A DNA stretch of 64,000 bases from the NCBI GenBank assembly GCA_963764165.1, contig CAVXRD010000001.1, positions 192,001 to 256,000 on the forward strand, read 5' to 3'. This document shows positions 1 to 64,000 of this stretch, one piece after another. Position 1 is the stretch's first letter, and every line of letters starts with the position of its first letter. A program made the translations under genes and the position numbers. This stretch comes from an uncultured Verrucomicrobiae bacterium. GTDB taxonomy: Bacteria; Verrucomicrobiota; Verrucomicrobiia; Limisphaerales; Palsa-1400. The notes beneath the pieces were generated by a model. That model had not been told where the DNA came from. It saw only the letters and a list, made by a program, of their open reading frames with translations, and made no database searches.

Positions 1-34
1 CATAGTCAACAATCCCATCTGGAGATCGTGAGGC

Positions 35-579
35 CATTCCACGCTCACGCGAGCGTGGCTCCGTTGAAGCCGGCTTGGGGTTGGCTGGTTTGCCGTTGCT
101 ACGACAGCATTCCACGCTCACGCGAGCGTGGCTCCGTTGAAGCAATTTCTGGCACTGGCGGGAAATTGGTCAGCCAACGGCATTCCACGCTCACGCGAGC
201 GTGGCTCCGTTGAAGCAATAGCGGACTTGGTAACATTGGGAAAACTCGGTATGCATTCCACGCTCACGCGAGCGTGGCTCCGTTGAAGCACCATTCATCT
301 TAAATATATAAACTTTTTAGTATAAACATTCCACGCTCACGCGAGCGTGGCTCCGTTGAAGCATACAGGATTGTCATTAGGCCAATAAAAAGCCCAATCA
401 TTCCACGCTCACGCGAGCGTGGCTCCGTTGAAGCTAAGTTTCGGAGGGAAATTAATCAGCGAGGGCCTTGACATTCCACGCTCACGCGAGCGTGGCTCCG
501 TTGAAGCTAAGCATTTTATTACTTATTTGTGCTAGTAGGCACTCATTCCACGCTCACGCGAGCGTGGCTCCGTTGAAGC
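35..579 (+). CRISPR. CRISPR array (right, probably trailer, end): 8 identical 36-bp repeats CATTCCACGCTCACGCGAGCGTGGCTCCGTTGAAGC with 36-37 bp spacers; type I-G (I-U)-like repeat
   Basis: Repeats start at 35, 108, 181, 254, 327, 399, 472 and 544. Each has an internal hairpin (CCACGCTC/GAGCGTGG) and ends in TTGAAGC. Bases 1-34 look like a further spacer, so the array continues left of the window. Subtype is inferred from repeat style only; there are no cas genes in the window. Confidence 0.97.
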
Positions 580-1200
580 AATGTCCACTCTTGCACAGCG
601 CATCACCGGCAGATGCACAATGTACATGCAATAACTGTAACCGCCTATTGCCATTAAGACGCGATTCTCGTAAAAGCGTTTCGGAATTCCATGCAGCGCG
701 GTGGGATCGATTGACCAAAACAAAAGGGCAGAGAAAAATATCGCCAAAGCGCTATAAAATAAATCTCTGAGCAGAGGATGATGGATGGGATCAAACCCAC
801 CGGCCGCCAGCGCCGCCAGCAGCAGTCCCGCGATTGCGCCCGCGTATTTGCAAAGCTTTCTTGCTAACCTTTCTCCATTGGGCAGGCGCATCAGCAACGC
901 CAAGAGCGCGCCCGCTGCCAAAGAATCCGCGCGCGTGGGCGTCAAAGTGTATAGAACAAACCAACTCGCCCCACTGGCAGTCAGAATCAATCGCACGACA
1001 ATCTCGCCGAACATTATTCCAAGACAAATCCCAACCAGTTTGCGGTGCGAAAACGAAAAAATCACCAGCGGCCAGATCAAGTAAAATTGCTCTTCCACCG
1101 ACAGCGACCAAAGCGGCATGAGCATTTCTGTCCACTGATCCCACACCTTCTGCATCGCCACCCAAAAATTTGCGGTATAAGTCCAAAGCCATGGCTGTGC
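580..1200 (-). pseudogene. Acyltransferase_3 (OafA/YrhL-like) membrane acyltransferase, internal fragment
   Basis: Motifs LWSLSVEEQFYLIWP and GGYSYCMYIVHLPV. The N-terminus is replaced by the IS110 ORF and the C-terminus runs into the last CRISPR repeat. Confidence 0.85.
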
Positions 1201-2165
1201 CAGAGGATGCACAACATCTTTCGGGCAAGAGCAATGCGGGCACGCTTATTGCCGCAAGCCGGTGCAAGACGCACCAGAAACGCATAGAGCTCCGGGGCAT
1301 TTGTCGGTCGGATGCGGAATGCGGCCTCCACCATGATCGTTCGCAAGGTTCTCGAACCCTGATTAGTAATGCTGCCGAAGCGGATGCTTTCACCGCTTGA
1401 TCGCTGCCTCGGGATGAGGCCGGAGAAGCTGGAGATGTGCTTGGCAGAGGCGAATCGAGTGAAGTCGCCGACCTCCGCAATGATGGTGAGAGCCGTCACG
1501 ATGCCGATGTCCGGCATACTTCGCAAAATGGGAATGAGTGGCTCGTCCTTGGCGATCTTCTCGCAACGGGAATCGCATTCGGCAATGCGGCGGTCCAGTT
1601 CTTCGATGAGCGTATGCAGCTCCTTCATCGGAACGTCATCACCGGCCATGATGCCAGCTTTCCCGGCTTTCGAGAGCGGGTTTCTGCAAGCAATGCGGTG
1701 CAATCCGATGATGGTCGCCATACCGTGCAGTCGATTTTTAGCGCTCACCCGGAGCCGAACCAGATATGCACGATGCCGGAGGACAATGCGGAGACCGTAA
1801 GTGGAATCCGGGACGCGATAGCTCTCCGGCAAGTATCCCAGACGAAGCAGATTGGCGAGAGCGCGGGCGTGTCCCAAGTCATGCTTTTGGGTGCTTTGGG
1901 CGATGAGGCGCACTTTGTTCACGTTCGCCGGATGCACCTCGACGCCGGCTTCTTCAAGGAGGGCCGCCACCCATCGCCATCCGCAGGTCGGCTCCAACGC
2001 CGCCTGGACGTCAGGCCCAGGGGCGGGCAGACGCTTTGAAGTTTTGATAATATTATCGGGATGGCAGGGAACGGAGTCCTTCCAAACCTCGTTTCCTTCG
2101 CCATCGAGAAGTACCCACACGGACGAGCGTTTGTGCAGGTCGATCCCAAGTGTATGTGTTCTCAT
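1077..2165 (-). mobile_element. IS110-family transposase (DEDD RuvC-like plus Transposase_20), probably damaged
   Basis: Motifs GIDLHK, ALEPT, KHDLGH (usually KTDxxD), GLIPRQRSSG and ARKMLCILW. Similarity stops near 1195, after which the frame reads through acyltransferase DNA. Confidence 0.9.
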
Positions 2166-2294
2166 ACATCTTTTGGTAAAGATTGATAAAGGGGCTGGCC
2201 CGACTAAAGCGAGCCCCTTTATGATACCGAAAGGGGGTCACAGCGTCATGTATGTAGCTAGTGTCAGCGCGGATTTTTAATTTCGGAACTGAAG

Positions 2295-2672
2295 TTGACA
2301 CTGTGTGACGGCCAGTCCTGGCAACCCATTTCAGACTGCCTTCGGAAATCCACTTTCGAAATTGACCGTCGGCATACAAACCGCAGGCACTATCACTTCC
2401 TTTTTACAGGACGCCCGGTCCGCGCGGTCTCGGTCAAAACCTGCATTACGCTCAAGGTTCGTTGGGAAGAGTTGGGCGGCGGCTTTGCCCATGTCAGCGA
2501 GTCCAATCCCGCTCTCAACGGCGTGAATTGCATCACCAAATGCTTGGAACATGAGCTGAGCAGGGACGATTGCTACGAGTCGGCCAAGTTCGGCGGCGGA
2601 ACCTGTGACCTGATGCTGTCCAAGGCGGTTTGGAAGGCTTCCAACCACGCCCGCCGACAGACGGGCCGTTGA
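2295..2672 (+). pseudogene. 5'-truncated HUH Rep-like gene (third, remnant unit)
   Basis: RRHYHFL, WEELGGG and YESAKF align with 9667..10185 and 17274..18128. Motif I is missing and the motif III Tyr is replaced (NCITK versus AYITK). Confidence 0.75.
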
Positions 2673-2726
2673 GCACGCGGCACAAAGTCCCGCCCATGCG
2701 TGATGGGGCACTTGCCCCCGGTGATG

Positions 2727-2883
2727 GCTTGAAGATCCACTATGTCCACGCCCGGTCAACCACCTGGCGCTCGGATGCCAGAAGCCTTGCCGACACGGCT
2801 AAAAAGGAAAATTGCCACGCCCTGCGTGGCCCTGCGCATCCCCCTTCCCAAACAACTAGCCCAGCGGCAATGAGCGATTCAAA
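2727..2883. repeat. Conserved ~160-bp non-coding block, copy 1
   Basis: GCTTGAAGA.CCACTATGT...CCCAAACAACTAGCCCAGCGGCAATGAGCGATTCAAA; near-identical copies at 10288-10448 and 18235-18395. Confidence 0.9.
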
Positions 2884-2959
2884 CTAGCGCGAAGCGCCCA
2901 GCTAAAACGCGAGCCGTTCGGTGCGCCTCATGTGCAAAAGACGTGGCAATGACCGTTTT

Positions 2960-3292
2960 TCACGGTCCAGGCCATTTTAAACGTTCTCTTAGAGATTCGG
3001 GGACGATCTTGAAAAGTTCCTTGATGCAATTTGTAATAGGACTATGGAGGGCATGAGCAGGATTATTTCCGCGCTCGTAGAAAATTCGAGCTTGTGAATT
3101 CAGCCAGTCAATATCGTACTCCGTAAAGTCGGCATTAAGCAATAGTCGTGGCAGATTATGCACCAATTCCATTTCAGGGTAGAGGGAACCATACGTAAAG
3201 CGTTTCCACGCCGTGTGAGTTTGCAAATTCCGCATCGCCGGAAGCATCCGATCAAGAATTCCAAGATAAAGTTCCTGTTTTTGCGTTAACAT
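2960..3292 (-). CDS. Putative immunity protein for the ParB-like toxin tip
   Basis: 110-aa lower-GC ORF starting 7 bp after the toxin stop. Positional inference only. Confidence 0.65.
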   Translation of the reverse strand: MLTQKQELYLGILDRMLPAMRNLQTHTAWKRFTYGSLYPEMELVHNLPRLLLNADFTEYDIDWLNSQARIFYERGNNPAHALHSPITNCIKELFKIVPESLRERLKWPGP

Positions 3293-3299
3293 GCGAGCC

Positions 3300-4283
3300 T
3301 TATGGTTGCGTCATCTTATAGGTCGTCGATGGAGAGCCTTGGTCCCAGCTTCCTGTGCTTAGAAAATCGTTTATGTATTTCGGATTGCCCGTCTTCGCGT
3401 AAAACATTAACGCAGCCGTCATCCGGTGATTTCCTTCGCTGATAATATAACGATTACCGCTTTTGTAGCCGCCAATCGTCGGGATAGCCGAACGGTCCTT
3501 GGGCGTGCTGCCGTACTCAGAAGGAACATTTCTCACGGGTTTTCCCGCAGCCATATCTTCTAGCAATTGCGGAATTTGATCAAACTTCTGCGCATCCAAA
3601 CCAGATTGCATTGATTCAACATCGACCCCGGGAGGAGCTTGGACTTCAAGCGGGAATTGGGGCGGCGGCACCGGGACGTTTGCTGATGGTGGTTGCGCCC
3701 CTGCATTTTGCACAGCAGTTGCATATCTGAAACCCATGTTCACCCCCCAAAGAGCAGTAACAATCATGGTGGCCGAAGCGACTTTTTGGTTGTAAGTAGC
3801 ATTCGGACTTAAGAGTATCGGGCCAAAGGCCCCAACGCCATAACCTGCACCAAATGCGCTCGCACCGGCAGCAAAACCCGGGAAAGCCACCCCTAGTGGG
3901 CCAAGCACTCCGCCAACACCTGCGCCGATTAAAACTTCTTGAAGCGTAACTACTCGACCTTGAGCCTCAGCATTAACCCCTGCGGATAGTCCTCCGATGG
4001 TAGCGCCGATTCCAACTGAAACTAGCACGTCGGCTAAGTCATGCCCACTGGGGTCCATGTGATTTGCCGGATTGGCTTCGCAGTAGAGGTATTTATGAAG
4101 GCCCAACGGGTCGGTTTGGGTGCCCTCGTCGGTATCCATCGTGATACCGGCGACGTATGCGATTTTTCCCGCCGAAGCCCCGGCGTCGTAGGCCCCCTGG
4201 CCCGCCCGCGTGAGCGCGTGCGCGTTGGACGGGGAAAGCCCGCCCAGGAGAACGGCTAAAAGAATGGACAGCCAGCGATGCAC
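3300..4283 (-). CDS. Signal peptide + Rhs core C-terminal motif + Gly-rich segment + ParB/Srx-like toxin tip
   Basis: GTG start at 4283, by comparison with 11840. Contains RWLSILLAVLLGGLSPSNAHA, MDTDEG..LHKYLYCEANPANHMDPSG and YIISEGNHRMTAA. Confidence 0.8.
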   Translation of the reverse strand: MHRWLSILLAVLLGGLSPSNAHALTRAGQGAYDAGASAGKIAYVAGITMDTDEGTQTDPLGLHKYLYCEANPANHMDPSGHDLADVLVSVGIGATIGGLSAGVNAEAQGRVVTLQEVLIGAGVGGVLGPLGVAFPGFAAGASAFGAGYGVGAFGPILLSPNATYNQKVASATMIVTALWGVNMGFRYATAVQNAGAQPPSANVPVPPPQFPLEVQAPPGVDVESMQSGLDAQKFDQIPQLLEDMAAGKPVRNVPSEYGSTPKDRSAIPTIGGYKSGNRYIISEGNHRMTAALMFYAKTGNPKYINDFLSTGSWDQGSPSTTYKMTQP

Positions 4284-4329
4284 GTCGGCGGCGATTTTAC
4301 GGGGAGAACGGCCCGGAGGCGAGGCTGAT

Positions 4330-5526
4330 TTATTCCCCCTCGGCCAGAGCCTCGGCGTCCAGCGCGGCCAGCAACTCAGCCCTGGCCGTGAGATCGACGG
4401 CGGGTGCGGCTGCGCCTGGCGTGGTTTCCGGCGCGTTGCTCGGCGCGATAAAGTTGAACTCCGCTTGCGCATCCGGCGCGGCGGTTGCGCTCTCAGGAGT
4501 GGGTGCCTGTTCGCTGTGATTGGGTGAAGGCTCCGCCTTCATTTTAGCGGGATGAAAACGATCATGCACCAACTTGAGATGGGCGATGGCGACATGGGTG
4601 TACACGCGCGTGCTCTCCAAAGAGGAATGACCGAGCATGGCCTGGATGTAGCGAATGTCGCAGCCCGCCTCCAAAAGCTGCGTGGCCATCGTGTGGCGGA
4701 ACAAGTGGCAACTGCCCCGGCGCGTGATGCCGGCGGCGCGAAAGATGTAGCGCACCTGCGAGCCAAGCCGGTTGGGATTGACTCGCACGCCCTTGGTATT
4801 CACGAACACGGCGGATTCGGCCACGGCGGAACAAAGCAGCGGTCGCGCTTCCAGCAGGTATTTTTCCAGCCACTGCAAGGCCCGCTCGCCAATCGGCACC
4901 ACCCGGTCTTTGCCGCCCTTGCCCTGCTCAATCCAGACAAAGCCCCGGTCAAAGTCCACGTCGCCTTTGTTGAGTTGACAGAGTTCGGCCCGGCGCATTC
5001 CGGTCGAATAGAGGACTTCCAGCGCGGCCCGGTTGCGCAACCCGGTGGGCTTGGCGAGATCAGGCACGTTCAACACCGATTCGATTTCAGCGGGCGAAAG
5101 CAGCGCATGGGGCAAACGCCGCGAGGTGCGCCCGTACTCGAGATCGCTGGCCGGATTGTAAAGTATAAGGCTTTGCTTGGTCAGCCAGCCGAAAAAACTG
5201 GCGATGATGCTGACGGCGTGATTCTGCGTCTCGACCGCCAGCGGCTCGCCGTCCTTTTTCCGGTAGTGGTAAAGGTAGGACTGATAATTGAAGATGACGG
5301 CGCGTGTGACCTGGCGGGCCTGGGTCAGCCCGGCCTGCTCGCAGAACGAACGGAAGGGCCGCAGCATTTTGCTGCGCGTGTAAACCGTCTGCGGCGAAAA
5401 GTGATGCACGCGCAAGTGTTCCAGGTAGCGGGCCATGAGGTAAAGCAGCCCCTGCGGGTCTTCATGCTCGGAAGGCTTATGACGCGACAGGTCTTGCTCG
5501 GCTAGATGGGCGTAATAGGTTCTCAC
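4330..5526 (-). CDS. Tyrosine recombinase (XerC/D-like), copy A
   Basis: LYSTGMRRAEL, GKGGKDR, HLFRH and LGHSSLESTRVYT: full catalytic set. Confidence 0.95.
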   Translation of the reverse strand: MRTYYAHLAEQDLSRHKPSEHEDPQGLLYLMARYLEHLRVHHFSPQTVYTRSKMLRPFRSFCEQAGLTQARQVTRAVIFNYQSYLYHYRKKDGEPLAVETQNHAVSIIASFFGWLTKQSLILYNPASDLEYGRTSRRLPHALLSPAEIESVLNVPDLAKPTGLRNRAALEVLYSTGMRRAELCQLNKGDVDFDRGFVWIEQGKGGKDRVVPIGERALQWLEKYLLEARPLLCSAVAESAVFVNTKGVRVNPNRLGSQVRYIFRAAGITRRGSCHLFRHTMATQLLEAGCDIRYIQAMLGHSSLESTRVYTHVAIAHLKLVHDRFHPAKMKAEPSPNHSEQAPTPESATAAPDAQAEFNFIAPSNAPETTPGAAAPAVDLTARAELLAALDAEALAEGE

Positions 5527-5658
5527 CGTTTTTTCTTTAGTTGTCCTCTCTTACGGCTGTTAAACCACTAACAACTAAAGAGATAAGAGCGTCACGGACG
5601 GCTGACGATTTCATGACGAAGCGTGACGAAAGATGTTTTTGGGATGACGATTTCCCCT

Positions 5659-8496
5659 TCATGCTGACGATTTCTCTTCGTAGCCGGGCATGTCCGCCGA
5701 CTGCGGCTCCGGCCCGGTGTAGGCCAGTTCATAAGTGAAGCGGGCGGCGGTGCCTGGCAGCCGATGGCACAGGACGTATTCGAGGCTGACCAGCCGTTCC
5801 AGATGGCGGCGCACCTGCGCTTCGCCCCATTTCAACTGCTCGCGCATCTCGCGCCGGGTGAGCCGGACGCGCTCCGATGGCATTTTCTTTTCCTCAGCCA
5901 CTTTCTTGACCAGGCTGTGCAACACCGAAAGGAAGGCCCGCGTCGGCGGCGCCAGTTCGTCCAGGCTGCGCCCCATCACGCCCGCCGCCAGTTGCTGCGC
6001 CTGGCGCAAGTCCTCCTGATCGGCCTCGATGTATTGCACCACCTGGCCCCGGTGCTCGCAGCTTTTGACCGGCTTCTGGAACTGGCGCAAAAAGGCAATG
6101 GCCCGGATGAGTCCAAGATATTTCTTGTGGTCGCGGCGCAGGCGCAGGCGGTCGCTCGGAAAGCGCAGCGTCTCGGCAAACGGGATAATCACTTTCAGCG
6201 GTCGCAACAGCCGTTGGGCCGCGTGATGGGTCGCCAGCACGGCTTGCTTGTCGAGCCTGGAGAGCAGGCCCCGGAGCGTTTCGCTCTGGCGCTGGGCGTC
6301 GTGGATGCGCTGCGTTTGCTCGCGCTCCTCGTCCACCGAAAGCACCAAAAAGCGGTTGGCCAGCTCCTCGTCGAACTCGGCCTGCGTGCTGGTCATGAAC
6401 TGCGCCACCGGGCCTTCCACCGTTTTCAACTGCGTGCGCGGCATTCCGCCGTCCGGGTCTTTGACCGTCACGGCCAGCACCAGCTTTTTCTCGCTCTGCA
6501 AAATCTTGAGCGGATAGGCGGCGCTCTGGCTGCCCTCGTCCTCAACGACCGCCAGAACCTTGTGCTTCAACCCGTTTTCGGGAAGATAAAACAACGCCTG
6601 GGTGGTCATGGCCGTCAATGCCTCCTTGTCCTCGTCGGGCACAAAGTCAAGTATAGCGTTCAAGAGCGAGGATTTTCCGGCGGCGCTGCGGGCCACGATG
6701 AGGCCGGAAAGCGGGTCGTCCAGCTTGCGGCTGATGGCGATGAGGTAGCCCAAAAGCTTGTTGGTGTCCTCGCCCACCGTCCCGGCCAGCGCGAAGTCGG
6801 CCACGATGCGTTCCAAAAGCTTCGGCTCGCGCAACAGGGCCAGCGCCTTCATTTCCTCCTCCGGCGTCATGACGGGTGCGCCGGTGGCCGTGGCTTTCAT
6901 GCGTTCGATGATCTGCTTTTGCTGGTGTTCCTCCACCCGCACCAGGAGCTTGCTCAACTCGGCTTCGACGGTGTTCTTGTCCAGCCCGGCGACCTGCGCG
7001 GCCACGCTGGCAAAGCTGGCGCGGGCGCGGGCCTGGTAAAGATCGAGCGTGTCAACGTGCATGGCGTCATGCCGGATGAGGCGCAGATTGACCTTGAGGC
7101 TGTCAAAACTCGTATTGCTTGACAGTCCCCGGACGCGATAGACGCGGTCGCCTGCGCAGAGTTCGGCCACGCCATCGGGCAACATCTGAAAGCAAGCGGT
7201 GCTTGCATCCATTGCGCCTGATGGCGCAGGCGCTGCGCCGTTGCGTTCCGGCGTGTGTGCGCCGTTTGCTGACAGTGGCGCGATTTTCGGTGCCTGCAGA
7301 TCCACTGCGCCTGGCGGCGCGGGTTGGGCTGCGATTGCCTGGGCCGGTTCCGGCTCGGCTAAAGGAACAACCTGAATGGCGCTGACAACGTTCACCGGCA
7401 GCAGGCGGTAACTCTTGGCAAAGCATGAGGCCAGATCGCCTTTGGCGTCCTTGGATTGCCTCACCAAATCGTTGGCATCGGACTGGCGCGGCCATTCCAC
7501 CCGCCACGCCTCGATGCCCGCCGCTTCCAACTGGTGCGCCAGTTCGTTGGCGGCCGTGTTGCCTGGCTCGTCGCTGTCATAGCAGATCGTCACCCGGTCG
7601 GGACGGCACGCTTTCAACAGTTCCCAATGGCCGGGCGTGAACCCCCGGACGCCATAGCTCCAGGTCACGCTCTCGAACCCGTGGACGTAAAGGCTCAAGG
7701 CGTCAATGGCCGCTTCGCACAAAAGCCATTCGCGTTTGCCATGCAGTCCCGCCGCGTTCCACACCCCGCTGTGCTTTCCCGGCAGGTAAAGGTGCGGGCA
7801 GGCGTTGCGCACGGGCGCGGTGATGCGCCGCCCATACATTTCGCCGATGCCAGCCGTGGTGAGGACCGGGAACACGACGCATCCGGTCAGGTGCTCGTGG
7901 CCGCTCTCGCGCAGGATGCCCAGCCGCTGCAGCCGGTCGCGCAACGCCTTTCCCGCGCTCGTCCCTTCGGGCGGCAGCCGGTAGGCCAGCGTGCGGTTGG
8001 CGTAACCCAAACGAAAATGTTTGACAGATTCGGGGTGAAAGCAGCCCCGCTTTTGCAGGTATTGCATGGCGGCGGGCTGGTTCAAAAAGGTCTGGTGGTA
8101 AAAGTCGGCCACGCGCAAGAGCAGTTGGGCGTCGGTCACTTCCTCGCCGTCGCCGACCAGGCTGGCGTATTGCTTGCCCGATTTCGTTTTGACAGTCCCG
8201 GCCAGCGGCGTCCTGCCCTCCATTTCCAGCAGCCGCTCCACCGCCCGGCGGAAGGCGATTTTCTCCAGGCGCATGACCAGGTCAATGACGCTGCCCCCGC
8301 CGCAGCCAGCCAGGCAGTTCCACAGGTTTTTCTCCGGCGTGACGATGAACGAGGGTGTTTCGTCCTGATGGAACGGGCAGCGCGCCGCCAGGTCTTTGCC
8401 GTGCTTCTCCAGCTTGAGGCCGTAATGCTCGCAGAGGCGGGTCAGCGCAAACTCCGTTTTGAGCCGGGCCACTTCCTGTTCGCTAATCCATTTCAT
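5659..8496 (-). CDS. DNA primase: CHC2 zinc finger + TOPRIM + P-loop NTPase/helicase-like domain, copy A
   Basis: CPFH...CLAGC zinc finger, CEAAIDA and YDSDEPG TOPRIM motifs, ARSAAGKS Walker A. Start set at MKWISE by comparison with copy B. Confidence 0.92.
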   Translation of the reverse strand: MKWISEQEVARLKTEFALTRLCEHYGLKLEKHGKDLAARCPFHQDETPSFIVTPEKNLWNCLAGCGGGSVIDLVMRLEKIAFRRAVERLLEMEGRTPLAGTVKTKSGKQYASLVGDGEEVTDAQLLLRVADFYHQTFLNQPAAMQYLQKRGCFHPESVKHFRLGYANRTLAYRLPPEGTSAGKALRDRLQRLGILRESGHEHLTGCVVFPVLTTAGIGEMYGRRITAPVRNACPHLYLPGKHSGVWNAAGLHGKREWLLCEAAIDALSLYVHGFESVTWSYGVRGFTPGHWELLKACRPDRVTICYDSDEPGNTAANELAHQLEAAGIEAWRVEWPRQSDANDLVRQSKDAKGDLASCFAKSYRLLPVNVVSAIQVVPLAEPEPAQAIAAQPAPPGAVDLQAPKIAPLSANGAHTPERNGAAPAPSGAMDASTACFQMLPDGVAELCAGDRVYRVRGLSSNTSFDSLKVNLRLIRHDAMHVDTLDLYQARARASFASVAAQVAGLDKNTVEAELSKLLVRVEEHQQKQIIERMKATATGAPVMTPEEEMKALALLREPKLLERIVADFALAGTVGEDTNKLLGYLIAISRKLDDPLSGLIVARSAAGKSSLLNAILDFVPDEDKEALTAMTTQALFYLPENGLKHKVLAVVEDEGSQSAAYPLKILQSEKKLVLAVTVKDPDGGMPRTQLKTVEGPVAQFMTSTQAEFDEELANRFLVLSVDEEREQTQRIHDAQRQSETLRGLLSRLDKQAVLATHHAAQRLLRPLKVIIPFAETLRFPSDRLRLRRDHKKYLGLIRAIAFLRQFQKPVKSCEHRGQVVQYIEADQEDLRQAQQLAAGVMGRSLDELAPPTRAFLSVLHSLVKKVAEEKKMPSERVRLTRREMREQLKWGEAQVRRHLERLVSLEYVLCHRLPGTAARFTYELAYTGPEPQSADMPGYEEKSSA

Positions 8497-8918
8497 GGTG
8501 CTTGCGCACGGCCACCATTGAAGGAAACCCATTCGCCGGTTTTCGGGTTCCAGCATCCCCGCAGCCCGTCGGTGTCAAGAAGATGATGCCAGCGTCTTTC
8601 AGCGGTCGCGGGCGAACGGAGCGCGAGCTTGATCATGCGCTGGCCCCGGTCGTACCAGCCGCAGAGTGATTTAAGCCGGTCGTCCCATCCGTGCTGATAG
8701 GCTTCGCGCACGGTCAACCGTCCCAAGGCCGCCAGTTCCTTGCCCACGCCCGCCGCCAGCGCGTCCCGCTCCCAATCGTCCCAGGGATAATGGCCGTAAC
8801 TGCATTCGAGGACTTCCGAACCGAAGATGTCCAGCGGTCGCCGGAACTTTTTCATGGTGGGCCGTGGTCTGGCCAAACCCGTCAAGCCTGTTTCGGAAGA
8901 TTTTGACATGAGGCGCAT
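8493..8918 (-). CDS. Hypothetical protein, copy A
   Basis: Stop overlaps the primase start (ATGA). Protein is identical to 16101..16526. Confidence 0.7.
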   Translation of the reverse strand: MRLMSKSSETGLTGLARPRPTMKKFRRPLDIFGSEVLECSYGHYPWDDWERDALAAGVGKELAALGRLTVREAYQHGWDDRLKSLCGWYDRGQRMIKLALRSPATAERRWHHLLDTDGLRGCWNPKTGEWVSFNGGRAQAP

Positions 8919-8927
8919 TTAGCGGTA

Positions 8928-8958
8928 TTTCGTATAACTGTGCAAGCACTTTCGTATA
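8928..8958. promoter_or_regulatory. Candidate operator in the divergent promoter between the primase operon and the XRE gene
   Basis: TTTCGTATA direct repeat at 8928 and 8950 (22-bp spacing); also present in unit B. Confidence 0.4.
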
Positions 8959-8987
8959 TTTCGCCAGATTGCCTTTATGATTCGGAG

Positions 8988-9359
8988 ATGACAACGGGAC
9001 GACCCGCATCGAAACCCCGCACTGTGTTGGGCCAGCGCATCTCCGAGGCTCGCCAGTTGGCTGGCCTGACTCAGCAGGCACTTGCCGACAAGGTCAACGT
9101 GTCTCAGCGCGTGATCGCCTACTGGGAGCGCGAAGCTGTTTCTTTGAGGGCAGACCAAATTAATGCTCTTGCCAGTGCGCTCAATGTGACGGCAGATGCT
9201 CTCCTGGGGCGCAAAGCCCCTCGCGGCGGCGGGCCGGTCGGAAAAGCACGGCGCATGTTTGAAGAAGTAAATAAACTGCCGCGTGACCGACAACAGCATG
9301 TTCTGCGCGTGGTCGAAGATCTGTTGAAAGCCAACCGTCCTGAAAAAGCAGCCGCTTAA
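8988..9359 (+). CDS. XRE-family HTH transcriptional regulator, copy A
   Basis: LGQRISEARQLAGLTQQALADKVNVSQRVIAYWE. Confidence 0.92.
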   Translation: MTTGRPASKPRTVLGQRISEARQLAGLTQQALADKVNVSQRVIAYWEREAVSLRADQINALASALNVTADALLGRKAPRGGGPVGKARRMFEEVNKLPRDRQQHVLRVVEDLLKANRPEKAAA

Positions 9360-9666
9360 ACGCCCGCCCCGTCCCCCGGGCAGTGGCGGAGTAGTGGGCG
9401 GATTCTGGGCGAGTAGTCAAGGATTGTGGCCCTGCCGCTTGACGGTCTGCCGGGCCTGTGCCATTGTCTCACCGTTGGAGCGATTGAAGAACGGCTTTGG
9501 TGTGTTTCCTTGGACGCCCGCGAGCGTCAGGTAAAGTTGTGATGCGTTTCTAAGTCTCCTCTCTTGTGTGGCCCGTGCGGCCTTTTCCCCGTTGGGGTTT
9601 TTTAACTGTTGGTTTCCAGCCTGGGCGCGGGTGCGTCCGGGCCTTGGTGACCCGCCGACTCGTGTG

Positions 9667-10185
9667 ATGCAAACGCCCGAAGCCTATCAGATTGGACGCA
9701 TTGGCTGGCAACTCTTTGGCACGCTGACTTTCAAGTCCGAGCGCCTGCCGGAAAGAGTTCGCCTGGCCATGTGGTTCGCTTATGCCCGTCAAACCGGCAA
9801 AAGGCTTGGGGTCAAGTTTCACCGCCTCCTGTGGTGCCTGCGCCAGGAACAAGGCGAGATCGGCGGACGCAGGCATTTTCATTATTTGATGGCAGAGCTT
9901 CCCCATGAGCAACTCTGCCCGGCGCTGAACTTCGAGCTGATGGCCCTCTGGCAATCGCTCGGCGGCGGCTGGGCCAGGGTGGCGCGTTACCGCAACGACC
10001 TCGACGGCGTCGGCTACGTGCTCAAGGGCCTGGGCTACGCTTCCGAAGCGGAGCAGCATTACGAGATGCGCAAGTTCGGAAGCCAGCGCTGCCACCTCAT
10101 TCTGTCGAACTCGGTGTGGCGCACCCTCCATCGAGCAAACCTCGGACGCCATCGCTCAGCGGCGGCTTCCGGGGCCATTCGGTAA
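9667..10185 (+). CDS. HUH endonuclease / rolling-circle Rep-like protein, allele A
   Basis: Motif I FGTLTF, motif II RHFHYL and motif III YVLK, in Rep order. Confidence 0.75.
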   Translation: MQTPEAYQIGRIGWQLFGTLTFKSERLPERVRLAMWFAYARQTGKRLGVKFHRLLWCLRQEQGEIGGRRHFHYLMAELPHEQLCPALNFELMALWQSLGGGWARVARYRNDLDGVGYVLKGLGYASEAEQHYEMRKFGSQRCHLILSNSVWRTLHRANLGRHRSAAASGAIR

Positions 10186-10287
10186 CAGAGAGGCCGTCGG
10201 GCACAACCTTGGGCAATCGCTCAGTTGTGACACTTCGAGCGGGCCCTGCCGGGGGAGCGGCGCGTCAGCGCCGCCCCCCGGCGGGTT

Positions 10288-10448
10288 GCTTGAAGACCCA
10301 CTATGTACAGACCCGGTCAACCACCCTGGCGGTCGGATGCCAAAAGCCTGGCCGACACGGCTAAAAAGGAAAATGGCCACGCCCTTGCGTGGCCCTGCTC
10401 ACCCCCCATTCCCAAACAACTAGCCCAGCGGCAATGAGCGATTCAAAA
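10288..10448. repeat. Conserved ~160-bp non-coding block, copy 2, preceded by a GC hairpin at 10245-10285
   Basis: Direct comparison with 2727-2883 and 18235-18395. Confidence 0.9.
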
Positions 10449-10467
10449 TCCGGCGCGAAGCGTCCGA

Positions 10468-10962
10468 TTAAAAAAAAGGGGCAACAAAAACGATTGGCAC
10501 AAATATGAGAATGCTCAAGCCAAAAGCCAAAAGACAGTAAGGAACCCAGTGGAGAGTTTCGGACCGTAATGGTAAGTTACGCCTCGAAGTCAACAAAAAT
10601 CCCAAGAGAATACAGCAGACACAAACAAATGTTATAATCCCATCAGGAACACGATATAACAAAACACCCGTGACTCCGCCTACGCGCATTGTGCCGAAAA
10701 TGGTATCGTAACGACTACGCAGGTCGGGCTTTAACCAAAATTCAAAAAGCAGCACCACCGCGAGAACACAGATCGCATTCACTAAGAGCAACCCAATTAA
10801 ATGTCGATCCGGATTCTTGTGATTTTGTTGACACTTGATGAAGGCCAGGCAGGAAGTCGCAAAACACACAATGCCTAGGACGTACGAGATGCACGCCCAA
10901 TTCAACCATGCTGGCGCAATCTTCCCAAGCGTGTCATTCATAAGCACTGTGGCTATCATCAA
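10468..10962 (-). CDS. Putative membrane immunity protein (~4 TM)
   Basis: Hydrophobic, low-GC ORF whose start overlaps the toxin stop. Confidence 0.65.
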   Translation of the reverse strand: MMIATVLMNDTLGKIAPAWLNWACISYVLGIVCFATSCLAFIKCQQNHKNPDRHLIGLLLVNAICVLAVVLLFEFWLKPDLRSRYDTIFGTMRVGGVTGVLLYRVPDGIITFVCVCCILLGFLLTSRRNLPLRSETLHWVPYCLLAFGLSILIFVPIVFVAPFF

Positions 10963-11840
10963 GGTCTTTCTCCAAGGCCGGTTTCAAGACCTTGCTCGGT
11001 GCTGTTTGAGAACGGAATCATTTGTTGTGAGCCGGTTGACCAACTGAAACCAGAGAGCGAAAAGGGAAAGCCTTTCATCAGCCCGCCGGACTCATGTTCA
11101 GGAAAGTTCCGAACGCCTGCTCGATTTTCAATTGCATGGACAATCTCGTGCGATGCGATGTTTGCCGTCATAAAGGCATAGCTATTATCGGTTGCGCCGG
11201 TCGGCGCAGCCGCGTTTAAGCCTTTATCGATATTATCGGGATAAAGGTCAACGATGCTACCGTGCGTGTGACCGAGAACGGTGCCGCCACTTACATAGTC
11301 AATAAGGATGTTATATGTGTGCGTAGGTTGATCGAACCCAGCGGACACCCCCGCTGGCAAGCCTCCGTCTATCACCCGCAATTGAGTCGCCCGTTGGTAT
11401 TGTGATATTAAGGCCGATGTTTTCGACAAAATTCGGTCATGCACAGCTCTTTCATTAGCAGTCCCTCCGGGCGAAACATACACATTTACTGTTCCGACAT
11501 TTCCAGCCGTTTCTCGCCAGACGGAACAGACGGTGTGCGTAAACTCGACAGCCACAATAGTTACTAGGGCCGCAACGGTCAAACATTCAGTCAAATCATG
11601 TCCACTTGGGTCAATGTGATTGACGGGGTTTGCCTGGCAATAAAGATATTTATGAAGGCCCAACGGGTCGGTTTGGGTTCCCTCATAGGTATCCATCGTG
11701 ATACCGGCGACGTATGCGACTTTTTCCAACGCAGCCCCGGCGTCGTAGGCGGCCTGGCCCGCCCGCGTGAGCGCGTGCGCGTTGGACGGGGAAAGCCCGC
11801 CCAGGAGAACGGCTAAAAAGATGAACAGCCAGCGCATCAC
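10959..11840 (-). CDS. Signal peptide + Rhs core C-terminal motif + zinc metallopeptidase-like toxin tip
   Basis: MRWLFIFLAVLLGGLSPSNAHA; MDTYEG..LHKYLYCQANPVNHIDPSG; ASHEIVH...HESGGLM. Confidence 0.82.
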   Translation of the reverse strand: MMRWLFIFLAVLLGGLSPSNAHALTRAGQAAYDAGAALEKVAYVAGITMDTYEGTQTDPLGLHKYLYCQANPVNHIDPSGHDLTECLTVAALVTIVAVEFTHTVCSVWRETAGNVGTVNVYVSPGGTANERAVHDRILSKTSALISQYQRATQLRVIDGGLPAGVSAGFDQPTHTYNILIDYVSGGTVLGHTHGSIVDLYPDNIDKGLNAAAPTGATDNSYAFMTANIASHEIVHAIENRAGVRNFPEHESGGLMKGFPFSLSGFSWSTGSQQMIPFSNSTEQGLETGLGERP

Positions 11841-11901
11841 GATGCGGGCGATTTTAACGGGAAGAGCCGAATGGTTGCGAGCGGATTATTTGAGCGGGCC
11901 G

Positions 11902-13113
11902 CTAGGACGATTCTTCGATGGCTTCGGCTTCCAGCGCGGCCAGCAACTCAGCCCTGGCGGCCAGATCGGGAACGGAAGCGGGCGCGGCTGCGCCTGGGGC
12001 GGCTTCTGGCGCGTTGCCCGGTGCGATAAAGGCGAACTCGCCCTGCGCATCCGGCTTGGCTGCGGGTGGGGCGGTCGCGCTGTCGGTCGCAGTGGGCGCA
12101 GGGACTGCCTGCGGCATCTTGGCGGGATGAAAACGATCATGCACCACCTTGAGATGGGCAATGGCGACGTGGGTATAAACGCGCGTGCTCTCCAAAGAGG
12201 AATGGCCGAGCATGGCCTGGATGTAGCGAATGTCGCAGCCCGCCTCCAAAAGCTGCGTGGCCATCGTGTGGCGGAACAGGTGGCAACTGCCCCGGCGCGT
12301 GATGCCGGCGCTGCGAAAGATGTAGCGCACCTGCGAGCCAAGCCGGTTGGGATTGACGCGCACGCCCTTGGTGTTCACAAACACGGCGGGTTCGGCCACG
12401 GCGGAACAGAGCAGCGGTCGCGCTTCCAGCAGGTATTTTTCCAGCCACTGCAGGGCCCGGTCGCCAATCGGCACCACTCGGTCTTTGCCGCCCTTGCCCT
12501 GTTCTATCCAGACAAAGCCCCGGTCGAAGTCCACGTCGCCCTTGTTAAGTTGACAGAGTTCGGCCCGGCGCATTCCCGTCGAGTAGAGGACTTCCAGCGC
12601 GGCCCGGTTGCGCAACCCGGTGGGCTTGGAGAGATCAGGCACGTTCAACACCGATTCGATTTCAGCGGGCGAAAGCAGCGCGTGCGGCAGGCGGCGCGAG
12701 GTGCGCCCGTACTCGAGATCGCTGGCCGGATTGTAAAGTATAAGGCTTTGCTTGGTCAGCCAGCCGAAAAAACTGGCGATGATGCTGACGGCGTGGTTTT
12801 GCGTCTCGACCGCCAGCGGCTCGCCGTCCTTTTTCCGGTAGTGATAAAGGTAAGACTGATAATTGAAGATGACAGCGCGTGTGACCTGGCGGGCCTGGGT
12901 CAGCCCGGCCTGCTCGCAGAACGAACGGAAGGGCCGGAGCATTTTGCTGCGCGTGTAAACCGTCTGCGGCGAAAAGTGATGCACGCGCAAGTGTTCGAGG
13001 TAGCGGGCCATGAGGTAAAGCAGCCCCTGCGGGTCTTCATGGTGCGAGCCGCACGGGCCTGGCTTATGACGCGACAGGTCTTGTTCGGCCAGATGGGCGT
13101 AATAGGTTCTCAC
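11902..13113 (-). CDS. Tyrosine recombinase (XerC/D-like), copy B
   Basis: Near-identical to 4330..5526 except for a short N-terminal insertion and the low-complexity tail. Confidence 0.95.
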   Translation of the reverse strand: MRTYYAHLAEQDLSRHKPGPCGSHHEDPQGLLYLMARYLEHLRVHHFSPQTVYTRSKMLRPFRSFCEQAGLTQARQVTRAVIFNYQSYLYHYRKKDGEPLAVETQNHAVSIIASFFGWLTKQSLILYNPASDLEYGRTSRRLPHALLSPAEIESVLNVPDLSKPTGLRNRAALEVLYSTGMRRAELCQLNKGDVDFDRGFVWIEQGKGGKDRVVPIGDRALQWLEKYLLEARPLLCSAVAEPAVFVNTKGVRVNPNRLGSQVRYIFRSAGITRRGSCHLFRHTMATQLLEAGCDIRYIQAMLGHSSLESTRVYTHVAIAHLKVVHDRFHPAKMPQAVPAPTATDSATAPPAAKPDAQGEFAFIAPGNAPEAAPGAAAPASVPDLAARAELLAALEAEAIEESS

Positions 13114-13245
13114 TGTTTTTCCTTTAGTTGTCCTCTCCTACGGCTGTTAAACCACTAACAGCTAAAGAGATAAGAGCGTCACGGACGGCTGACGATTTCA
13201 TGACGAAGCGTGACGAAAGATGGTTTGGGGATGACGATTTCCCCT

Positions 13246-16104
13246 TCATGCTGACGATTTCCCTTCGTAGCCGGGCATGTCCACCGCCTCCGGCTCCGGC
13301 CCGGCGTAAGCCAGCTCGTAATTGAAGCGGGCGGCGGTTCCTGGCATCCGATGGCACAGGACGTATTCGAGGCTGACCAGCCGTTCCAGATGGCGGCGCA
13401 CCTGCGCTTCGCCCCATTTCAACTGCTCGCGCATCTCGCGCCGGGTGAGGCGAACGCGCTCCGATGGCATTTTCTTTTCCTCGGCCACTTTATTGACAAG
13501 CGTATTCAAGGCGGCGAGGAACGCCCGCGTCGGCGGCGCCAGTTCGTCCAGGCTGCGCCCCATCACGCCCGCCGCCAGTTGCTGCGCCTGGCGCAAGTCC
13601 TCCTGATCGGCCTCGATGTATTGCACCACCTGGCCCCGGTGCTCGCAGCTTTTGACCGGCTTCTGGAACTGGCGCAAAAAGGCAATGGCTCGGATGAGTC
13701 CAAGATATTTCTTGTGGTCGCGGCGCAGGCGCAGGCGGTCGCTCGGAAAGCGCAGCGTCTCGGCAAACGGGATAATCACTTTCAGCGGTCGCAACAGCCG
13801 TTGGGCCGCGTGATGGGTGGCAAGCACCGCCTGCTTGTCGAGCCGGGAGAGCAGCCCCCGGAGCGTTTCGCTCTGGCGCTGGGCGTCGTGGATGCGCTGC
13901 GTTTGCTCGCGCTCCTCGTCCACCGAGAGCACCAAAAAGCGGTTGGCCAGTTCCTCGTCGAACTCGGCCTGCGTGCTGGTCATGAACTGCGCCACCGGGC
14001 CTTCCACCGTTTTCAACTGCGTGCGCGGCATGCCGCCGTCCGGGTCTTTGACCGTCACGGCCAGCACCAGCTTTTTCTCGCTCTGCAAAATCTTGAGCGG
14101 ATAGGCGGCGCTCTGGCTGCCCTCGTCCTCAACGACCGCCAGAACCTTGTGCTTCAAGCCGTTTTCAGGAAGATAAAACAACGCCTGCGTGGTCATGGCC
14201 GTCAACGCCTCCTTGTCCTCGTCGGGCACGAAGTCAAGTATAGCGTTCAAGAGCGAGGATTTACCGGCGGCGCTGCGGGCCACGATGAGGCCGGAAAGTG
14301 GGTCGTCCAGCTTGCGGCTGATGGCGATGAGGTAGCCCAAAAGCTTGTTGGCATCCTCGCCCACCGTCCCGGCCAGCGCGAAGTCGGCCACGATGCGTTC
14401 CAACAGCTTCGGCTCGCGCAACAGGGCCAGCGCCTTCATTTCCTCCTCCGGCGTCATCACCGGTGCGCCGGTGGCCGTGGCTTTCATGCGTTCAATGATC
14501 TGCTTTTGCTGGTGCTCCTCCACCCGCACCAGGAGCTTGCTCAACTCGGCTTCGACCGTGTTCTTGTCCAGCCCGGCGATCTGCGCGGCCACGCTGGCAA
14601 AGCTGGCGCGGGCGCGGGCCTGGTAAAGATCGAGCGTGTCCACATGCATGGCGTCATGCCGGATGAGGCGCAGATTGACCTTGAGGCTGTCAAAGCTCGT
14701 ATTGCTTGACAGTCCCCGGACGCGATACCTGCGGTCGCTGACGGAGAGTTCGGCCACGCCATCGGGCAAGAAGGCGAAGCCTTCACCCACTGCGCCTGAC
14801 GGCGCGGGCGGGCCGTTCGTTCCGTTTGTTGACAGTGGCGCGACTCTCGGCGCGTGCAAATCCACTGCGCCAACAGCGGCGCTTGGCGCTGGGCAGGCGG
14901 GGCTTGCATCCACTGCGCCTGGCGGCGCGGGTTGGGCTGCGATTGCCTGGGCCGGTTCCGGCACGGCTAAAGGAACAACCTGAATGGCGCTGACCACATT
15001 GGCTGGCAGCAAGCGATAGCTCTTGGCGAAGCATGAGGCCAGATCGCCTTTGGCGTCCTTGGATTGCCTCACTAAATCGTTGGCATCGGACTGGCGCGGC
15101 CATTCCACCCGCCACGCCTCGATGCCCGCCGCTTCCAACTGGTGCGCCAGTTCATTGGCGGCCGTGTTGCCTGGCTCGTCGCTGTCGTAGCAGATCGTCA
15201 CCCGGTCGGGACGGCACGCTTTCAACAGTTCCCAATGGCCGGGCGTGAACCCTCGAACGCCATAGCTCCAGGTCACGCTCTCGAACCCGTGGACGTAAAG
15301 GCTCAAGGCGTCAATGGCCGCTTCGCACAAAAGCCATTCGCGTTTGCCATGCAGTCCCGCCGCGTTCCACACCCCGCTGTGTTTGCCCGGCAGGTAAAGA
15401 TGCGGGCAGGCGTTGCGCACGGGCGCGGTGATGCGCCGCCCATACATTTCGCCGATGCCCGCCGTGGTGAGAACCGGGAACACGACGCACCCGGTCAGGT
15501 GCTCGTGGCCGCTCTCGCGCAGGATGCCCAGCCGCTGCAGCCGGTCGCGCAACGCCTTTCCCGCGCTCGTCCCTTCGGGCGGCAGCCGGTAGGCCAGCGT
15601 GCGGTTGGCGTAACCCAAACGAAAATGTTTGACAGCTTCGGGATGAAAGCAGCCGCGTTTTTGCAGGTACTGCATGGCGGCGGGCTGGTTCAAAAACGTC
15701 TGGTGGTAAAAGTCGGCCACCCGCGAAAGCAGTTGGGCGTCGGTCACTTCCTCGCCGTCGCCGACCAGGCTGGCGTATTGCTTGCCCGATTTCGTTTTGA
15801 CAGTCCCGGCCAGAGGCGTTTTGCCCTCCATTTCCAGCAGCCGCTCCACCGCCCGGCGGAAGGCGATTTTCTCCAGGCGCATGACCAGGTCAATGACGCT
15901 GCCCCCGCCGCAGCCAGCCAGGCAGTTCCACAGGTTTTTCTCCGGCGTGACGATGAACGAGGGCGTTTCGTCCTGATGGAACGGGCAGCGCGCCGCCAGG
16001 TCTTTGCCGTGCTTCTCCAGCTTGAGGCCGTAATGCTCGCACAGGCGGGTCAGCGCGAACTCCGTTTTAAGCCGGGCCACTTCCTGTTCGCTAATCCATT
16101 TCAT
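13246..16104 (-). CDS. DNA primase: CHC2 zinc finger + TOPRIM + P-loop domain, copy B
   Basis: Same motifs as copy A; differs mainly in the Pro/Ala linker. Confidence 0.92.
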   Translation of the reverse strand: MKWISEQEVARLKTEFALTRLCEHYGLKLEKHGKDLAARCPFHQDETPSFIVTPEKNLWNCLAGCGGGSVIDLVMRLEKIAFRRAVERLLEMEGKTPLAGTVKTKSGKQYASLVGDGEEVTDAQLLSRVADFYHQTFLNQPAAMQYLQKRGCFHPEAVKHFRLGYANRTLAYRLPPEGTSAGKALRDRLQRLGILRESGHEHLTGCVVFPVLTTAGIGEMYGRRITAPVRNACPHLYLPGKHSGVWNAAGLHGKREWLLCEAAIDALSLYVHGFESVTWSYGVRGFTPGHWELLKACRPDRVTICYDSDEPGNTAANELAHQLEAAGIEAWRVEWPRQSDANDLVRQSKDAKGDLASCFAKSYRLLPANVVSAIQVVPLAVPEPAQAIAAQPAPPGAVDASPACPAPSAAVGAVDLHAPRVAPLSTNGTNGPPAPSGAVGEGFAFLPDGVAELSVSDRRYRVRGLSSNTSFDSLKVNLRLIRHDAMHVDTLDLYQARARASFASVAAQIAGLDKNTVEAELSKLLVRVEEHQQKQIIERMKATATGAPVMTPEEEMKALALLREPKLLERIVADFALAGTVGEDANKLLGYLIAISRKLDDPLSGLIVARSAAGKSSLLNAILDFVPDEDKEALTAMTTQALFYLPENGLKHKVLAVVEDEGSQSAAYPLKILQSEKKLVLAVTVKDPDGGMPRTQLKTVEGPVAQFMTSTQAEFDEELANRFLVLSVDEEREQTQRIHDAQRQSETLRGLLSRLDKQAVLATHHAAQRLLRPLKVIIPFAETLRFPSDRLRLRRDHKKYLGLIRAIAFLRQFQKPVKSCEHRGQVVQYIEADQEDLRQAQQLAAGVMGRSLDELAPPTRAFLAALNTLVNKVAEEKKMPSERVRLTRREMREQLKWGEAQVRRHLERLVSLEYVLCHRMPGTAARFNYELAYAGPEPEAVDMPGYEGKSSA

Positions 16105-16526
16105 GGTGCTTGCGCACGGCCACCATTAAAGGAAACCCATTCGCCGGTTTTCGGGTTCCAGCATCCCCGCAGCCCGTCGGTGTCAAGAAGATGATGCCAG
16201 CGTCTTTCAGCGGTCGCGGGCGAACGGAGCGCGAGCTTGATCATGCGCTGGCCCCGGTCGTACCAGCCGCAGAGGGATTTAAGCCGGTCGTCCCATCCGT
16301 GCTGATAGGCTTCGCGCACGGTCAACCGTCCCAAGGCCGCCAGTTCCTTGCCCACGCCCGCCGCCAGCGCGTCCCGCTCCCAATCGTCCCAGGGATAATG
16401 GCCGTAACTGCATTCGAGGACTTCCGAACCGAAGATGTCCAGCGGTCGCCGGAACTTTTTCATGGTGGGCCGTGGTCTGGCCAAACCCGTCAAGCCTGTT
16501 TCGGAAGATTTTGACATGAGGCGCAT
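16101..16526 (-). CDS. Hypothetical protein, copy B
   Basis: Identical protein to 8493..8918. Confidence 0.7.
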   Translation of the reverse strand: MRLMSKSSETGLTGLARPRPTMKKFRRPLDIFGSEVLECSYGHYPWDDWERDALAAGVGKELAALGRLTVREAYQHGWDDRLKSLCGWYDRGQRMIKLALRSPATAERRWHHLLDTDGLRGCWNPKTGEWVSFNGGRAQAP

Positions 16527-16595
16527 TTAGCGGTATTTCGTATAACTGTGCAAGCACTTTCGTATATTTCGCCAGATTGCCTTTATGATTCGGAG

Positions 16596-16967
16596 ATGAC
16601 AACGGGACGACCCGCATCGAAACCCCGCACTGTGTTGGGCCAGCGTATCTCCGAGGCTCGCCAGTTGGCTGGCCTGACTCAGCAGGCACTTGCCGACAAG
16701 GTCAACGTGTCTCAGCGCGTGATCGCCTACTGGGAGCGCGAAGCTGTTTCTTTGAGGGCAGACCAAATTAATGCTCTTGCCAGTGCGCTCAATGTGACGG
16801 CAGATGCTCTCCTGGGGCGCAAAGCCCCTCGCGGCGGCGGGCCGGTCGGAAAAGCACGGCGCATGTTTGAAGAAGTAAATAAACTGCCGCGTGACCGACA
16901 ACAGCATGTTCTGCGCGTGGTCGAAGATCTGTTGAAAGCCAACCGTCCTGAAAAAGCAGCCGCTTAA
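16596..16967 (+). CDS. XRE-family HTH regulator, copy B
   Basis: Identical protein to copy A. Confidence 0.92.
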   Translation: MTTGRPASKPRTVLGQRISEARQLAGLTQQALADKVNVSQRVIAYWEREAVSLRADQINALASALNVTADALLGRKAPRGGGPVGKARRMFEEVNKLPRDRQQHVLRVVEDLLKANRPEKAAA

Positions 16968-17273
16968 ACGCCCGCCCCGTTCCCGAGCAGTGGCGAGCAG
17001 TGGGCGGATTCTGGGCGAGTAGTGAAAGGATGGTGGCCCCGCCGCTTGACGGTCTGCCGGGCCTGTGCGATTGTCCCACCGTTGGAGCGATTGAAAACGG
17101 CTTTGATGTGATTCCTTGGACGCCCGCGAGCGTCAGGTAAAGTTGTGATGCGTTTCTAAGTCTCCTCTCTTGTGTGGCCCGTGCGGCCTTTTCCCCGTTG
17201 GGGTTTTTAACTGTTGGTTTCCAGCCTGGGGCGCGTGTGCGCCTTGGGCCGGAACCATTCGCATTGCCGTTTT

Positions 17274-18128
17274 ATGCTCGCGCCTTTTGAAGTTATTGGC
17301 CACCGCGTCCAGGCCGCCGCCGGACACGGCGCTTTGTCGTTTGAACGGGTGCTGGTCCTGGCGGACGCGGACCCGTTCTGCCCGTTGCGCCAGACAGTGG
17401 ATTACGCCCTGTCGCCGGATGAGGCCGGGCTTCCCGCTGGCCAGTGGCTGGGCCGCGTCCTGCTCCTGGGCATCCATGACATGGCCACCGGCTACGGCGG
17501 GCGCTTGCGCTTCGAGGGCCGCATCATGGGGGCGCAAACTCAGCGCGAGAACCTGGCGGCGCTGCCCGCCCCGGCCCACACCGGCACGCCCCGCCGCCGT
17601 TCCTTGGAAAGCCCCGATCTGCTCATGCTCTGCGGCGAGGCCTGGCAGTTCTTTGGCACGCTCACCTTCAAGCAGGAGCGGCTGCCGGAGCGCGTGCGCC
17701 AGTCCATGTTCAACGCCGCCTTCCGCCAACTGGCCAAAGAACTGCATCTCTATTTTCCCCGTTTGGCCTGGTGCCGCCGGGAAGAGCTGGGCGAGCAGTT
17801 GGGGCGGCGGCATTATCACTTTCTGTTGACAGGACTCCCGGCCCGGGCCGCGAACATCTCCACCTGCTTTTTTCTCATGCACGCATGGGAGAAGATCGGC
17901 GGCGGGATGGCGCGTGTCCGGCTGTACAACCAGGGGCAGGACGGCCTGGCGTACATCACGAAGTGCCTCCACGGCGGCGACGCCTACGAGACTTCCAAGT
18001 TCGCGGAGGGCCTGTCACACCTCACGCTCTCAGACGGGTTGCAGCGCATGTTGCGCTCCCGTCCAGTGATGGGAGAGAGGCGTCTTGCACAACGCGACAC
18101 GCCGACAGCGGGCGGCTTTCCTGCGTAG
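17274..18128 (+). CDS. HUH Rep-like protein, allele B, with an extra ~105-aa N-terminal region
   Basis: FGTLTF, RHYHFL and YITK motifs; ATG at 17274. Confidence 0.75.
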   Translation: MLAPFEVIGHRVQAAAGHGALSFERVLVLADADPFCPLRQTVDYALSPDEAGLPAGQWLGRVLLLGIHDMATGYGGRLRFEGRIMGAQTQRENLAALPAPAHTGTPRRRSLESPDLLMLCGEAWQFFGTLTFKQERLPERVRQSMFNAAFRQLAKELHLYFPRLAWCRREELGEQLGRRHYHFLLTGLPARAANISTCFFLMHAWEKIGGGMARVRLYNQGQDGLAYITKCLHGGDAYETSKFAEGLSHLTLSDGLQRMLRSRPVMGERRLAQRDTPTAGGFPA

Positions 18129-18234
18129 GGAAACGCTCTCTGGCAGCAAGGCCAATGGCCGGTTGTGACTTCCAAGCGGTTCCTGGGGGGCGGGCGGAGC
18201 GGCGCGTCAGCGCCGCTCGCCCGTCCCACAGGTT

Positions 18235-18395
18235 GCTTGAAGACCCACTATGTACACACCCGGTCAACCACCCTGGCGGTCGGATGCCAAAAGCCGGACC
18301 CAGCACGGCTAAAAAGGAAAATTGCCACGCCCTGCGTGGCCCTGCTCATCCCCCATTCCCAAACAACTAGCCCAGCGGCAATGAGCGATTCAAAA
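18235..18395. repeat. Conserved ~160-bp non-coding block, copy 3, preceded by a GC hairpin at ~18186-18228
   Basis: Direct comparison with the other two copies. Confidence 0.9.
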
Positions 18396-18438
18396 ATGGC
18401 GCGAACAAGTCGAAAATCAAACGGCTTATGTTTGACGG

Positions 18439-18981
18439 TCAACCGCCAAGACTTTTTGCCAGTTGAGCCACTCGATAGTCTTCCATCAGGCTGAGGCAAA
18501 CTTCCTCCATCGGTGGAAAGTCTATTGTAAACAAAGGTCGCAGGGCGTTGGCAAAATCAGGTAAGGTCAAATCGCCAAAGCCAGTGGCCAACGCCGTTAA
18601 GGTCACTTTTTTAGCTGCCAGTTCCGCCGCCATCCGCAAAGCCGTGGCAATGGTTTCTTGAACGCTTTCCGGCGTCGCGTGATACCAGCCGTCCACCGCC
18701 ACCGCATGAAGCACCGCCTTATAGGGAAGCTCCGACCCGGAATACGCAATCACTTCACCGAACCGGGCGGCGCGTGGCGTCCGTCCTGCAATGACCTTGT
18801 GCAATTCGGCCTGCATCCGTGGCCCATATCGCCCCAGCAAATCCGCCCCCACGCCGCCGGAAAGATTCAACGAGACGTTGGCCGAGCAAATCAGCACGTC
18901 CGCTGGCTCGTCCAAAATGTTGCACGCCTTTAACGTCCATCTGATGAACTTCGGCTGAAAAGTTGCGGTCGCTGCTTGCAA
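18439..18981 (-). CDS. Macro domain protein (ADP-ribose binding/hydrolase fold)
   Basis: ADVLICSANVSLNLSGGVGADL, VLHAV and TALATGFG match macrodomain signatures. Confidence 0.85.
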   Translation of the reverse strand: MQAATATFQPKFIRWTLKACNILDEPADVLICSANVSLNLSGGVGADLLGRYGPRMQAELHKVIAGRTPRAARFGEVIAYSGSELPYKAVLHAVAVDGWYHATPESVQETIATALRMAAELAAKKVTLTALATGFGDLTLPDFANALRPLFTIDFPPMEEVCLSLMEDYRVAQLAKSLGG

Positions 18982-19299
18982 TTAGCCCTCAACCGCAAAA
19001 GTGATGGTTTTGACCGCTTCAGTCAGAACAACAGCTTGCGTTGAGCGAGCAACCCCCGCCGTTTGCCCCTTGGCCAACTTGAGAACAATGTGGCTGAATG
19101 GCTCGCCCGGATTTTCAGATTCCCGAAACCCAACCTCTGCGTCGTCAGGGACATCAAGCACCGACCCAATTTGTACCCCCGACGGAACCAATGCGGCTGG
19201 CAGCAGAATGGTTACTGGCTCATTAGCCGTTAGCCGCAGTCCCTTCGGCCAGCCAAACGCTTTGTTTGACTCAATCTGAACTGTGCGGGCTTGATTCAT
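18982..19299 (-). CDS. Hypothetical protein, putative orphan immunity
   Basis: Translationally abutting ORF in the post-toxin cassette. Confidence 0.6.
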   Translation of the reverse strand: MNQARTVQIESNKAFGWPKGLRLTANEPVTILLPAALVPSGVQIGSVLDVPDDAEVGFRESENPGEPFSHIVLKLAKGQTAGVARSTQAVVLTEAVKTITFAVEG

Positions 19300-19491
19300 T
19301 TAATTGCCTCCCGAAAGATACCGTATATCATCCGGCATCACTCCCTGTTGTTGCGTGACATACTCTGTCCAAAATGACCTTGGAAATTCTTGCACATTCG
19401 ACAATTTGGACGGACTGACAACTGCTGCTGCGCCAATATTCTGACTGCTCCCGGCGAGATCATCAATGGATGCCTGCTGTAACTTTGTCAA
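19300..19491 (-). pseudogene. Possible remnant of the 3' end of a toxin tip
   Basis: Short ORF with no convincing start, ending immediately before 18982..19299. Confidence 0.35.
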
Positions 19492-20413
19492 CCTCGAGTC
19501 CCTTTAACAGCTTCGGTGCAACATCAAAAAACCTTCGAATAAAAATTATCGCGTAATCACACGCGCTTTCCACCTCGTCATTTGTAAGATACTCCCATTC
19601 CGTCGGTCCGACCCCAAGCCATGAACAAAAAGATATATTCTGTTGCATGGACAAACACTTGCTGTATGTACCCTTCGTGGCTGGAAATAAAAACATATTC
19701 TCGCTGAAAATATCGTGGGAATATTCAATCACCGCATCATCTCGACCAAAGTGAAAATTTGTGCTTACAATCCATCCTCCAATACTTGTTTCAAAATGTG
19801 GCTCTGGATCATTAAGCTGCCAGTCTAATATCCTTTGGTTTTTAAATGTGCTTCTGAATTTTCCCAACATCTGCTTACGGAGCATTTTCCTGCTGGCGAA
19901 GCTGATTTTTTCGCCAGCAGCTCGTCGTGCCGCAATTTGCTCTTCAAATGTTTGAGGAATGGAGGCAACAATAGGCTCAATTTTTGACAGAATGGCGTTA
20001 TCATCGTCCACGTAGATTTCCCCGATGAATTTCTCAAAATCCGGCCGACACATCTGAAATACCGTTAGCGCCTCGGCTGCTTTTCCCTCTCTTTTGAGCC
20101 GTAGCACGTGCCGATATAGCCCTTTGATTCGAAAAATATTATCACACTGCAACAGCAAAAGCTCGTCACTTTGAGAACACTTATCGCCCAAGTCCTGAAC
20201 CACGTTACAAAAATTTCTCCTAAGAAGTCCATCAATCAAGGTCAACTGCTGCGTCCTGTTCAGTTGTGTAATAAATTGACTTACCTCCCAAACGATCCCG
20301 GACTTAAACAACCGAAGATTGGAAAACGACAAGTCAATCTCGTTCCGCCATTCACTGGCAGCCCATAAGTAAAATCGAACTTGAAACTCGCGGCGCGCTT
20401 CTGAAAACGTCAT
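19463..20413 (-). CDS. Putative immunity protein for the Rhs REase-fold tip
   Basis: Low-GC 316-aa ORF (MTFSEARREF) starting 16 bp after the rhs stop. Confidence 0.65.
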   Translation of the reverse strand: MTFSEARREFQVRFYLWAASEWRNEIDLSFSNLRLFKSGIVWEVSQFITQLNRTQQLTLIDGLLRRNFCNVVQDLGDKCSQSDELLLLQCDNIFRIKGLYRHVLRLKREGKAAEALTVFQMCRPDFEKFIGEIYVDDDNAILSKIEPIVASIPQTFEEQIAARRAAGEKISFASRKMLRKQMLGKFRSTFKNQRILDWQLNDPEPHFETSIGGWIVSTNFHFGRDDAVIEYSHDIFSENMFLFPATKGTYSKCLSMQQNISFCSWLGVGPTEWEYLTNDEVESACDYAIIFIRRFFDVAPKLLKGLEVDKVTAGIH

Positions 20414-20429
20414 ACGGATCTCGGCTGGC

Positions 20430-23400
20430 TCATGGGGCTCCCTCCTCAGCAGTCTCGGCTGCAATTCCCTCTGAATCTTCGATGTCGGCCCCTTGTGCTC
20501 GCGTTGTGGACGATGCAAACTTTTGCGAAACTGATTGCAGTGAATTATATGTGATCAACCCCAATACCGGCGGCGTGACCACCACAAAGAATGGCGGCAC
20601 AGGAACGGTAAAGCTGAGCGGTGGAGTATACTCAGCAGCGCTTCCCACATGCCAGCCGCCCTGTGGATCTATCGCTTTAAACACTACCATGTATCCTGCA
20701 AGCTGAGCTGCGCCCGCCAACAGTCCTTTAGCGTTTCCAGGTTTTATTTCGAAGACTGATTTTTGCTCCACGTTAACCAGATCGGGCAACGCTTGTTCAA
20801 TTAAGCGAGCCTTACCCAATAGTTTAAGGGCTCTCAGAATAGACTTGCCAGTAAGACCATTTAACTCTCCAAACTTGCGCCGAAAATCCGCCATGATAAC
20901 TTTTTCCACCGCTTTCCCAAAAATTGCAGCCGGGCTGTTTCCCGATGTTGAAGACGCCGCAAATCCCGACAGGTCAGTCATATTGACGGGGTCGGCTTGG
21001 CAATAGATATATTTATGAAGCGACAGCGGACCTTCGTTATCCCCTTCGTCGGTATCCATCGTCCAAAACCTACCGAGTTTTGGGTCATAATTGCGGGCGC
21101 GGAGGTAGTATTGCTGCAAGTCCGGGTCCCATTGCTGACCGGTGTAGCGGTAGTTGCTTATCGTGCTGTCGGTGCTGTTGAGCAGGTTGGCCTCGTTCCC
21201 CACCGCGTCATAGGTGTAACTGGTCACGTTCGGCGAAGAAATCGTGCTGTTGGTCACGAACGCCAGCCGCCCAAGATAATCGTAGGCATATTCCAAACTC
21301 ACATCCGCCGTGCTCGAGTTGGTCGCCGGCCCGTTGGTTGTGATCGGCACGGTCAAAAAGCCCGAGATGCTCAGAATGTGGTTATCGGGTGTCCATGTAT
21401 AACTCAACTCTTCCAAGTCGTACATCGAAGCTTTCTGCGTTAGGCGATTGAGCCCGTCGTAATTGTAACTGTACGATTGCGTGGTAACGCCGCCCACCTT
21501 GACCGTCACGCTGCTGCGCTGCCCGCCAGCGGTATAGGTGTAAGTCTCCACCGTGTTGGTTTCACCCGCGTTGATCGGAGGGAGCGATTTCGTGGCCATC
21601 CGGCCCATCACGTCCTCGGTCGTAACGATGGTTTTGCCTCGGAAATCGGTCACGGAAGTTTGCTGGACATTGATGCTTGAGCCGTTGGTCAGAGGCACAT
21701 CGGCGTAGGCGGTGATTTCAGTAGAACCGTCCGGCAAAATTCTCGCGGTGCGGCGGCTCAACGCGTCATATTCGTATTGCGTCAGATTCCCATTGGCGTC
21801 GCTCTGCGAAAGCTGGTTGCCGCGCTCGTCATAGGTGTACTGGTAGGTCAGTTGACCGGAAGAAGCTGTGTCCAGGATGACTGAGGTCAGCAATCCACGG
21901 TAATCGTAGGTGTAGGCAGTCTTAACTCCCGCCTCGTCTGTCGTCCCAATTTTGTTCCCGGCCCCGTCATACGCAATGGCCGTCTGATGGCGCGTCCCGT
22001 CGGCCAGCACGGGATACGTCGTCAATATCAGCCGATTGGCCGTGTCATAGAGGTAATCGGTCTTGTTCGTTTTGGCATCGATCATTTCGATCTGGTTGCC
22101 ATTGGGGTCGTAAAAATACTGCGTCGAGTTCGTGCCGCCGGTGGGCGCGATGGTTTGATTGATGCTCGACAGGTTCACCGTGTAATTGGTGTAAACCAGC
22201 ACGTTGGTGCGGCGTCCGGCGGCATCGTAATTGTATTGCGTGACGTTGCCATTGGCGGCCATGGAATATTGCACACGGCCGGCCAGATCATAGACCGTCC
22301 GCGTAAAGGACACAAGCGTTCCCGCAGCCGTGTTGGTCATTCCGTAAATCGTGTCCGCGCCCGAGCGGGTGATCAAACTTGAGTTGATCGCCTTGGCCAA
22401 AATCACACCCGAAAGCCGCTCCATGCAAACGACCCGCCCTGCTCCGTCGTAAACATTCAAGCTCGCGGCATTGGTGGTCGCGCCGCCGGTGCCAGGCACC
22501 GACCGATCTTGCGTGTAAAGAACATGATTCAACTCGTCATACGTCATGCGCGACACCGTCCCGTCCGGATACGCCGTTTCGATCAAATTCCCCGCCGCGT
22601 CGTAGGTGTTGGTGGTGGAGCGATTGTCCACGTCCGTCGTGATGTAGGGATGCCCGGCGTGGTCATAAATGGTCGTGTTGGTGCGGCCAATCGGATCAAT
22701 TGTGGCCACCAGGCGATTCTCCGCGTCATATTGGTATTGCGTCACGATGGGCGTGTTCGGAACGCCATTGACGGTCGCCGTCGTGGTCTCGGAAGTCCGA
22801 TTGCCGTTGGCGTCGTAAGTGTAACTGGTGGTCGAGACAGGCATCCCGCTGCCGGACGGCCATTGCTGGGTCATGGACGCGACTTCGCCGGAACTGTTCG
22901 GCTGCGGCTGGCCGCTGCCGGGATAATAGGTGTAGGAGGTCGTCACCGGATATGACACGCCTGGCGATTGCTGCGTCGAGCTGGCCACCAACCCGCCCGC
23001 CGCCACCCCGTTGATTCCCATGATCACCGGCGCGTAAGTCATCGACGATTGCGAACCCGTCGGATCCTGCGATTGCAGCAGATTGCCGTTGGACTGATCG
23101 TAAACATTGGTCGTGCCGTTGCCATTGGCGTCCGTTGAGAGGGTCGGCTGCCCCATCACGTTCAACTGCACCGACGTCGAATTTCCCAGCGCATCCGATT
23201 GGCTGATGGGCCGGTTCAAATAATCATAACCTGTCGATTGCGTATTGCCATAGCTGTCTGTTTGCGCTGTGACATTGCCCTTTGAATCATACGTATAAGC
23301 CGTGCCCAAATAGCCGGGTGCGGTGATCGGTTGCAGCACGGCGCCCACAGCGCCCGAGGATGTATAATTGACGGTCACCGTCTGGTTCGTCCCACTGACA

Positions 23401-24407
23401 GTCTTGGTAACGAGTTGTGTTTGGTTGGTCGGATTATAACTGTACGCAGATGTGCGCAGCAACGCGTCAAATTGGTTGGACAGGGTTCCGTCGTTAGCGG
23501 GAGAATACACGTTGCTCACGGTCATAATGCCGCGCCCGTCAAACACCTGCGTAAGGCGATTACAATTCGGATTAGCGTTGGTTCCATAGGAGTAAGTGGT
23601 AATTTCATAGGTTCCAAGCACGCGATCCACCAGCTTATCCACCTCAGTGAGAAGCCCATTCGTTGGATTGCCCTGAACGAAATATCTGACCGCATAATTG
23701 GTTGAGGACGTTCCACCTGAAAGGTTCCCAGCAGCTTGAACACTATCAGACACATTAATCCATGTTCCCGAAGCATTAGTCGCATAATTGAATTGAATCG
23801 ACTTGCCGCAAGAATGTTGCATGGCGATCAGCCGATTCAGAGCGTCGTAATAGTATGTTACCGAATTGCTATTGGCATCAATGATTTGGCGGAGTCCCCA
23901 CGTTGGTCCGCCGTTGATCAGGAAAAATTGATATAATGTCCCTGCGGTTGTCGCGTAGTTGAACGTGTCGGGCGCAAACGGCGTGTCATCTTCCGGATCG
24001 ACCGTTAGAGAGAAAGGATGGCTGTCCCAGGTATCCCCAATATCAGAAACGCCAAGATAGAGTGTCGAACTGGCAGAATAGCTACAGGTCAGAGTGCCCT
24101 CGTTCAAATAGCAGGGCTGCAGTGTCAGCGGGATTCCATTGTCGGGGGCATCTTGAACAGATCCCAAGGTGGGCGCAAATACAGCCGTTCCGCCGCCCGG
24201 GAGCGTGATCGTAATCATGTGACTCGTTGATTCAGCCGCAATATCATCCGAAAGTTGATCTAAACCCGCCTGGATCCACCCCGTGGCCAGATTGCCGTTG
24301 GCGATCGTCAATGTCGCCGTGTTCCAAGAAGGAGTCCATCCAATTCCCAAATCTGAGGGGCTATTCGTGTATTGACTGGTATAGGAGCGCGCAATTGCAA
24401 GCGGCAA
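20430..24407 (-). CDS. Rhs/YD-repeat protein, 5'-truncated, with a PD-(D/E)XK nuclease-like tip
   Basis: Many YD repeats; core YRYTGQQWDPDLQQYYLRARNYDPKLGRFWTMD..PVNMTDLSG; tip LPDLVN..VFEIKP..QL..Y. Confidence 0.92.
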   Translation of the reverse strand: MPLAIARSYTSQYTNSPSDLGIGWTPSWNTATLTIANGNLATGWIQAGLDQLSDDIAAESTSHMITITLPGGGTAVFAPTLGSVQDAPDNGIPLTLQPCYLNEGTLTCSYSASSTLYLGVSDIGDTWDSHPFSLTVDPEDDTPFAPDTFNYATTAGTLYQFFLINGGPTWGLRQIIDANSNSVTYYYDALNRLIAMQHSCGKSIQFNYATNASGTWINVSDSVQAAGNLSGGTSSTNYAVRYFVQGNPTNGLLTEVDKLVDRVLGTYEITTYSYGTNANPNCNRLTQVFDGRGIMTVSNVYSPANDGTLSNQFDALLRTSAYSYNPTNQTQLVTKTVSGTNQTVTVNYTSSGAVGAVLQPITAPGYLGTAYTYDSKGNVTAQTDSYGNTQSTGYDYLNRPISQSDALGNSTSVQLNVMGQPTLSTDANGNGTTNVYDQSNGNLLQSQDPTGSQSSMTYAPVIMGINGVAAGGLVASSTQQSPGVSYPVTTSYTYYPGSGQPQPNSSGEVASMTQQWPSGSGMPVSTTSYTYDANGNRTSETTTATVNGVPNTPIVTQYQYDAENRLVATIDPIGRTNTTIYDHAGHPYITTDVDNRSTTNTYDAAGNLIETAYPDGTVSRMTYDELNHVLYTQDRSVPGTGGATTNAASLNVYDGAGRVVCMERLSGVILAKAINSSLITRSGADTIYGMTNTAAGTLVSFTRTVYDLAGRVQYSMAANGNVTQYNYDAAGRRTNVLVYTNYTVNLSSINQTIAPTGGTNSTQYFYDPNGNQIEMIDAKTNKTDYLYDTANRLILTTYPVLADGTRHQTAIAYDGAGNKIGTTDEAGVKTAYTYDYRGLLTSVILDTASSGQLTYQYTYDERGNQLSQSDANGNLTQYEYDALSRRTARILPDGSTEITAYADVPLTNGSSINVQQTSVTDFRGKTIVTTEDVMGRMATKSLPPINAGETNTVETYTYTAGGQRSSVTVKVGGVTTQSYSYNYDGLNRLTQKASMYDLEELSYTWTPDNHILSISGFLTVPITTNGPATNSSTADVSLEYAYDYLGRLAFVTNSTISSPNVTSYTYDAVGNEANLLNSTDSTISNYRYTGQQWDPDLQQYYLRARNYDPKLGRFWTMDTDEGDNEGPLSLHKYIYCQADPVNMTDLSGFAASSTSGNSPAAIFGKAVEKVIMADFRRKFGELNGLTGKSILRALKLLGKARLIEQALPDLVNVEQKSVFEIKPGNAKGLLAGAAQLAGYMVVFKAIDPQGGWHVGSAAEYTPPLSFTVPVPPFFVVVTPPVLGLITYNSLQSVSQKFASSTTRAQGADIEDSEGIAAETAEEGAP

Positions 24408-24409
24408 GC

Positions 24410-24821
24410 CGAACGGACGAACGACCAGACCGCCTTTGACTTTGTGGGGACGGGCAGCAAATGGGAGAAGCCTTCAAAAATGTGGTGGCGATTTTTCAAG
24501 CAGAACGACGAGTTGAATCTGCCGCATCTCACGTTCCATTGCACCCGCGTCACCTTTGTCACGCGCGGGGCCAAGCAGGGCGTGCCGCAGTCCAAAATGA
24601 TGAAGCTGGTCAATCATGCGAGCGAGGAAATCCACCGGGTCTATCAACGGCTGGTCGTGGCCGACGTGCGCGATGAATTGAACGCCATCAAATTTCCTGT
24701 GGCCGCTGCGCCTGTGCCGCCGCCTTCCGATGACTCCCCAGCCCAGCCCGCAGCCGAAAGGAGGGGCGAGCGCAAATCCAGTCAAACACATCATTCAGAG
24801 GACGGCACGAAGGCCGCGTAG
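24410..24821 (+). pseudogene. C-terminal fragment of a phage-type tyrosine integrase
   Basis: FHCTRVTFVT, VNHAS and HRVYQR motifs; N-terminus missing. Confidence 0.8.
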
Positions 24822-24967
24822 CCCTTTCATCGCTGAAAGTTCGCGCCCGGTGATAAGACCACACCGCCGCGCCTCGACCGCAATGGGGTGGAGATCGGCG
24901 ACGGCATTCGGGTTGTCTCCATGCACATATCCTCAATTTATTTGAGGAAGTGTGCGAGTCTGGATTC

Positions 24968-25372
24968 TTAAACGCCCTCAAATGCCAGATGCTCCTGCCG
25001 AGGGTCATCCTTGGAATGACACTCATACACGTCCCGCATCCGAAAGGAGGGGTGAGCGTAAATCCACTCCGAAACCTCCACCGGGTCCAAACGGCGGGGC
25101 CGCGTCGCCTCATTCGGATACATGGCCTTTTTGACCGCCAGAACGTAGCTGACCGAGTAGCCAAGTTCGCTGGCGATCTCGCCCGCCGTGCAGTGGCGGT
25201 GATGCTCGCCAGAAGGGGCGGGAGGCGGAGAAGAAGGCTGCCCGCCGATTTTGGGCCGTTTGCGGGCCACCGTCTGCTTTTGGGCCAAAGGCGAACTTCC
25301 CGGGCTCTCAACCGCCGTCGGCGAGCGGAAAAACTCGTGGTTGTCATGGTAGCGAAATGTTCTGCCGTCCAT
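24968..25372 (-). CDS. Small HTH / excisionase-like protein
   Basis: TAGEIASELGYSVSYVLAVKK, next to the integrase fragment. Confidence 0.45.
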   Translation of the reverse strand: MDGRTFRYHDNHEFFRSPTAVESPGSSPLAQKQTVARKRPKIGGQPSSPPPAPSGEHHRHCTAGEIASELGYSVSYVLAVKKAMYPNEATRPRRLDPVEVSEWIYAHPSFRMRDVYECHSKDDPRQEHLAFEGV

Positions 25373-25545
25373 AGTGCCTCCTTTACCACGGCCAAGACTT
25401 GCGGCGTGGATGCGACGGAACGTTTCTCGGTGTTTCCATAACGCCTCTAAAACAAATGTGTGTTTTCACGCCTCAACTATGACGTGGCTTCACAAAAAAG
25501 TTGTAACGCAGCCTGAACATCTTTTTGAGGCAACTTGTGCTATAT

Positions 25546-26650
25546 TATTGATCTCTGTATAATATAGTGACAATATCACCAAAGCTCGGCTTGCTTCCAG
25601 AAGGCAGTGACCAATTTGGGTCTGCGCCGCATCCGGCTCAGGGCCTTGCGCCCGCAATGACTCAACTTCGCCAGGTCGGCCGCGCAAAGATTGGGCAACT
25701 CGTGCTGCTTGAAGTAACCCCAGACATACTCGGTGGGATTGAGTTCGGGCGCATAGGCAGGCAGTCGTTCCACCCAGATTTTGCCTTTCAGTTGATCCAC
25801 ATAGTCCCGCACCAGCCGGCTGCGGTGGATGGGACCACCGTCCCAAATGACCAGAAGCTTGCCCGGGATGTGGCGTTGCAGATGTTTCAAGAATTCGATC
25901 ACCTGCGGGCCTTTGATGGTGCCGGGGTAAAGCCGGAAGTAAAAGTTCCAGACCGTCACCCCGGCGATGATCGAAAGCTTTTTCCAGTTGAAGTCGAACT
26001 GCAATACCGGGGTCTGGCCGCGCGGCGCCCAAGTGCGAACCCGGTGCGGCTTCTGGCTCAATCCGCTCTCGTCGATGAAAACCACGATTCGCCTCTCGCG
26101 GAGGGCTTTTTTTTAAGCTGCGGCCAGCGCACTTTGCGCCAGCGGGTGATCTCCCGCTCATGGCGCTGCCGAGCCTGGGTGGTGGGCCGCTGGCAGCTCC
26201 AACCCAGCTTTTGCAGAAGCCGGCAAACATGGTCCTCGTGGTATTGGACGCCCGTCAACCGTTGGATAACGGCGGCCACCCGCCGGGTGGTCCAAAGCTG
26301 GGTGCCAAAGTCATGGGCTTCGGGTCCCTGTTTGAGGGCCCGTTCCAACTGGCGGAAGTTCTCGTCGGTCAGGCGGGGCTTGCGCCCGGCTCGCCCAGCC
26401 TTTTTGAGAGAGGGCGCGCCATGGTCCTGCCAAGCCTTATGCCAGCGGCTGACCGATTGCCGGTGGACGCCAACTTGGCGGGCGACCTCGGCCTGGCTCA
26501 AGCCTCGGTCGAAAAGTTTGACGGCTTTCATGCGCCGCCGTTCCAGTTGTGCAAACTGCGCCAAATCGCGTTTTACGCCTTTAGGATTTCCCATACCCAA
26601 AAATTAGCATAAAAACAATAATGTGTCACTATATTATGCAGAGATCAATA
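25546..26650 (-). mobile_element. IS630-family element, apparently complete
   Basis: Terminal IRs TTGATCTCTG(T/C)ATAATATAGTGACA flanked by TA. HTH ORF 26058..26600 and DDE ORF 25576..26085 (FIDES, WDG, PELNPTE) are joined by an A8G slippery run at 26106-26114. Confidence 0.95.
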
Positions 26651-26931
26651 ATTATTTTGGGCCGAATTTTGCCGATCAGCCTAAAAACTTTCAGCCCATT
26701 CGGGCGAGGCCAGTCGGCCATTTTCGGGGCGCTCATCGCGGGGCCGCATTGAATGAATTCTTCATATTGCGGCAAGCCTGCCGCAACGGACTGACGGCGG
26801 GGTGTGTGACACACACGAAATGACTTTGCTCCATAATCCAAATTGTCTGCCCGGGCAATTGGCTCAAATGGCTCATTCGCAAACAAGTCGTCACGCTCCG
26901 CTCAACCTGGGGCTGAAATTGGATGCGGGGC

Positions 26932-26973
26932 TTGACTATTGTCCGAAAAGAGCATACATATTTCTGACAATAG
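26932..26973 (+). promoter_or_regulatory. Promoter and inverted-repeat operator of the AbiE TA operon
   Basis: TTGACT at 26932; inverted repeat CTATTGTCCGAAA / TTTCTGACAATAG (12/13 match) just upstream of ATG 26981. Confidence 0.6.
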
Positions 26974-26980
26974 GTTTGAA

Positions 26981-27593
26981 ATGAATGTAACAAATCCAAT
27001 AGATCAAGCGATGCTCGCACGAATCAAAACGCGCGGGGATGGCTGGGTTTTCGCGCCAAACGACTTCGTTGACCTTGGCAAGCGGCCCGCAGTGGACAAG
27101 GCGCTATCACGGATGGCGGCAACCGGAGTGATCCGCCGGGTTTCTCGCGGGTTGTATGATGTTCCCCGTCAGCATCCCATCGTGGGAACGACCGCGCCGA
27201 GCGTGGACAAGACCGCCCGTGCGCTGGCGGGCAAAGCGGGCGCGCGGCTGCAACCGACCGGAGCGTATGCCGCCAATCTGCTGGGGCTGTCCGACCAAGT
27301 GCCCGCCAAAGTCATTTTTTTGACAGACGGACGGAGCAAACGAATCCGGCTTGGAAAATTGGACATCGGTACTAAAACAGACTTCGCCGCGAACGATGGC
27401 GACCGCCGGAAAAATCAGCGGCTTGGTGATTCAGGCATTGCGTTACCTCGGCAAGACGCATGTCAATGACAACACGGTAAAACGTCTGGAGCGCAAATTA
27501 TCCGCAGACGACCGGAAGCAATTGCTGGCCGATCTGGCTTACGCCCCGACTTGGATTGGCAATATCATGCGACGCCTGGCGACGGAGTTGTGA
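26981..27593 (+). pseudogene. AbiEi/DUF6088-like type IV antitoxin, frameshifted near 27368
   Basis: F..DFVDLG.R.AVDKALSR..GVIRRV.RGLY; the C-terminal part VIQALRYLGK..APTWI is in another frame. Confidence 0.8.
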
Positions 27594-27596
27594 ATT

Positions 27597-28619
27597 ATGG
27601 ACGACTTCGTAAAATTGAGAGCCAAGGAACGGCGGATTTTCTTTGAGGGAACATCTGGACCGAAAAACATGGAGGCGCAAATTGTCGAAAAAGACTTTTG
27701 GGTCTGTTGGACGTTGAAGGAGTTGTTCCGGCTGCCTGAGATTGGAGAGCACCTTATTTTCAAAGGCGGCACGTCGCTGTCAAAGGTGTTCAAGGTCATC
27801 GAGCGATTTTCCGAGGACATTGACGTTTCGATTGACCGGAGCTATCTCGGCTTCGGCGGCGCGAACGAGCCGGAAGCGGGCGCGAGCAACAAGGAGAAGC
27901 AACGGCGCATTGAGGCGCTCAAAGCCGCGTGCCGGCGCAAAATCGGAGGCGACCTGCTGACTGCATTACAAGCCGCCATCAAATCAAAGGTTCGCCATGA
28001 CGAAACATGGTCGCTGCATTCCGACGATGACGACCCGGACAGGCAGACTTTGTTGTTCGATTATCCAACGAGTTTTGCGCCGGTCACGTCCGCCTACATC
28101 CGACGATCAGTAAAAATCGAAATGGGGGCGCGGGCGGACCACTGGCCGAGCGAAACGAAGACGATCACGCCGTATGTGGCGGAAAAGTTTCCAACAGGAT
28201 TTCGCGAGCCGAATTGCGCGCTGAAAGTTTTGTCGGTGGAACGAACCTTTTGGGAGAAGGCGACAATTCTACACGCCGAGTTTCATCGCCCGGCGGACAA
28301 GGTGATGCCGGAGCGCTTCTCGCGGCACTACGGCGACTTCTACGAGTTGATTCATAAAGGCGTGTCAAAATCTGCAACCATAAAACTGGACTTGCTGGCG
28401 CGAGTGGCCCAGCACAAAAGTCTGTTCTTCAAATCCTCCTGGGCGAAGTACGGCGAAGCGGCCAAGGGAACTTTGCGGGTCGTGCCTCCAGAGCACCGAC
28501 TGAAAGCGTTGCGAGAGGACCACCAAAAGATGCAGCAAATGTTTTTCGGTGAGCCGCCCGAATTTGACAAAATCATCGCGCTCCTGAATCAATGGGAGTC
28601 CGAGTTCAACCAGATTTAA
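27597..28619 (+). CDS. AbiEii-family nucleotidyltransferase toxin (type IV TA)
   Basis: VEKDFWV, FKGGTSLSK, RFSEDID, RTFWEK and SRHY.D motifs. Confidence 0.93.
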   Translation: MDDFVKLRAKERRIFFEGTSGPKNMEAQIVEKDFWVCWTLKELFRLPEIGEHLIFKGGTSLSKVFKVIERFSEDIDVSIDRSYLGFGGANEPEAGASNKEKQRRIEALKAACRRKIGGDLLTALQAAIKSKVRHDETWSLHSDDDDPDRQTLLFDYPTSFAPVTSAYIRRSVKIEMGARADHWPSETKTITPYVAEKFPTGFREPNCALKVLSVERTFWEKATILHAEFHRPADKVMPERFSRHYGDFYELIHKGVSKSATIKLDLLARVAQHKSLFFKSSWAKYGEAAKGTLRVVPPEHRLKALREDHQKMQQMFFGEPPEFDKIIALLNQWESEFNQI

Positions 28620-29022
28620 TTTATCTTCTCAGATAATGAGAAGATTAGTGAGATGACTACGAGCCGAAAATGAGCCGAATGTGGCGCGTTTTGGAGAACG
28701 CGGATTCAGTGCCTGGTCGTGCCGTCATTGTCCCCAGGATTGCGCCCGTCCTGTGCCCTCGCAACACTGGGGCCAATGCAGCCACCACCAGGACAGTCTT
28801 GGACGGACTGTAATCCGCTTTGGACGCCTAAACCAGCGCGCCGAGGGACCGTGCCGCCATTCCCCTTGTCCCTCCCGCTCCGTTCGTCAGACGCAGAGCC
28901 TGCCCAGGCTCCGCTCTGCCCTCTCGCTCGTTTTTTCCATCGTAGCGACTCCGAGAATCCGTCAAGTTAGAATCAGTGCCAGTCGCTGCCTGAGTGGCAA
29001 ACTTTTTACCCGATTGCCGCTA

Positions 29023-29406
29023 TCATCTGAATAATCCATCCGAATGCGAACGCACCAACTCCCGAAAGGATAGTTTCAGCACTTGTGGCTCCGATGCGCG
29101 AATAATGTCTTTGTTCTTTGGGTATCTATGCCTCGTCTTCGTCATGGTACTGATAACTGTTGGGAGCGTGGCTCCAATATACAACGCTGAATACCAAGTG
29201 CTGGCTTGGAGGGCAATGGCCATGACTCCACCAAGTCCGGCATACACAGCACTGATTGCAAAATACCACAACGAAAATTTCACCCTTGTCTCACGCAATC
29301 CATAAAATCGGACAATCTCTGGGGCGACGGCTCCAAGGCTTCCGAGAAGCATTGATACAATATTACTTTGTGGATGATCCATTCTCGCTTCCGTTAAGTT
29401 GTCCAA
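29023..29406 (-). CDS. Small membrane protein
   Basis: Three hydrophobic segments. Confidence 0.55.
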   Translation of the reverse strand: MDNLTEARMDHPQSNIVSMLLGSLGAVAPEIVRFYGLRETRVKFSLWYFAISAVYAGLGGVMAIALQASTWYSALYIGATLPTVISTMTKTRHRYPKNKDIIRASEPQVLKLSFRELVRSHSDGLFR

Positions 29407-29448
29407 ACCATCAAACAGTGCACAATTCCACTGCCTCGCATAAACCTC

Positions 29449-30903
29449 CTACGGCGACACTTGCACTGCCCGGTAAAACCGCTGTCCTCCAGCAGGATTC
29501 GTGTCGAGTATAAATTGTGGGTTGGTTTGCAGCGTGACATTGAAAAGCGGTGTCCAGAGTGATGGGGTATTTAACTGCGAAGTGCTTTCAATCAGATATG
29601 TATTGCTCACCACGCCGGTAAGGCTCATCCCGAAATAAAGCTGCGGACTCAATAGATTCAATGTTGCCGAGGAGGTGTCGCTATTCAAACGGGCAATTCG
29701 ATTGATGTTGGTGCCGTTAAAACTTGTGAAATTTCCAGCAATGAGAGTCTTGCCATCGGGTTGACATCCAAGAATAACGCTGGCCACAGTATAGCCGGGG
29801 ACATTGGGGCCGGAGCCTGGATTGAAAGTGACATCCAACGTCCCATTGGTATTGAGCCTTGCCAAGCCCCCAGCAACGCTGACGCCGTTAAAGGAGGTGA
29901 AAAGTCCTGAAATAATCACTTTTCCATCAGGCTGCAAGGCGATTGCGGTTACAGGGCTATTCGCGCCTACGCCAGGGTTAAAATTGGTGTCGAGGCTGCC
30001 ATCCGCATTCAGGCAAGCGATATAAGTGCGCGAATAACCGTTGATGCTTGTGAACCCGCCGCCAATCAAAATCTCGTCCTGCGGCGTCACAGCCAAGCTC
30101 TGAACATTTCCGTCCTGTAGCAGGGAATTAAATGAGCCATCGACGCTGCCGTCAGTATTCAGACGAGCGAGATAATTCAGGTTGCTGTTATTTACGCTTG
30201 TAAAAGATCCGCCAATGACTATCTGACCGCTTGACTGCAATCCGAGCGCATTTACTGACCCGTTCGCACCCGTGCCATTATTGAAAGTTCCATCCACGGC
30301 ACCATTCGTATCGAGCCGAGCAATATTGTTGAGGTTAGTCCAGTTACCATTACCGAGGGAGACACGGGCAAAGTCCCCAACAATCAGCACCTTTCCATCA
30401 GACTGCAACGCGATGGCAAGCACAGTGCCCCCACCGCTGATGCTGCCGCTGTAGAGAACACCCCCGCCATTGGCAGCACTCGTGTTGAACGCCGTGTCCA
30501 CACTACCACCGGTTCGGAGGCCTATTGGCTCGTTCCAAGACAGTCCATTCCAGCCAGAATAGCCGCCTCCGATGAGTATTTCGCCATCCGCCTCCACGGC
30601 CAACGCGCCCACTAACGGGGGGTAAGAACCTACGGGGCCCACACCCGCGTAAAATGAGGAGTCCAAACTGCCGTCTGCGTTAAGGCGTGCGACATAGTTT
30701 TCGTTAGCTCCATTAAAATGCGTGAAGGCACCACCTATCACGATTTGCCCGTTGGTCTGAAGCGCCATGCAATAAACTTGACCATCGGCGCCAGAGCCAG
30801 GATTGAATGTCATATCCAGTGAGCCGGGCTGGGCGCAGGACAGAAAAGCGGAGGCTAAAAAGGAAGCCACAATTACTGCTTTGGCCATTCGTTTTGTTCT
30901 CAT
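29449..30903 (-). CDS. Secreted delta-60 repeat beta-propeller protein
   Basis: Signal peptide; repeated ALQ.DG.I.IGG.FT..ARLN.DGSLD..F; C-terminal QRFYRA. Confidence 0.9.
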   Translation of the reverse strand: MRTKRMAKAVIVASFLASAFLSCAQPGSLDMTFNPGSGADGQVYCMALQTNGQIVIGGAFTHFNGANENYVARLNADGSLDSSFYAGVGPVGSYPPLVGALAVEADGEILIGGGYSGWNGLSWNEPIGLRTGGSVDTAFNTSAANGGGVLYSGSISGGGTVLAIALQSDGKVLIVGDFARVSLGNGNWTNLNNIARLDTNGAVDGTFNNGTGANGSVNALGLQSSGQIVIGGSFTSVNNSNLNYLARLNTDGSVDGSFNSLLQDGNVQSLAVTPQDEILIGGGFTSINGYSRTYIACLNADGSLDTNFNPGVGANSPVTAIALQPDGKVIISGLFTSFNGVSVAGGLARLNTNGTLDVTFNPGSGPNVPGYTVASVILGCQPDGKTLIAGNFTSFNGTNINRIARLNSDTSSATLNLLSPQLYFGMSLTGVVSNTYLIESTSQLNTPSLWTPLFNVTLQTNPQFILDTNPAGGQRFYRAVQVSP

Positions 30904-31140
30904 ATTTGTCTGGACGCTGTGCCTGACCGTAATTGTTGTCCAGCATAAATTTACGCGCTCAAAATCGCTGTTCAGGCGAAGAATTCGCAACTGCTAGACC
31001 GGGGGGCGGCCCGTTCAAGGCCGCTGATACCAAAACCAGACATAAACCCGACAAACCCGACATGGCGAAACGAGCCGTCACGTTCCGCCCGGCGCAACAC
31101 AGTGTTTGACTCCCGCGAATTCGCAGGCATCCTTTTCTAA

Positions 31141-31491
31141 ATGAAATCGGTTTCTGATCTCTCTGTGGCCGACCTACGGCGCGTCATTGCGCTCAAGGAG
31201 CAAATCGAGTCGTTGGAAGGACAACTCGAAGCCATAGCCGGGGAATCTAGCGCCGACGCTGCCAGCCCAGCCGAGACCCCTGTTCCCGTCAAGCGTACCA
31301 AACGCCGCCTGTCGGCAGCGCATCGGCGCAAACTTATCAAAGCTCTCGCAAAGGCGCGAAAGATACGATGGGCAAAAGCGACCGGGACCAACGCGGCTCC
31401 AAAGAAACGCCGCATGAGCGCGGCGGGACGCGCTGCCATATCAGCCGCAGCCAAGGCGCGATGGGCCAGGGTCCGGGCGGCAAAAGCCTAA
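31141..31491 (+). CDS. Small basic histone-like / nucleoid-associated-like protein
   Basis: N-terminal coiled coil plus two copies of RR.SAA.R..I..A.KARWA. Confidence 0.7.
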   Translation: MKSVSDLSVADLRRVIALKEQIESLEGQLEAIAGESSADAASPAETPVPVKRTKRRLSAAHRRKLIKALAKARKIRWAKATGTNAAPKKRRMSAAGRAAISAAAKARWARVRAAKA

Positions 31492-31889
31492 CCTTGTAGT
31501 TCTGACGGAAGTTCATCCAGCGATTCCCTTTCCGGGGCGAAGCCAACGACAATCAGATTTGTATCCTCACTCAGCGGCTTGATTTCAATGCGTCGAATGA
31601 AGGGCTGGTTCTTATCAGGCTGTTCGTACGTGGAGTCATTTTCCTGGATGGACTCGACAGCGTGCTGAACGAGGTCATCGTAAATGGAAGAAAGACGGTG
31701 TCCCTCGATGCGAACCTCGCAGGTTGCAAACGTGAGCACCAGAGCCACGGAGGGGTTGTACTGCACCATTTCCAAATACGAATAAGGCAGCGCGACGGCG
31801 TTGCGGCCCGTGGCGCGAATGTCAAGCATGGCGACGACACGGGAATGATTGACCGTGTACGAACGGCGGGTTTGAGATACTTCACTCAT
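31488..31889 (-). CDS. Hypothetical protein coupled to the relaxase
   Basis: Start overlaps the relaxase stop. Confidence 0.7.
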   Translation of the reverse strand: MSEVSQTRRSYTVNHSRVVAMLDIRATGRNAVALPYSYLEMVQYNPSVALVLTFATCEVRIEGHRLSSIYDDLVQHAVESIQENDSTYEQPDKNQPFIRRIEIKPLSEDTNLIVVGFAPERESLDELPSELQG

Positions 31890-34675
31890 AATTGTATTCC
31901 TTGTTTTGTTGCTTTCTTGCGTTCAATTTTTTGCAATGCTTTTTGGCGAATTGTTTGCTCCGGCGTTTGCCGATTCGTTGTTTGCTCCGGCACAAGCTGC
32001 CGTTTCCCGGCCTGACTGTGCGCCAAATGCGCGGCCTGGCGGGAAAGCGAGCGGGCTTTCAGGACTTCAGGCAGTGTGCCTTTGGCCAGGTCAGTGGCGG
32101 CGGGCCGTTCACCGGAAACCGCGACGGCATCCATGAGGGCGTCTTTGTTGTCGGTGTAAACCTTGATGGCCTCGACACCACGCGAGGCGGACACGTAAAA
32201 CTGTTCGCGGGAAGCGGCGGGCAACGAGGCTTCACATTCGGCGACAAACAGGCGCTGAACGGTTTTGCCCTGTGAACTGTGCGACGTGACGCAGTAGCCG
32301 TGAGCCAGGTTGCCGAAATTCTTGTCCAGCACCCAACCGTTATCCAAAACGATGTCACCCTCTGCCGTGAATTTCCTCACCCTCCGCAGTTCGCCGTTAT
32401 TGACACGATGACCGTCTTTTGTCTGGCCGTTTCGGGTGATGCGGATGTGTTCGCCCGGCGCGAGCGGCAACTTGCCCGCCTCGTACACGTCAAATGAGGC
32501 GGAGCTTCGCCCCACCGTCAAAGAGCGTTGCGACCCATCGGCGCGTTGCACGGCAATCTGATTTTGTGCCCGGCCCGTGACCGTGACCTTTTCGCCCCGC
32601 GTGAACCCCGCCGTATTTTGGTGGAACTGCACGACCAGCCCCGGTTGATAGTTTTTGACATCCGCGCGTTGCGCTTCCGTCCAGCGGAGATTCTTGAGTT
32701 GCACGACCTCCTTTTCTGTTGCGCCGAGTTTTTGCAGAGTTTTCAATTCCGCGCGAATTTTTTCCGTGACGCGCCCGCCTTCGGCGTGGGTGGGCGAGAC
32801 GACCAGGGCGGACTTGTTATCCTTGACTGCCTGCAAATAATCGGTGGCGAGCATCTGGTAGCGTTCGTCTGCGGGGACTTCCAGGACCGCGCCGAGCTTT
32901 TCCAGACCGGCAAAGCCCCCCTCGACATCGCCATGACGCAGGGCGTTGACGGCTTCCCGATACGTGGCGTCGCGCTGGCGGCGGATCTTTTTTATCTCCA
33001 CGGCTTGCAAGGCGGCATGACGTTCCAGCAGCCGGAGCGCATCGCCCCGTTCGACGGCGCTGTGTTGCGCGGTGTCACCGGAGAGAATGACGCGGCAGTT
33101 CTGTTCTTGCGCCAGTTGCGCGACCTGTTTGAGTTGAGGCACGGACAAAAGCCCGGCCTCATCAATCAGCAGAACGCCATTGCGGATTTCATCCTGCATC
33201 TTGCGGCTGTGCAGCAGCGCGGCGACCGTGGTTGCATTCTCAAAGCCTTCCGACCGGAGGACGCCGCGAGAGGCTTCCGCCGATGGGGCGAAGGCAAAAA
33301 CTTTATGACCAGCAGACTCGATACCGGCGACCGCTTCCTTGAGCATGGTGGTCTTGCCTGTGCCCGCGCCGCCACGGACGGCGATCACGCGATCCGGCGA
33401 CCGGAGAATGTGAAACACGGCGTTGCGTTGCTCCTCAGCTTCTGACGTCCGCAGTTGCGGATTTTGGATCTGATACGGCTTGTCGTTGAGCGGCGGGCAT
33501 TTGCCCTGGCCGTGACCAACGAAATCAATCAGTTGTTTTTCCTCCGCCAAAATCTGTTTTGTCGTGAACCACACCCTGCCATTGCGTTCCCTCTGGATAA
33601 ACTCATCCCGTAGAAGCTGGCGTTTGACCTCGTTGACATTGAGCGAGCCGATGCCGTGGTGCAGGGCTTCGCGCAGCAGTTCCTTGTCTGTGGCGACCGA
33701 GGCGCGTTCGTAACGGTGAGCAATGGCGTAATCCATCGCCAGTTTTGCCGTCATGCTGTTGACCTCAATTTTCGGCGAATCAGGCTTGATGCTGGCCAGA
33801 GCGTTTTTTTCATCAGCCGTGAGGCGACCGTTCCAGATTTCGCGCAGTTGTTCCCTGGTGATGCCGTGCCGTTTGTTTTCCCGCGAGAGCGCGGCCAGCA
33901 TGTCCTTTTCTTTGGCCGACGTAATCCCGCGTTCCGCTGCCAATGCTTCAATTTGTTTGGTGCGGAGCGAAAACTTGTCCAGAATTGTTTGAGACACACC
34001 GGCGATCTCCCAGCCCTTTTCCGTTCGGTCAACTCCGTAGCCAATCTCAGCCAGCCGTTTGGCGAACCGGGCGTGAAAGGCGGCTTCGTAGTAAGGCGCA
34101 TCCCGTTTCAAATCGCCGAACTCCCCGGCCTTCCAGCGTTGCTCCACGTTGTCCCAGGTGGCGTTGAAGGCGAAGCAGTGCGCGTGCAAGTGGGGGTCTG
34201 GAATGCCCTTGACCGGACGCGCCGTAAAATGATGGAACTCCGCCCATACCAGATTGCCGGTATTGCGGCCACTGTTTTCACCGTGAACCCGGACGCGGGT
34301 TCTCATGTCCGTTTCCAGTTCCAGCATCGTCTCCGTGACCGATATTTTGAACGCGCCAAAAATCCGTTCATCCCGGTTTTGCTCGTACACGACCGACACC
34401 GACTTTGGGCAATGGAAATTGAAATCGTACCCGCCCCGCCGGTTCTCCTTCGTTCGCGGCGTTAAGGATTCATCCGAACCCGGTTTCAAATTATCGGCCA
34501 GGGCATCAAAGGAACGCTGGTCAACCCGTCCAGACAGCCCCAACCGTTCCGCGCCCAAACCTTGCCATTGACCGATGACCTCCTGCCCTTCCGAGTAGTA
34601 ATCTTCGCGGCTCAAGCCCTGAGTATAATACTGCTTGGCTTGACCGGCGCTCACACTGGCAACGACTCGCAACAT
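31886..34675 (-). CDS. MobF (TrwC/TraI-type) relaxase-helicase
   Basis: N-terminal YY..DYY, HFTARP..PDPHLHAH, GGAGTGKT, IDEAG and TSHSSQGKT motifs. Confidence 0.96.
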   Translation of the reverse strand: MLRVVASVSAGQAKQYYTQGLSREDYYSEGQEVIGQWQGLGAERLGLSGRVDQRSFDALADNLKPGSDESLTPRTKENRRGGYDFNFHCPKSVSVVYEQNRDERIFGAFKISVTETMLELETDMRTRVRVHGENSGRNTGNLVWAEFHHFTARPVKGIPDPHLHAHCFAFNATWDNVEQRWKAGEFGDLKRDAPYYEAAFHARFAKRLAEIGYGVDRTEKGWEIAGVSQTILDKFSLRTKQIEALAAERGITSAKEKDMLAALSRENKRHGITREQLREIWNGRLTADEKNALASIKPDSPKIEVNSMTAKLAMDYAIAHRYERASVATDKELLREALHHGIGSLNVNEVKRQLLRDEFIQRERNGRVWFTTKQILAEEKQLIDFVGHGQGKCPPLNDKPYQIQNPQLRTSEAEEQRNAVFHILRSPDRVIAVRGGAGTGKTTMLKEAVAGIESAGHKVFAFAPSAEASRGVLRSEGFENATTVAALLHSRKMQDEIRNGVLLIDEAGLLSVPQLKQVAQLAQEQNCRVILSGDTAQHSAVERGDALRLLERHAALQAVEIKKIRRQRDATYREAVNALRHGDVEGGFAGLEKLGAVLEVPADERYQMLATDYLQAVKDNKSALVVSPTHAEGGRVTEKIRAELKTLQKLGATEKEVVQLKNLRWTEAQRADVKNYQPGLVVQFHQNTAGFTRGEKVTVTGRAQNQIAVQRADGSQRSLTVGRSSASFDVYEAGKLPLAPGEHIRITRNGQTKDGHRVNNGELRRVRKFTAEGDIVLDNGWVLDKNFGNLAHGYCVTSHSSQGKTVQRLFVAECEASLPAASREQFYVSASRGVEAIKVYTDNKDALMDAVAVSGERPAATDLAKGTLPEVLKARSLSRQAAHLAHSQAGKRQLVPEQTTNRQTPEQTIRQKALQKIERKKATKQGIQL

Positions 34676-34844
34676 GACACGGCCAATATAAACCGTGCCA
34701 TGAACCAGCGCAAAAAATGGTAATGGTTTGCAACGACCAAGCCATAAACCCAGTGAAATACCGTTTTGCTCAACCGCAATAAGACCGCAACCCCGAACTC
34801 AAATCATGACCAATGCAGCGTGAGCATGGCAACCATGAGCCATG

Positions 34845-34890
34845 TAACAGCGCAAAGAGCGCAGTGCAGGCTTACAAAAGTTAAGCCTTA
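34845..34890. promoter_or_regulatory. Candidate oriT region
   Basis: Hairpins GCGC-AAAGA-GCGC and AGGCTTA..TAAGCCT upstream of the relaxase. Positional inference only. Confidence 0.3.
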
Positions 34891-35245
34891 AAACTTACAG
34901 ACATCTCTCCTAAGCGGAGCTTGAGGCGGGAAAAACGGGCTGGCACATCACGGCGAAATCGCGTGGAAATCTCCGAGCTTTCCAACGCTCATCCAGCGTT
35001 TTTCCAGCCGAAATCCGAAACCGGTACAGCCGTCGTCTCGCAAGATTGCTCATCAAAAAACCGCGCCGTGACAACGCGAGTCATCTCCGCGTTCCGTTTT
35101 GCGTCATCGTGCTGTTGACCTTCTGGACCACGCCTACTACGGAGCCACCCATTTTCCCAAGCCCGCCAAGCCTGATCCGGCCAGTCGATGCCAACGTCGG
35201 AAAAGAACGGCGCAGGCGTGTATCGTAGGACAGGTCTTGAATTTT

Positions 35246-36621
<1,376 letters not shown>

Positions 36622-36625
<4 letters not shown>

Positions 36626-37734
36626 ATCTCGATCCGCACAAGCGCGCCTCCTTCGGGGCGATTGCCAAGAATAAGACGGCCCCCGTGAGCGCAAACTATG
36701 TTCCGAGCCACGCTGAGTCCGAGGCCCATCCCTCCTTCCTTTTCCGAGTACAACATTTCCGCACCGCGCCGAAGCGCCGTTGGCGAAAAACCACAACCCG
36801 TGTCGGCGAATCTGATGTCGTTTACAGAAACGGTTATGGAGAGCATTCCTCCTTTGGGCATCGCTTGGATCGCGTTCAAGATGATGTTATGAAAGACTTG
36901 GGCAAGACGGTGGATGTCTGCTTGGACACTCCGAGGCGTCGAGGCGGTTACTGCGATACGGACTTTTGCGTGACGAGCGGCGGGCTCGAGTACTCGCACG
37001 ATCTGCTCGATTAGCTCTACCAGAGCAATATCTGTTCGCCGTGGCGGCTCAGGGCGGGCCAGAAACATCCATTGATTGAGCATATCCTCGATTTTGGCGG
37101 CTTCATGGACGATCAATCCCGCGCCAATGGGTTCTTTTTGTTCCAATAATTGGCCGTGCAGCCGAATGGCGGCAATGGGATTGCGAATCTCGTGCGCCAA
37201 AGAAGTCGCGATGGAGCCGAGCAACCCTAAACGTTGGGCGTCGAGATACGGTAGCGTGACCGCCCAAGCCAAGGCAAACCAGAGCGCCCAAAAGGCGGTC
37301 AGAGCGCCCACGGAGATCGGTTGAAGCAAAACATCTCGCAACAGTGGGCGTTTGCGAATCAAAGTCAGTTCCGCTCCCGAATTGATCGGGACAGTCACGG
37401 CTTCGTGGCGAGCATCTGGGGCTGGCAAGCGTTGCAACTGGACTTCAATACCGCGCAATTGGCTAAGGTGTCCCGCAAGAAACTTGGCTTGTACAAGTTG
37501 GGCGGCGCGGATGAAATCGGCGTTGGCCTTGGCCGAAAGCCCTTCAGTGCCTTCTTCCGATTCAATTTTGGTGTTGTCGCGGATATAATCAGCATTGGCT
37601 TCGGCCAGCGCCGCAAGTTCGGAATGCGACTGGCGTTGAAAGGCCGCATTGAGCAAAAAGACCATCCCAACGGTTCCGACCGCCGCAAAGAGCAGGAGCG
37701 GCCCGGCAATACGAATCCAGTGACGCTTATTCAT
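36622..37734 (-). CDS. Membrane sensor histidine kinase
   Basis: Two TM segments, LAHEIRNP, NAIQAM, DTGCG and GMGLGL. Confidence 0.95.
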
Positions 37735-37858
37735 GGATACATTTTATACTTAACTGGCCCATCATTGAACAAGTTCTATCCACTTTCAAACATTTTTTGG
37801 TCTTTTCGTAGTGACGTAAACTCCTTTCTATATAGGAGTTGTGAATTGCCGTCCGATC

Positions 37859-37874
37859 TGGCCCGTTAAGTGCT
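37859..37874 (+). promoter_or_regulatory. Sigma54 (-24/-12) promoter for the YVTN-TonB operon
   Basis: TGGCCCGTTAAGTGCT has exact GG-N10-GC spacing and lies divergent from an NtrC-type system. Confidence 0.6.
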
Positions 37875-37928
37875 TAGTTTGGCGCTGGCAATTCTTTTCG
37901 GGCCGACATTGATCCATTATTTTGATTT

Positions 37929-39012
37929 GTGAATAGACTTTTGACTGTTTGTGGGTGGGCTTTGGTTTGCGGTTTAGTTCTGTTCGGAACAACCGTAAGA
38001 ATCCAAGCCGACGAGAATTATTACCTCTACGTTTCCAACGAGCGGTCTGATAACCTAACCGTAATTGATGCCGCTACACGCCAGGTCGTAGCCACTATCC
38101 CTGTCGGCAAACGTCCACGCGGCATTCACCTCAGCCCGGACGGTAAAACAGTGTATGTTGCCGTCAGCGGCACGCCCCCTGAACCACCCCCAAAGCTCGA
38201 TGCGAACGGCAATCCCATTTTTCAGAAGGGCCACGACGAGGACGATGACGATAAAAACGCCGACAAGTCCGCTGACGGTATAGCAGTGGTAGATGTCACT
38301 CAACAGAAGCTCACCGGGAAATTGCCCGCAGGTTCAGACCCGGAACAGTTTGCGGTCAGCGCGGATGGCACGCGGCTGTTTATTTCAAATGAAGACGTTG
38401 CCACCGCAAGCGTGCTCAACATCGTCAGCGGCAAAGTGGAAAAAATCATCCCGGTTCACAAGGAACCGGAAGGCGCGGGGGTCCGGCCCGATGGCAAAGT
38501 TTTTTACATCACCTGCGAGACGGACGGAGAAATCTTCGCGGTGGATGCCTCCACTTTCAAGGTGATCACGCGTTTCAATGTAGGCGGTCGGCCTCGCTCT
38601 GTCGATTTTCTGCCGGACGGTTCACGGGCGTTCATTCCCTCTGAATCGGCAGGCCAACTGCACGTCATTGACTCCATCAATCATCAGGTCTTGGAAACGG
38701 TCGAGTTGCCCAAGGGTTCAAGGCCAATGTGCGTAAAAGTTTCGCCCGACGGAAAGAAAGTTTATGCGGGCGCTGGTCGGGCCGGGACGATTTGCGTGAT
38801 GGACGCCCAGAGGCACAAGGTGTTGAACACCATCAAGGCAGGCAAACGGCCCTGGGGCATCATCATTTCACCCGATGGCAGGTTTCTGTACCTCAGCCAA
38901 CGGCCCGTCAAATGACATCTCTGTCATTGATCTGGCGACTGAAACGGAAGTTCAGCGCATCCCGGCAGGAGCAAGCCCTTGGGGAATTCTGCTGGTCCCG
39001 AAAGCTCTTTAG
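37929..39012 (+). pseudogene. Secreted YVTN beta-propeller protein, frameshifted near 38892
   Basis: YVSNE, VGKRPRGI and SPDGK repeats; the last blade SANGPSNDISVID..PWGI continues in another frame to TAG at 39012. Confidence 0.85.
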
Positions 39013-39115
39013 TAAAATGATGCACAAACGACATTGGATTGAGATCGCCCGCTCTGTCTATTTGACCATTGTATGGCCACGCGCGGTTTGGTCCGCCAGG
39101 CGCGATTCTTGGCCC

Positions 39116-41296
39116 ATGAAATTTTGTTGCGGCGCGCTTGTTATGTTGACACTGTTTGTGCCCTCCCTGCACGCTCAGCAGACCAACACGCCCGCTACCT
39201 CAAGCGGGCCTGAGACCTCGATTCCCTTGCCGCCAGTCACCGTCATTGGCAGAACCAATGGGGGGTCCCTAACTTCACCGCCCATAAGCGACGCGGCCCG
39301 AAAAAAGAAGGAAGTTCCCGGCGGCTTCACAATTCAAGGTATCGACGACCTCAACAAGAGCCGCGCATCCAGCTTGGATGATCTGCTCCAGAACGCACCC
39401 GGCGTTATTATGCTCTCAGAGAACGAGGCCGAAGTGAGCAAGATTTACATGCGCGGCTACGGCGTGATTCAGGAGGATGAGCCGAGCAGTGTGTGGTATT
39501 TGCTTGATGGTCTGAGCCTGAATCAGGCCGACGGTGAAATGATTATCGAAGACCTGGACGTTGGGACGTTTAAATACGCCGAGGTTTACCGCGGCGCGGA
39601 CGCTTTGCAATATGGCGGCTTGACGCTGGGTGGCGCCATTAATTTCGTTCCGTTCACCGGTTACGACGCCTCCCCGTTGAGCGTCAAGACTGAGGGCGGC
39701 AGTTTTGGTTTCGTGCGGTCGACGATCAGCAGCGGCGGCGTGGATGGGCCATTTGATTATTACGTCTCCGGTTCGGTCCGCTACCGCGAAGGCTGGCGCG
39801 ACCATAGCAGGGAAAGCACCGAACTGTTCTTTGGCGATTTCGGCTATAAGTTCAACGACCACCTGGAAAACCGAGTTTATGTTACCATAGATCAAACGGG
39901 TCGTGAACTGCCTGGCGCCCTTACCTTGCAGCAAATGGAGTCAAATCCGCGGCAGGTCGAAACGACCCCGGGAGCGCCGGAGGCCAATGCCATCACTCAG
40001 GATTGGCGCAAGGACTGGTACTATTTTCGCCTGGCCGACAAGCTTAGCTACAAAGAAGGACCGGAAGAAGCGGACGCAGGGTTTTATTGGTGGCACCGCC
40101 AAGCTTACGAACCCAACATATTCATCCCCGACAACACTCTTGCAGGCATCGGTTCATTCTACGCGGATGATTTCGGCGGCTTGTTCAACTCGACTACTCG
40201 CTGGGACTGGCTTGGCGGGGAGAACATACTGACCCTGGGGTTCACCCCCACTGTGGAGGATGAACATGATTTGTACCATGAAAACCTGGACGGTTCGGAG
40301 GGCGCACTGACAGGCAAAGACGGCGAATTGTCCATCAATGCCGTGCTTTACGGGCAATTCCAGCATTATCTGACGGAAAAGTTTTCCATTTTGCTGGGCG
40401 TCCAGGGCATATACGCCCAGCGTCATTTCTCAGATCTTTTCAACACCTCGGTGGATGGCGATCAATCGCGCAACCTGATTTACCGTGGGATCAATCCGAA
40501 GGTCGGGCTGATCTATGAGCTTAACGATAAAAACCAGCTTTTCACGAGTTTCAACCGTGGCTATCAGCCGCCATCATTTGACGACATGGTTTCCTTTGAC
40601 ACCGGCCCCAATACGAGCCAGGTCCTGACACCCGTGGAGGCGCAAACGGCCTGGACGGCCGAAGTCGGCACACGCGGCGAAGAAGGGCGGTTCAAATGGG
40701 AGCTGGCGCTCTACCATGCGTGGGTTCGCCACGAGTTGGTGGATGTTTACAGCGCCGAAACGGACCTCGACCTGGGAAGCCTGAACATTCCTCATTCCAT
40801 GCATCAAGGCGTGGAGGCAAGCTTGGAGTGGCGATTGTTTGATTCGATGTTCACGCAAGGGAACAAAAAGCGCGCCGGAGACCGGTTAACCTTGCGCCAG
40901 AACTTTACGCTCACCGATGCGCACTTCAGTCACGATCCCGATTTTGGAAATGATCGCATCGCCGGGATTCCGATCTACGACTATCAGGCGCAGTTGATGT
41001 ACGAGTCACCCTATGGGTTCTACGCTGGGCCAAATCTGCACTGGATCATGACCCGCTTCCCGGTGGACAATGCCAACACACTCGACTGTCCGGCCTACGT
41101 CCTCCTCGGATTCCGGGCCGGGATGGAATTGGGCAAGGGCTTCTCCATTTTCTTTGACGCGCGAAATTTATTAGACCAGCGGTACGCTTCCTCGGTTGAC
41201 CCGATCTCCAGCGCTTCCGCTTTTCAACCGGATGTAGCAGTCTTCCACCCCGGCGATCCGCGCTCTTTTTATGGCGGCGTGTCTTGGGTTTGGTGA
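39116..41296 (+). CDS. TonB-dependent outer-membrane receptor
   Basis: Signal peptide, LPPVTV box, plug motifs (RG, EVYRGADALQYG..LGGAINF) and terminal PRSFYGGVSWVW. Confidence 0.95.
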   Translation: MKFCCGALVMLTLFVPSLHAQQTNTPATSSGPETSIPLPPVTVIGRTNGGSLTSPPISDAARKKKEVPGGFTIQGIDDLNKSRASSLDDLLQNAPGVIMLSENEAEVSKIYMRGYGVIQEDEPSSVWYLLDGLSLNQADGEMIIEDLDVGTFKYAEVYRGADALQYGGLTLGGAINFVPFTGYDASPLSVKTEGGSFGFVRSTISSGGVDGPFDYYVSGSVRYREGWRDHSRESTELFFGDFGYKFNDHLENRVYVTIDQTGRELPGALTLQQMESNPRQVETTPGAPEANAITQDWRKDWYYFRLADKLSYKEGPEEADAGFYWWHRQAYEPNIFIPDNTLAGIGSFYADDFGGLFNSTTRWDWLGGENILTLGFTPTVEDEHDLYHENLDGSEGALTGKDGELSINAVLYGQFQHYLTEKFSILLGVQGIYAQRHFSDLFNTSVDGDQSRNLIYRGINPKVGLIYELNDKNQLFTSFNRGYQPPSFDDMVSFDTGPNTSQVLTPVEAQTAWTAEVGTRGEEGRFKWELALYHAWVRHELVDVYSAETDLDLGSLNIPHSMHQGVEASLEWRLFDSMFTQGNKKRAGDRLTLRQNFTLTDAHFSHDPDFGNDRIAGIPIYDYQAQLMYESPYGFYAGPNLHWIMTRFPVDNANTLDCPAYVLLGFRAGMELGKGFSIFFDARNLLDQRYASSVDPISSASAFQPDVAVFHPGDPRSFYGGVSWVW

Positions 41297-41559
41297 ATTT
41301 CAGAAGGGTTAACCGTTTCAGATACGTGTCGGAGTGACCACCACTTCCTGACAAAACCAAGCCATTTCGCCCTTCCGGTTCGGCCGTTCGCAAAAGCTGG
41401 CTCGACAACGCCAGGCGTTTCGTCCCAATGACGATTCAACGGACACTTCTTTGTAAACGCGCCAAGCGCCAACCGCACCCTCCGCAATCCTCTGCAAACC
41501 TCTGTTTCCATCTAATTTCCATCCGTTTTCTTGAAAAAATCTATTCGTGACCGACTGGT

Positions 41560-41896
41560 AATGGCGAAGGACGAGAAAACGATGTCGCAATCATCGATGG
41601 AATTATTATTGACGGAGGCGCAATCCGCGCCCGCCAAACCGAGCCGCAGCAAGCTGGAAACACACCGGGCCGCCATTAGCGAACTGCGCCGCAAACGCTG
41701 GACGTTCGCGGAAATCGCGGACTGGCTCAGAGAGCGAGGCGTGAGCGCCACGACCAGCAATGTGCATCGGTTTTTCCGACAGACTAAACACACGCCGCCA
41801 TCCATTGAGCCGGTGCGGGCGCAATCAGCGTCGCCGTCCGCTCCAGTTGATGCGGAGAAACCGAAGCGCAAAATCCGCTTCAACATTCCATTATGA
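41560..41896 (+). CDS. HTH protein (StbA-like position)
   Basis: WTFAEIADWLRERGV; coupled to the downstream ATPase. Confidence 0.65.
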
Positions 41897-42720
41897 AAAA
41901 CGTAAAACATCGCCTGCTCTTTCCGATGCAGGCCAAAGGAAACGTCGGCAAGAGCCTTGAAATCGCCACGCGCGCTTGCTGGTTCAGCGAGCGCGGCATC
42001 GAATGGCAAGGCTTTGATCTGGATGGCGACAATCGCACGCTATCGCGGCTCTTTCCCGGTGAGGTGCAGCTCGTGCCGATAACGGGCCGGACCGACGACC
42101 AGGACGAACTGGTTTCCATTTTGAAAGAAGTGACAGCCAAGCCCGTCACCATCGTGGACGCCCGCGCCCATCTGGACGGTGTATTGCGAACCGCCCTGCA
42201 AGCCACGCGGTTTTTCAATCTGGCCAAACAGCTAAACATCGGCATCACCGTGACCATGTTCCCGTTGGATGACGTGGACGTGATGACAAATCTGGATGAG
42301 CTTTGCCAATTCTGCGGCAGCCAGGTTGAATACATTGTTGTCAAAAATCCAGCCCGCGCAGCGCGAACAAAGATGTTCGATGGCAGCCCGCTGGATGACG
42401 AACTGAAGGCATTGGGGGCGACCATCATCACGTTGCCGCTCTTGTCGGAAATCGTAAAAATGAATCTGGCCTTTCTCGAAACCAAGCACGAGCGCGGCAT
42501 CCCGTTCAACGAAGCCATTGGCAGCGACGAATTGGGGTTGGACATTATGGCGCGGGGCATGTTGCAGGATTGGACCGGCCAAATGTTCAATCAGTACGAC
42601 CGCATCGCCGGAAGGCTTTTGCCCACGGCGGAAGCTGAGAAGATCAAGCCGAAGGCCGCGCCCGCCTTGGGCGAAGCGCCGCGAGCGCGGCGCGGGGCCA
42701 AGGTCAATTTCGCGCAATAG
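41893..42720 (+). CDS. ParA/MinD-like P-loop ATPase (StbB-like)
   Basis: Deviant Walker A KGNVGKS, and DLDGDN. Confidence 0.8.
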   Translation: MKNVKHRLLFPMQAKGNVGKSLEIATRACWFSERGIEWQGFDLDGDNRTLSRLFPGEVQLVPITGRTDDQDELVSILKEVTAKPVTIVDARAHLDGVLRTALQATRFFNLAKQLNIGITVTMFPLDDVDVMTNLDELCQFCGSQVEYIVVKNPARAARTKMFDGSPLDDELKALGATIITLPLLSEIVKMNLAFLETKHERGIPFNEAIGSDELGLDIMARGMLQDWTGQMFNQYDRIAGRLLPTAEAEKIKPKAAPALGEAPRARRGAKVNFAQ

Positions 42721-42730
42721 GAGTCACCCC

Positions 42731-43684
42731 ATGACCGACAGCCCACCGCTTTTCGAGGAAATGCTGGCCGCGTATCCGGCGGACAAACGCGAATTTGCCC
42801 GCCGCGTCTATGACCGTTTTGCCAACGGCGATGCAACCGAGTTTTTCGCCCAATTGTTCTTGCTGCTCGACGTGTACGCCAATTACGCCAAGCGCATCCC
42901 GCAGGCAGTCAGCGAAACGAACCAGAGCACACTGGTATCATTGAAAAAAGTGCGGGAAGAAATCGGCTTGCTGGCGCAAACCGTGGAAACCCGCAGCGTG
43001 AATCTGGATAATCTTTGCGAGGAAACGACCGCCCTTTGTATGGCCGCCCAGGAGAAATGTGAAGCGGCGGCGGAACGGCTGGCCAAATTGACCAAGGAAA
43101 TCGGCCAGCAAGTGGACACCAAGGCCATTGTCGAAAGCATCCGCCAATCGGTTGACGCCGGCGTGCGGGCCGAAGTGATACAACCGTTCATGCAACGGAC
43201 GGAGGAATTAAGCGCAGACGTGCTGCCGACGCTGGAAAAAATCAGGAACGCGAGCGAGGAAGCCGGGCGGATATGGCCAGGACGCATTTGGAAAATGGCG
43301 TTGACTTGCGGACTGGTTTTGGGCCTGGCCGTGGCGATTGTCGGGACCAGCGCGGCGTATTTCAAAATCAAAAGTCATTACGACCGGACGCTGGCCGAAC
43401 AAATCGCGTCAGCCGAAAAGACGCTGGCGCAGAATCAGGCCGCGTTTCGGGAACTGGCCGTGGCGAATGTGCCCGTCCGAGTAGTGCGGGCGTCTGACGG
43501 CAACACTTTGCGGGGTGGTTACGCGGTGGTTATCGAAGGCATTTACACCACCGAAGAACGAACGAACCAAAACGGAAAGGAGGGAATAATTTACTTTTCC
43601 AGCCAGCGCAAGGAAAGCGAACTGGAAAGCATCCAGCGGGAAGTACAGGACGCCTATCAGAAAATGAAGGAGGCGGGCAAGTGA
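42731..43684 (+). CDS. Coiled-coil protein with one TM segment (mobilisation accessory-like)
   Basis: GGAG-like RBS then ATG at 42731; in an operon with the ATPase. Confidence 0.65.
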   Translation: MTDSPPLFEEMLAAYPADKREFARRVYDRFANGDATEFFAQLFLLLDVYANYAKRIPQAVSETNQSTLVSLKKVREEIGLLAQTVETRSVNLDNLCEETTALCMAAQEKCEAAAERLAKLTKEIGQQVDTKAIVESIRQSVDAGVRAEVIQPFMQRTEELSADVLPTLEKIRNASEEAGRIWPGRIWKMALTCGLVLGLAVAIVGTSAAYFKIKSHYDRTLAEQIASAEKTLAQNQAAFRELAVANVPVRVVRASDGNTLRGGYAVVIEGIYTTEERTNQNGKEGIIYFSSQRKESELESIQREVQDAYQKMKEAGK

Positions 43685-43693
43685 CGGGGCGGT

Positions 43694-44077
43694 ATGAGGA
43701 AGTTCGGCACGCCTCGATTTTTGCCGGACAAACCGTTTGCACAGAGTTTAGTCATCCCGGCGGGCAGCTTTCTCGCGGGCTTGGTTGTGTCCCAAATCGT
43801 GCGGCCAGTCGGCCTTTACATCTGCATCGGCGCCGTGTTCCAACGCTGGACGTACAGCCGTCTTTACAAAGAGGAACGTACGCGCCAGATGGACCAACAA
43901 GACCGGCAGTTGATGAACGCATGGAAAAGCGGCGAAGCCGAGCGACAAACGCCGCCAATAATCGTTGAAGTGGCGAAGGGAACGCCGAGCCTTCACAGCG
44001 GAGCGGAAGAATCGGCCTTCAACGAACGCTGGCAGCGGGTGTTAAACCACCCACCGCCGCCGCCGGGCCAATCCTGA
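43694..44077 (+). CDS. Hypothetical membrane protein
   Basis: Operon position; hydrophobic N-terminus. Confidence 0.5.
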   Translation: MRKFGTPRFLPDKPFAQSLVIPAGSFLAGLVVSQIVRPVGLYICIGAVFQRWTYSRLYKEERTRQMDQQDRQLMNAWKSGEAERQTPPIIVEVAKGTPSLHSGAEESAFNERWQRVLNHPPPPPGQS

Positions 44078-44194
44078 AAAATCACCGGCGGCTAAACAAG
44101 TTCCACTCTTTCGCGGCACATAGTTCCCTTTTTATCGAATGCGCACGAAACGTGCTGTTTCCGTTAACATTCGCCATATATGATGCGGGCGGCA

Positions 44195-45178
44195 TCATTG
44201 CTTGTCCCGTTTTACGACAAATTTCGGACCAGTGCGATCCCCGTTCCTCATGAACCCATCCCAGATGATCGTATTGCCATCGTCGCTGATCTCTCCTTTA
44301 ATCTGCTCATCGGCGAGAGTAGATTCCGGGGGGTATTCCTTAATGAACTGATTTCCATGTAAATCATACTCTTCTTGCCGCGTCGTGCCCTTTATGGCCA
44401 ATACGTTGCCGCGGCTGTCCTTTTTAGTTGTGTCGAAGTGCCAAATGATTATCAATTTACTCCCATGTATTTCAAATGTGAAATGGCGATCGTTGGGCCA
44501 GTACCAATGGGATTCTTTAGTTTCGCGATATATTCCTGTTATTTTGCGGTTTAAGTCTTGGGCTTGGGCAGTCGCTTCGGCCTCCCTCCTGCGTTGCTCG
44601 GTCTCGGCATAGTGGCGTTGTCGCTCGGCTTCTTCTTGCCGCCGTTGTTCTTCAGCCCTCATAGCTGCCTGTGCGGCGGCGGCCCTTTCAACGTCCTCTG
44701 CCTTTACTTCGAGAGCATAGATTTTGTCTTGGACAGATCGCGATTCGGTTTCGGGATGCGTAAATAACTGGTAGAGTTTCAGGTTGGCAATAGCATTCGA
44801 GTAATTTCCCCCAGCCTCCCACGCCAAACCAAGATTGTAGCGTGCTTCCGGCCACCAAGGGGCAATACGGCTCGCATCATTAAATTCAGTTACGGCTTGT
44901 GAAAAGTCTTCGGCAGTCTTCGCATCCTTGAAACGCACTCCACCACGCACAAAATGCTTCCGCGCATCTTCGGGAATGGCAGGCAAATGATCAAGTCCAA
45001 CGGCCAGCTTGACAACCTTCTCCGCCGCCTCTCGTGTTGGAGCCTCCGCTCTTTGATATTCGGCCAGCGCCTGCTGAAATGCAGCATTGGTGATGCCATC
45101 GTCCGCCGCGAATGCGGGCTGTGAGGAAATCAAAACAACCAGAGCAATAAAAAGTAAATTCAGTCTCATAAAAATCAA
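44195..45178 (-). CDS. Secreted TPR-containing protein
   Basis: Signal peptide (..PAFA); APWWPEARYNLGLAWE. Confidence 0.8.
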   Translation of the reverse strand: MIFMRLNLLFIALVVLISSQPAFAADDGITNAAFQQALAEYQRAEAPTREAAEKVVKLAVGLDHLPAIPEDARKHFVRGGVRFKDAKTAEDFSQAVTEFNDASRIAPWWPEARYNLGLAWEAGGNYSNAIANLKLYQLFTHPETESRSVQDKIYALEVKAEDVERAAAAQAAMRAEEQRRQEEAERQRHYAETEQRRREAEATAQAQDLNRKITGIYRETKESHWYWPNDRHFTFEIHGSKLIIIWHFDTTKKDSRGNVLAIKGTTRQEEYDLHGNQFIKEYPPESTLADEQIKGEISDDGNTIIWDGFMRNGDRTGPKFVVKRDKQ

Positions 45179-45224
45179 AGTGTTCTATCAATAAGCGTGA
45201 CGGCCAAGCCCGTGACGCCAATAA

Positions 45225-46244
45225 TCAACGCTCAACTTTTGTTAAGGTTTCATCTCGAATTAGCCCGTTATCAAATTCTTTGGTGGTTCCATTCATCATG
45301 GACGCCCTCCAATGAATGGAACTCGAAGATTTGTCGATTGTGACTTTGACAGGCTGTTCCGGCACTTCACCACTGGCTGGCTCTTCCCATTTAATATGAT
45401 GATAATCTGATCCGTGGATGATCCCGTGGAGAGACGGCTCATTGTTGCGGCGGCCATCGTTTATAGAATAAATATCAACCGAGGCGTCAGTGACCACAAC
45501 GTCGGCCTCATAAGAGTACACCACTTTGTTGTATAGACCGTCGCCCCTCTCCATTACCCGCCGCCATGAGTACTTTCCGGCGAGAAACCCGAATTGCCGA
45601 TTAAATTCGTCTGTTTTAGCACGTTTAGCTATCTCTAACTTACGCTGTGCGATCAAATAATCCATCTCTCCAAGATGTTTGCGCACATCGCTGGCATCGC
45701 TCGCATTAGGCGCTACCAGAAGATAAAACTGATAGTTTTGTTTTGTTTGTTCCAACTGACCGGCCTTCTCAAACAAAAGCGCCGCATTAAAATAGTAACT
45801 TGAAATCCAAGGAGCAGACAGTGCTGCGAGGACGTACTCTTTGGCCGCCTCAGCATAATCTTGCTGAGAAGTGGCTCCTTTAGCGGTTGCCGTCGCCCGG
45901 CCTTCGTGTATATCCGCCTCGGGAGGAGTCGCCGGTTTCGGTTCCATCGCCAAAGCATACCTGATGATGTGCTCCCTCAAGGAAGCATTCTCCGGCTCTC
46001 GTTGAAGTCGAGACAAAGCCTGCCGAAATCCATCATCGGATGTAATTGGTGCAGCAGAGCTATAAGCAGAGGATTTTGAGGAAACGCTTTCGGATGTGGT
46101 CGTTGCGCAACCTGCTAAAGAGCAGAGCACCAACGCTACCAAGGGTAAAACCGCGATTTTCAAGACCATGTGATTTATTCCTACGTGAGTGTCTGCATAA
46201 ATCAGGCAGGGAGCCGGAAGCTTTTCGGTATCGTTTGTGTTCAT
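45225..46244 (-). CDS. TPR-containing lipoprotein
   Basis: Lipobox LAGC; APWISSYYFNAALLFE. The true start is probably downstream (MVLKIA). Confidence 0.8.
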   Translation of the reverse strand: MNTNDTEKLPAPCLIYADTHVGINHMVLKIAVLPLVALVLCSLAGCATTTSESVSSKSSAYSSAAPITSDDGFRQALSRLQREPENASLREHIIRYALAMEPKPATPPEADIHEGRATATAKGATSQQDYAEAAKEYVLAALSAPWISSYYFNAALLFEKAGQLEQTKQNYQFYLLVAPNASDASDVRKHLGEMDYLIAQRKLEIAKRAKTDEFNRQFGFLAGKYSWRRVMERGDGLYNKVVYSYEADVVVTDASVDIYSINDGRRNNEPSLHGIIHGSDYHHIKWEEPASGEVPEQPVKVTIDKSSSSIHWRASMMNGTTKEFDNGLIRDETLTKVER

Positions 46245-46261
46245 TGTGTCGAATGGGAGGG

Positions 46262-47590
46262 CTACTGTGTTCGTAATTTTTCCTCGTGCCTAGTAAAAAT
46301 ATCCACGAGGCCTTGTTTCTGCATTTCATTAGGGAGTTCAATAAGGTACGCTTGGGAAATCACGTCGTTGGCTTCCTTTATGGCAGATCGCAAAGCAGCT
46401 TGCTCCGCAGGGTCTTGGGCATGGGTCAGAGCGGCGCTGGCTTGCTTCAAATACGCTTGGGCTTCCTTGAAGGGCGGGTCATGTATGGCCGCCAATTCTT
46501 TAAACTTGTCGGTTGCTTGGCCAATTATTATGCCTCCTGTCTCAATGCACGCCCTTGTCATAGCCGCGTGCCGAGCTTCCGGCGACATCATGGCGTCCCA
46601 AGCGATGCGACTGCTGCTGTTGCCCAGAGCCGGGTCAAGAATGGCTTGGGCGGCTTTCAACATGCCCACATTCACATTCTCGCTGATTGGCTGATGCTCC
46701 CGCAATGCTCGAACCAACAAAGCAAACTCCTTTCGGCTTTCAGGATTCCTCTGGTAAGCCAGAGCCTGGTCGTAACTCTCGTTCTTTTTGACGATATAGA
46801 CATCCGCCGCATCTTCTGCCGCGATGAACGATTTGCCAGCCATAAGAATGAGTCCGACACCTCCAGCAGGCCACTCCATTCCATTGATCTTTGCGTAAAT
46901 CTGGGCAACCGCAGTACCCCCATCCAAACCTTCAAGGACTCTCCTGCTTCGCTCGTCGCTCTTTGCCAGTTGCCCAAAGCCGATTGAAGCAATTTCCGGG
47001 GGTATCGGAGGAGGAACCTGGATTCGATGAATTCCACGATGAATGGAGGCTGCTGTCGGATAACCGGATATGCTGGAATTGATTTCCTTGAGGCCAGAAC
47101 CGTTGCCACCAATAGAAGCAACGGCCGCGCTGCTATCTTTCAGCTTGAGGTTGGTATCGCCGAAGCCTTTCAGTTGACTCAAAACGTCGTTTTTGTCGCG
47201 CTCAAATTGGCGGGCAATTTCGGCGGCTTTGGCTGCGGCTGCATCACGCCTGGCCTGAGCATCACGAGCTTCCTGCGTGTAGTCGGGTTGAGGCTCGCTT
47301 GGTACGGGCCGGGGAGAGCCATCATCCGGTTGAGGAGTCGGAGAACGGGATGGCACATCAATGTAGCCGCTGCCCTTACCGCCGGGTTTGCCCCCACCGC
47401 CCCAACCACCGCACCTTGGGCATCCATAGTAGCTTTGAATTCCATTGAGCACAGGCCCTGGAATCATGCCCGATCCGCCACAACGAGGGCAAACTACCTG
47501 GTCCGCCAATACGTGGAACGTCCACAAACAAATGGCCAGCGCACCTGCCCATCGAAGGAGCCGTTTCATTTTTTCGTTTTTGTCATACAA
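46262..47590 (-). CDS. Secreted protein with a DnaJ-type CxxCxGxG pair
   Basis: Signal peptide, then CPRCGGSG..CPRCGGWG. Confidence 0.7.
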   Translation of the reverse strand: MYDKNEKMKRLLRWAGALAICLWTFHVLADQVVCPRCGGSGMIPGPVLNGIQSYYGCPRCGGWGGGGKPGGKGSGYIDVPSRSPTPQPDDGSPRPVPSEPQPDYTQEARDAQARRDAAAAKAAEIARQFERDKNDVLSQLKGFGDTNLKLKDSSAAVASIGGNGSGLKEINSSISGYPTAASIHRGIHRIQVPPPIPPEIASIGFGQLAKSDERSRRVLEGLDGGTAVAQIYAKINGMEWPAGGVGLILMAGKSFIAAEDAADVYIVKKNESYDQALAYQRNPESRKEFALLVRALREHQPISENVNVGMLKAAQAILDPALGNSSSRIAWDAMMSPEARHAAMTRACIETGGIIIGQATDKFKELAAIHDPPFKEAQAYLKQASAALTHAQDPAEQAALRSAIKEANDVISQAYLIELPNEMQKQGLVDIFTRHEEKLRTQ

Positions 47591-48444
47591 GTCTTATTCA
47601 AGCTTGTTTAGCGTACCGTGCCACCGGCTGATTTTAGCCGGATGGCAAAGGTTAGGAGCTACCGGCTCCCACCATATAAAGAGGAATCCTTACGGATTCG
47701 TTGCAAACAATTTGCGATTATTCCTAAAACTCGTTGCGAATCAGCCACTCAAAAGACAAGGGGCGTGACCTACTCACGCCCCACGACGGGCACTGGTATG
47801 CCCTTACAGGAACGCTTTGGGGCACGCCCGATTTGGGCGTGCCTCGTTGCGTGTCCTGTACATGAAATTACCAGTTTCGTCGTGGACAGCAGCCGAAGCC
47901 GCAAATCTGTTGTTAATTGTTTCTATCACATACTTTTTTTCTGGACATTTGGATGGAACCACAGACCTCAGTTGGATGCAAGTGGCTATTTTTGACACAT
48001 TTCCGTCATGGGCTTCCGCCCCGCCGCGACACCAAAACGCTTTTCCCTTCACCCCCTGAAAAGCGTTCTCGTGTCACGGCCCCTGGCCGGACTGTTTTCA
48101 ATTCTTCACCGGCGCACCCTCTTGCCCCGCGCTCCGTTCCGAATTGCAAACAGACCGGCATTGGAAAAGGCGGCGCAGTCGCGCCAGCCAATTCCTTTGA
48201 CCAGGAAGCTCAGAATTGCCCAATACCGGGGATGGCCAACAATGGCAGAGGCGCAGACGCGCCTTATTTCAACCGAATTCGTAATGGGGGCTGATTTTGG
48301 CGCGAAACGCTCCGTCCATTGTACAGCCCGTCTGCGCCTGTCAATGTATTGCTCGCCCTGTTCCCTCTGCGCTCCACATTGACAGTGCTCGACAGGCTTG
48401 GGGACTTTGCTTCTAGGATTTCGCGCCGGGAATTCTGCCAAGAA

Positions 48445-49214
48445 GTCGAGTAGAGTGGAGGCGCGAGCGGTTTAGGTCAAAGGCTTCCGTTGTATCCGCC
48501 CTTTCGGGTTTCGTGGCAAATAGCCCCCAGACCGTGCTCTCGTTTCCTCCACCCCCTCTGAAACTCCGTACGGCGGGTTTTCCCCAGTACCGGCTTCAAA
48601 CGGGCTGTCAGCAGCGACCTTCGCGGCTCGCGCCGCTTATACGCTGCCACAGTGGAGATCTCGTCCGTTCGCGTTATTCCGTAGTCGGGCTTGCGCCCGG
48701 CGGCACTCGCGGCTTCTGACACCACACACCCGCCCAGTGGCCCTTGGCTCCGCCAGCGGTTGTTCTGTCCGCCGACCTCATCGCTTACTATGGCCACATC
48801 CGAGTCTCTGCCTCTCCGCTCCGGCTTATGCATTATTCCCGAAGCGTTCAAAGGGGCAGAGAGTCCCCAATTTACTCTGCGTGTCTTTCAGACGTGTCGC
48901 ACTCCTTACCCCGGCGGCTTTCCGGGTGCCTTTGACTGCTTCTTCCCCGGAAATACATGCCTTCGCCATCCTCCTGAGAGGCTCGGCGCCGCGATCCCCT
49001 GCTTTTCGGAACAGCAGGGTGGCCTAACGAGGCTGCAAGTTTCACTTTATGTTACGACCCGTTCTTTTGTTGGCGCGGCTCCGCCCGCGCGTTTACGACC
49101 CAGCTCTCATCCCGCCAGATCGCTCCGCGGGACGTGGGTTATCGCTAAGCGGGTAACAGTCCATTCCCGCTGCCGGACTTTCACCAGCCAGACACACAGC
49201 ATTATGGGCTGCGC
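48445..49214 (-). ncRNA. ORF-less group II intron (~770 nt)
   Basis: 5' GCGCAGCCCATAAT; domain V AAGCCGGTACTGGGGAAAACCCGCCGTACGGAGTTT; domain VI GTGGAGG..CCTCCACTCTACTCGAC ending in AC; no RT ORF. Confidence 0.8.
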
Positions 49215-49448
49215 CAGGAGAGGGACCGCAGACGGACAAAGGCCGGTGGTAATCCAGTCAGAGCGGCGATTTCGCACTTGTTTGGGTACCGGCGAGAAGG
49301 TGCGCACCCAAGGGCGTTTGCAATCTGAAGTGTCCAACGCTACGTCGCGCAAACAAAATATGAACCAAAAGAAGCGGCGGATTGGCGCAACAACTGCGTT
49401 TATTGACGCGCGGCTTGGCGGTTGCAAGCCAGGTTGCCTCTGTGCTTC

Positions 49449-49724
49449 AGAGTGTGCTTTAAAAATCCGAGGGGTTCTGCGGCGAGGGATTTTGGCCGCA
49501 AGCGAGGCGGCGAGGCACGAGAATCCCCGCAGCGGGCTTTGAGTGCCGAGCCAACGAAGGCTGCGGACAAAAGAACCGCCGCCCAATGGGTTTTCGCGCA
49601 AAAGACCCTCTGGCTTCGTTGCGCCTCAGTCACAGCCCCGCTTGGGGATGCTCCTTCGTTGCGCCTCGCCATAGGTTCCTGTGCGTAAAAAAACAGAGAC
49701 CCTCGGATTTTTAAGGCACACTCT
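49449..49724. mobile_element. MITE-like element (276 bp)
   Basis: 25-bp terminal IRs AGAGTGTGC(T/C)TTAAAAATCCGAGGG (24/25 match); non-coding, palindromic interior. Confidence 0.75.
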
Positions 49725-49961
49725 TGAGCGCCGCACGGCGCGGGCGATTGCTTGCCCCGTCACGATCCGCCGTCGCCTAGCTATGGCGGGACAAGCCCTC
49801 AATCAATCGCTCTTTTTCCGTTGCGTCCGGGTGGTTTCGCCCGCAGAATCGGCACTGTAGCTGGCGACCGGGAGCAAAGCGGGCCAAGGGCGGCTAACGG
49901 CGGCAAAAGCCGGATTTGAGCTACATTCTGGCTACATACTTCGTAAGTGCCTCATTCTCAA

Positions 49962-50035
49962 TGGAGCGGGTGAAGGGAATCGAACCCTCGTCTCAGGCTT
50001 GGGAAGCCCACATTCTACCATTGAACCACACCCGC
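49962..50035 (-). tRNA. tRNA-Gly(CCC)
   Basis: GCGGGTG..anticodon loop TTCCCAA..GGTTCGATTCC..CACCCGCTCCA; 74 nt. Confidence 0.97.
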
Positions 50036-50109
50036 GCTCTCTCGAACTGCCGCAATATTACTGGCTGCTTCCTCGTCTGCAAGCGCCAATCTTGCGAAGT
50101 CAATCCAAG

Positions 50110-51141
50110 CTAATCACCCGGCGGACCAATCGGATCCTCGCTCAGGGCTTTTTCGAGGGCGTCGACGCGGCGCATCAGTTCGGGGAGTCGTTGCAAGGCA
50201 ATCATTTGGCGTTTCGCTTGACGATCGGGCTGGGCCGGAGCGCCAAGCCATTTGCCGCCGTCCGGAACGTCGTGCATGACGCCGGATTGCGCGGCGATGG
50301 TCACCTTGTTGCCGATCTTCAAATGGCCCGCAATCCCCACCTGGCCGGCCAGCGTCGTGTAATGCCCGATCTTCGTGCTGCCCGCTATCCCGACTTGCGC
50401 CACAACCAAACAATGTTCGCCAATGCTGACGTTGTGCGCGATCTGCACCAGGTTGTCAATTTTTGTGCCTTTGCCAATCGTCGTGGGCCCGAGAGCGCCG
50501 CGGTCGATGCAGACGTTGGCGCCAATTTCGACATCATCCTGAATAATGACCTGGCCGACTTGCGGCACTTTCCGATGCATGCCAGCGTCAAATACATAGC
50601 CAAAGCCGTCGGAGCCAATCACCGCCCCTGCGTGAATGCGGACGCGCTGGCCAATTTGTGTGTGGCCGTAGACCACGACGTTTGGGAACAACCGGCATTG
50701 CGCGCCGATGGTCACATTGCGCCCGATGTGGTTGCCGCCCTGCAGCACAACCCCCGCCCCGATTTTCACGTTCTCGGCAATCACGCAATTCGGCCCGATG
50801 TGCGCCGAGGCATCCACCTGCGCGGTCGGATCGACAATCGCCGACGGATGCGCGCCGGGCGAGAATTTGCGATCGGGAAAAAATAGCGGCAGCACGCGCG
50901 CAAAGGCGATGCGCGCATTGGGCACGCGGATGAGCGTCTTGCTCGCGGCCGCGAACGGGCCATCGATGAGAATGGCCGAGGCGGCGCTTTGTTCGGCTTT
51001 CAAAAAAAATGTCTCGTTCTCCGCGAACGTAAGGTCGCCGGTCTTGGCGGCCGTGGCGGGTGCAAAGCCCGTCAAGCGAATCGAGGCGTCGCCGATGACC
51101 TCGCCGTCCAATTCTTTGGCTATCTCAGCAGTGGTGAACAT
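50110..51141 (-). CDS. lpxD: UDP-3-O-(3-hydroxyacyl)glucosamine N-acyltransferase
   Basis: [14 protein letters not shown] and [12 protein letters not shown] hexapeptide repeats. Confidence 0.96.
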
Positions 51142-51254
51142 GTGTGTTTCTAAATTGCGCTGGCCCAAGTCGCCGATTGACTTGAAAAATCCATCCGGGC
51201 CACTATAAAGGCGCAGAACTTTGCAATACAACTCCAACTTTGGCGAGCATTCTT

Positions 51255-52418
51255 ATGAGCAGAAAAATTCGTTACGGGATGATCGGCGGCGGGCGCGGCG
51301 CATTTATTGGCGCGGTGCATCGCATCGCTGCGGCACTGGATCAGCAAATCGAACTTGTATGCGGCGCCTTCAGTTCAGACGCCGCCCGGAGCAAGGCTTC
51401 CGGGGAGGATTTGATGCTGCCTCCAGAGCGCTGTTACGGATCGTTTGACGAGATGATCTGGACGGAAGCCTCACAGCCCGCGGACCGGCGCATGGATTTC
51501 GTTGCCATTGTCACTCCGAATCATATGCATTTCCCGCCGGCGCAATTGGCGCTGCAGCATGGTTTTCACGTCTTAAGCGACAAGCCCGCCACGCTCAATC
51601 TCGCGGAGGCGAAAAAACTCCGCACGCTCGTCAAAAAAACCGGGCTGCTTTACGGCGTCACGTATACATACACGGGATATCCGCTGGTCAAAGAAGCGCG
51701 CGACTTGGTGCGATCTGGCAAGTTGGGCAAGATTCGCAAAGTGGTCGTTGAATACCCGCAAGGCTGGCTGGCTACCCTACTCGAAAGCACGGGGCAGAAG
51801 CAGGCGGGCTGGCGAACGAATCCGAAAAAATCCGGCGCGGGCGGATGTGTCGGCGACATCGGCACTCATGCGGAAAATTTGGTTCATTACGTCACCGGTG
51901 CGGAGATTAAGGAGTTGGCGGCGGATGCCACGATTTTCGTCAAAGGCCGCCGTTTGGATGATGACATCAACGTGCTCGTTCGTCTTGACAACGGAGCCAA
52001 GGGCGTTCTCCACGCTTCGCAAGTTTCCGTCGGCGAGGAGAACAATATCAATATCCGCGTCTGGGGCGAAAACGGCGGACTCGAATGGCATCAGAAAGAA
52101 CCAAACACGCTGCTAGTCAAATGGCCTGATCGTCCGGCGGAAACTTATCGCACCGGCTGGGGTTACTTGGGCGAAGCGGCGAAGGGCGCGACTCGCACGC
52201 CGCCAGCGCACCCGGAAGGCTACCTGGAAGCCTTCGCCAACATTTACAAAAATTTCGCCAACCACATCCGCGCGGTCGAAGAAGGCCGCAAGCTTGCGAA
52301 AACAGATCCTGCGCTGGATTACCCGGGGATTGAGGATGGAGTTCGTGGCATGGCATTCGTCGAGGCGGTTCTGGAGTCGTCGAAGAAAAATGCGAAGTGG
52401 ACGAGGTTGAAGGGTTAA
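51255..52418 (+). CDS. Gfo/Idh/MocA oxidoreductase
   Basis: GMIGGG.GAFIG.VHR, TPNHMH, DKP and GDIGTH. Confidence 0.95.
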
Positions 52419-52428
52419 TGGGGTTTGG

Positions 52429-53112
52429 CTAGAACTTCAAAAGGCCAACAAGGTGAACCAAAAATTCCTTCACTCCAAACCGACTGGATTCCGTCTCGTG
52501 ATGTGCCTCGGCCAAAGTTGAACCGCTGTCCACAAATTTTAGAAAGATCGTTTTGTCTACTATATTTCTTAACATCGAGTAAATGGTTCGCGGTTGAACT
52601 GCGGAAGCCGTCAAACTTCGATTTATGTTAAACGAAACAATCCTCTTGGGCTCAAAAATCAGGTCTTCTCTTTCAACGAAGGAGGACGGGCTATATAACA
52701 ACAGGGTGGCTGGTCCCTCGACAACTGTGAAAAAATGCTCGCGCAAACACCAAAAGACTGGATGCAGTTTTATGTGGGTGCAAATCTTTTTGGTAGCATC
52801 CGAGAAACCAACCAAATGGCGGGCGCTGACAAAATGTTTTTCCCCCGGCGAAATTGAAAGTCCGTAAAAGTTGCCGCGGACATGATAGCCAGTGACCGGC
52901 ACCTCCACCTGGTATTCATGACACCGAACCATTCTCATTCCAAAGTAAGATTTATTCAGAATTCGCATAATCGGCCCCCCAAGCGGGAAGGGTGGCCACC
53001 AACACCACTCAAAGTTCGGATAGCCTGTTAAAATCGACTTTTTGAAGTAAAACCCCTCGGAATTTTCCAACGTCACGACCGCCGCGTTACCCTTCGATTC
53101 GATTTTCATCAC
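52429..53112 (-). CDS. AIM24-like protein
   Basis: General resemblance only (HFV..HLVGF, FTVVEGPATLLL). Confidence 0.45.
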   Translation of the reverse strand: MMKIESKGNAAVVTLENSEGFYFKKSILTGYPNFEWCWWPPFPLGGPIMRILNKSYFGMRMVRCHEYQVEVPVTGYHVRGNFYGLSISPGEKHFVSARHLVGFSDATKKICTHIKLHPVFWCLREHFFTVVEGPATLLLYSPSSFVEREDLIFEPKRIVSFNINRSLTASAVQPRTIYSMLRNIVDKTIFLKFVDSGSTLAEAHHETESSRFGVKEFLVHLVGLLKF

Positions 53113-53635
53113 TTAGACCCGCGTGGTCCCAAACCTGTTTGTGATCAGCAGCCACCTGAAAAAAACCCTCGGTACTGAAACCGATAAATGCGAGAAACAG
53201 GAGCACATCAAGCGCTCGCCGTATAAAAGCGGTCCAGACCCATACAAAGAGCGTTCTTGCTTGCCCGAAGGGCTTCGACCACGATGATTTTCTAAGTGAC
53301 TGAATTGCAGCTTGGTTGTCATCTATTTTCTTCTGTATAACCTTTATCTCGCTTTGAATTTGGTTTCTTCTGTCGACTCGATCCTGCCACCAGTAATGGT
53401 CCCAAATGTGCCACCGAGACGGTTCCGGCCCAGGATCGACCAACTGGGCCAGTTCGTTATCGATCTCCGCTTTTAGATTATCTAATTCATTTCGCAGTTT
53501 CGCGATCTGTTCAGGAATTTCACCGAAAGGGAAAATGGGCAAGGATCCTTCATCGAATAGCGCTCGAGCCATATGAACGGCCCCAAATATGCCCGCTAAC
53601 CCCAACAGAAACATGATCGTCGTTTGCAGTCTCAT
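53113..53635 (-). pseudogene. Membrane/coiled-coil hypothetical protein, probably frameshifted near 53180
   Basis: The hydrophobic C-terminus continues in another frame (..VPRVFFRWLL..) and stops right before the next gene. Confidence 0.5.
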
Positions 53636-53914
53636 TCAATAAATCCTCGCGCAAAGCATCTGGTAATAACCATTCAGAGACGCTCAGAATGGAAGCCCAG
53701 AAAACCGGGATGTTTTATTCGCCAAGAATGCGCTTGTCAAGCTGTTTACCGGACAGAGCAAGGCTACGGGCGCATCCTGACGTTGCCCCCGTTCGATGGG
53801 ACGAACCTTCGCCCCCGTTGCGTGGGACGGGGAATCAACAAGTGGCACGGGGGCAGTGTCGAGATGCGCCCCAAGGCCACGCATTTAATTTGCATCAATA
53901 GCAGCAAACAAACT

Positions 53915-54276
53915 TTATCGGCCTCTTTTCTTTTTGACGCGACAGACAGATTCTTCATGGGAAATCGCAGCTACCTTCCCCAAGTCCATCTCCCGCTCCC
54001 GCCGATCTAGTTCTTCATCTGAATCATCCGTCCATGGCGTCAGTTCACCGCGCTCTCGCGCCAATTTGAGTTCATTGTGAATGCGCTTTTCCGCTGCCCC
54101 CATTTCCTTTGGCGTCAGGCCATACTCTTGCAATGCGTAATCCGTCGAATCCACTTCCACAGGACGCAGCGCAACGATTTTGCCGTCTATCACAAAACCA
54201 ATGTCGTGGCCTGCGCTGCTTTGTTTAGCCAATAGCCGAGCCGAGCACGTCCCTCTGTTATCGTCAGCGTTTTCAC
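53915..54276 (-). pseudogene. Phd/YefM-like antitoxin, frameshifted
   Basis: VKTLTITEGRARLGYWLNKA and GHDIGFVIDGKIVALRP are in different frames. Confidence 0.45.
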
Positions 54277-54410
54277 ACGTTTATTTTTGCGCACGGGGTC
54301 AGCGTTGCAAGCGTGGAATCCGGTTAACAAAGGATGCGTTGGCAATAGTCGCGTGCCGATCCCCTTCAAGCGCTTGACATCGCATCTTCCCCGGCAGAAA
54401 GCTTTTTGGC

Positions 54411-55583
54411 ATGAGCAAAACACTGCGTGTCGGACTGATCGGCTACAAGTTCATGGGCAAGGCGCATTCGAATGCGTGGCGGCAGGTCAATCATTTTTTC
54501 CCGGAATTGCCCGCCAAAGTGGAATTGACGGCCATTTGCGGGCGCGATGCCGAGGCAGTTGAAAGTGCCCGCGCCACCTTCGGCTGGGCCCGCGCGGAAA
54601 CGGATTGGCGCAAGGTCGCCAGTGCGCCAGATATTGATATTGTTGACATCAGCACGGGCAACGACACCCATTGCGAGATGGCGCTGGCGGCGTTCAAGGC
54701 GGGCAAAGCCGTCATTTGCGAGAAGCCGCTGGCGCGCGATTTGGCCGAGGCGCGGCAGATGCTCGGGGCGGCGCGGAAATCCGGCTTGGTTCACATGGTC
54801 TGCCACAATTACCGGCGCATTCCCGCCCTGGCGCTGGCGCGGCAAATGATCGAGGCGGGCGAACTCGGCGAAAACCTCCGCCATTTTCACGCCCGCTACG
54901 CGCAGGATTGGCTGGTGAATCCGGAATTTCCCCTGACTTGGCGGTTGCAAAAAAATCTCGCGGGTTCGGGCGCTCATGGCGACATCATGGCGCACATTAT
55001 CGACCTCGGGCGTTATCTGGTCGGCGAAGTTTCGGAGGTGTGCGGAATGATGGAGACTTTCATCAAAGAACGTCCCCTGCTCGCCCCGGGGTCTGGCGCG
55101 CCCAAGGCAAATTCCACGGGCAAGAAAGGCAAAGTCACGGTCGATGACGCGGTAAGCTGGATTGGCCGCTTCGAGCGTGGGACGATGGCGACGCTGGAGG
55201 CAACGCGTTTTGCTTACGGGCGCAAAAACCATATCGCGATCGAGATCAACGGGGAAAAAGGCAGCCTCTATTTTGATCTCGAGGACATGAATCGGCTGAA
55301 ATTTTACAATGGCAACGCCGCCGCGGGCCGCAAGGGCTTCACGGATATCATCGTGACGGACCGCGAGACGCACCCGTTCATGAGCCATTGGTGGCCGCCC
55401 GGGCACATCATTGGCTACGAACACACGTTTGTGAACACGTTCGCGGACTTCATCGAGGCAGTCGTGTCAAATAAACCGACACATCCCAATTTTCTGGACG
55501 GCGCGCGCTGCATGGCGGTCATGGAAGCCGTCGCCGAATCAGCCGCCGGCCGCAAGTGGGTCAAAGTCCCGGCGGTGAAATAA
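54411..55583 (+). CDS. Gfo/Idh/MocA oxidoreductase
   Basis: VGLIGYKFMGKAH, CEKPLA and GSGAHGDI.AH. Confidence 0.95.
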   Translation: MSKTLRVGLIGYKFMGKAHSNAWRQVNHFFPELPAKVELTAICGRDAEAVESARATFGWARAETDWRKVASAPDIDIVDISTGNDTHCEMALAAFKAGKAVICEKPLARDLAEARQMLGAARKSGLVHMVCHNYRRIPALALARQMIEAGELGENLRHFHARYAQDWLVNPEFPLTWRLQKNLAGSGAHGDIMAHIIDLGRYLVGEVSEVCGMMETFIKERPLLAPGSGAPKANSTGKKGKVTVDDAVSWIGRFERGTMATLEATRFAYGRKNHIAIEINGEKGSLYFDLEDMNRLKFYNGNAAAGRKGFTDIIVTDRETHPFMSHWWPPGHIIGYEHTFVNTFADFIEAVVSNKPTHPNFLDGARCMAVMEAVAESAAGRKWVKVPAVK

Positions 55584-55715
55584 GGAAGGCGATCGGTAAT
55601 CTGGAACGACTGAACTCAGGAACGGAGGTCTGGGAAGGGAAGTGGAGCCTTGTCTATTGTTCCGCCCTGCTGGCTTGCCGAGCCGCAGCTCGGAGCGGCA
55701 GCGGAGAGCGAAGGC

Positions 55716-55791
<76 letters not shown>

Positions 55792-55886
55792 AGCCAAAAA
55801 GGATGGCCAATTTACGCACCCCGCACGCTTTGCGCAAGACAAATGAAACGATTTCTTCGGGCAAATCCCTCCGCCTCCCCCACCCT

Positions 55887-58082
55887 TCACTTTTTCTTCG
55901 GCAGCGCGAAGGCGACGAAGGCATCGCCGCGCGGCGTGCCGAGGTGCAATACTCCAGTCGCTGGGATTACGAGATACTGGCGACCGTGGATTTCATACGT
56001 CGCGGGCGGGGCACTGCCGGCGAAGGGAAGGGTCGCGGACCACAATTCCTTGCCGTCCGTTTTATCGAAGGCTCGGATTTTGTTGTCGCGTGTGCCGGAG
56101 CAGAAGACCAAGCCGCCGGCAGTCACAATGGCGCCGCCATAATTCTCCGTACCTGTCAACGGAATTCCCCTGGCGGTCAATTCGGGATACTCGCCGAGCG
56201 GAACTTTCCATTCCAATTTCCCCGTGTTGAGGTCGATGCAATTGAGCGTGCCCCACGGCGGCTTGTTGGCTGGGTAACCCTCCTGGTCGTAGAATCGCGG
56301 ATAACCGGCGAAACTGTATATGGGCCGCTCCGTCTTCGGAGTCTCGGCGGGAGTCGAACGGTCGCGCAACATAAGATAATCGAGCAGCGCCTTCAACTCC
56401 GTTTCTGTGATCGCGGCATTGGCGGGCATCGCATTCTTCCCGCCACGAACCTGTTTCACGATGGCGTCATCGTTCATGCGATGGCGCAATCCGCGCAGCG
56501 GCGGTGAAATGCCAACGCCCATGCGTTCGCCGCCGTGGCATTGCATGCAGTTTTTTTCGTAGACCATCCTGCCGGATGTCTTGGGTCCCGTCGTATCCTC
56601 CGGCGGATCGTCGTCGCGGAACATGGTGATAGCCCAGCCGATGTGATTCGCTGTCACATAAAGGCGGCCTGTGTCGTAATCAATGCAGGCGCCGGTCCAT
56701 TCCGCGCCGCCGTCTACGTTGAACAGCAGCGTCGGAATGCCGTCGGAGCAAGGGCGAAAACGGCCCGTCCGCATTCCCTTGAACCGGCTCCGCGCGAAAT
56801 CCGCCGCGTCCTCCGTGCGATCGGTCAAATCAGCCTGCGTGAATTCCAGTTTCGCAAACGGCTCGGGCAATTCCACATCCGGCTGATAGGGCCACGTGAC
56901 TTCACCGGGAACATCGCTCGTCGGGACGCGGCTGAGGCGGAACGGATAAATCGGCTTTCCGGTCACGCGATCCAGCAAAAGCGTGTTCCCCATTTTGCTG
57001 ACCGCCGTGACGACGTCGATTTTTTTGCCGTTGCGCGTGATGGTGGTGAGATTCGGCGGCGCGGAAATATCGAGATCCCAAATATCGTGCCGAATTTCTT
57101 GAAAATGCCAAAGCCGTTTGCCGGAAGTGGCGTCAATCGCAATCACGCAATTGGCGAACAAATTCAATCCCCGGTGCCGCATGCCGATGTAATTTGGCTT
57201 TGGCCCCGCAGTCGTGATGTAGGCGATGCCGCGGCTGTCATCAAGCGCCATGCCGGCCCACGCGTTGGCCGCGTAATCCTCCGTTTTGTCCCAGGTGTCG
57301 TAGCCGAATTCGCCTTCGTGCGGGACGGTGTGGAACGTCCAAATCTGCGCCCCTGTCGCTGCGTCAAACGCCCACACGTCCTTCATGTAACCTGGCGCCA
57401 CGAGTATATTTTTGAAAACGACCGGCGCGACGCTGCTGGCTCCATAACCGGGACGATCAACTCCGGGCAATGTGAGCTTCCCGTGTTCGCCAAAACCTTC
57501 GATGGCTTTCCCTGTCTTGGGATTAATCGCATACATCGATGGACCCGAGGAAAAGAAAATTCGCTCCGAGACTTCTTTGGCACCCGCCCAATAGGTTAAT
57601 CCACGAAATGCAGGCCGCCCGTCGGGCTTGAACCGCCACACCTCCGCGCCGTTGACGGCATCGACTCCGACGACATCATTTCCTGGTGTCGGCGTGATCA
57701 TCAGGTCATGCACGATGATGGGGTTGCACTCGAGCGCCACTCCGGAATCGTGCGAATGGTAGGTCCAGGCCGGCGCCAGTTTTGCGACGTTCTTGCGGTT
57801 GATTTGGGTGAGGGGGGAAAAGCGCGTTCCGGCGTCGCTTCCATGCGAGCGCTCCCACGTCGCGAGACTTTTGCGCTTGGGCCAGCCGTCGGCGCGAGTC
57901 AATTCGTCCGGCGGCGCGGCGGGAATAGTCTGGTAAAGCGGAAGTTTTTCGCGGGCGGCGCGATCTTCCACAGCCCAATAATCATTCGTATTGACTTGAG
58001 CGCGGAGGGGAATCGCCGCCGCCACAAGCGCGGCCAGCCATGGGAATCTGCCAGGAAAATTCGTGGGCTTCATTCGACGCAA
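55887..58082 (-). CDS. PQQ-dependent dehydrogenase with an inserted cytochrome c domain
   Basis: RFSPLTQIN..NV.KL..AW, WHFQ..HDIWDLD, GGAEW and PPWGTL motifs; haem motif CMQCH. Confidence 0.93.
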   Translation of the reverse strand: MRRMKPTNFPGRFPWLAALVAAAIPLRAQVNTNDYWAVEDRAAREKLPLYQTIPAAPPDELTRADGWPKRKSLATWERSHGSDAGTRFSPLTQINRKNVAKLAPAWTYHSHDSGVALECNPIIVHDLMITPTPGNDVVGVDAVNGAEVWRFKPDGRPAFRGLTYWAGAKEVSERIFFSSGPSMYAINPKTGKAIEGFGEHGKLTLPGVDRPGYGASSVAPVVFKNILVAPGYMKDVWAFDAATGAQIWTFHTVPHEGEFGYDTWDKTEDYAANAWAGMALDDSRGIAYITTAGPKPNYIGMRHRGLNLFANCVIAIDATSGKRLWHFQEIRHDIWDLDISAPPNLTTITRNGKKIDVVTAVSKMGNTLLLDRVTGKPIYPFRLSRVPTSDVPGEVTWPYQPDVELPEPFAKLEFTQADLTDRTEDAADFARSRFKGMRTGRFRPCSDGIPTLLFNVDGGAEWTGACIDYDTGRLYVTANHIGWAITMFRDDDPPEDTTGPKTSGRMVYEKNCMQCHGGERMGVGISPPLRGLRHRMNDDAIVKQVRGGKNAMPANAAITETELKALLDYLMLRDRSTPAETPKTERPIYSFAGYPRFYDQEGYPANKPPWGTLNCIDLNTGKLEWKVPLGEYPELTARGIPLTGTENYGGAIVTAGGLVFCSGTRDNKIRAFDKTDGKELWSATLPFAGSAPPATYEIHGRQYLVIPATGVLHLGTPRGDAFVAFALPKKK

Positions 58083-58308
58083 AACATTGCCGCCCGCACG
58101 CGGAAAAGCGAGCCTCTTCTAACAGCAGCTACGGAACGGAAAACGGCCACAGATGGACACAGATCAACACAGATTTCTGACAAGACATTTGTTTGACAAG
58201 CTGAGTTCCATTCCTGCGTTATTGGCCCATCTCCCGCCGTAATCGCCCATGAAGTCTTATCTGCTTTAATCTGCGGCTAATTCAATGGGGTGAATGGAGC
58301 CTCAACCC

Positions 58309-58334
58309 GGACGCCTCGGCGAGGCGTCCCTACC
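58309..58334 (-). repeat. GTAG-type REP-like palindrome downstream of rpoN
   Basis: GGTAGGGACGCCTCGCCGAGGCGTCC hairpin. Confidence 0.55.
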
Positions 58335-58342
58335 TTGGGACA

Positions 58343-59854
58343 TCAGTAAACTTTGCGCAGGTTCGAGGGAAGAATGTTCAACTCGTCGCGGTACTTGGCG
58401 ACGGTGCGGCGGGCGATGACGATTCCTTTTTCCTTGAGCATCTTGACTATTTCCTGGTCGGAAAGAGGTTTGCTCGAATTCTCGTTTTTGAACATGTCCG
58501 CCACCATGTCTTTGACACTTGTGTTGGAAATGCCGCCGCCGCTGTCGGTCTGAATGCCGGAGGTGAAAAAGTATTTCATCTCAAAAACCCCCTGCGGGGT
58601 TTGGATGTATTTGTTGGAGACGGCGCGGCTGACAGTTGTCTCATGCACGCCGACCACTTCCGCCACTTGCACCATCGTCATCGGCCGCAGAAAGGCGACG
58701 CCCTTGTCCATGAACTCGCGCTGCCGTTTCACAATCTCGTTGCCGATGTTCAGGATCGTTTGCTGGCGCTGCTGCAAGCTCTTGATCAAAAATTTTCCCG
58801 CCCGAATTTTGTCGCGGATATAATCGCGCACTTCGGCGTTGCTGCCGGATTGCGACATCATGTCCTTGTAGGCGTTGCTGATGCGCAGATGGGGGATTTG
58901 CTCGTTGTTGGTCGTGACGATGTAATCATCGCCCACCTTCTGCACAAAGACTTCCGGCGAAATATAGCGGTCGTTGTCCGGCAGAAATTCGCGGCCGGGG
59001 CGCGGCTCCAAATGCTTGATGCGCTGAAGCGCGGATTGCGCCTGTTCCACTGATATTCCAAGTCCTCGGGCAATCTCGGGCAATTTCCGCTTGAGCAACG
59101 CGTCCATGCAATCGCGAATGATCCGGTACTCGATGGATTTCTCGCGGCCCGCGCGCTGCAATTGGAGAAGCAAGCATTCCTGCAAATCACGCGCCGCCAC
59201 GCCGGGCGGATGAAATTCCTGGATGACCTTAAGCACGTCAACAATCTTTTCCGAGGCGATGTTGGTCGTGTAGGCCAATTCGTCGATGCTGGCCTTGAGA
59301 TAGCCGCGCTCGTCAATGTTGCCGATGATCATTTCGGCAATGGGCCTTTGGTCATCCCGCAAATCGGAGAAACGCATCTGCTCCAGAAGGCTTTCCTGAA
59401 GCGAAGTGCCCGCCACCAGCGAATCAAACATGAATTGTCGGCGCTCCTCCGCTTCCTGTCCATGGCGCGAGGGCAAATTTGTTTGGGCCAGGTGATCCTT
59501 CCATTCCTCGAACTGGACGAGCTTGTCGAACTCGGCCTGAAAATCGTCAACCGGCGCGTTGGTCGGCTTTTCGGTCGCTGGGTCAAATTTCACATCGGCG
59601 GGCGGCTCGGCCAAATCGGCGGCGAACGCCTCGCCATCGCTCTCGCCATCGGTCTTGACCCGTTCGCTCTGCTCGACTTCCGCCGCCGGAACTTCCTCCA
59701 AAATGGGATTCTGAATCAACTCCTGTTCGACGAGGGCTTTCAGTTCAAGGGTAGGCGCTTGCAACAGCGCTAGCGACTGCTGTAATTGCGGCGCCAGAAC
59801 CTGCGACAGCGACATCCTTTGCGATAAATGCAAGCCCTGTGACATCAAGGCCAT
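58343..59854 (-). CDS. rpoN: RNA polymerase sigma-54 factor
   Basis: PQLQQSLALLQ, HETTVSRA and RpoN box ARRTVAKYR; start at 59854 or 59845. Confidence 0.98.
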   Translation of the reverse strand: MALMSQGLHLSQRMSLSQVLAPQLQQSLALLQAPTLELKALVEQELIQNPILEEVPAAEVEQSERVKTDGESDGEAFAADLAEPPADVKFDPATEKPTNAPVDDFQAEFDKLVQFEEWKDHLAQTNLPSRHGQEAEERRQFMFDSLVAGTSLQESLLEQMRFSDLRDDQRPIAEMIIGNIDERGYLKASIDELAYTTNIASEKIVDVLKVIQEFHPPGVAARDLQECLLLQLQRAGREKSIEYRIIRDCMDALLKRKLPEIARGLGISVEQAQSALQRIKHLEPRPGREFLPDNDRYISPEVFVQKVGDDYIVTTNNEQIPHLRISNAYKDMMSQSGSNAEVRDYIRDKIRAGKFLIKSLQQRQQTILNIGNEIVKRQREFMDKGVAFLRPMTMVQVAEVVGVHETTVSRAVSNKYIQTPQGVFEMKYFFTSGIQTDSGGGISNTSVKDMVADMFKNENSSKPLSDQEIVKMLKEKGIVIARRTVAKYRDELNILPSNLRKVY

Positions 59855-59972
59855 ATTACCCTTTTTTCGCGCAGGCTCAAGCACAGATGTCGTTTTTCCC
59901 CAAAAAGGACGGCGGACAAAAATTCTTCGCCGGCCGGAAGGGCGAAGACTGTCTTTGCGTTTGGCATTGCTT

Positions 59973-60202
59973 AGCCGGGACGACGCAGTCGGATTTGGGA
60001 GCGCTATCGTCCCGGTCGCTCTGGCCGGCCCACGCGAAAGCGTCTTCCCAATAATTTGTTCAGATCTCTCGCCGGACAGTTCAGCAGATCTTTTGCGGTC
60101 ACCGTTTGGTGAAATGCCTTTGCGCGAAGAGTTTTCGGCGGGACGCCGAAAACAGCGGTCGATACGACCGCGCTCCCCAAATCCAACTGCATCGTTCCGG
60201 CT
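59973..60202. repeat. MITE-like palindromic element upstream of rpoN
   Basis: Imperfect ~32-bp terminal IRs: AGCCGGGACGACGCAGTCGGATTTGGGAGCGC versus GCGCTCCCCAAATCCAACTGCATCGTTCCGGCT. Confidence 0.65.
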
Positions 60203-60818
60203 TACGCATGCTGCCTTGAACTCACCCGCGCTTCCAAATACCTGAGTGAAGCATTGAAATACATATAGTCTCCGAAAATCGGTAACATCGGCTGCATCGT
60301 TGATTCCCGGAGAGGTTAGATTGGTTCGATTTCGACGAATATGATATAATCTCCAAAAAGGGGCAACATCCGCTACACTGTTGATTATAAGACATTTAAG
60401 GGGCAACACTTGCCGCTACAGAGCCGCTACAGACCCGCTACATTTCTTCCGAGATGGCAAAGCGCAAATAGTGAGGACACGCGCCTTGTGGCGAAAACCA
60501 AGGGTGCAATAGGGTGCAATAGCGAGCAATGCCCCAATCACGATTTATTTAGTCGCCCTTCCCGCCCGCTCGTTAAAAAACAACCGCTCCCTGGCGTCGG
60601 AATCCGCAAACTGTCAAAGAACACGCCCTGACGGCGGCAGGTGGGAACATAAGGCCGAAAAGTCCCCTTTGTCAATTAAGACAGGAATTGCACGCTTCTG
60701 TGGTATTCACTTCGGGATCTGCGGGCGGGCTTTCAGGGCAAGCATCGCGTTCCACCGAAAAGGGCGAGGAACGGGGCGGCTGGACACATTTGAGCAAAAT
60801 GTGTTTACTTGAATCCCA

Positions 60819-62074
60819 TGGCTTGGGTTAAGCGAAAAGGAAGTCATGTTTCTGCCGTTGCGTTTTTGGTTTTGGGACTGTCAAGCGCGCTGCTCATCCA
60901 AGCCGTTCGCACGCCGGCAAGCCGCAGGCAGGTTCTCGCCGATGGCTCGGTGCTGACATTGAATCAGGTCAAGGTTGGCTCAAATGTTTCCTTCGCGCAT
61001 GGAAAACCGATCGAAAAGCTTCTCGGCAATATCATCCCCTCAAATGGCGTTCATGTGCTCAATTTGGACTTGAAACGCCCAACGCGCGAAGCGTTTGGCT
61101 ATTCGGAAAAGAGTTGGTTGGTCGCTGAATTTAATCTTGCCGGACCGAACGCCACAAATCATCCATTGATGAAACCGCTGTTCTTTCGGCAATTTCGAGT
61201 GGTCATTTAGAACGGATTCGAGTTTGCGCAGGAATGGCGGAGCGACAAATTCGGGCCTTACAGAGACGGCGACTTTGGCTATATTCTCACCTCACGATTT
61301 CCTCGCGACTCCCGGTGGCTTGGACTTCGGGTGGAAAAACGCCAAAGCAATGATAAAGGCGGCCCCTGGGAAGTCATTGCCAACCTGAAAATCACCAATC
61401 CGGTCCAGCCCGTCATTCAACCCTGGGTGGCCGATCCGCGAGCGACGATCATATCCATTTGCAGTCTGGATTTGTCGTTGGGCAACGCCGTTGTAAGCAC
61501 GTTTCCCTATAAATCGAATGACATCTGGAACCATCACGTTGATTTGCAAACCGAGGTCAAATCGAGTGGAATCTTGCTCACCAACTGGGAGGCGAGATTC
61601 ACGCAAGCCGAAGATGCCAGTGGCAATTGGGACCGTTTTGCCAGTCATCGAAGCCTCGATCCACACTACGTCTGGAAACTGGAATCGGATTTTGAGATGC
61701 AGTCCGACTTTCCACCGGGAAGCGTCGCGACCGTTTCATTGCCGGCATCAGGCAACACAGCCGTCACGACAAATCTGATGAACCTGCCGATAACCGTTTC
61801 CTGGGACGGAAATTGGATCAATGCCAGCATGCCAACCAACCATCCGGAATTGGCGTTGCGGTGTGTCGCCATCACCAACGACAGCGGCGAAACGGCGAGG
61901 GATGGAAGCGCCAGTTGGAGTCAATATCATTTTCGCAAAGGTGATTTCATGGTCCAAAGAAGCAACGTGCTCTTTACGGGTTTCAAACCCACGAAGGTCG
62001 TCGTTGCGGTGGTTTCAAATTTTCATGCTTCATTCTACACGCAGCCAAAGATTGAGGCCCACCAGAGTGAGTGA
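60819..62074 (+). pseudogene. Membrane-anchored hypothetical protein with one in-frame TAG at 61208
   Basis: ORFs 60809..61210 and 61331..62074 are in the same frame, and the gap between them is open. Confidence 0.65.
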
Positions 62075-62189
62075 TGGTTTTTAGCGGGCGGATTGCGAAC
62101 TTCCGGACAGACATTTTGTGCCAAAAAAACAGAACCAGAGAACACGGAAAAATCAGAATACGCTGGATATTCCGCCCTAGGATATATAA

Positions 62190-64000
62190 ATGTCTGGCGT
62201 GGAAGCTGCCCGCAATGTTAACGAACGGATTTCAGTTGCGAAATCTCGTCTTTGCAAGGGGCCGGCGCCAGATTGGGTGGCGCCATTAAGTTACGATCCT
62301 CAATTCAAGGTCAGAACCGACAAACAACAGACGCATTTGCTTTTCGAGGATCACCGGCACGCCGAGCGGCAAGAATTTTACGTCCATCAGGTCTACCGGC
62401 TCGAAAACATGGAAGCGGTTCACCAAAATTCCCAGTGGAGGGTTAATTTCGAACCCCGAATTCAATCCGTTACCCTTCACCACATCGTCCTCCGCCGCGG
62501 CGATGTGGAAATGGATCATTTGAATTTGGACCACGGGCAATTTCTTCAGCGCGAGGGCGAACTGGATCGTTTGATTATAAGTGGCTGGATCACTTTTCTG
62601 ATAATTCTTGAGGACGTTCGCGCCGGAGACGTTCTTGATTTTGCCTACACGATAGAATCAAAGCCCGAAGTCATGCCAGAGGCCGCGTCCGGCACGTTTC
62701 AACTGCCTGAACGGATTTCGATCGGAAAATACGTTTGCTCGATCCGGTTTAACTCCACCCGGTCGATGCAGTGGAAATCATCATTCGATCATAAAGAACC
62801 CATCATTTCCGCGGGCGGCGAATTTACAACATGGACGTGGCGCGGAGAAAATTATAAGGGCCCCGAACGCGAGCCTCACACGCCGGATTGGCACACCGAC
62901 GCCCCTTCCGCCCAATACTCCGATTGTCCGGATTGGGGCACTGTCGCAAGAGCCATTGCCAACGCATGGGAACCACAAATCACCAATGTCCCGTTGGGAG
63001 AACTTGCGAGTGAAGTTGAGAAGCACTCGAAAGAACTCGCGGCTCGCATTGATAAATCCATTGAGCTGATTCAGGACACGTTCCGTTATCTGAGCGTCAA
63101 TTTGACATTCGGCGGGCAGATTCCTTCCCCACCCAATGCGGTCGCTCGGAGGCGATACGGTGATTGCAAGGATTTGTCATTCCTTCTGGTCAATCTGCTC
63201 CGACAAATTGGCGTGCAAGCCCGGCCGCTGTTGGTTCACTCGCGGCTGAGAAAATCTCTGGCCGGAACGCTGCCGTCTAACCTGTTGTTCAACCATGTCA
63301 TCGTCGAGTTCGAAGCCGAGGACAAACGACGCTGGATTGACCTGACCTTTCGTCGTCAGGGAGGCGGCGCGTATAATCGTTTTATTCCCAACTACGGTGT
63401 CGGCCTGCCCATTGATTCTTCCGCAACCGGCCTGGTAGAATCGCCTATTATTCCGGGGCAATCGAATGTTCGCGATCATCACGACACGGTCCTCGTGGAT
63501 ACGACGGGAGCGACTTCATTGGTCTCGATAGTCATTCGCGCGGAGGGTTTTCAGGCGGATATCATCCGCAACACGCTGGCGGCTCAGGGACTGGAGGAGC
63601 TTTCGCGCCAGCATTTGAAGAACTGCGCGAATCGCTTCCCAACAGTATGCAGGATTGGTGACTTAAAATATGATGACGACCGCGCCGCCAATAAATTCTA
63701 TATCGCGGAGGTTTTTGAGATCGATAACTTCATGATCAACCACTCCGACGGGTCGAAATTGCAATTTAACATTCCGAATCACTGGATTCAACAGGCGCTA
63801 TTGCTCCCGGAAAACAAAACGCGCAAAAGCCCGTTCGCTCTGCCCTTTCCATATCATTTGGTTCATAGTATTGACGTTCGCGCAGACTCGCTGCGCGCAA
63901 GCACCGGGCAAAATAGCGACCCTGTTTTCACGCTGTCATCCGAGCAGGTTTATTTTCGCCGCACCAAGAAAGCGGGCAATGGCTTTTGGGTGCTGGAAAT
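62190..64000 (+). CDS. DUF3857 + transglutaminase-like protein, running off the window
   Basis: Hand translation gives GPAPDWV, EDVRAGDVLDFAYT, RRYGDCKD and FNHVI. Absent from the ORF track, consistent with no stop inside the window. Confidence 0.88.
   Translation, partial: MSGVEAARNVNERISVAKSRLCKGPAPDWVAPLSYDPQFKVRTDKQQTHLLFEDHRHAERQEFYVHQVYRLENMEAVHQNSQWRVNFEPRIQSVTLHHIVLRRGDVEMDHLNLDHGQFLQREGELDRLIISGWITFLIILEDVRAGDVLDFAYTIESKPEVMPEAASGTFQLPERISIGKYVCSIRFNSTRSMQWKSSFDHKEPIISAGGEFTTWTWRGENYKGPEREPHTPDWHTDAPSAQYSDCPDWGTVARAIANAWEPQITNVPLGELASEVEKHSKELAARIDKSIELIQDTFRYLSVNLTFGGQIPSPPNAVARRRYGDCKDLSFLLVNLLRQIGVQARPLLVHSRLRKSLAGTLPSNLLFNHVIVEFEAEDKRRWIDLTFRRQGGGAYNRFIPNYGVGLPIDSSATGLVESPIIPGQSNVRDHHDTVLVDTTGATSLVSIVIRAEGFQADIIRNTLAAQGLEELSRQHLKNCANRFPTVCRIGDLKYDDDRAANKFYIAEVFEIDNFMINHSDGSKLQFNIPNHWIQQALLLPENKTRKSPFALPFPYHLVHSIDVRADSLRASTGQNSDPVFTLSSEQVYFRRTKKAGNGFWVLE

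Follow-up and report, generated by a model that had tools for sequence, protein, structure and literature searches.

Integrons insert circular cassettes at one site by means of a tyrosine recombinase and thereby build an ordered array. In the shufflon, the tyrosine recombinase Rci switches the C-termini of PilV by inverting resident segments. PICI and P4-like satellites and other integrative elements with a primase-helicase are 7-10 kb long and carry an integrase, a divergent XRE regulator, and a primase-helicase. Vibrio cholerae Aux3 and the gamma-mobile-trio are reportedly mobile entities linked to a recombinase, with effector or immunity genes as cargo.

In the sections of the literature considered here, the exchange of toxin tips in Rhs and CDI proteins is ascribed to homologous recombination (PMC2935791, PMC10539506, PMC3967940) or to an unknown mechanism (PMC3150448). 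According to the model part of Jackson et al. 2009 (PMC2935791), a circle with a core and a tip enters by a single crossover, and the old rhs tip is shunted downstream; the model also predicts that tips form an episomal pool. Poole et al. 2011 (PMC3150448) described orphan cdiA-CT/cdiI and rhs-CT/rhsI modules with homology from VENN on; upstream homology was at times missing, and in the main text the words recombinase and primase have 0 mentions. Polyimmunity loci beside XerC/D are also on record (PMC3482391, in part). The latter loci, like Aux3 and the gamma-mobile-trio, add whole genes or immunity arrays, with no tip fusion onto a resident toxin gene in the descriptions considered.

Array Layout in the Window

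The window, a stretch of 64,000 nucleotides from an uncultured Verrucomicrobiae bacterium, has the features of a polymorphic toxin locus of the Rhs type: YD/RHS repeats, an associated core, and a variable tip. Two tandem units and one remnant are stacked within the core of the rhs toxin gene, each with a different tip and a likely immunity gene. The original prediction of rhs-tip1-immunity, two backbone-tip-immunity units, and a remnant was confirmed by self-comparison and by Pfam/NCBIfam searches. The features are as follows.

20430..24407, minus: host rhs, 5'-truncated, 1,325 aa, now fused to tip1; RHS repeats, TIGR03696
11700..21062, minus: element 1, 9,363 bp
21052..21062, minus: left junction, attL-like; runs from rhs DNA through spacer ACGATG into the right arm, rhs side without inverted-repeat partner
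19463..20518, minus: putative immunity gene for tip1, adjacent and co-oriented; by position only
19300..19491, minus: fourth toxin tip, C-terminal fragment; 91% identity across 58 aa with the C-terminal end of P0138, a leader-tip protein
18982..19299, minus: 105-aa ORF, likely immunity gene of the fourth-tip fragment; by position only
18439..18981, minus: macro-domain cargo gene; PF01661, E 2.5e-12
18150..18405, no strand: conserved non-coding block 1, one of three copies; long hairpin adjoining the Rep stop
17214..18128, plus: HUH-type Rep-like gene 1; PF23343, E 1e-5, under the cut-off; HYH and YxxK motifs in the sequence
16548..16967, plus: XRE repressor 1; PF01381
16101..16526, minus: hypothetical gene 1; no family match, protein identical in unit 2
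13246..16104, minus: primase-helicase 1; CHC2 zinc finger and Toprim (Pfam), C-terminal MCM-like AAA+ fold; atlas PF27228
11902..13113, minus: XerC-like tyrosine recombinase 1; NF002331/PRK01287, 399.5 bits, cut-off 371
11700..11840, minus: element arm, 47-codon signal-peptide-like leader in frame with tip2
11688..11705, minus: junction 2, GGTATC-ACGATG-GATACC
4143..11699, minus: element 2, 7,557 bp
10959..11699, minus: tip2, half core and HExxH-bearing domain; 72-73% identical to the tip that P0140, an RHS-repeat protein, carries
10468..10962, minus: putative immunity gene 2, membrane protein; by position only
10211..10473, no strand: conserved block 2; self-comparison
9568..10185, plus: Rep-like gene 2; 43% to Rep 1
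8940..9359, plus: XRE repressor 2; profile match
8493..8918, minus: hypothetical gene 2; same protein as hypothetical gene 1
5659..8556, minus: primase-helicase 2; 93% to copy 1
4330..5526, minus: XerC-like recombinase 2; 92% to copy 1
4143..4283, minus: arm of element 2; its leader reads in frame into tip3
4131..4148, minus: junction 3, GGTATC-ACGATG-GATACC
3300..4142, minus: tip3, half core and probable ParB/sulfiredoxin-like domain; model pLDDT 90
2960..3292, minus: putative immunity gene 3; by position only
2715..2907, no strand: conserved block 3; self-comparison
2337..2651, plus: Rep remnant of a third, deleted element; tblastn 34-44% to the window Reps

Self-comparison of the window yielded a single 5.67-kb repeat (4036-9635 versus 11593-17241, 93.4%) and a block of 170-260 bp in three copies (18150-18405, 10211-10473, and 2715-2907). 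The 11-mer ACGATGGATAC occurs at 21052-21062, 11689-11699, and 4132-4142, and this spacing gives unit sizes of exactly 9,363 and 7,557 bp, the two circle sizes that had been predicted. The Rhs core had been placed about 0.25 kb past the integrase stop; the measured distances were 205 and 190 bp instead. The backbones had been called nearly identical, which holds from XRE to integrase, with 94-100% identity in most 250-bp bins, but not for one primase bin (85%) or for the Reps, whose proteins share only 43%. The backbones of units 1 and 2 are a mosaic. More is left of the third unit than the expected remnant: tip, immunity gene, block, and Rep remnant (2337-2651) were retained, followed by IS110.

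Each complete unit combines an XerC-like recombinase (NF002331), a primase with MCM-like helicase fold, an XRE protein, an HUH-type Rep, a tip, and a putative immunity gene. Pfam/NCBIfam confirmed the integrase, the CHC2/Toprim primase, the XRE protein, and the RHS repeats, and the Rep gave a weak REP_ORF2-G2P match. For the model of primase-helicase 1 (pLDDT 84), MCM subunits were the best Foldseek matches (E 6.5e-10). All three window tips open with the second half of TIGR03696. Tip1 is 40% identical to P0129, which reaches the Tox-REase-9 cut-off, and is predicted to be a restriction-endonuclease-like putative toxin; a profile search of its putative immunity gene gave no family match. ParB/Srx-family chains were the top VIA-align matches of the tip3 model, with weak Z values of 3.8-5.3. 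The hairpin of block 1 (DNA fold z -4.25) had no match in an Rfam search and is a putative origin or terminator.

The host rhs ORF (20430-24407) is 74% identical to a central stretch of a 5,264-aa paralogue that is intact (C1:158250-174044), and it adjoins a reversed fragment of another tyrosine recombinase. It lacks the N-terminal part of the paralogue and is not a full-length scaffold, whereas the E. coli alleles described below are intact. No empty allele of the window locus was found among 40 related genomes, and from four peat metagenomes only short pieces of relatives were recovered.

Enzymes of the Element Family

The catalytic residues of the recombinase (R182, K207, H278, R281, H304, and Y313) were invariant in 30 sequences. 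Identity as chromosomal XerC or XerD was rejected by the equivalog models (227.5 versus 335.15 and 225 versus 329.6 bits), and so were integron integrase (TIGR02249, 123 bits versus a cut-off of 265) and GmtY (23.6 versus a cut-off of 340). The primase was linked to the integrase in 61 of the 62 loci with sufficient upstream DNA. When the units were scanned by Pfam, no relaxase was found and the HUH-type Rep was present; a TrwC relaxase lies outside the units (31886-34675). Transfer or capsid genes were not seen within the units, no packaging or capsid-redirecting PHROG matched any of the 11 proteins scanned, and 50,697 phage records gave no match at E 1e-50.

The units resemble PICI/P4-like satellites in integrase, divergent regulator, primase-helicase, and size. 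They differ in showing neither a terminase nor a capsid or AlpA-type gene, in having an MCM-like helicase, and in targeting a toxin gene, whose 3' end is replaced by one that encodes a different domain. With integrons they would share an ordered array built by a recombinase from circles; however, the site lies inside a coding sequence, the integron-integrase cut-off was failed (123 versus 265 bits), and an integrase and a replicase are present in every unit. Integron cassettes, which are integrase-free and bear attC sites, were ruled out since both units encode an integrase and a primase themselves. As in the shufflon, a tyrosine recombinase would change the C-terminal tip of a surface protein, but the family elements would be inserted or excised as whole replicons. 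Compared with the displacement of Jackson et al. 2009, as set out in the part considered, the circle brings a recombinase and a replicase of its own, and the crossover point is fixed.

Empty and Filled Alleles in Relatives

The element family is widespread, and 54 of 5,426 complete E. coli genomes have a close copy. At the E. coli locus ansP-vgrG-rhs-pptA, two empty-versus-filled allele sets with 5 empty alleles differ by exactly 1-2 elements at the DPIG codon; such pairs are compatible with integration or excision alike. In one set, the filled allele L111 carries an insert of 7,928 bp relative to the empty alleles L198 and L199, with 2 mismatches in the upstream 3 kb and, from the Asp codon downstream, identities of 100% and 99.99% over 13,042 bp. 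The GAT of the empty allele stays with the displaced tip and the filled rhs has GAC, which confines the switch to 2 bp. In the other set, L113 carries 7,789 bp relative to L196, L197, and L200, and L108 and L109 differ from L197 by 16.6-16.7 kb, with the switch within 15 bp in both comparisons. The displaced tip is 100% identical in these sets. L111 carries, fused to its rhs, the tip that in L112 lies behind an element arm at another rhs locus, with identity from the Asp codon exactly. Filled and empty E. coli alleles alike contain intact rhs-tip fusions; frameshifts occur in several rhs or vgrG genes of E. coli. The tips of the family are highly diverse.

On an Enterobacter plasmid (L027), cdiA is followed by three tandem units, and cdiA and the tips behind the elements have only 13-14 bp in common, the VENN codons. 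The tip2 type occurs fused to RHS repeats in P0140, and the tip of P0122 is 74% identical to an Rhs-fused orphan of the window genome. Rhs half-cores were detected at 31 of 92 family loci and at 0 of 79 unrelated-integrase control loci by a profile whose seeds were taken partly from the same family loci, and 39/39 half-core matches were on the integrase strand. The prediction that integrase homologues end at an Rhs core held only in part: with the profile, a core lay within 3 kb downstream in only 20 of the 61 integrase copies having at least 1 kb of downstream DNA, CdiA VENN is also used, and L003 has parA/parB downstream instead of a core. The family appears to target Rhs as well as CdiA VENN codons, and many members are without a detected core. 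Toxin-antitoxin or SymE genes occur in many members.

Of 79 metagenome loci, 3 are entire circular contigs (9,601, 9,663, and 7,509 bp), each with terminal repeats and a single complete unit, although such contigs may also be collapsed repeats. They favor the predicted circular form with its own tip, but the circular record L025 is no clean excision product: it pairs the integrase of one unit with the tip of the next and so resembles a product of homologous recombination or assembly. L113 shows a similar loss relative to L108. The same arrays have backbone-to-backbone exchanges and orphans bearing long rhs fragments.

Junctions and Leader

The sequence at the unit ends, GGTATC-ACGATG-GATACC, is a perfect 6-bp inverted repeat with a 6-bp spacer. 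The rhs identity starts at the junction spacer, and 12 bp are identical across the three junctions, which gives a short direct repeat at both unit ends. Judged from the sequence, this geometry is that of a recombinase core site. A 6/6 inverted-repeat match at the start of homology, for which the chance is 6e-4 per position, was present in 5 of 6 close-clade arm junctions. A 5/6 match was found in 3/3 Enterobacter junctions and in 9/9 E. coli junctions, in 6 of which another repeat scores equal or higher. The host-side junctions (n = 3) matched at 0-1 of 6 positions, the Pseudomonas junction has no inverted repeat (2/6), and L030 reached only 4/6. The spacers are unlike between the two ends of the L111 element, a mismatch that a strict lambda-type reaction would forbid. 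Junction sequences are wholly unlike between clades (ACGATG, GACCCG, and GTTGAG) and follow the toxin motif; their position within the Rhs core varies by clade, with the same base for every junction inside one clade.

Beyond the original prediction, the element arm was found to encode a signal-peptide-like leader whose open frame runs on into the displaced tip. The same leader is joined to varied tips between GI and TMD in 18 further proteins. An excess of synonymous change was not found in 6 DNA copies of the leader, and the E. coli element arm has stops in the leader frame.

DISCUSSION

The presence or absence of the E. coli relatives at one exact point of a gene suggests that the element's own recombinase likely swaps the toxin tip. 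We consider it probable that widespread small elements use their own XerC-like recombinase to enter rhs or cdiA genes ahead of the toxin tip, and that the old pair is displaced intact. The recombinase would act at a fixed codon just upstream of the tip; rhs or cdiA would gain the tip and immunity gene of the element, and the previous pair would shift downstream. The excised circle would be replicated by the primase-helicase and, in the window, perhaps also by the HUH Rep. The spacer mismatch may be tolerated as in a single strand-pair exchange with replication resolving the junction, and the leader may allow secretion of displaced or circle-borne tips. The exact E. coli alleles, the junction geometry, and the fused and displaced tips support the predicted site-specific insertion at the Rhs core with displacement of the tip. 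Two further predictions need qualification. Re-arming of the host Rhs by integration is doubtful at the window locus because the host rhs is truncated; there a swap has probably ceased to yield a functional, armed Rhs. The order of the array may reflect time of arrival, but backbone-to-backbone homologous recombination reshuffles arrays too.

The published model, as far as the cited parts go (PMC2935791, PMC3967940, PMC10539506), would have homologous recombination over the conserved core swap the tips, with the primase-integrase module a passenger plasmid or satellite on the same circle. The orphans that bear long rhs fragments, and the exchanges between backbones in the same arrays, fit this model, yet it predicts variable core lengths, and within a clade every junction falls on the same base; since the two allele sets confine the switch to 2 bp and 15 bp, respectively, and only 13-14 bp are shared at VENN, we regard it as improbable. 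It is very improbable that a host recombinase such as XerCD performs the site-specific event and the element recombinase has another job, e.g. circle-dimer resolution. Elements that exploit XerCD do have a 6-bp spacer and tolerate spacer mismatch, and the enzyme bears the label XerC. However, the junctions differ wholly by clade (ACGATG, GACCCG, and GTTGAG), follow the toxin motif, and are unlike the dif sequence given in PMC10210955, and all catalytic positions of the element recombinase are invariant in the 30 sequences.

An assembly artefact is an unlikely source of the window tandem, to the point of being scarcely credible, because the units differ in Rep, tip, and backbone, the genome consists of 5 contigs, and complete E. 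coli chromosomes as well as independent metagenomes show the same layout. A minor but real chance remains that the elements are selfish: the toxin motif would be a safe landing site, tips would be acquired on excision, the change of weapon would be a by-product, and toxin-immunity pairs would act mainly as addiction modules. The mechanics are shared with insertion by the element recombinase, and the benefit alone differs. The many members with toxin-antitoxin or SymE genes, the truncated window rhs, the frameshifts in several E. coli rhs/vgrG genes, and the many loci without a detected core are in line with selfishness; the intact rhs-tip fusions in filled and empty alleles and the great diversity of tips argue against it.

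We found no description of an element family of this kind in the literature searched. Tip swapping, here likely the work of an element-borne recombinase, has so far been credited to homologous recombination. Such a recombinase would explain why junctions share next to no homology, why the old immunity gene is kept once a tip has been swapped, and why the same tips occur at separate loci. The proposal is readily testable, as sequences of both empty and filled E. coli alleles exist and place the site to within a few bases. The elements would add a large, compact recombinase family, mostly annotated as XerC or XerD, with clade-specific targets. The route of Rhs/CDI tip exchange and the reservoir of the predicted pool are questions dating from 2009-2011, and the elements would account for the VENN-to-VENN orphan modules of Poole et al. 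2011, as described in the part considered. On balance, we lean toward the view that undescribed, self-replicating integrative elements of several phyla are the missing vehicle and the episomal reservoir of tips. Their clade-specific recombinases would read pre-toxin motifs (Rhs DP/DT and CdiA VENN) and graft a tip and its immunity gene in one step, and several clades would add a signal-peptide leader that keeps displaced or circle-borne tips expressible.

Organization of the Tandem Units at the rhs Locus

The tandem units predicted within the rhs core are real, with three copies of ACGATGGATACC marking the unit ends at spacings of 9,363 and 7,557 bp. Read on the minus strand, the locus opens with a 5'-truncated rhs carrying tip1, followed by a putative immunity gene and by a piece of a fourth tip that has a separate ORF downstream of it. 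Next come a macro-domain gene, a conserved block, the plus-strand genes for Rep and XRE, and a hypothetical gene, and then the primase, the recombinase, a 140-bp arm, tip2, a putative immunity gene, and a second copy of the backbone. The array ends with tip3, a putative immunity gene, the block, a Rep remnant, and IS110. The backbones had been described as nearly identical, which holds in self-comparison for 5.67 kb (93.4% identity) but not for the two Reps, which are only 43% identical.

Features of the window and of contig 1 of the same genome (G000 C1)
1-600 and G000 C1:175400-192600: CRISPR array, ending near the IS110 at 1077-2165; the genes beside it, named from translations, are presumably csb/cas3/cas4-cas1-like, type I-G-like
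4143..11699: element 2, 7,557 bp
11700..21062: element 1, 9,363 bp
18156-18240: long G+C hairpin where Rep 1 ends (z -4.25), with a shorter version within block 2
24372-24821, plus strand: C-terminal part of another tyrosine recombinase, fused back-to-back to the start of the truncated rhs
25570-26890, minus strand: transposase split over two frames (read from the six-frame translation), which we take to be IS630-like
26939-28619, plus strand: type IV toxin-antitoxin pair, AbiEi-like/AbiEii
31488-34675, minus strand: TrwC-type relaxase-helicase
41531-44077, plus strand: ParA-like cluster
G000 C1:158250-174044, about 18-34 kb before the window start: intact Rhs/YD protein of 5,264 aa, with a tip and an immunity gene of its own

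The host rhs begins where a reversed recombinase fragment adjoins it and aligns with the middle of the intact 5,264-aa paralogue 30 kb away, so it is 5'-truncated. The back-to-back arrangement is probably a deletion junction with the neighboring mobile region. The intact paralogue is followed by an orphan piece of Rhs whose tip is Hint-AHH. The relaxase and the ParA-like cluster belong to a mobilisable island adjoining the rhs locus, which could act as a transfer helper for circles. An Rfam scan of the window from 2 to 25 kb gave no match at E 0.1.

Junction Sequence, Displaced Tips, and Leader

The element-side junction reads GGTATC-ACGATG-GATACC, a 6-bp spacer flanked by a perfect 6-bp inverted repeat. 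Recombinase core sites have this form of an inverted repeat around a spacer. The rhs side has no left arm, and identity there begins with the first base of the spacer. In this genome, 6e-4 of positions carry a perfect repeat of such a form, and the 18-mer itself occurs just twice. The core of the orphan that follows the intact paralogue has ACAATA in place of ACGATG and is without an element. In three close metagenome relatives (integrase 88-90% identical) the same junction lies ~190-200 bp past the integrase, each time with a different tip.

Searching with residues 1-85 of the tip2 ORF returned 18 more proteins, all joined at GI|TMD, and some of their tips contain the Pfam domains AHH, Hint, GIY-YIG, REase-9, or metallopeptidase. 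Tip2 was also found fused to RHS repeats, in protein P0140, and the tip of P0122 shares 74% identity with an orphan fused to Rhs in the genome of the window. For tip3, Foldseek gave no match at E 0.001 and VIA-align only middling Z values. In Ralstonia GMI1000 the layout rhs-imm-xerC-tip is present with a degraded junction.

The arm encodes a 47-codon signal-peptide-like leader in frame with the displaced tip. Its frame was open in six of six DNA copies, and a hydrophobic leader was present in 17 of the 18 proteins from the tip2 search, or 18 with that of the window included, a protein search that favors in-frame cases. The codon test showed no synonymous bias among substitutions, and the arms in E. 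coli have no leader. Because of this search bias, the codon result, and the leaderless E. coli arms, a functional leader is about as probable as a nonfunctional one.

Empty and Filled Alleles in E. coli

A close copy of one family recombinase was found in 54 of 5,426 complete E. coli genomes. Seven of the eight genomes examined carried rhs-tip-immunity-symE-XRE-primase-xerC-arm-half core-tip, once or twice, at two rhs loci; the eighth (L115) had a broken copy. All arm junctions lay at the Asp codon of DPIG. Searches with two displaced tips gave five candidate alleles, and all five lacked the element and had the tip fused to rhs. The filled allele L111 was longer than L198 and L199 by an insert of 7,928 bp; the 3 kb upstream had 2 mismatches, and the 13,042 bp downstream were 100% and 99.99% identical. 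The codon GAT travels with the displaced tip and the filled rhs has GAC, so the switch is confined to 2 bp. The filled allele L113 differed from L196, L197, and L200 by 7,789 bp, and L108 and L109 differed from L197 by 16.6-16.7 kb; in both comparisons the switch fell within 15 bp. The tip that is active in L111 occurs in displaced form in L112, at another locus, with identity starting from the Asp codon. Since the allele strains are related, these are two allele sets and not five events, and the pairs give no direction (integration versus excision). No empty allele of the window locus was present among 40 relatives. A truncated symE follows the immunity genes in L108-L114 and L196-L200, the element-free alleles included, and may be a scar of earlier elements at these rhs loci.

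Recombinase, Primase, and Distribution of the Family

The window recombinase scored above the cut-off of NCBIfam NF002331 (PRK01287) and below those of XerC, XerD, and the integron integrase. The primase has CHC2 and Toprim domains. Its C-terminal 522 residues were modeled with a pLDDT of 84, and the Foldseek matches listed were all MCM helicase subunits (best E 6.5e-10, TM about 0.4); PF27228 was present in the atlas neighbors. We infer that the protein is a primase-helicase replicase. A PDB sequence search with the helicase profile gave no match.

At E 1e-60 the recombinase was matched by 3,747 of 8,000 scored candidates, and the family loci came from Verrucomicrobiota, Proteobacteria, Spirochaetes, and Nitrospira records. 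In 61 of the 62 loci with enough DNA, the primase was upstream of the recombinase. Phage records gave no match to the integrase, and IMG/VR gave one family-like match; its remaining matches, distant integrases, were taken as control. A profile covering the second half of the Rhs core, seeded with 16 cores from the fetched loci themselves, matched 31 of 92 family loci, with 39 of 39 matches on the integrase strand, compared with none of 79 control loci of unrelated integrases (1.13 Mb). By profile search, however, a core lay within 3 kb downstream in only 20 of the 61 integrase copies that are followed by 1 kb or more of DNA. Cores missed by the profile were seen by eye in L032, L060, L075, L082, and L092, and other loci had other tip-like ORFs; Pfam named few toxin domains among 48 ORFs downstream of core-less integrases. 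The breakpoint position inside the Rhs core differs among clades.

In L005, L008, and L009 (Variovorax, Rhodoferax) an AFGNALG motif common to displaced tip-like ORFs comes right after the arm; these ORFs are probably a third class of target gene. In L003 the recombinase is followed by parA/parB, and in Leptospiraceae (L003 and the Leptospira plasmid matches H27 and H30-H32) these genes can come after the primase-recombinase pair, which suggests that the pair serves there as the replicon of a plasmid and has no toxin target. Homologues of ~650-685 aa (P0008, P0010-P0014, P0035, P0042, P0064, P0065, P0083) may each contain two recombinase domains, and in L093 two recombinase genes lie side by side.

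A contact-dependent inhibition (CDI) version was found on an Enterobacter plasmid, with three tandem units behind cdiA. Between cdiA and the tips that follow the elements, only 13-14 bp (the VENN codons) are shared. The junction has GTTGAG within a 6-7/8 inverted repeat, and the leader encoded by the arm contains a lipobox-like motif, as read from the sequence. On a Pseudomonas plasmid the same layout stands behind tpsA2; the word shared there is 10 bp long, and the inverted repeat is absent.

Candidate Circular Forms

Three whole metagenome contigs had 100-127-bp terminal repeats and one complete unit each, with a recognizable half core in two of them. They may be free circles or collapsed repeats. 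The circular, 9,601-bp, single-unit record L040 has an extra ORF that by eye resembles a TIR/CAP12-type defense gene.

Two deposited small "plasmids" encode the module. In L025 the integrase of one unit is joined to the tip of the next, so it was rejected as a clean excised element; it matches E. coli chromosomes from primase to primase, and homologous recombination between backbones, or assembly, accounts for it better. The other, L026, at first read as an excised element, is one and a half units. Four peat metagenomes contained only short pieces of relatives; their contigs covered the backbones, the tips hardly, and showed no informative joint. The one joint linking junctions 1 and 2 encodes the core of another element (P0129 peptide), and it is therefore no evidence for a circle.

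Proposed Tip Displacement and Earlier Work

The TIGER paper reportedly mapped integration sites inside genes, which may bear on novelty. Poole et al. 2011 (PMC3150448) saw VENN-to-VENN modules and called their mechanism unknown. Homologous recombination is the published model of tip exchange (Jackson et al. 2009, PMC2935791) and was also invoked by Koskiniemi et al. 2014 (PMC3967940) and by Hagan et al. 2023 (PMC10539506), and XerC/D genes were placed next to polyimmunity loci (Zhang et al. 2012, PMC3482391). Term searches did not find the genes of the element in the main text of PMC5131962, PMC4758244, PMC11481896, PMC8138268, PMC6336857, PMC11606950, PMC6287321, PMC10210955, and PMC4428218. 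Full-text searches of a library with few subscription journals, their listings judged mostly by title and abstract start, gave no paper that describes the element. The family is apparently undescribed, and an earlier mention may exist.

Site-specific tip displacement is probably carried out by the encoded recombinase. Recombination between the host gene and a circle with arm, spacer, half core, tip, and immunity gene would fall at the spacer's left edge. The incoming tip would be joined in frame to the host gene, and the old tip and its immunity gene would now lie behind the arm. Sequence to the right of the spacer codes for toxin and varies, so only the core and the arm can provide recognition. 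Speculatively, the mismatched spacer of L111 points to a single strand exchange resolved by replication. Repeated rounds would build the array, and the reversal would be excision. The original model of tip displacement is largely right and holds more generally than it stated. A circle of the L025 type would still have a usable arm-core site and could offer a route for pairing backbones with new tips.

Follow-up and report, generated by a model that had tools for sequence, protein, structure and literature searches.

Introduction

Orphan toxin tips are generally regarded as silent spares that have neither a start nor an export signal. Outside the Rhs field, SXT/R391 ICEs integrate within the gene prfC and give its cut-off 3' part a new 5' end. 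SXT restores one housekeeping gene, whereas the element described here, which has no conjugation genes, provides one half of the interrupted gene with a new 3' end and equips the other with a 5' end that bears a signal. In integrons, a tyrosine recombinase stacks modules at a single site as a cassette array; our element differs in having no attC-type cassettes, in carrying its integrase inside each unit, and in yielding protein fusions at the junction.

In the circle model of Jackson et al. (2009; PMC2935791), as far as its available text goes, a circle with a new tip integrates and the old tip is shunted downstream, with no integrase named. Classical orphan Rhs-CT/immunity modules (PMC2935791; PMC3967940, available portions) are likewise pairs of core-remnant tip and immunity gene downstream of the main rhs, but the remnants at our locus begin at a fixed palindromic site, are adjoined by an integrase, and are supplied with a start and a signal. 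Rhs-associated integrases lie by toxin–immunity arrays in Snodgrassella and Gilliamella, where orphans are transcribed and non-silent (Steele et al., 2017; PMC5727410), and XerC/D genes stand beside polyimmunity loci (Zhang et al., 2012; PMC3482391), near toxin–immunity arrays as here. Neither an attachment site nor the structure of an element nor a leader with a signal is described in the available portions of these two papers, and the terms 'signal peptide' and 'primase' have no occurrence in the available text of the former; Additional File 1 of the latter may show such XerC/D neighbourhoods. Proteobacterial XerC–primase–HTH–SymE units beside rhs have the same gene order as our element, primases 35–47% identical to ours, and tips with immunity genes; SymE is present there and was not seen in our elements. 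We found no published description of the element or of its leader in a literature search of mainly open-access main texts. An integrase, an exact crossover site, and a replacement 5' end, found together, make the questions of orphan silence and tip displacement testable.

A tandem integrase/primase element carries the leader

We analysed a 64,000-nt stretch of DNA (the window), in which the leader is the terminal part of a tandem integrase/CHC2-primase element of ~7.6 kb. Along the minus strand, the stack begins with a 5'-truncated Rhs with tip A, followed by Imm A and cargo, an end sequence, and body 2. Next come the leader with tip B, Imm B, an end sequence, body 1, the leader with tip C, and Imm C, and the stack finishes with an end sequence, a truncated third body, a transposase-like ORF (which we take to be IS110-like), and a CRISPR array. 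From this order of parts, the unit consists of tip, immunity gene, body, and leader.

Each body reads, along the minus strand, rep-like ORF, HTH, CHC2/Toprim primase, and integrase. In body 2 these are a rep-like ORF (17214-18128, plus strand; PF23343, under the curated cut-off), an XRE-type HTH regulator (16548-16967, plus strand), a CHC2 zinc finger/Toprim primase-like protein (13246-16104, minus strand), and a tyrosine integrase (11902-13113, minus strand; PF00589, E 6e-44, and PF13495), the last marking the unit as an integrative element. Body 1 (4330-10185, minus strand; integrase at 4330-5526) has the same four genes and is 93% identical to body 2 across 5.7 kb. A match of a rep-like ORF to HopA1 was sub-threshold and was taken as noise. 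Virion and conjugation genes were absent from the element body ORFs scanned, so that the element qualifies neither as a prophage nor as a conjugative ICE. The primase had no match among 50,697 phage records, and nothing was found in the viral contigs scanned for the element.

Conserved element ends, all on the minus strand, lie after Imm B (10280-10450), past the tip A cargo (18225-18400), and at the third, truncated element (2720-2900). Each holds one copy of a DNA motif treated below, at 10357-10366, 18305-18314, and 2795-2804, respectively. This end of ~170 nt is much more conserved than the adjoining rep-like ORF and may be an origin or a structured RNA. A terminator-like hairpin follows Imm B (10375-10394), but it is weak evidence by itself, since the scan found 5 such hairpins versus 5.7 in shuffled sequences.

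The host Rhs frame with tip A (20430-24473, minus strand) is followed by the Imm A candidate (19463-20413, minus strand). Its 5' part, cut off by other mobile DNA (24357-26652) that includes an IS (25544-26652) with 29-nt inverted repeats, could not be located in the genome. The interval from Imm A to the element end (18439-19491) holds a Macro-domain gene, a 105-aa ORF that recurs in locus L029, and a fragment with a match to the C-terminal end of another tip (P0024).

Two orphan tips share a leader

Two minus-strand ORFs (10959-11840, copy B; 3300-4283, copy C) each consist of a 47-codon leader that runs into an Rhs core remnant (T-M-D...D-P-S-G), and then diverge into unrelated tips. A first-pass annotation had noted that both tips share a leader of ~47 aa that is element-encoded, in frame with the core, and placed directly after the integrase, and all of this held. 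The copies are not identical (85% identity over the first 80 aa; copy C begins MHRWLSILL), and the leader starts 61 nt (copy B) or 46 nt (copy C) past the integrase stop. The annotated span, 11647-11840, takes in half of the core as well as the leader, which itself occupies 11700-11840.

In copy B (all minus strand), the predicted Sec/SPI signal peptide (11772-11840; GTG at 11840, ATG at 11837) ends in A-H-A, and is followed by an element-encoded linker of 24 aa between the predicted cleavage site and the crossover (11700-11771), by the core remnant (11601-11699, a weak TIGR03696 match), and by tip B (10959-11600), with a hydrophobic stretch and, as a lead only, a HExxH metallopeptidase-like domain. 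The Imm B candidate (10468-10959) has four predicted membrane helices. Copy C has the same layout on the same strand, namely, a predicted signal peptide (4215-4283; GTG at 4283), linker (4143-4214), core remnant (4044-4142), tip C with a Gly-rich hydrophobic region up to the ORF end at 3300, and a soluble Imm C candidate (2960-3292). The stop codon of tip B overlaps the ATG of Imm B (TGATG), and Imm C starts 7 nt past the stop codon of tip C. Translational coupling of the leader–tip B ORF to Imm B is plausible from this arrangement.

Tips B and C therefore have the make-up of orphan Rhs-CT modules, with a core remnant, a variable tip, and an immunity-like gene downstream. Classical orphans are without a start and an export signal; here the GTG/ATG is conserved and the leader is signal-like. 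The reading of both as displaced tips agrees with this make-up but needs one amendment: because each tip is followed by an immunity-like ORF and then an element end, B and C are the cargo of earlier elements and not the host's original tip.

The putative crossover junction and tip swapping

The putative recombination core is an inverted repeat, GGTATC-ACGATG-GATACC, at 11688-11705 in copy B and at 4131-4148 in copy C (both minus strand), extending in copy C to 9 of 10 matching positions. Its 6-bp spacer encodes the Thr-Met codons of the Rhs core. The Rhs-side core, TTTTGG-ACGATG-GATACC (21051-21068, minus strand), shares the spacer and right arm only, and its left arm is not palindromic. Inverted arms around a spacer of 6-8 bp, as we define a core site, are thus present at the junctions.

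The leaders of L027 and L029 are identical, and the two sequences part immediately past the inverted repeat. Among 29 leader–tip sequences, five pairs have leaders at least 95% identical with tips 16-23% identical, and two pairs have an identical tip behind leaders 67-70% identical. In addition, the tip of the host's classical orphan shares 74% identity with one that elsewhere is preceded by the leader. This swap pattern at the junction is, at the level of sequence, as expected for site-specific integration of a circle, and the element fits the circle model of Jackson et al. (2009) as given in the available text.

For the window's own element, neither a circle nor an empty site was seen. An 11.3-kb circular record (L097, NZ_CP072857.1) has two tip–immunity–SymE–HTH–primase units and one XerC; it is possibly a free form of the element family, or it may be a collapsed tandem repeat. 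In one protein (P0023), the leader is joined at T-M-D to an upstream stretch of Rhs shell with the full core retained, suggesting insertion at a secondary site.

The leader is conserved as a signal-like, in-frame sequence

The first 23 leader residues read as a Sec signal ending in A-H-A. By a rule written for this analysis (net basic n-region, an uncharged 8-mer of mean hydropathy at least 2, and a small-x-small site), the leader has the basic n-region, uncharged h-region, and A-x-A c-region of a Sec/SPI signal. The rule was passed by 23 of 24 homologous leaders; for comparison, the host genome gave 421 passes among 1912 ORF N-termini and 49 among 1912 internal 40-mers. The result bears out the annotated basic n-region, hydrophobic core, and AHA-type site. 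All 24 homologous leaders retain the hydrophobic core. In 22 aligned leaders, Ala was found at −1 in all 22 and at −3 in 21, with six different residues at −2, and substitutions in the h-region columns were uncharged only, with no charge anywhere. The leader protein search, with an 82-aa query, gave 51 matches among 85 candidates; 23 of them had a query coverage of 98% or more, and the tips varied. In Atlas features, the leader match was below 0.9, with no named signal cluster. Origin as a copy of the host Rhs signal was considered and rejected; in the genome, the leader matches only the two element copies.

The leader frame is open in all nine DNA copies and in 24 proteins at ~22% non-synonymous divergence, although the close copies are mutually related and were mostly found via the leader protein, which favours intact frames. 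Non-triplet indels sit in the spacer, and the leader has one −1/+1 pair, in the listed rows of contigs aligned by DNA likeness. The dN/dS of the leader, 0.61, is the lowest of the six frames but stands well above that of the integrase (0.11); by part, it is 0.78 for the signal and 0.49 for the linker. In five elements with both genes, pS was lower in the leader (0.20) than in the integrase (0.32).

We also mutated one copy neutrally to the observed distances. The signal rule was kept by all eight compared copies in 0 of 5000 runs when any column could change, and in 0.02% of runs when changes were limited to variable columns; all copies stayed open in 0.04-0.06% of runs. These figures overstate the case, because the null takes related copies as independent and the copies were mostly found via protein. 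Under the stricter null (variable columns only), A-x-A alone gave 0.078, which is not significant.

The suggested check on homologues thus came out mixed, with an open frame in every close copy and a comparatively high dN/dS. Frequent loss of frame, named beforehand as evidence against the leader, was not seen among the close copies; distant relatives, with their out-of-frame and signal-less leaders, show such evidence in part (see below). Conservation of the signal across homologues is upheld by the A-x-A site and the uncharged core, but part of the conservation is at the DNA level. We regard it as confirmed, on sequence comparison, that the leader is a real, conserved, signal-like, in-frame part of a tip-swapping integrative element.

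A DNA motif lies within the leader

The motif TTTTAGCCGT is located in the h-region, in the L-A-V codons, of copy B (11809-11818) and copy C (4252-4261), both on the minus strand. It occurs once per leader and once per element end sequence. Matches numbered seven, versus 0.78 expected. A looser TTTTAGCCGT was found close to the stop codon of the integrase at 19 of 42 loci, signal-less ones included, and in 0 of 42 control stretches. The motif encodes the invariant L-A-V using the rare codon TTA (2.9% of Leu). It is likely an integrase arm or regulator site, and the conservation of L-A-V is therefore uninformative about the peptide. A AAAACTCGCGTC-like word (K/E-T-R-V if in frame) was observed between integrase and tip, with or without a signal, in L016-L019, L024, L062, L064-L068, and L071.

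Expression signals ahead of the leader

A −10-like hexamer, TANNNT, lies 10 nt ahead of the GTG in copy B (11851-11856, minus strand) and also precedes copy C (4294-4299, minus strand). It is found 9-10 nt upstream of the GTG in all nine close copies, whose boxes show five variants of the middle, and two distant genomes have it at 10 nt. TANNNT-type boxes mark leaderless genes, according to the available part of PMC3160421. Among 2053 starts in the host, the peak for leaderless genes falls at a gap of 6 nt (84 starts) and not of 10 nt (16 starts), so the leader transcript would carry a few untranslated bases. No Shine-Dalgarno sequence was evident before the leader, and a consensus scan upstream of it gave no sigma-70 promoter.

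Leaders in the wider element family

We collected 40 loci by integrase alone, leaving out our own copies, L014, and L022, and classed their leaders by eye. Ten loci in six genomes have another signal-like leader in frame with the tip; five of these pass the rule, four identical copies in genome G750 miss the cleavage clause, and one lies beyond the scored range. In L013, two signal-like leader ORFs are located further away. An in-frame leader with no signal was found at seven loci and a shifted or stopped leader at five; three loci run directly into the Rhs remnant, and 14 are unclassed. The distant leaders gave no alignment to the leader of the window (probability 0.4%, in a mixed 7-row alignment). 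The integrase tree intermixes lineages with and without a signal, a distribution that calls for more than one gain or more than one loss.

A second leader family has 66 members, 65 of them with a basic n-region and a hydrophobic core and none with A-x-A; from its sequence it may be an anchor. Toxin-type domains, mostly nucleases, were detected in 11 of 22 scanned members, 12 of which had been chosen for an earlier Pfam label. Leader–tip–immunity cassettes without element bodies are stacked in L030, L031/L032, and G750. In the last (L082:4204-8921), a stack of three tip cassettes comes after the element's own leader–tip, and these have a second signal-like leader unrelated to the first.

The window's leader type is rare across the searched genomes: it was found at full length in the host genome (G000) and G237 only among 401 genomes of the order, with a 45-nt match in G276, and in G000 only among 401 genomes of the phylum; these counts are a lower bound on the breadth of the family. 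Several named relatives of the element are Verrucomicrobiota, and related primases occur in 35 plasmid records. Two tip-bearing proteobacterial records that we read have no signal leader.

Tips, core remnant, and host Rhs

Pfam domains were found in 6 of 27 leader–tip proteins (AHH, GIY-YIG, REase-9, M35, and RolB/C-like), and tips B and C had no Pfam match. The HExxH motif of tip B comes with a lead that is matrixin-like (score 0.89), and among 1276 candidates the tip had no homologue except itself. A single-sequence fold of the leader–tip B protein was unusable (pLDDT 38.7). A hydrophobic stretch, present in 13 of 29 tips, could act as a transfer stop at the inner membrane. In the Rhs aspartyl autoprotease, two catalytic Asp residues inside an intact core fold form a dyad (PMC8765631, available part). 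By motif, the core remnant keeps both Asp positions, with the linker standing where the upstream core would be.

BamA and a TonB-dependent receptor indicate that the host has an outer membrane, so that export by Sec alone would end in the periplasm. Its genome encodes one homologue of TssC as well as five secretins. A second host Rhs is intact (5251 aa; G000:C1:158253-174005); its N-terminus is signal-like, and it contains Ig and RCC1-like domains. After it come a classical orphan, with a HINT + AHH-like tip and a long core remnant, and more Rhs fragments (G000:C1:155418-157652). The full-length Rhs proteins of G000 and G525 begin with signal-like peptides, and that of G525 lies upstream of such an element.

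Discussion

We propose, with middling confidence, that the element gives the displaced pair a new 5' end that keeps its immunity gene expressed, and that Sec takes the tip out of the cytoplasm. The first-pass annotation, which suggested either small exported toxins or immunity genes kept expressed through translational coupling, is thereby supported in part. The element would circularise, joining the leader to its own tip. Integration at the Thr-Met codons of the Rhs core would then give the host Rhs a new tip and sever the old tip–immunity pair from the rhs promoter and start. The leader, with its −10-like box, GTG, and predicted Sec signal, would restart the old pair, and the cell would be safe from kin firing the old tip. 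Sec would deliver the tip into the periplasm or the membrane; there, a nuclease would meet no DNA and would spare the immunity protein. This modest reading alone would provide a mechanism for staying immune to kin following a toxin switch. That seven in-frame leaders have no signal agrees with coupling being the function common to all. The detoxifying step sits less well with tip B, which has a peptidase-like motif and a membrane immunity candidate, so that its export would expose the cell.

The leader might instead turn the displaced tip, and the circle's own tip, into a small weapon that is secreted across the outer membrane and damages neighbours with no Rhs shell, a reading that we consider rather improbable. 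The host Rhs also has a Sec-type signal, five secretins are at hand, and some tips are peptidases (M35, and the HExxH lead); the body-less cassette stacks look as if retained as units, the linker is more constrained than the signal, and signal leaders are absent from the two proteobacterial elements that we read. On the other hand, the 24-aa linker offers no domain for outer-membrane export or target binding, no target entry is encoded, and both the YD shell and the Arg of the host motif R-x-Y-x-P-x-L-G-R-F are missing. Nucleases, which need the target's cytoplasm, make up many of the identified tips, and the hydrophobic stretch of 13 tips could halt transfer at the inner membrane. Broader still, and also rather improbable, is the view that an undescribed, widespread element class drives Rhs tip displacement, and that in hosts whose Rhs is exported by Sec it has repeatedly evolved signal leaders, making each displaced tip a secreted toxin that acts by itself; if so, one cell would field its entire tip history at once.

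Nor does the signal have to be functional. Translation of the leader may serve solely to drive the immunity gene, and the leader's resemblance to a signal would then be a by-product of an arm-site motif that encodes F/L-L-A-V. The position of the motif in the h-region, its rare TTA codon, the signal-less in-frame leaders, and the high dN/dS of the signal all agree with this, but the A-x-A site and the uncharged-only changes fall outside the motif, and other lineages have the motif upstream of a hydrophobic core that is still there; we judge this explanation unlikely. Taken further, the leader would be non-coding attachment-site DNA and the tips silent like classical orphans, which the low pS, the inverted-repeat and motif content, and the five distant loci with decayed leaders would allow. 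Nine DNA copies and 24 proteins without a stop or net frameshift argue against it, as does the stop–start overlap of tip B with Imm B, and we think it very improbable.

Other features near the elements

The CRISPR array adjoining the element stack has 91 spacers (window 31-582; G000:C1:185956-192600). None of the 91 matches the elements beyond chance words of 14-17 nt; one spacer is a self-match to contig C4 (33 of 37 nt), and another is duplicated. Relaxase-like ORFs, presumably TrwC-type, recur near the elements (L029:5796-8783, L083:2998-5976, L086:12582-15467, and window 31886-34798) and could provide their transfer route.
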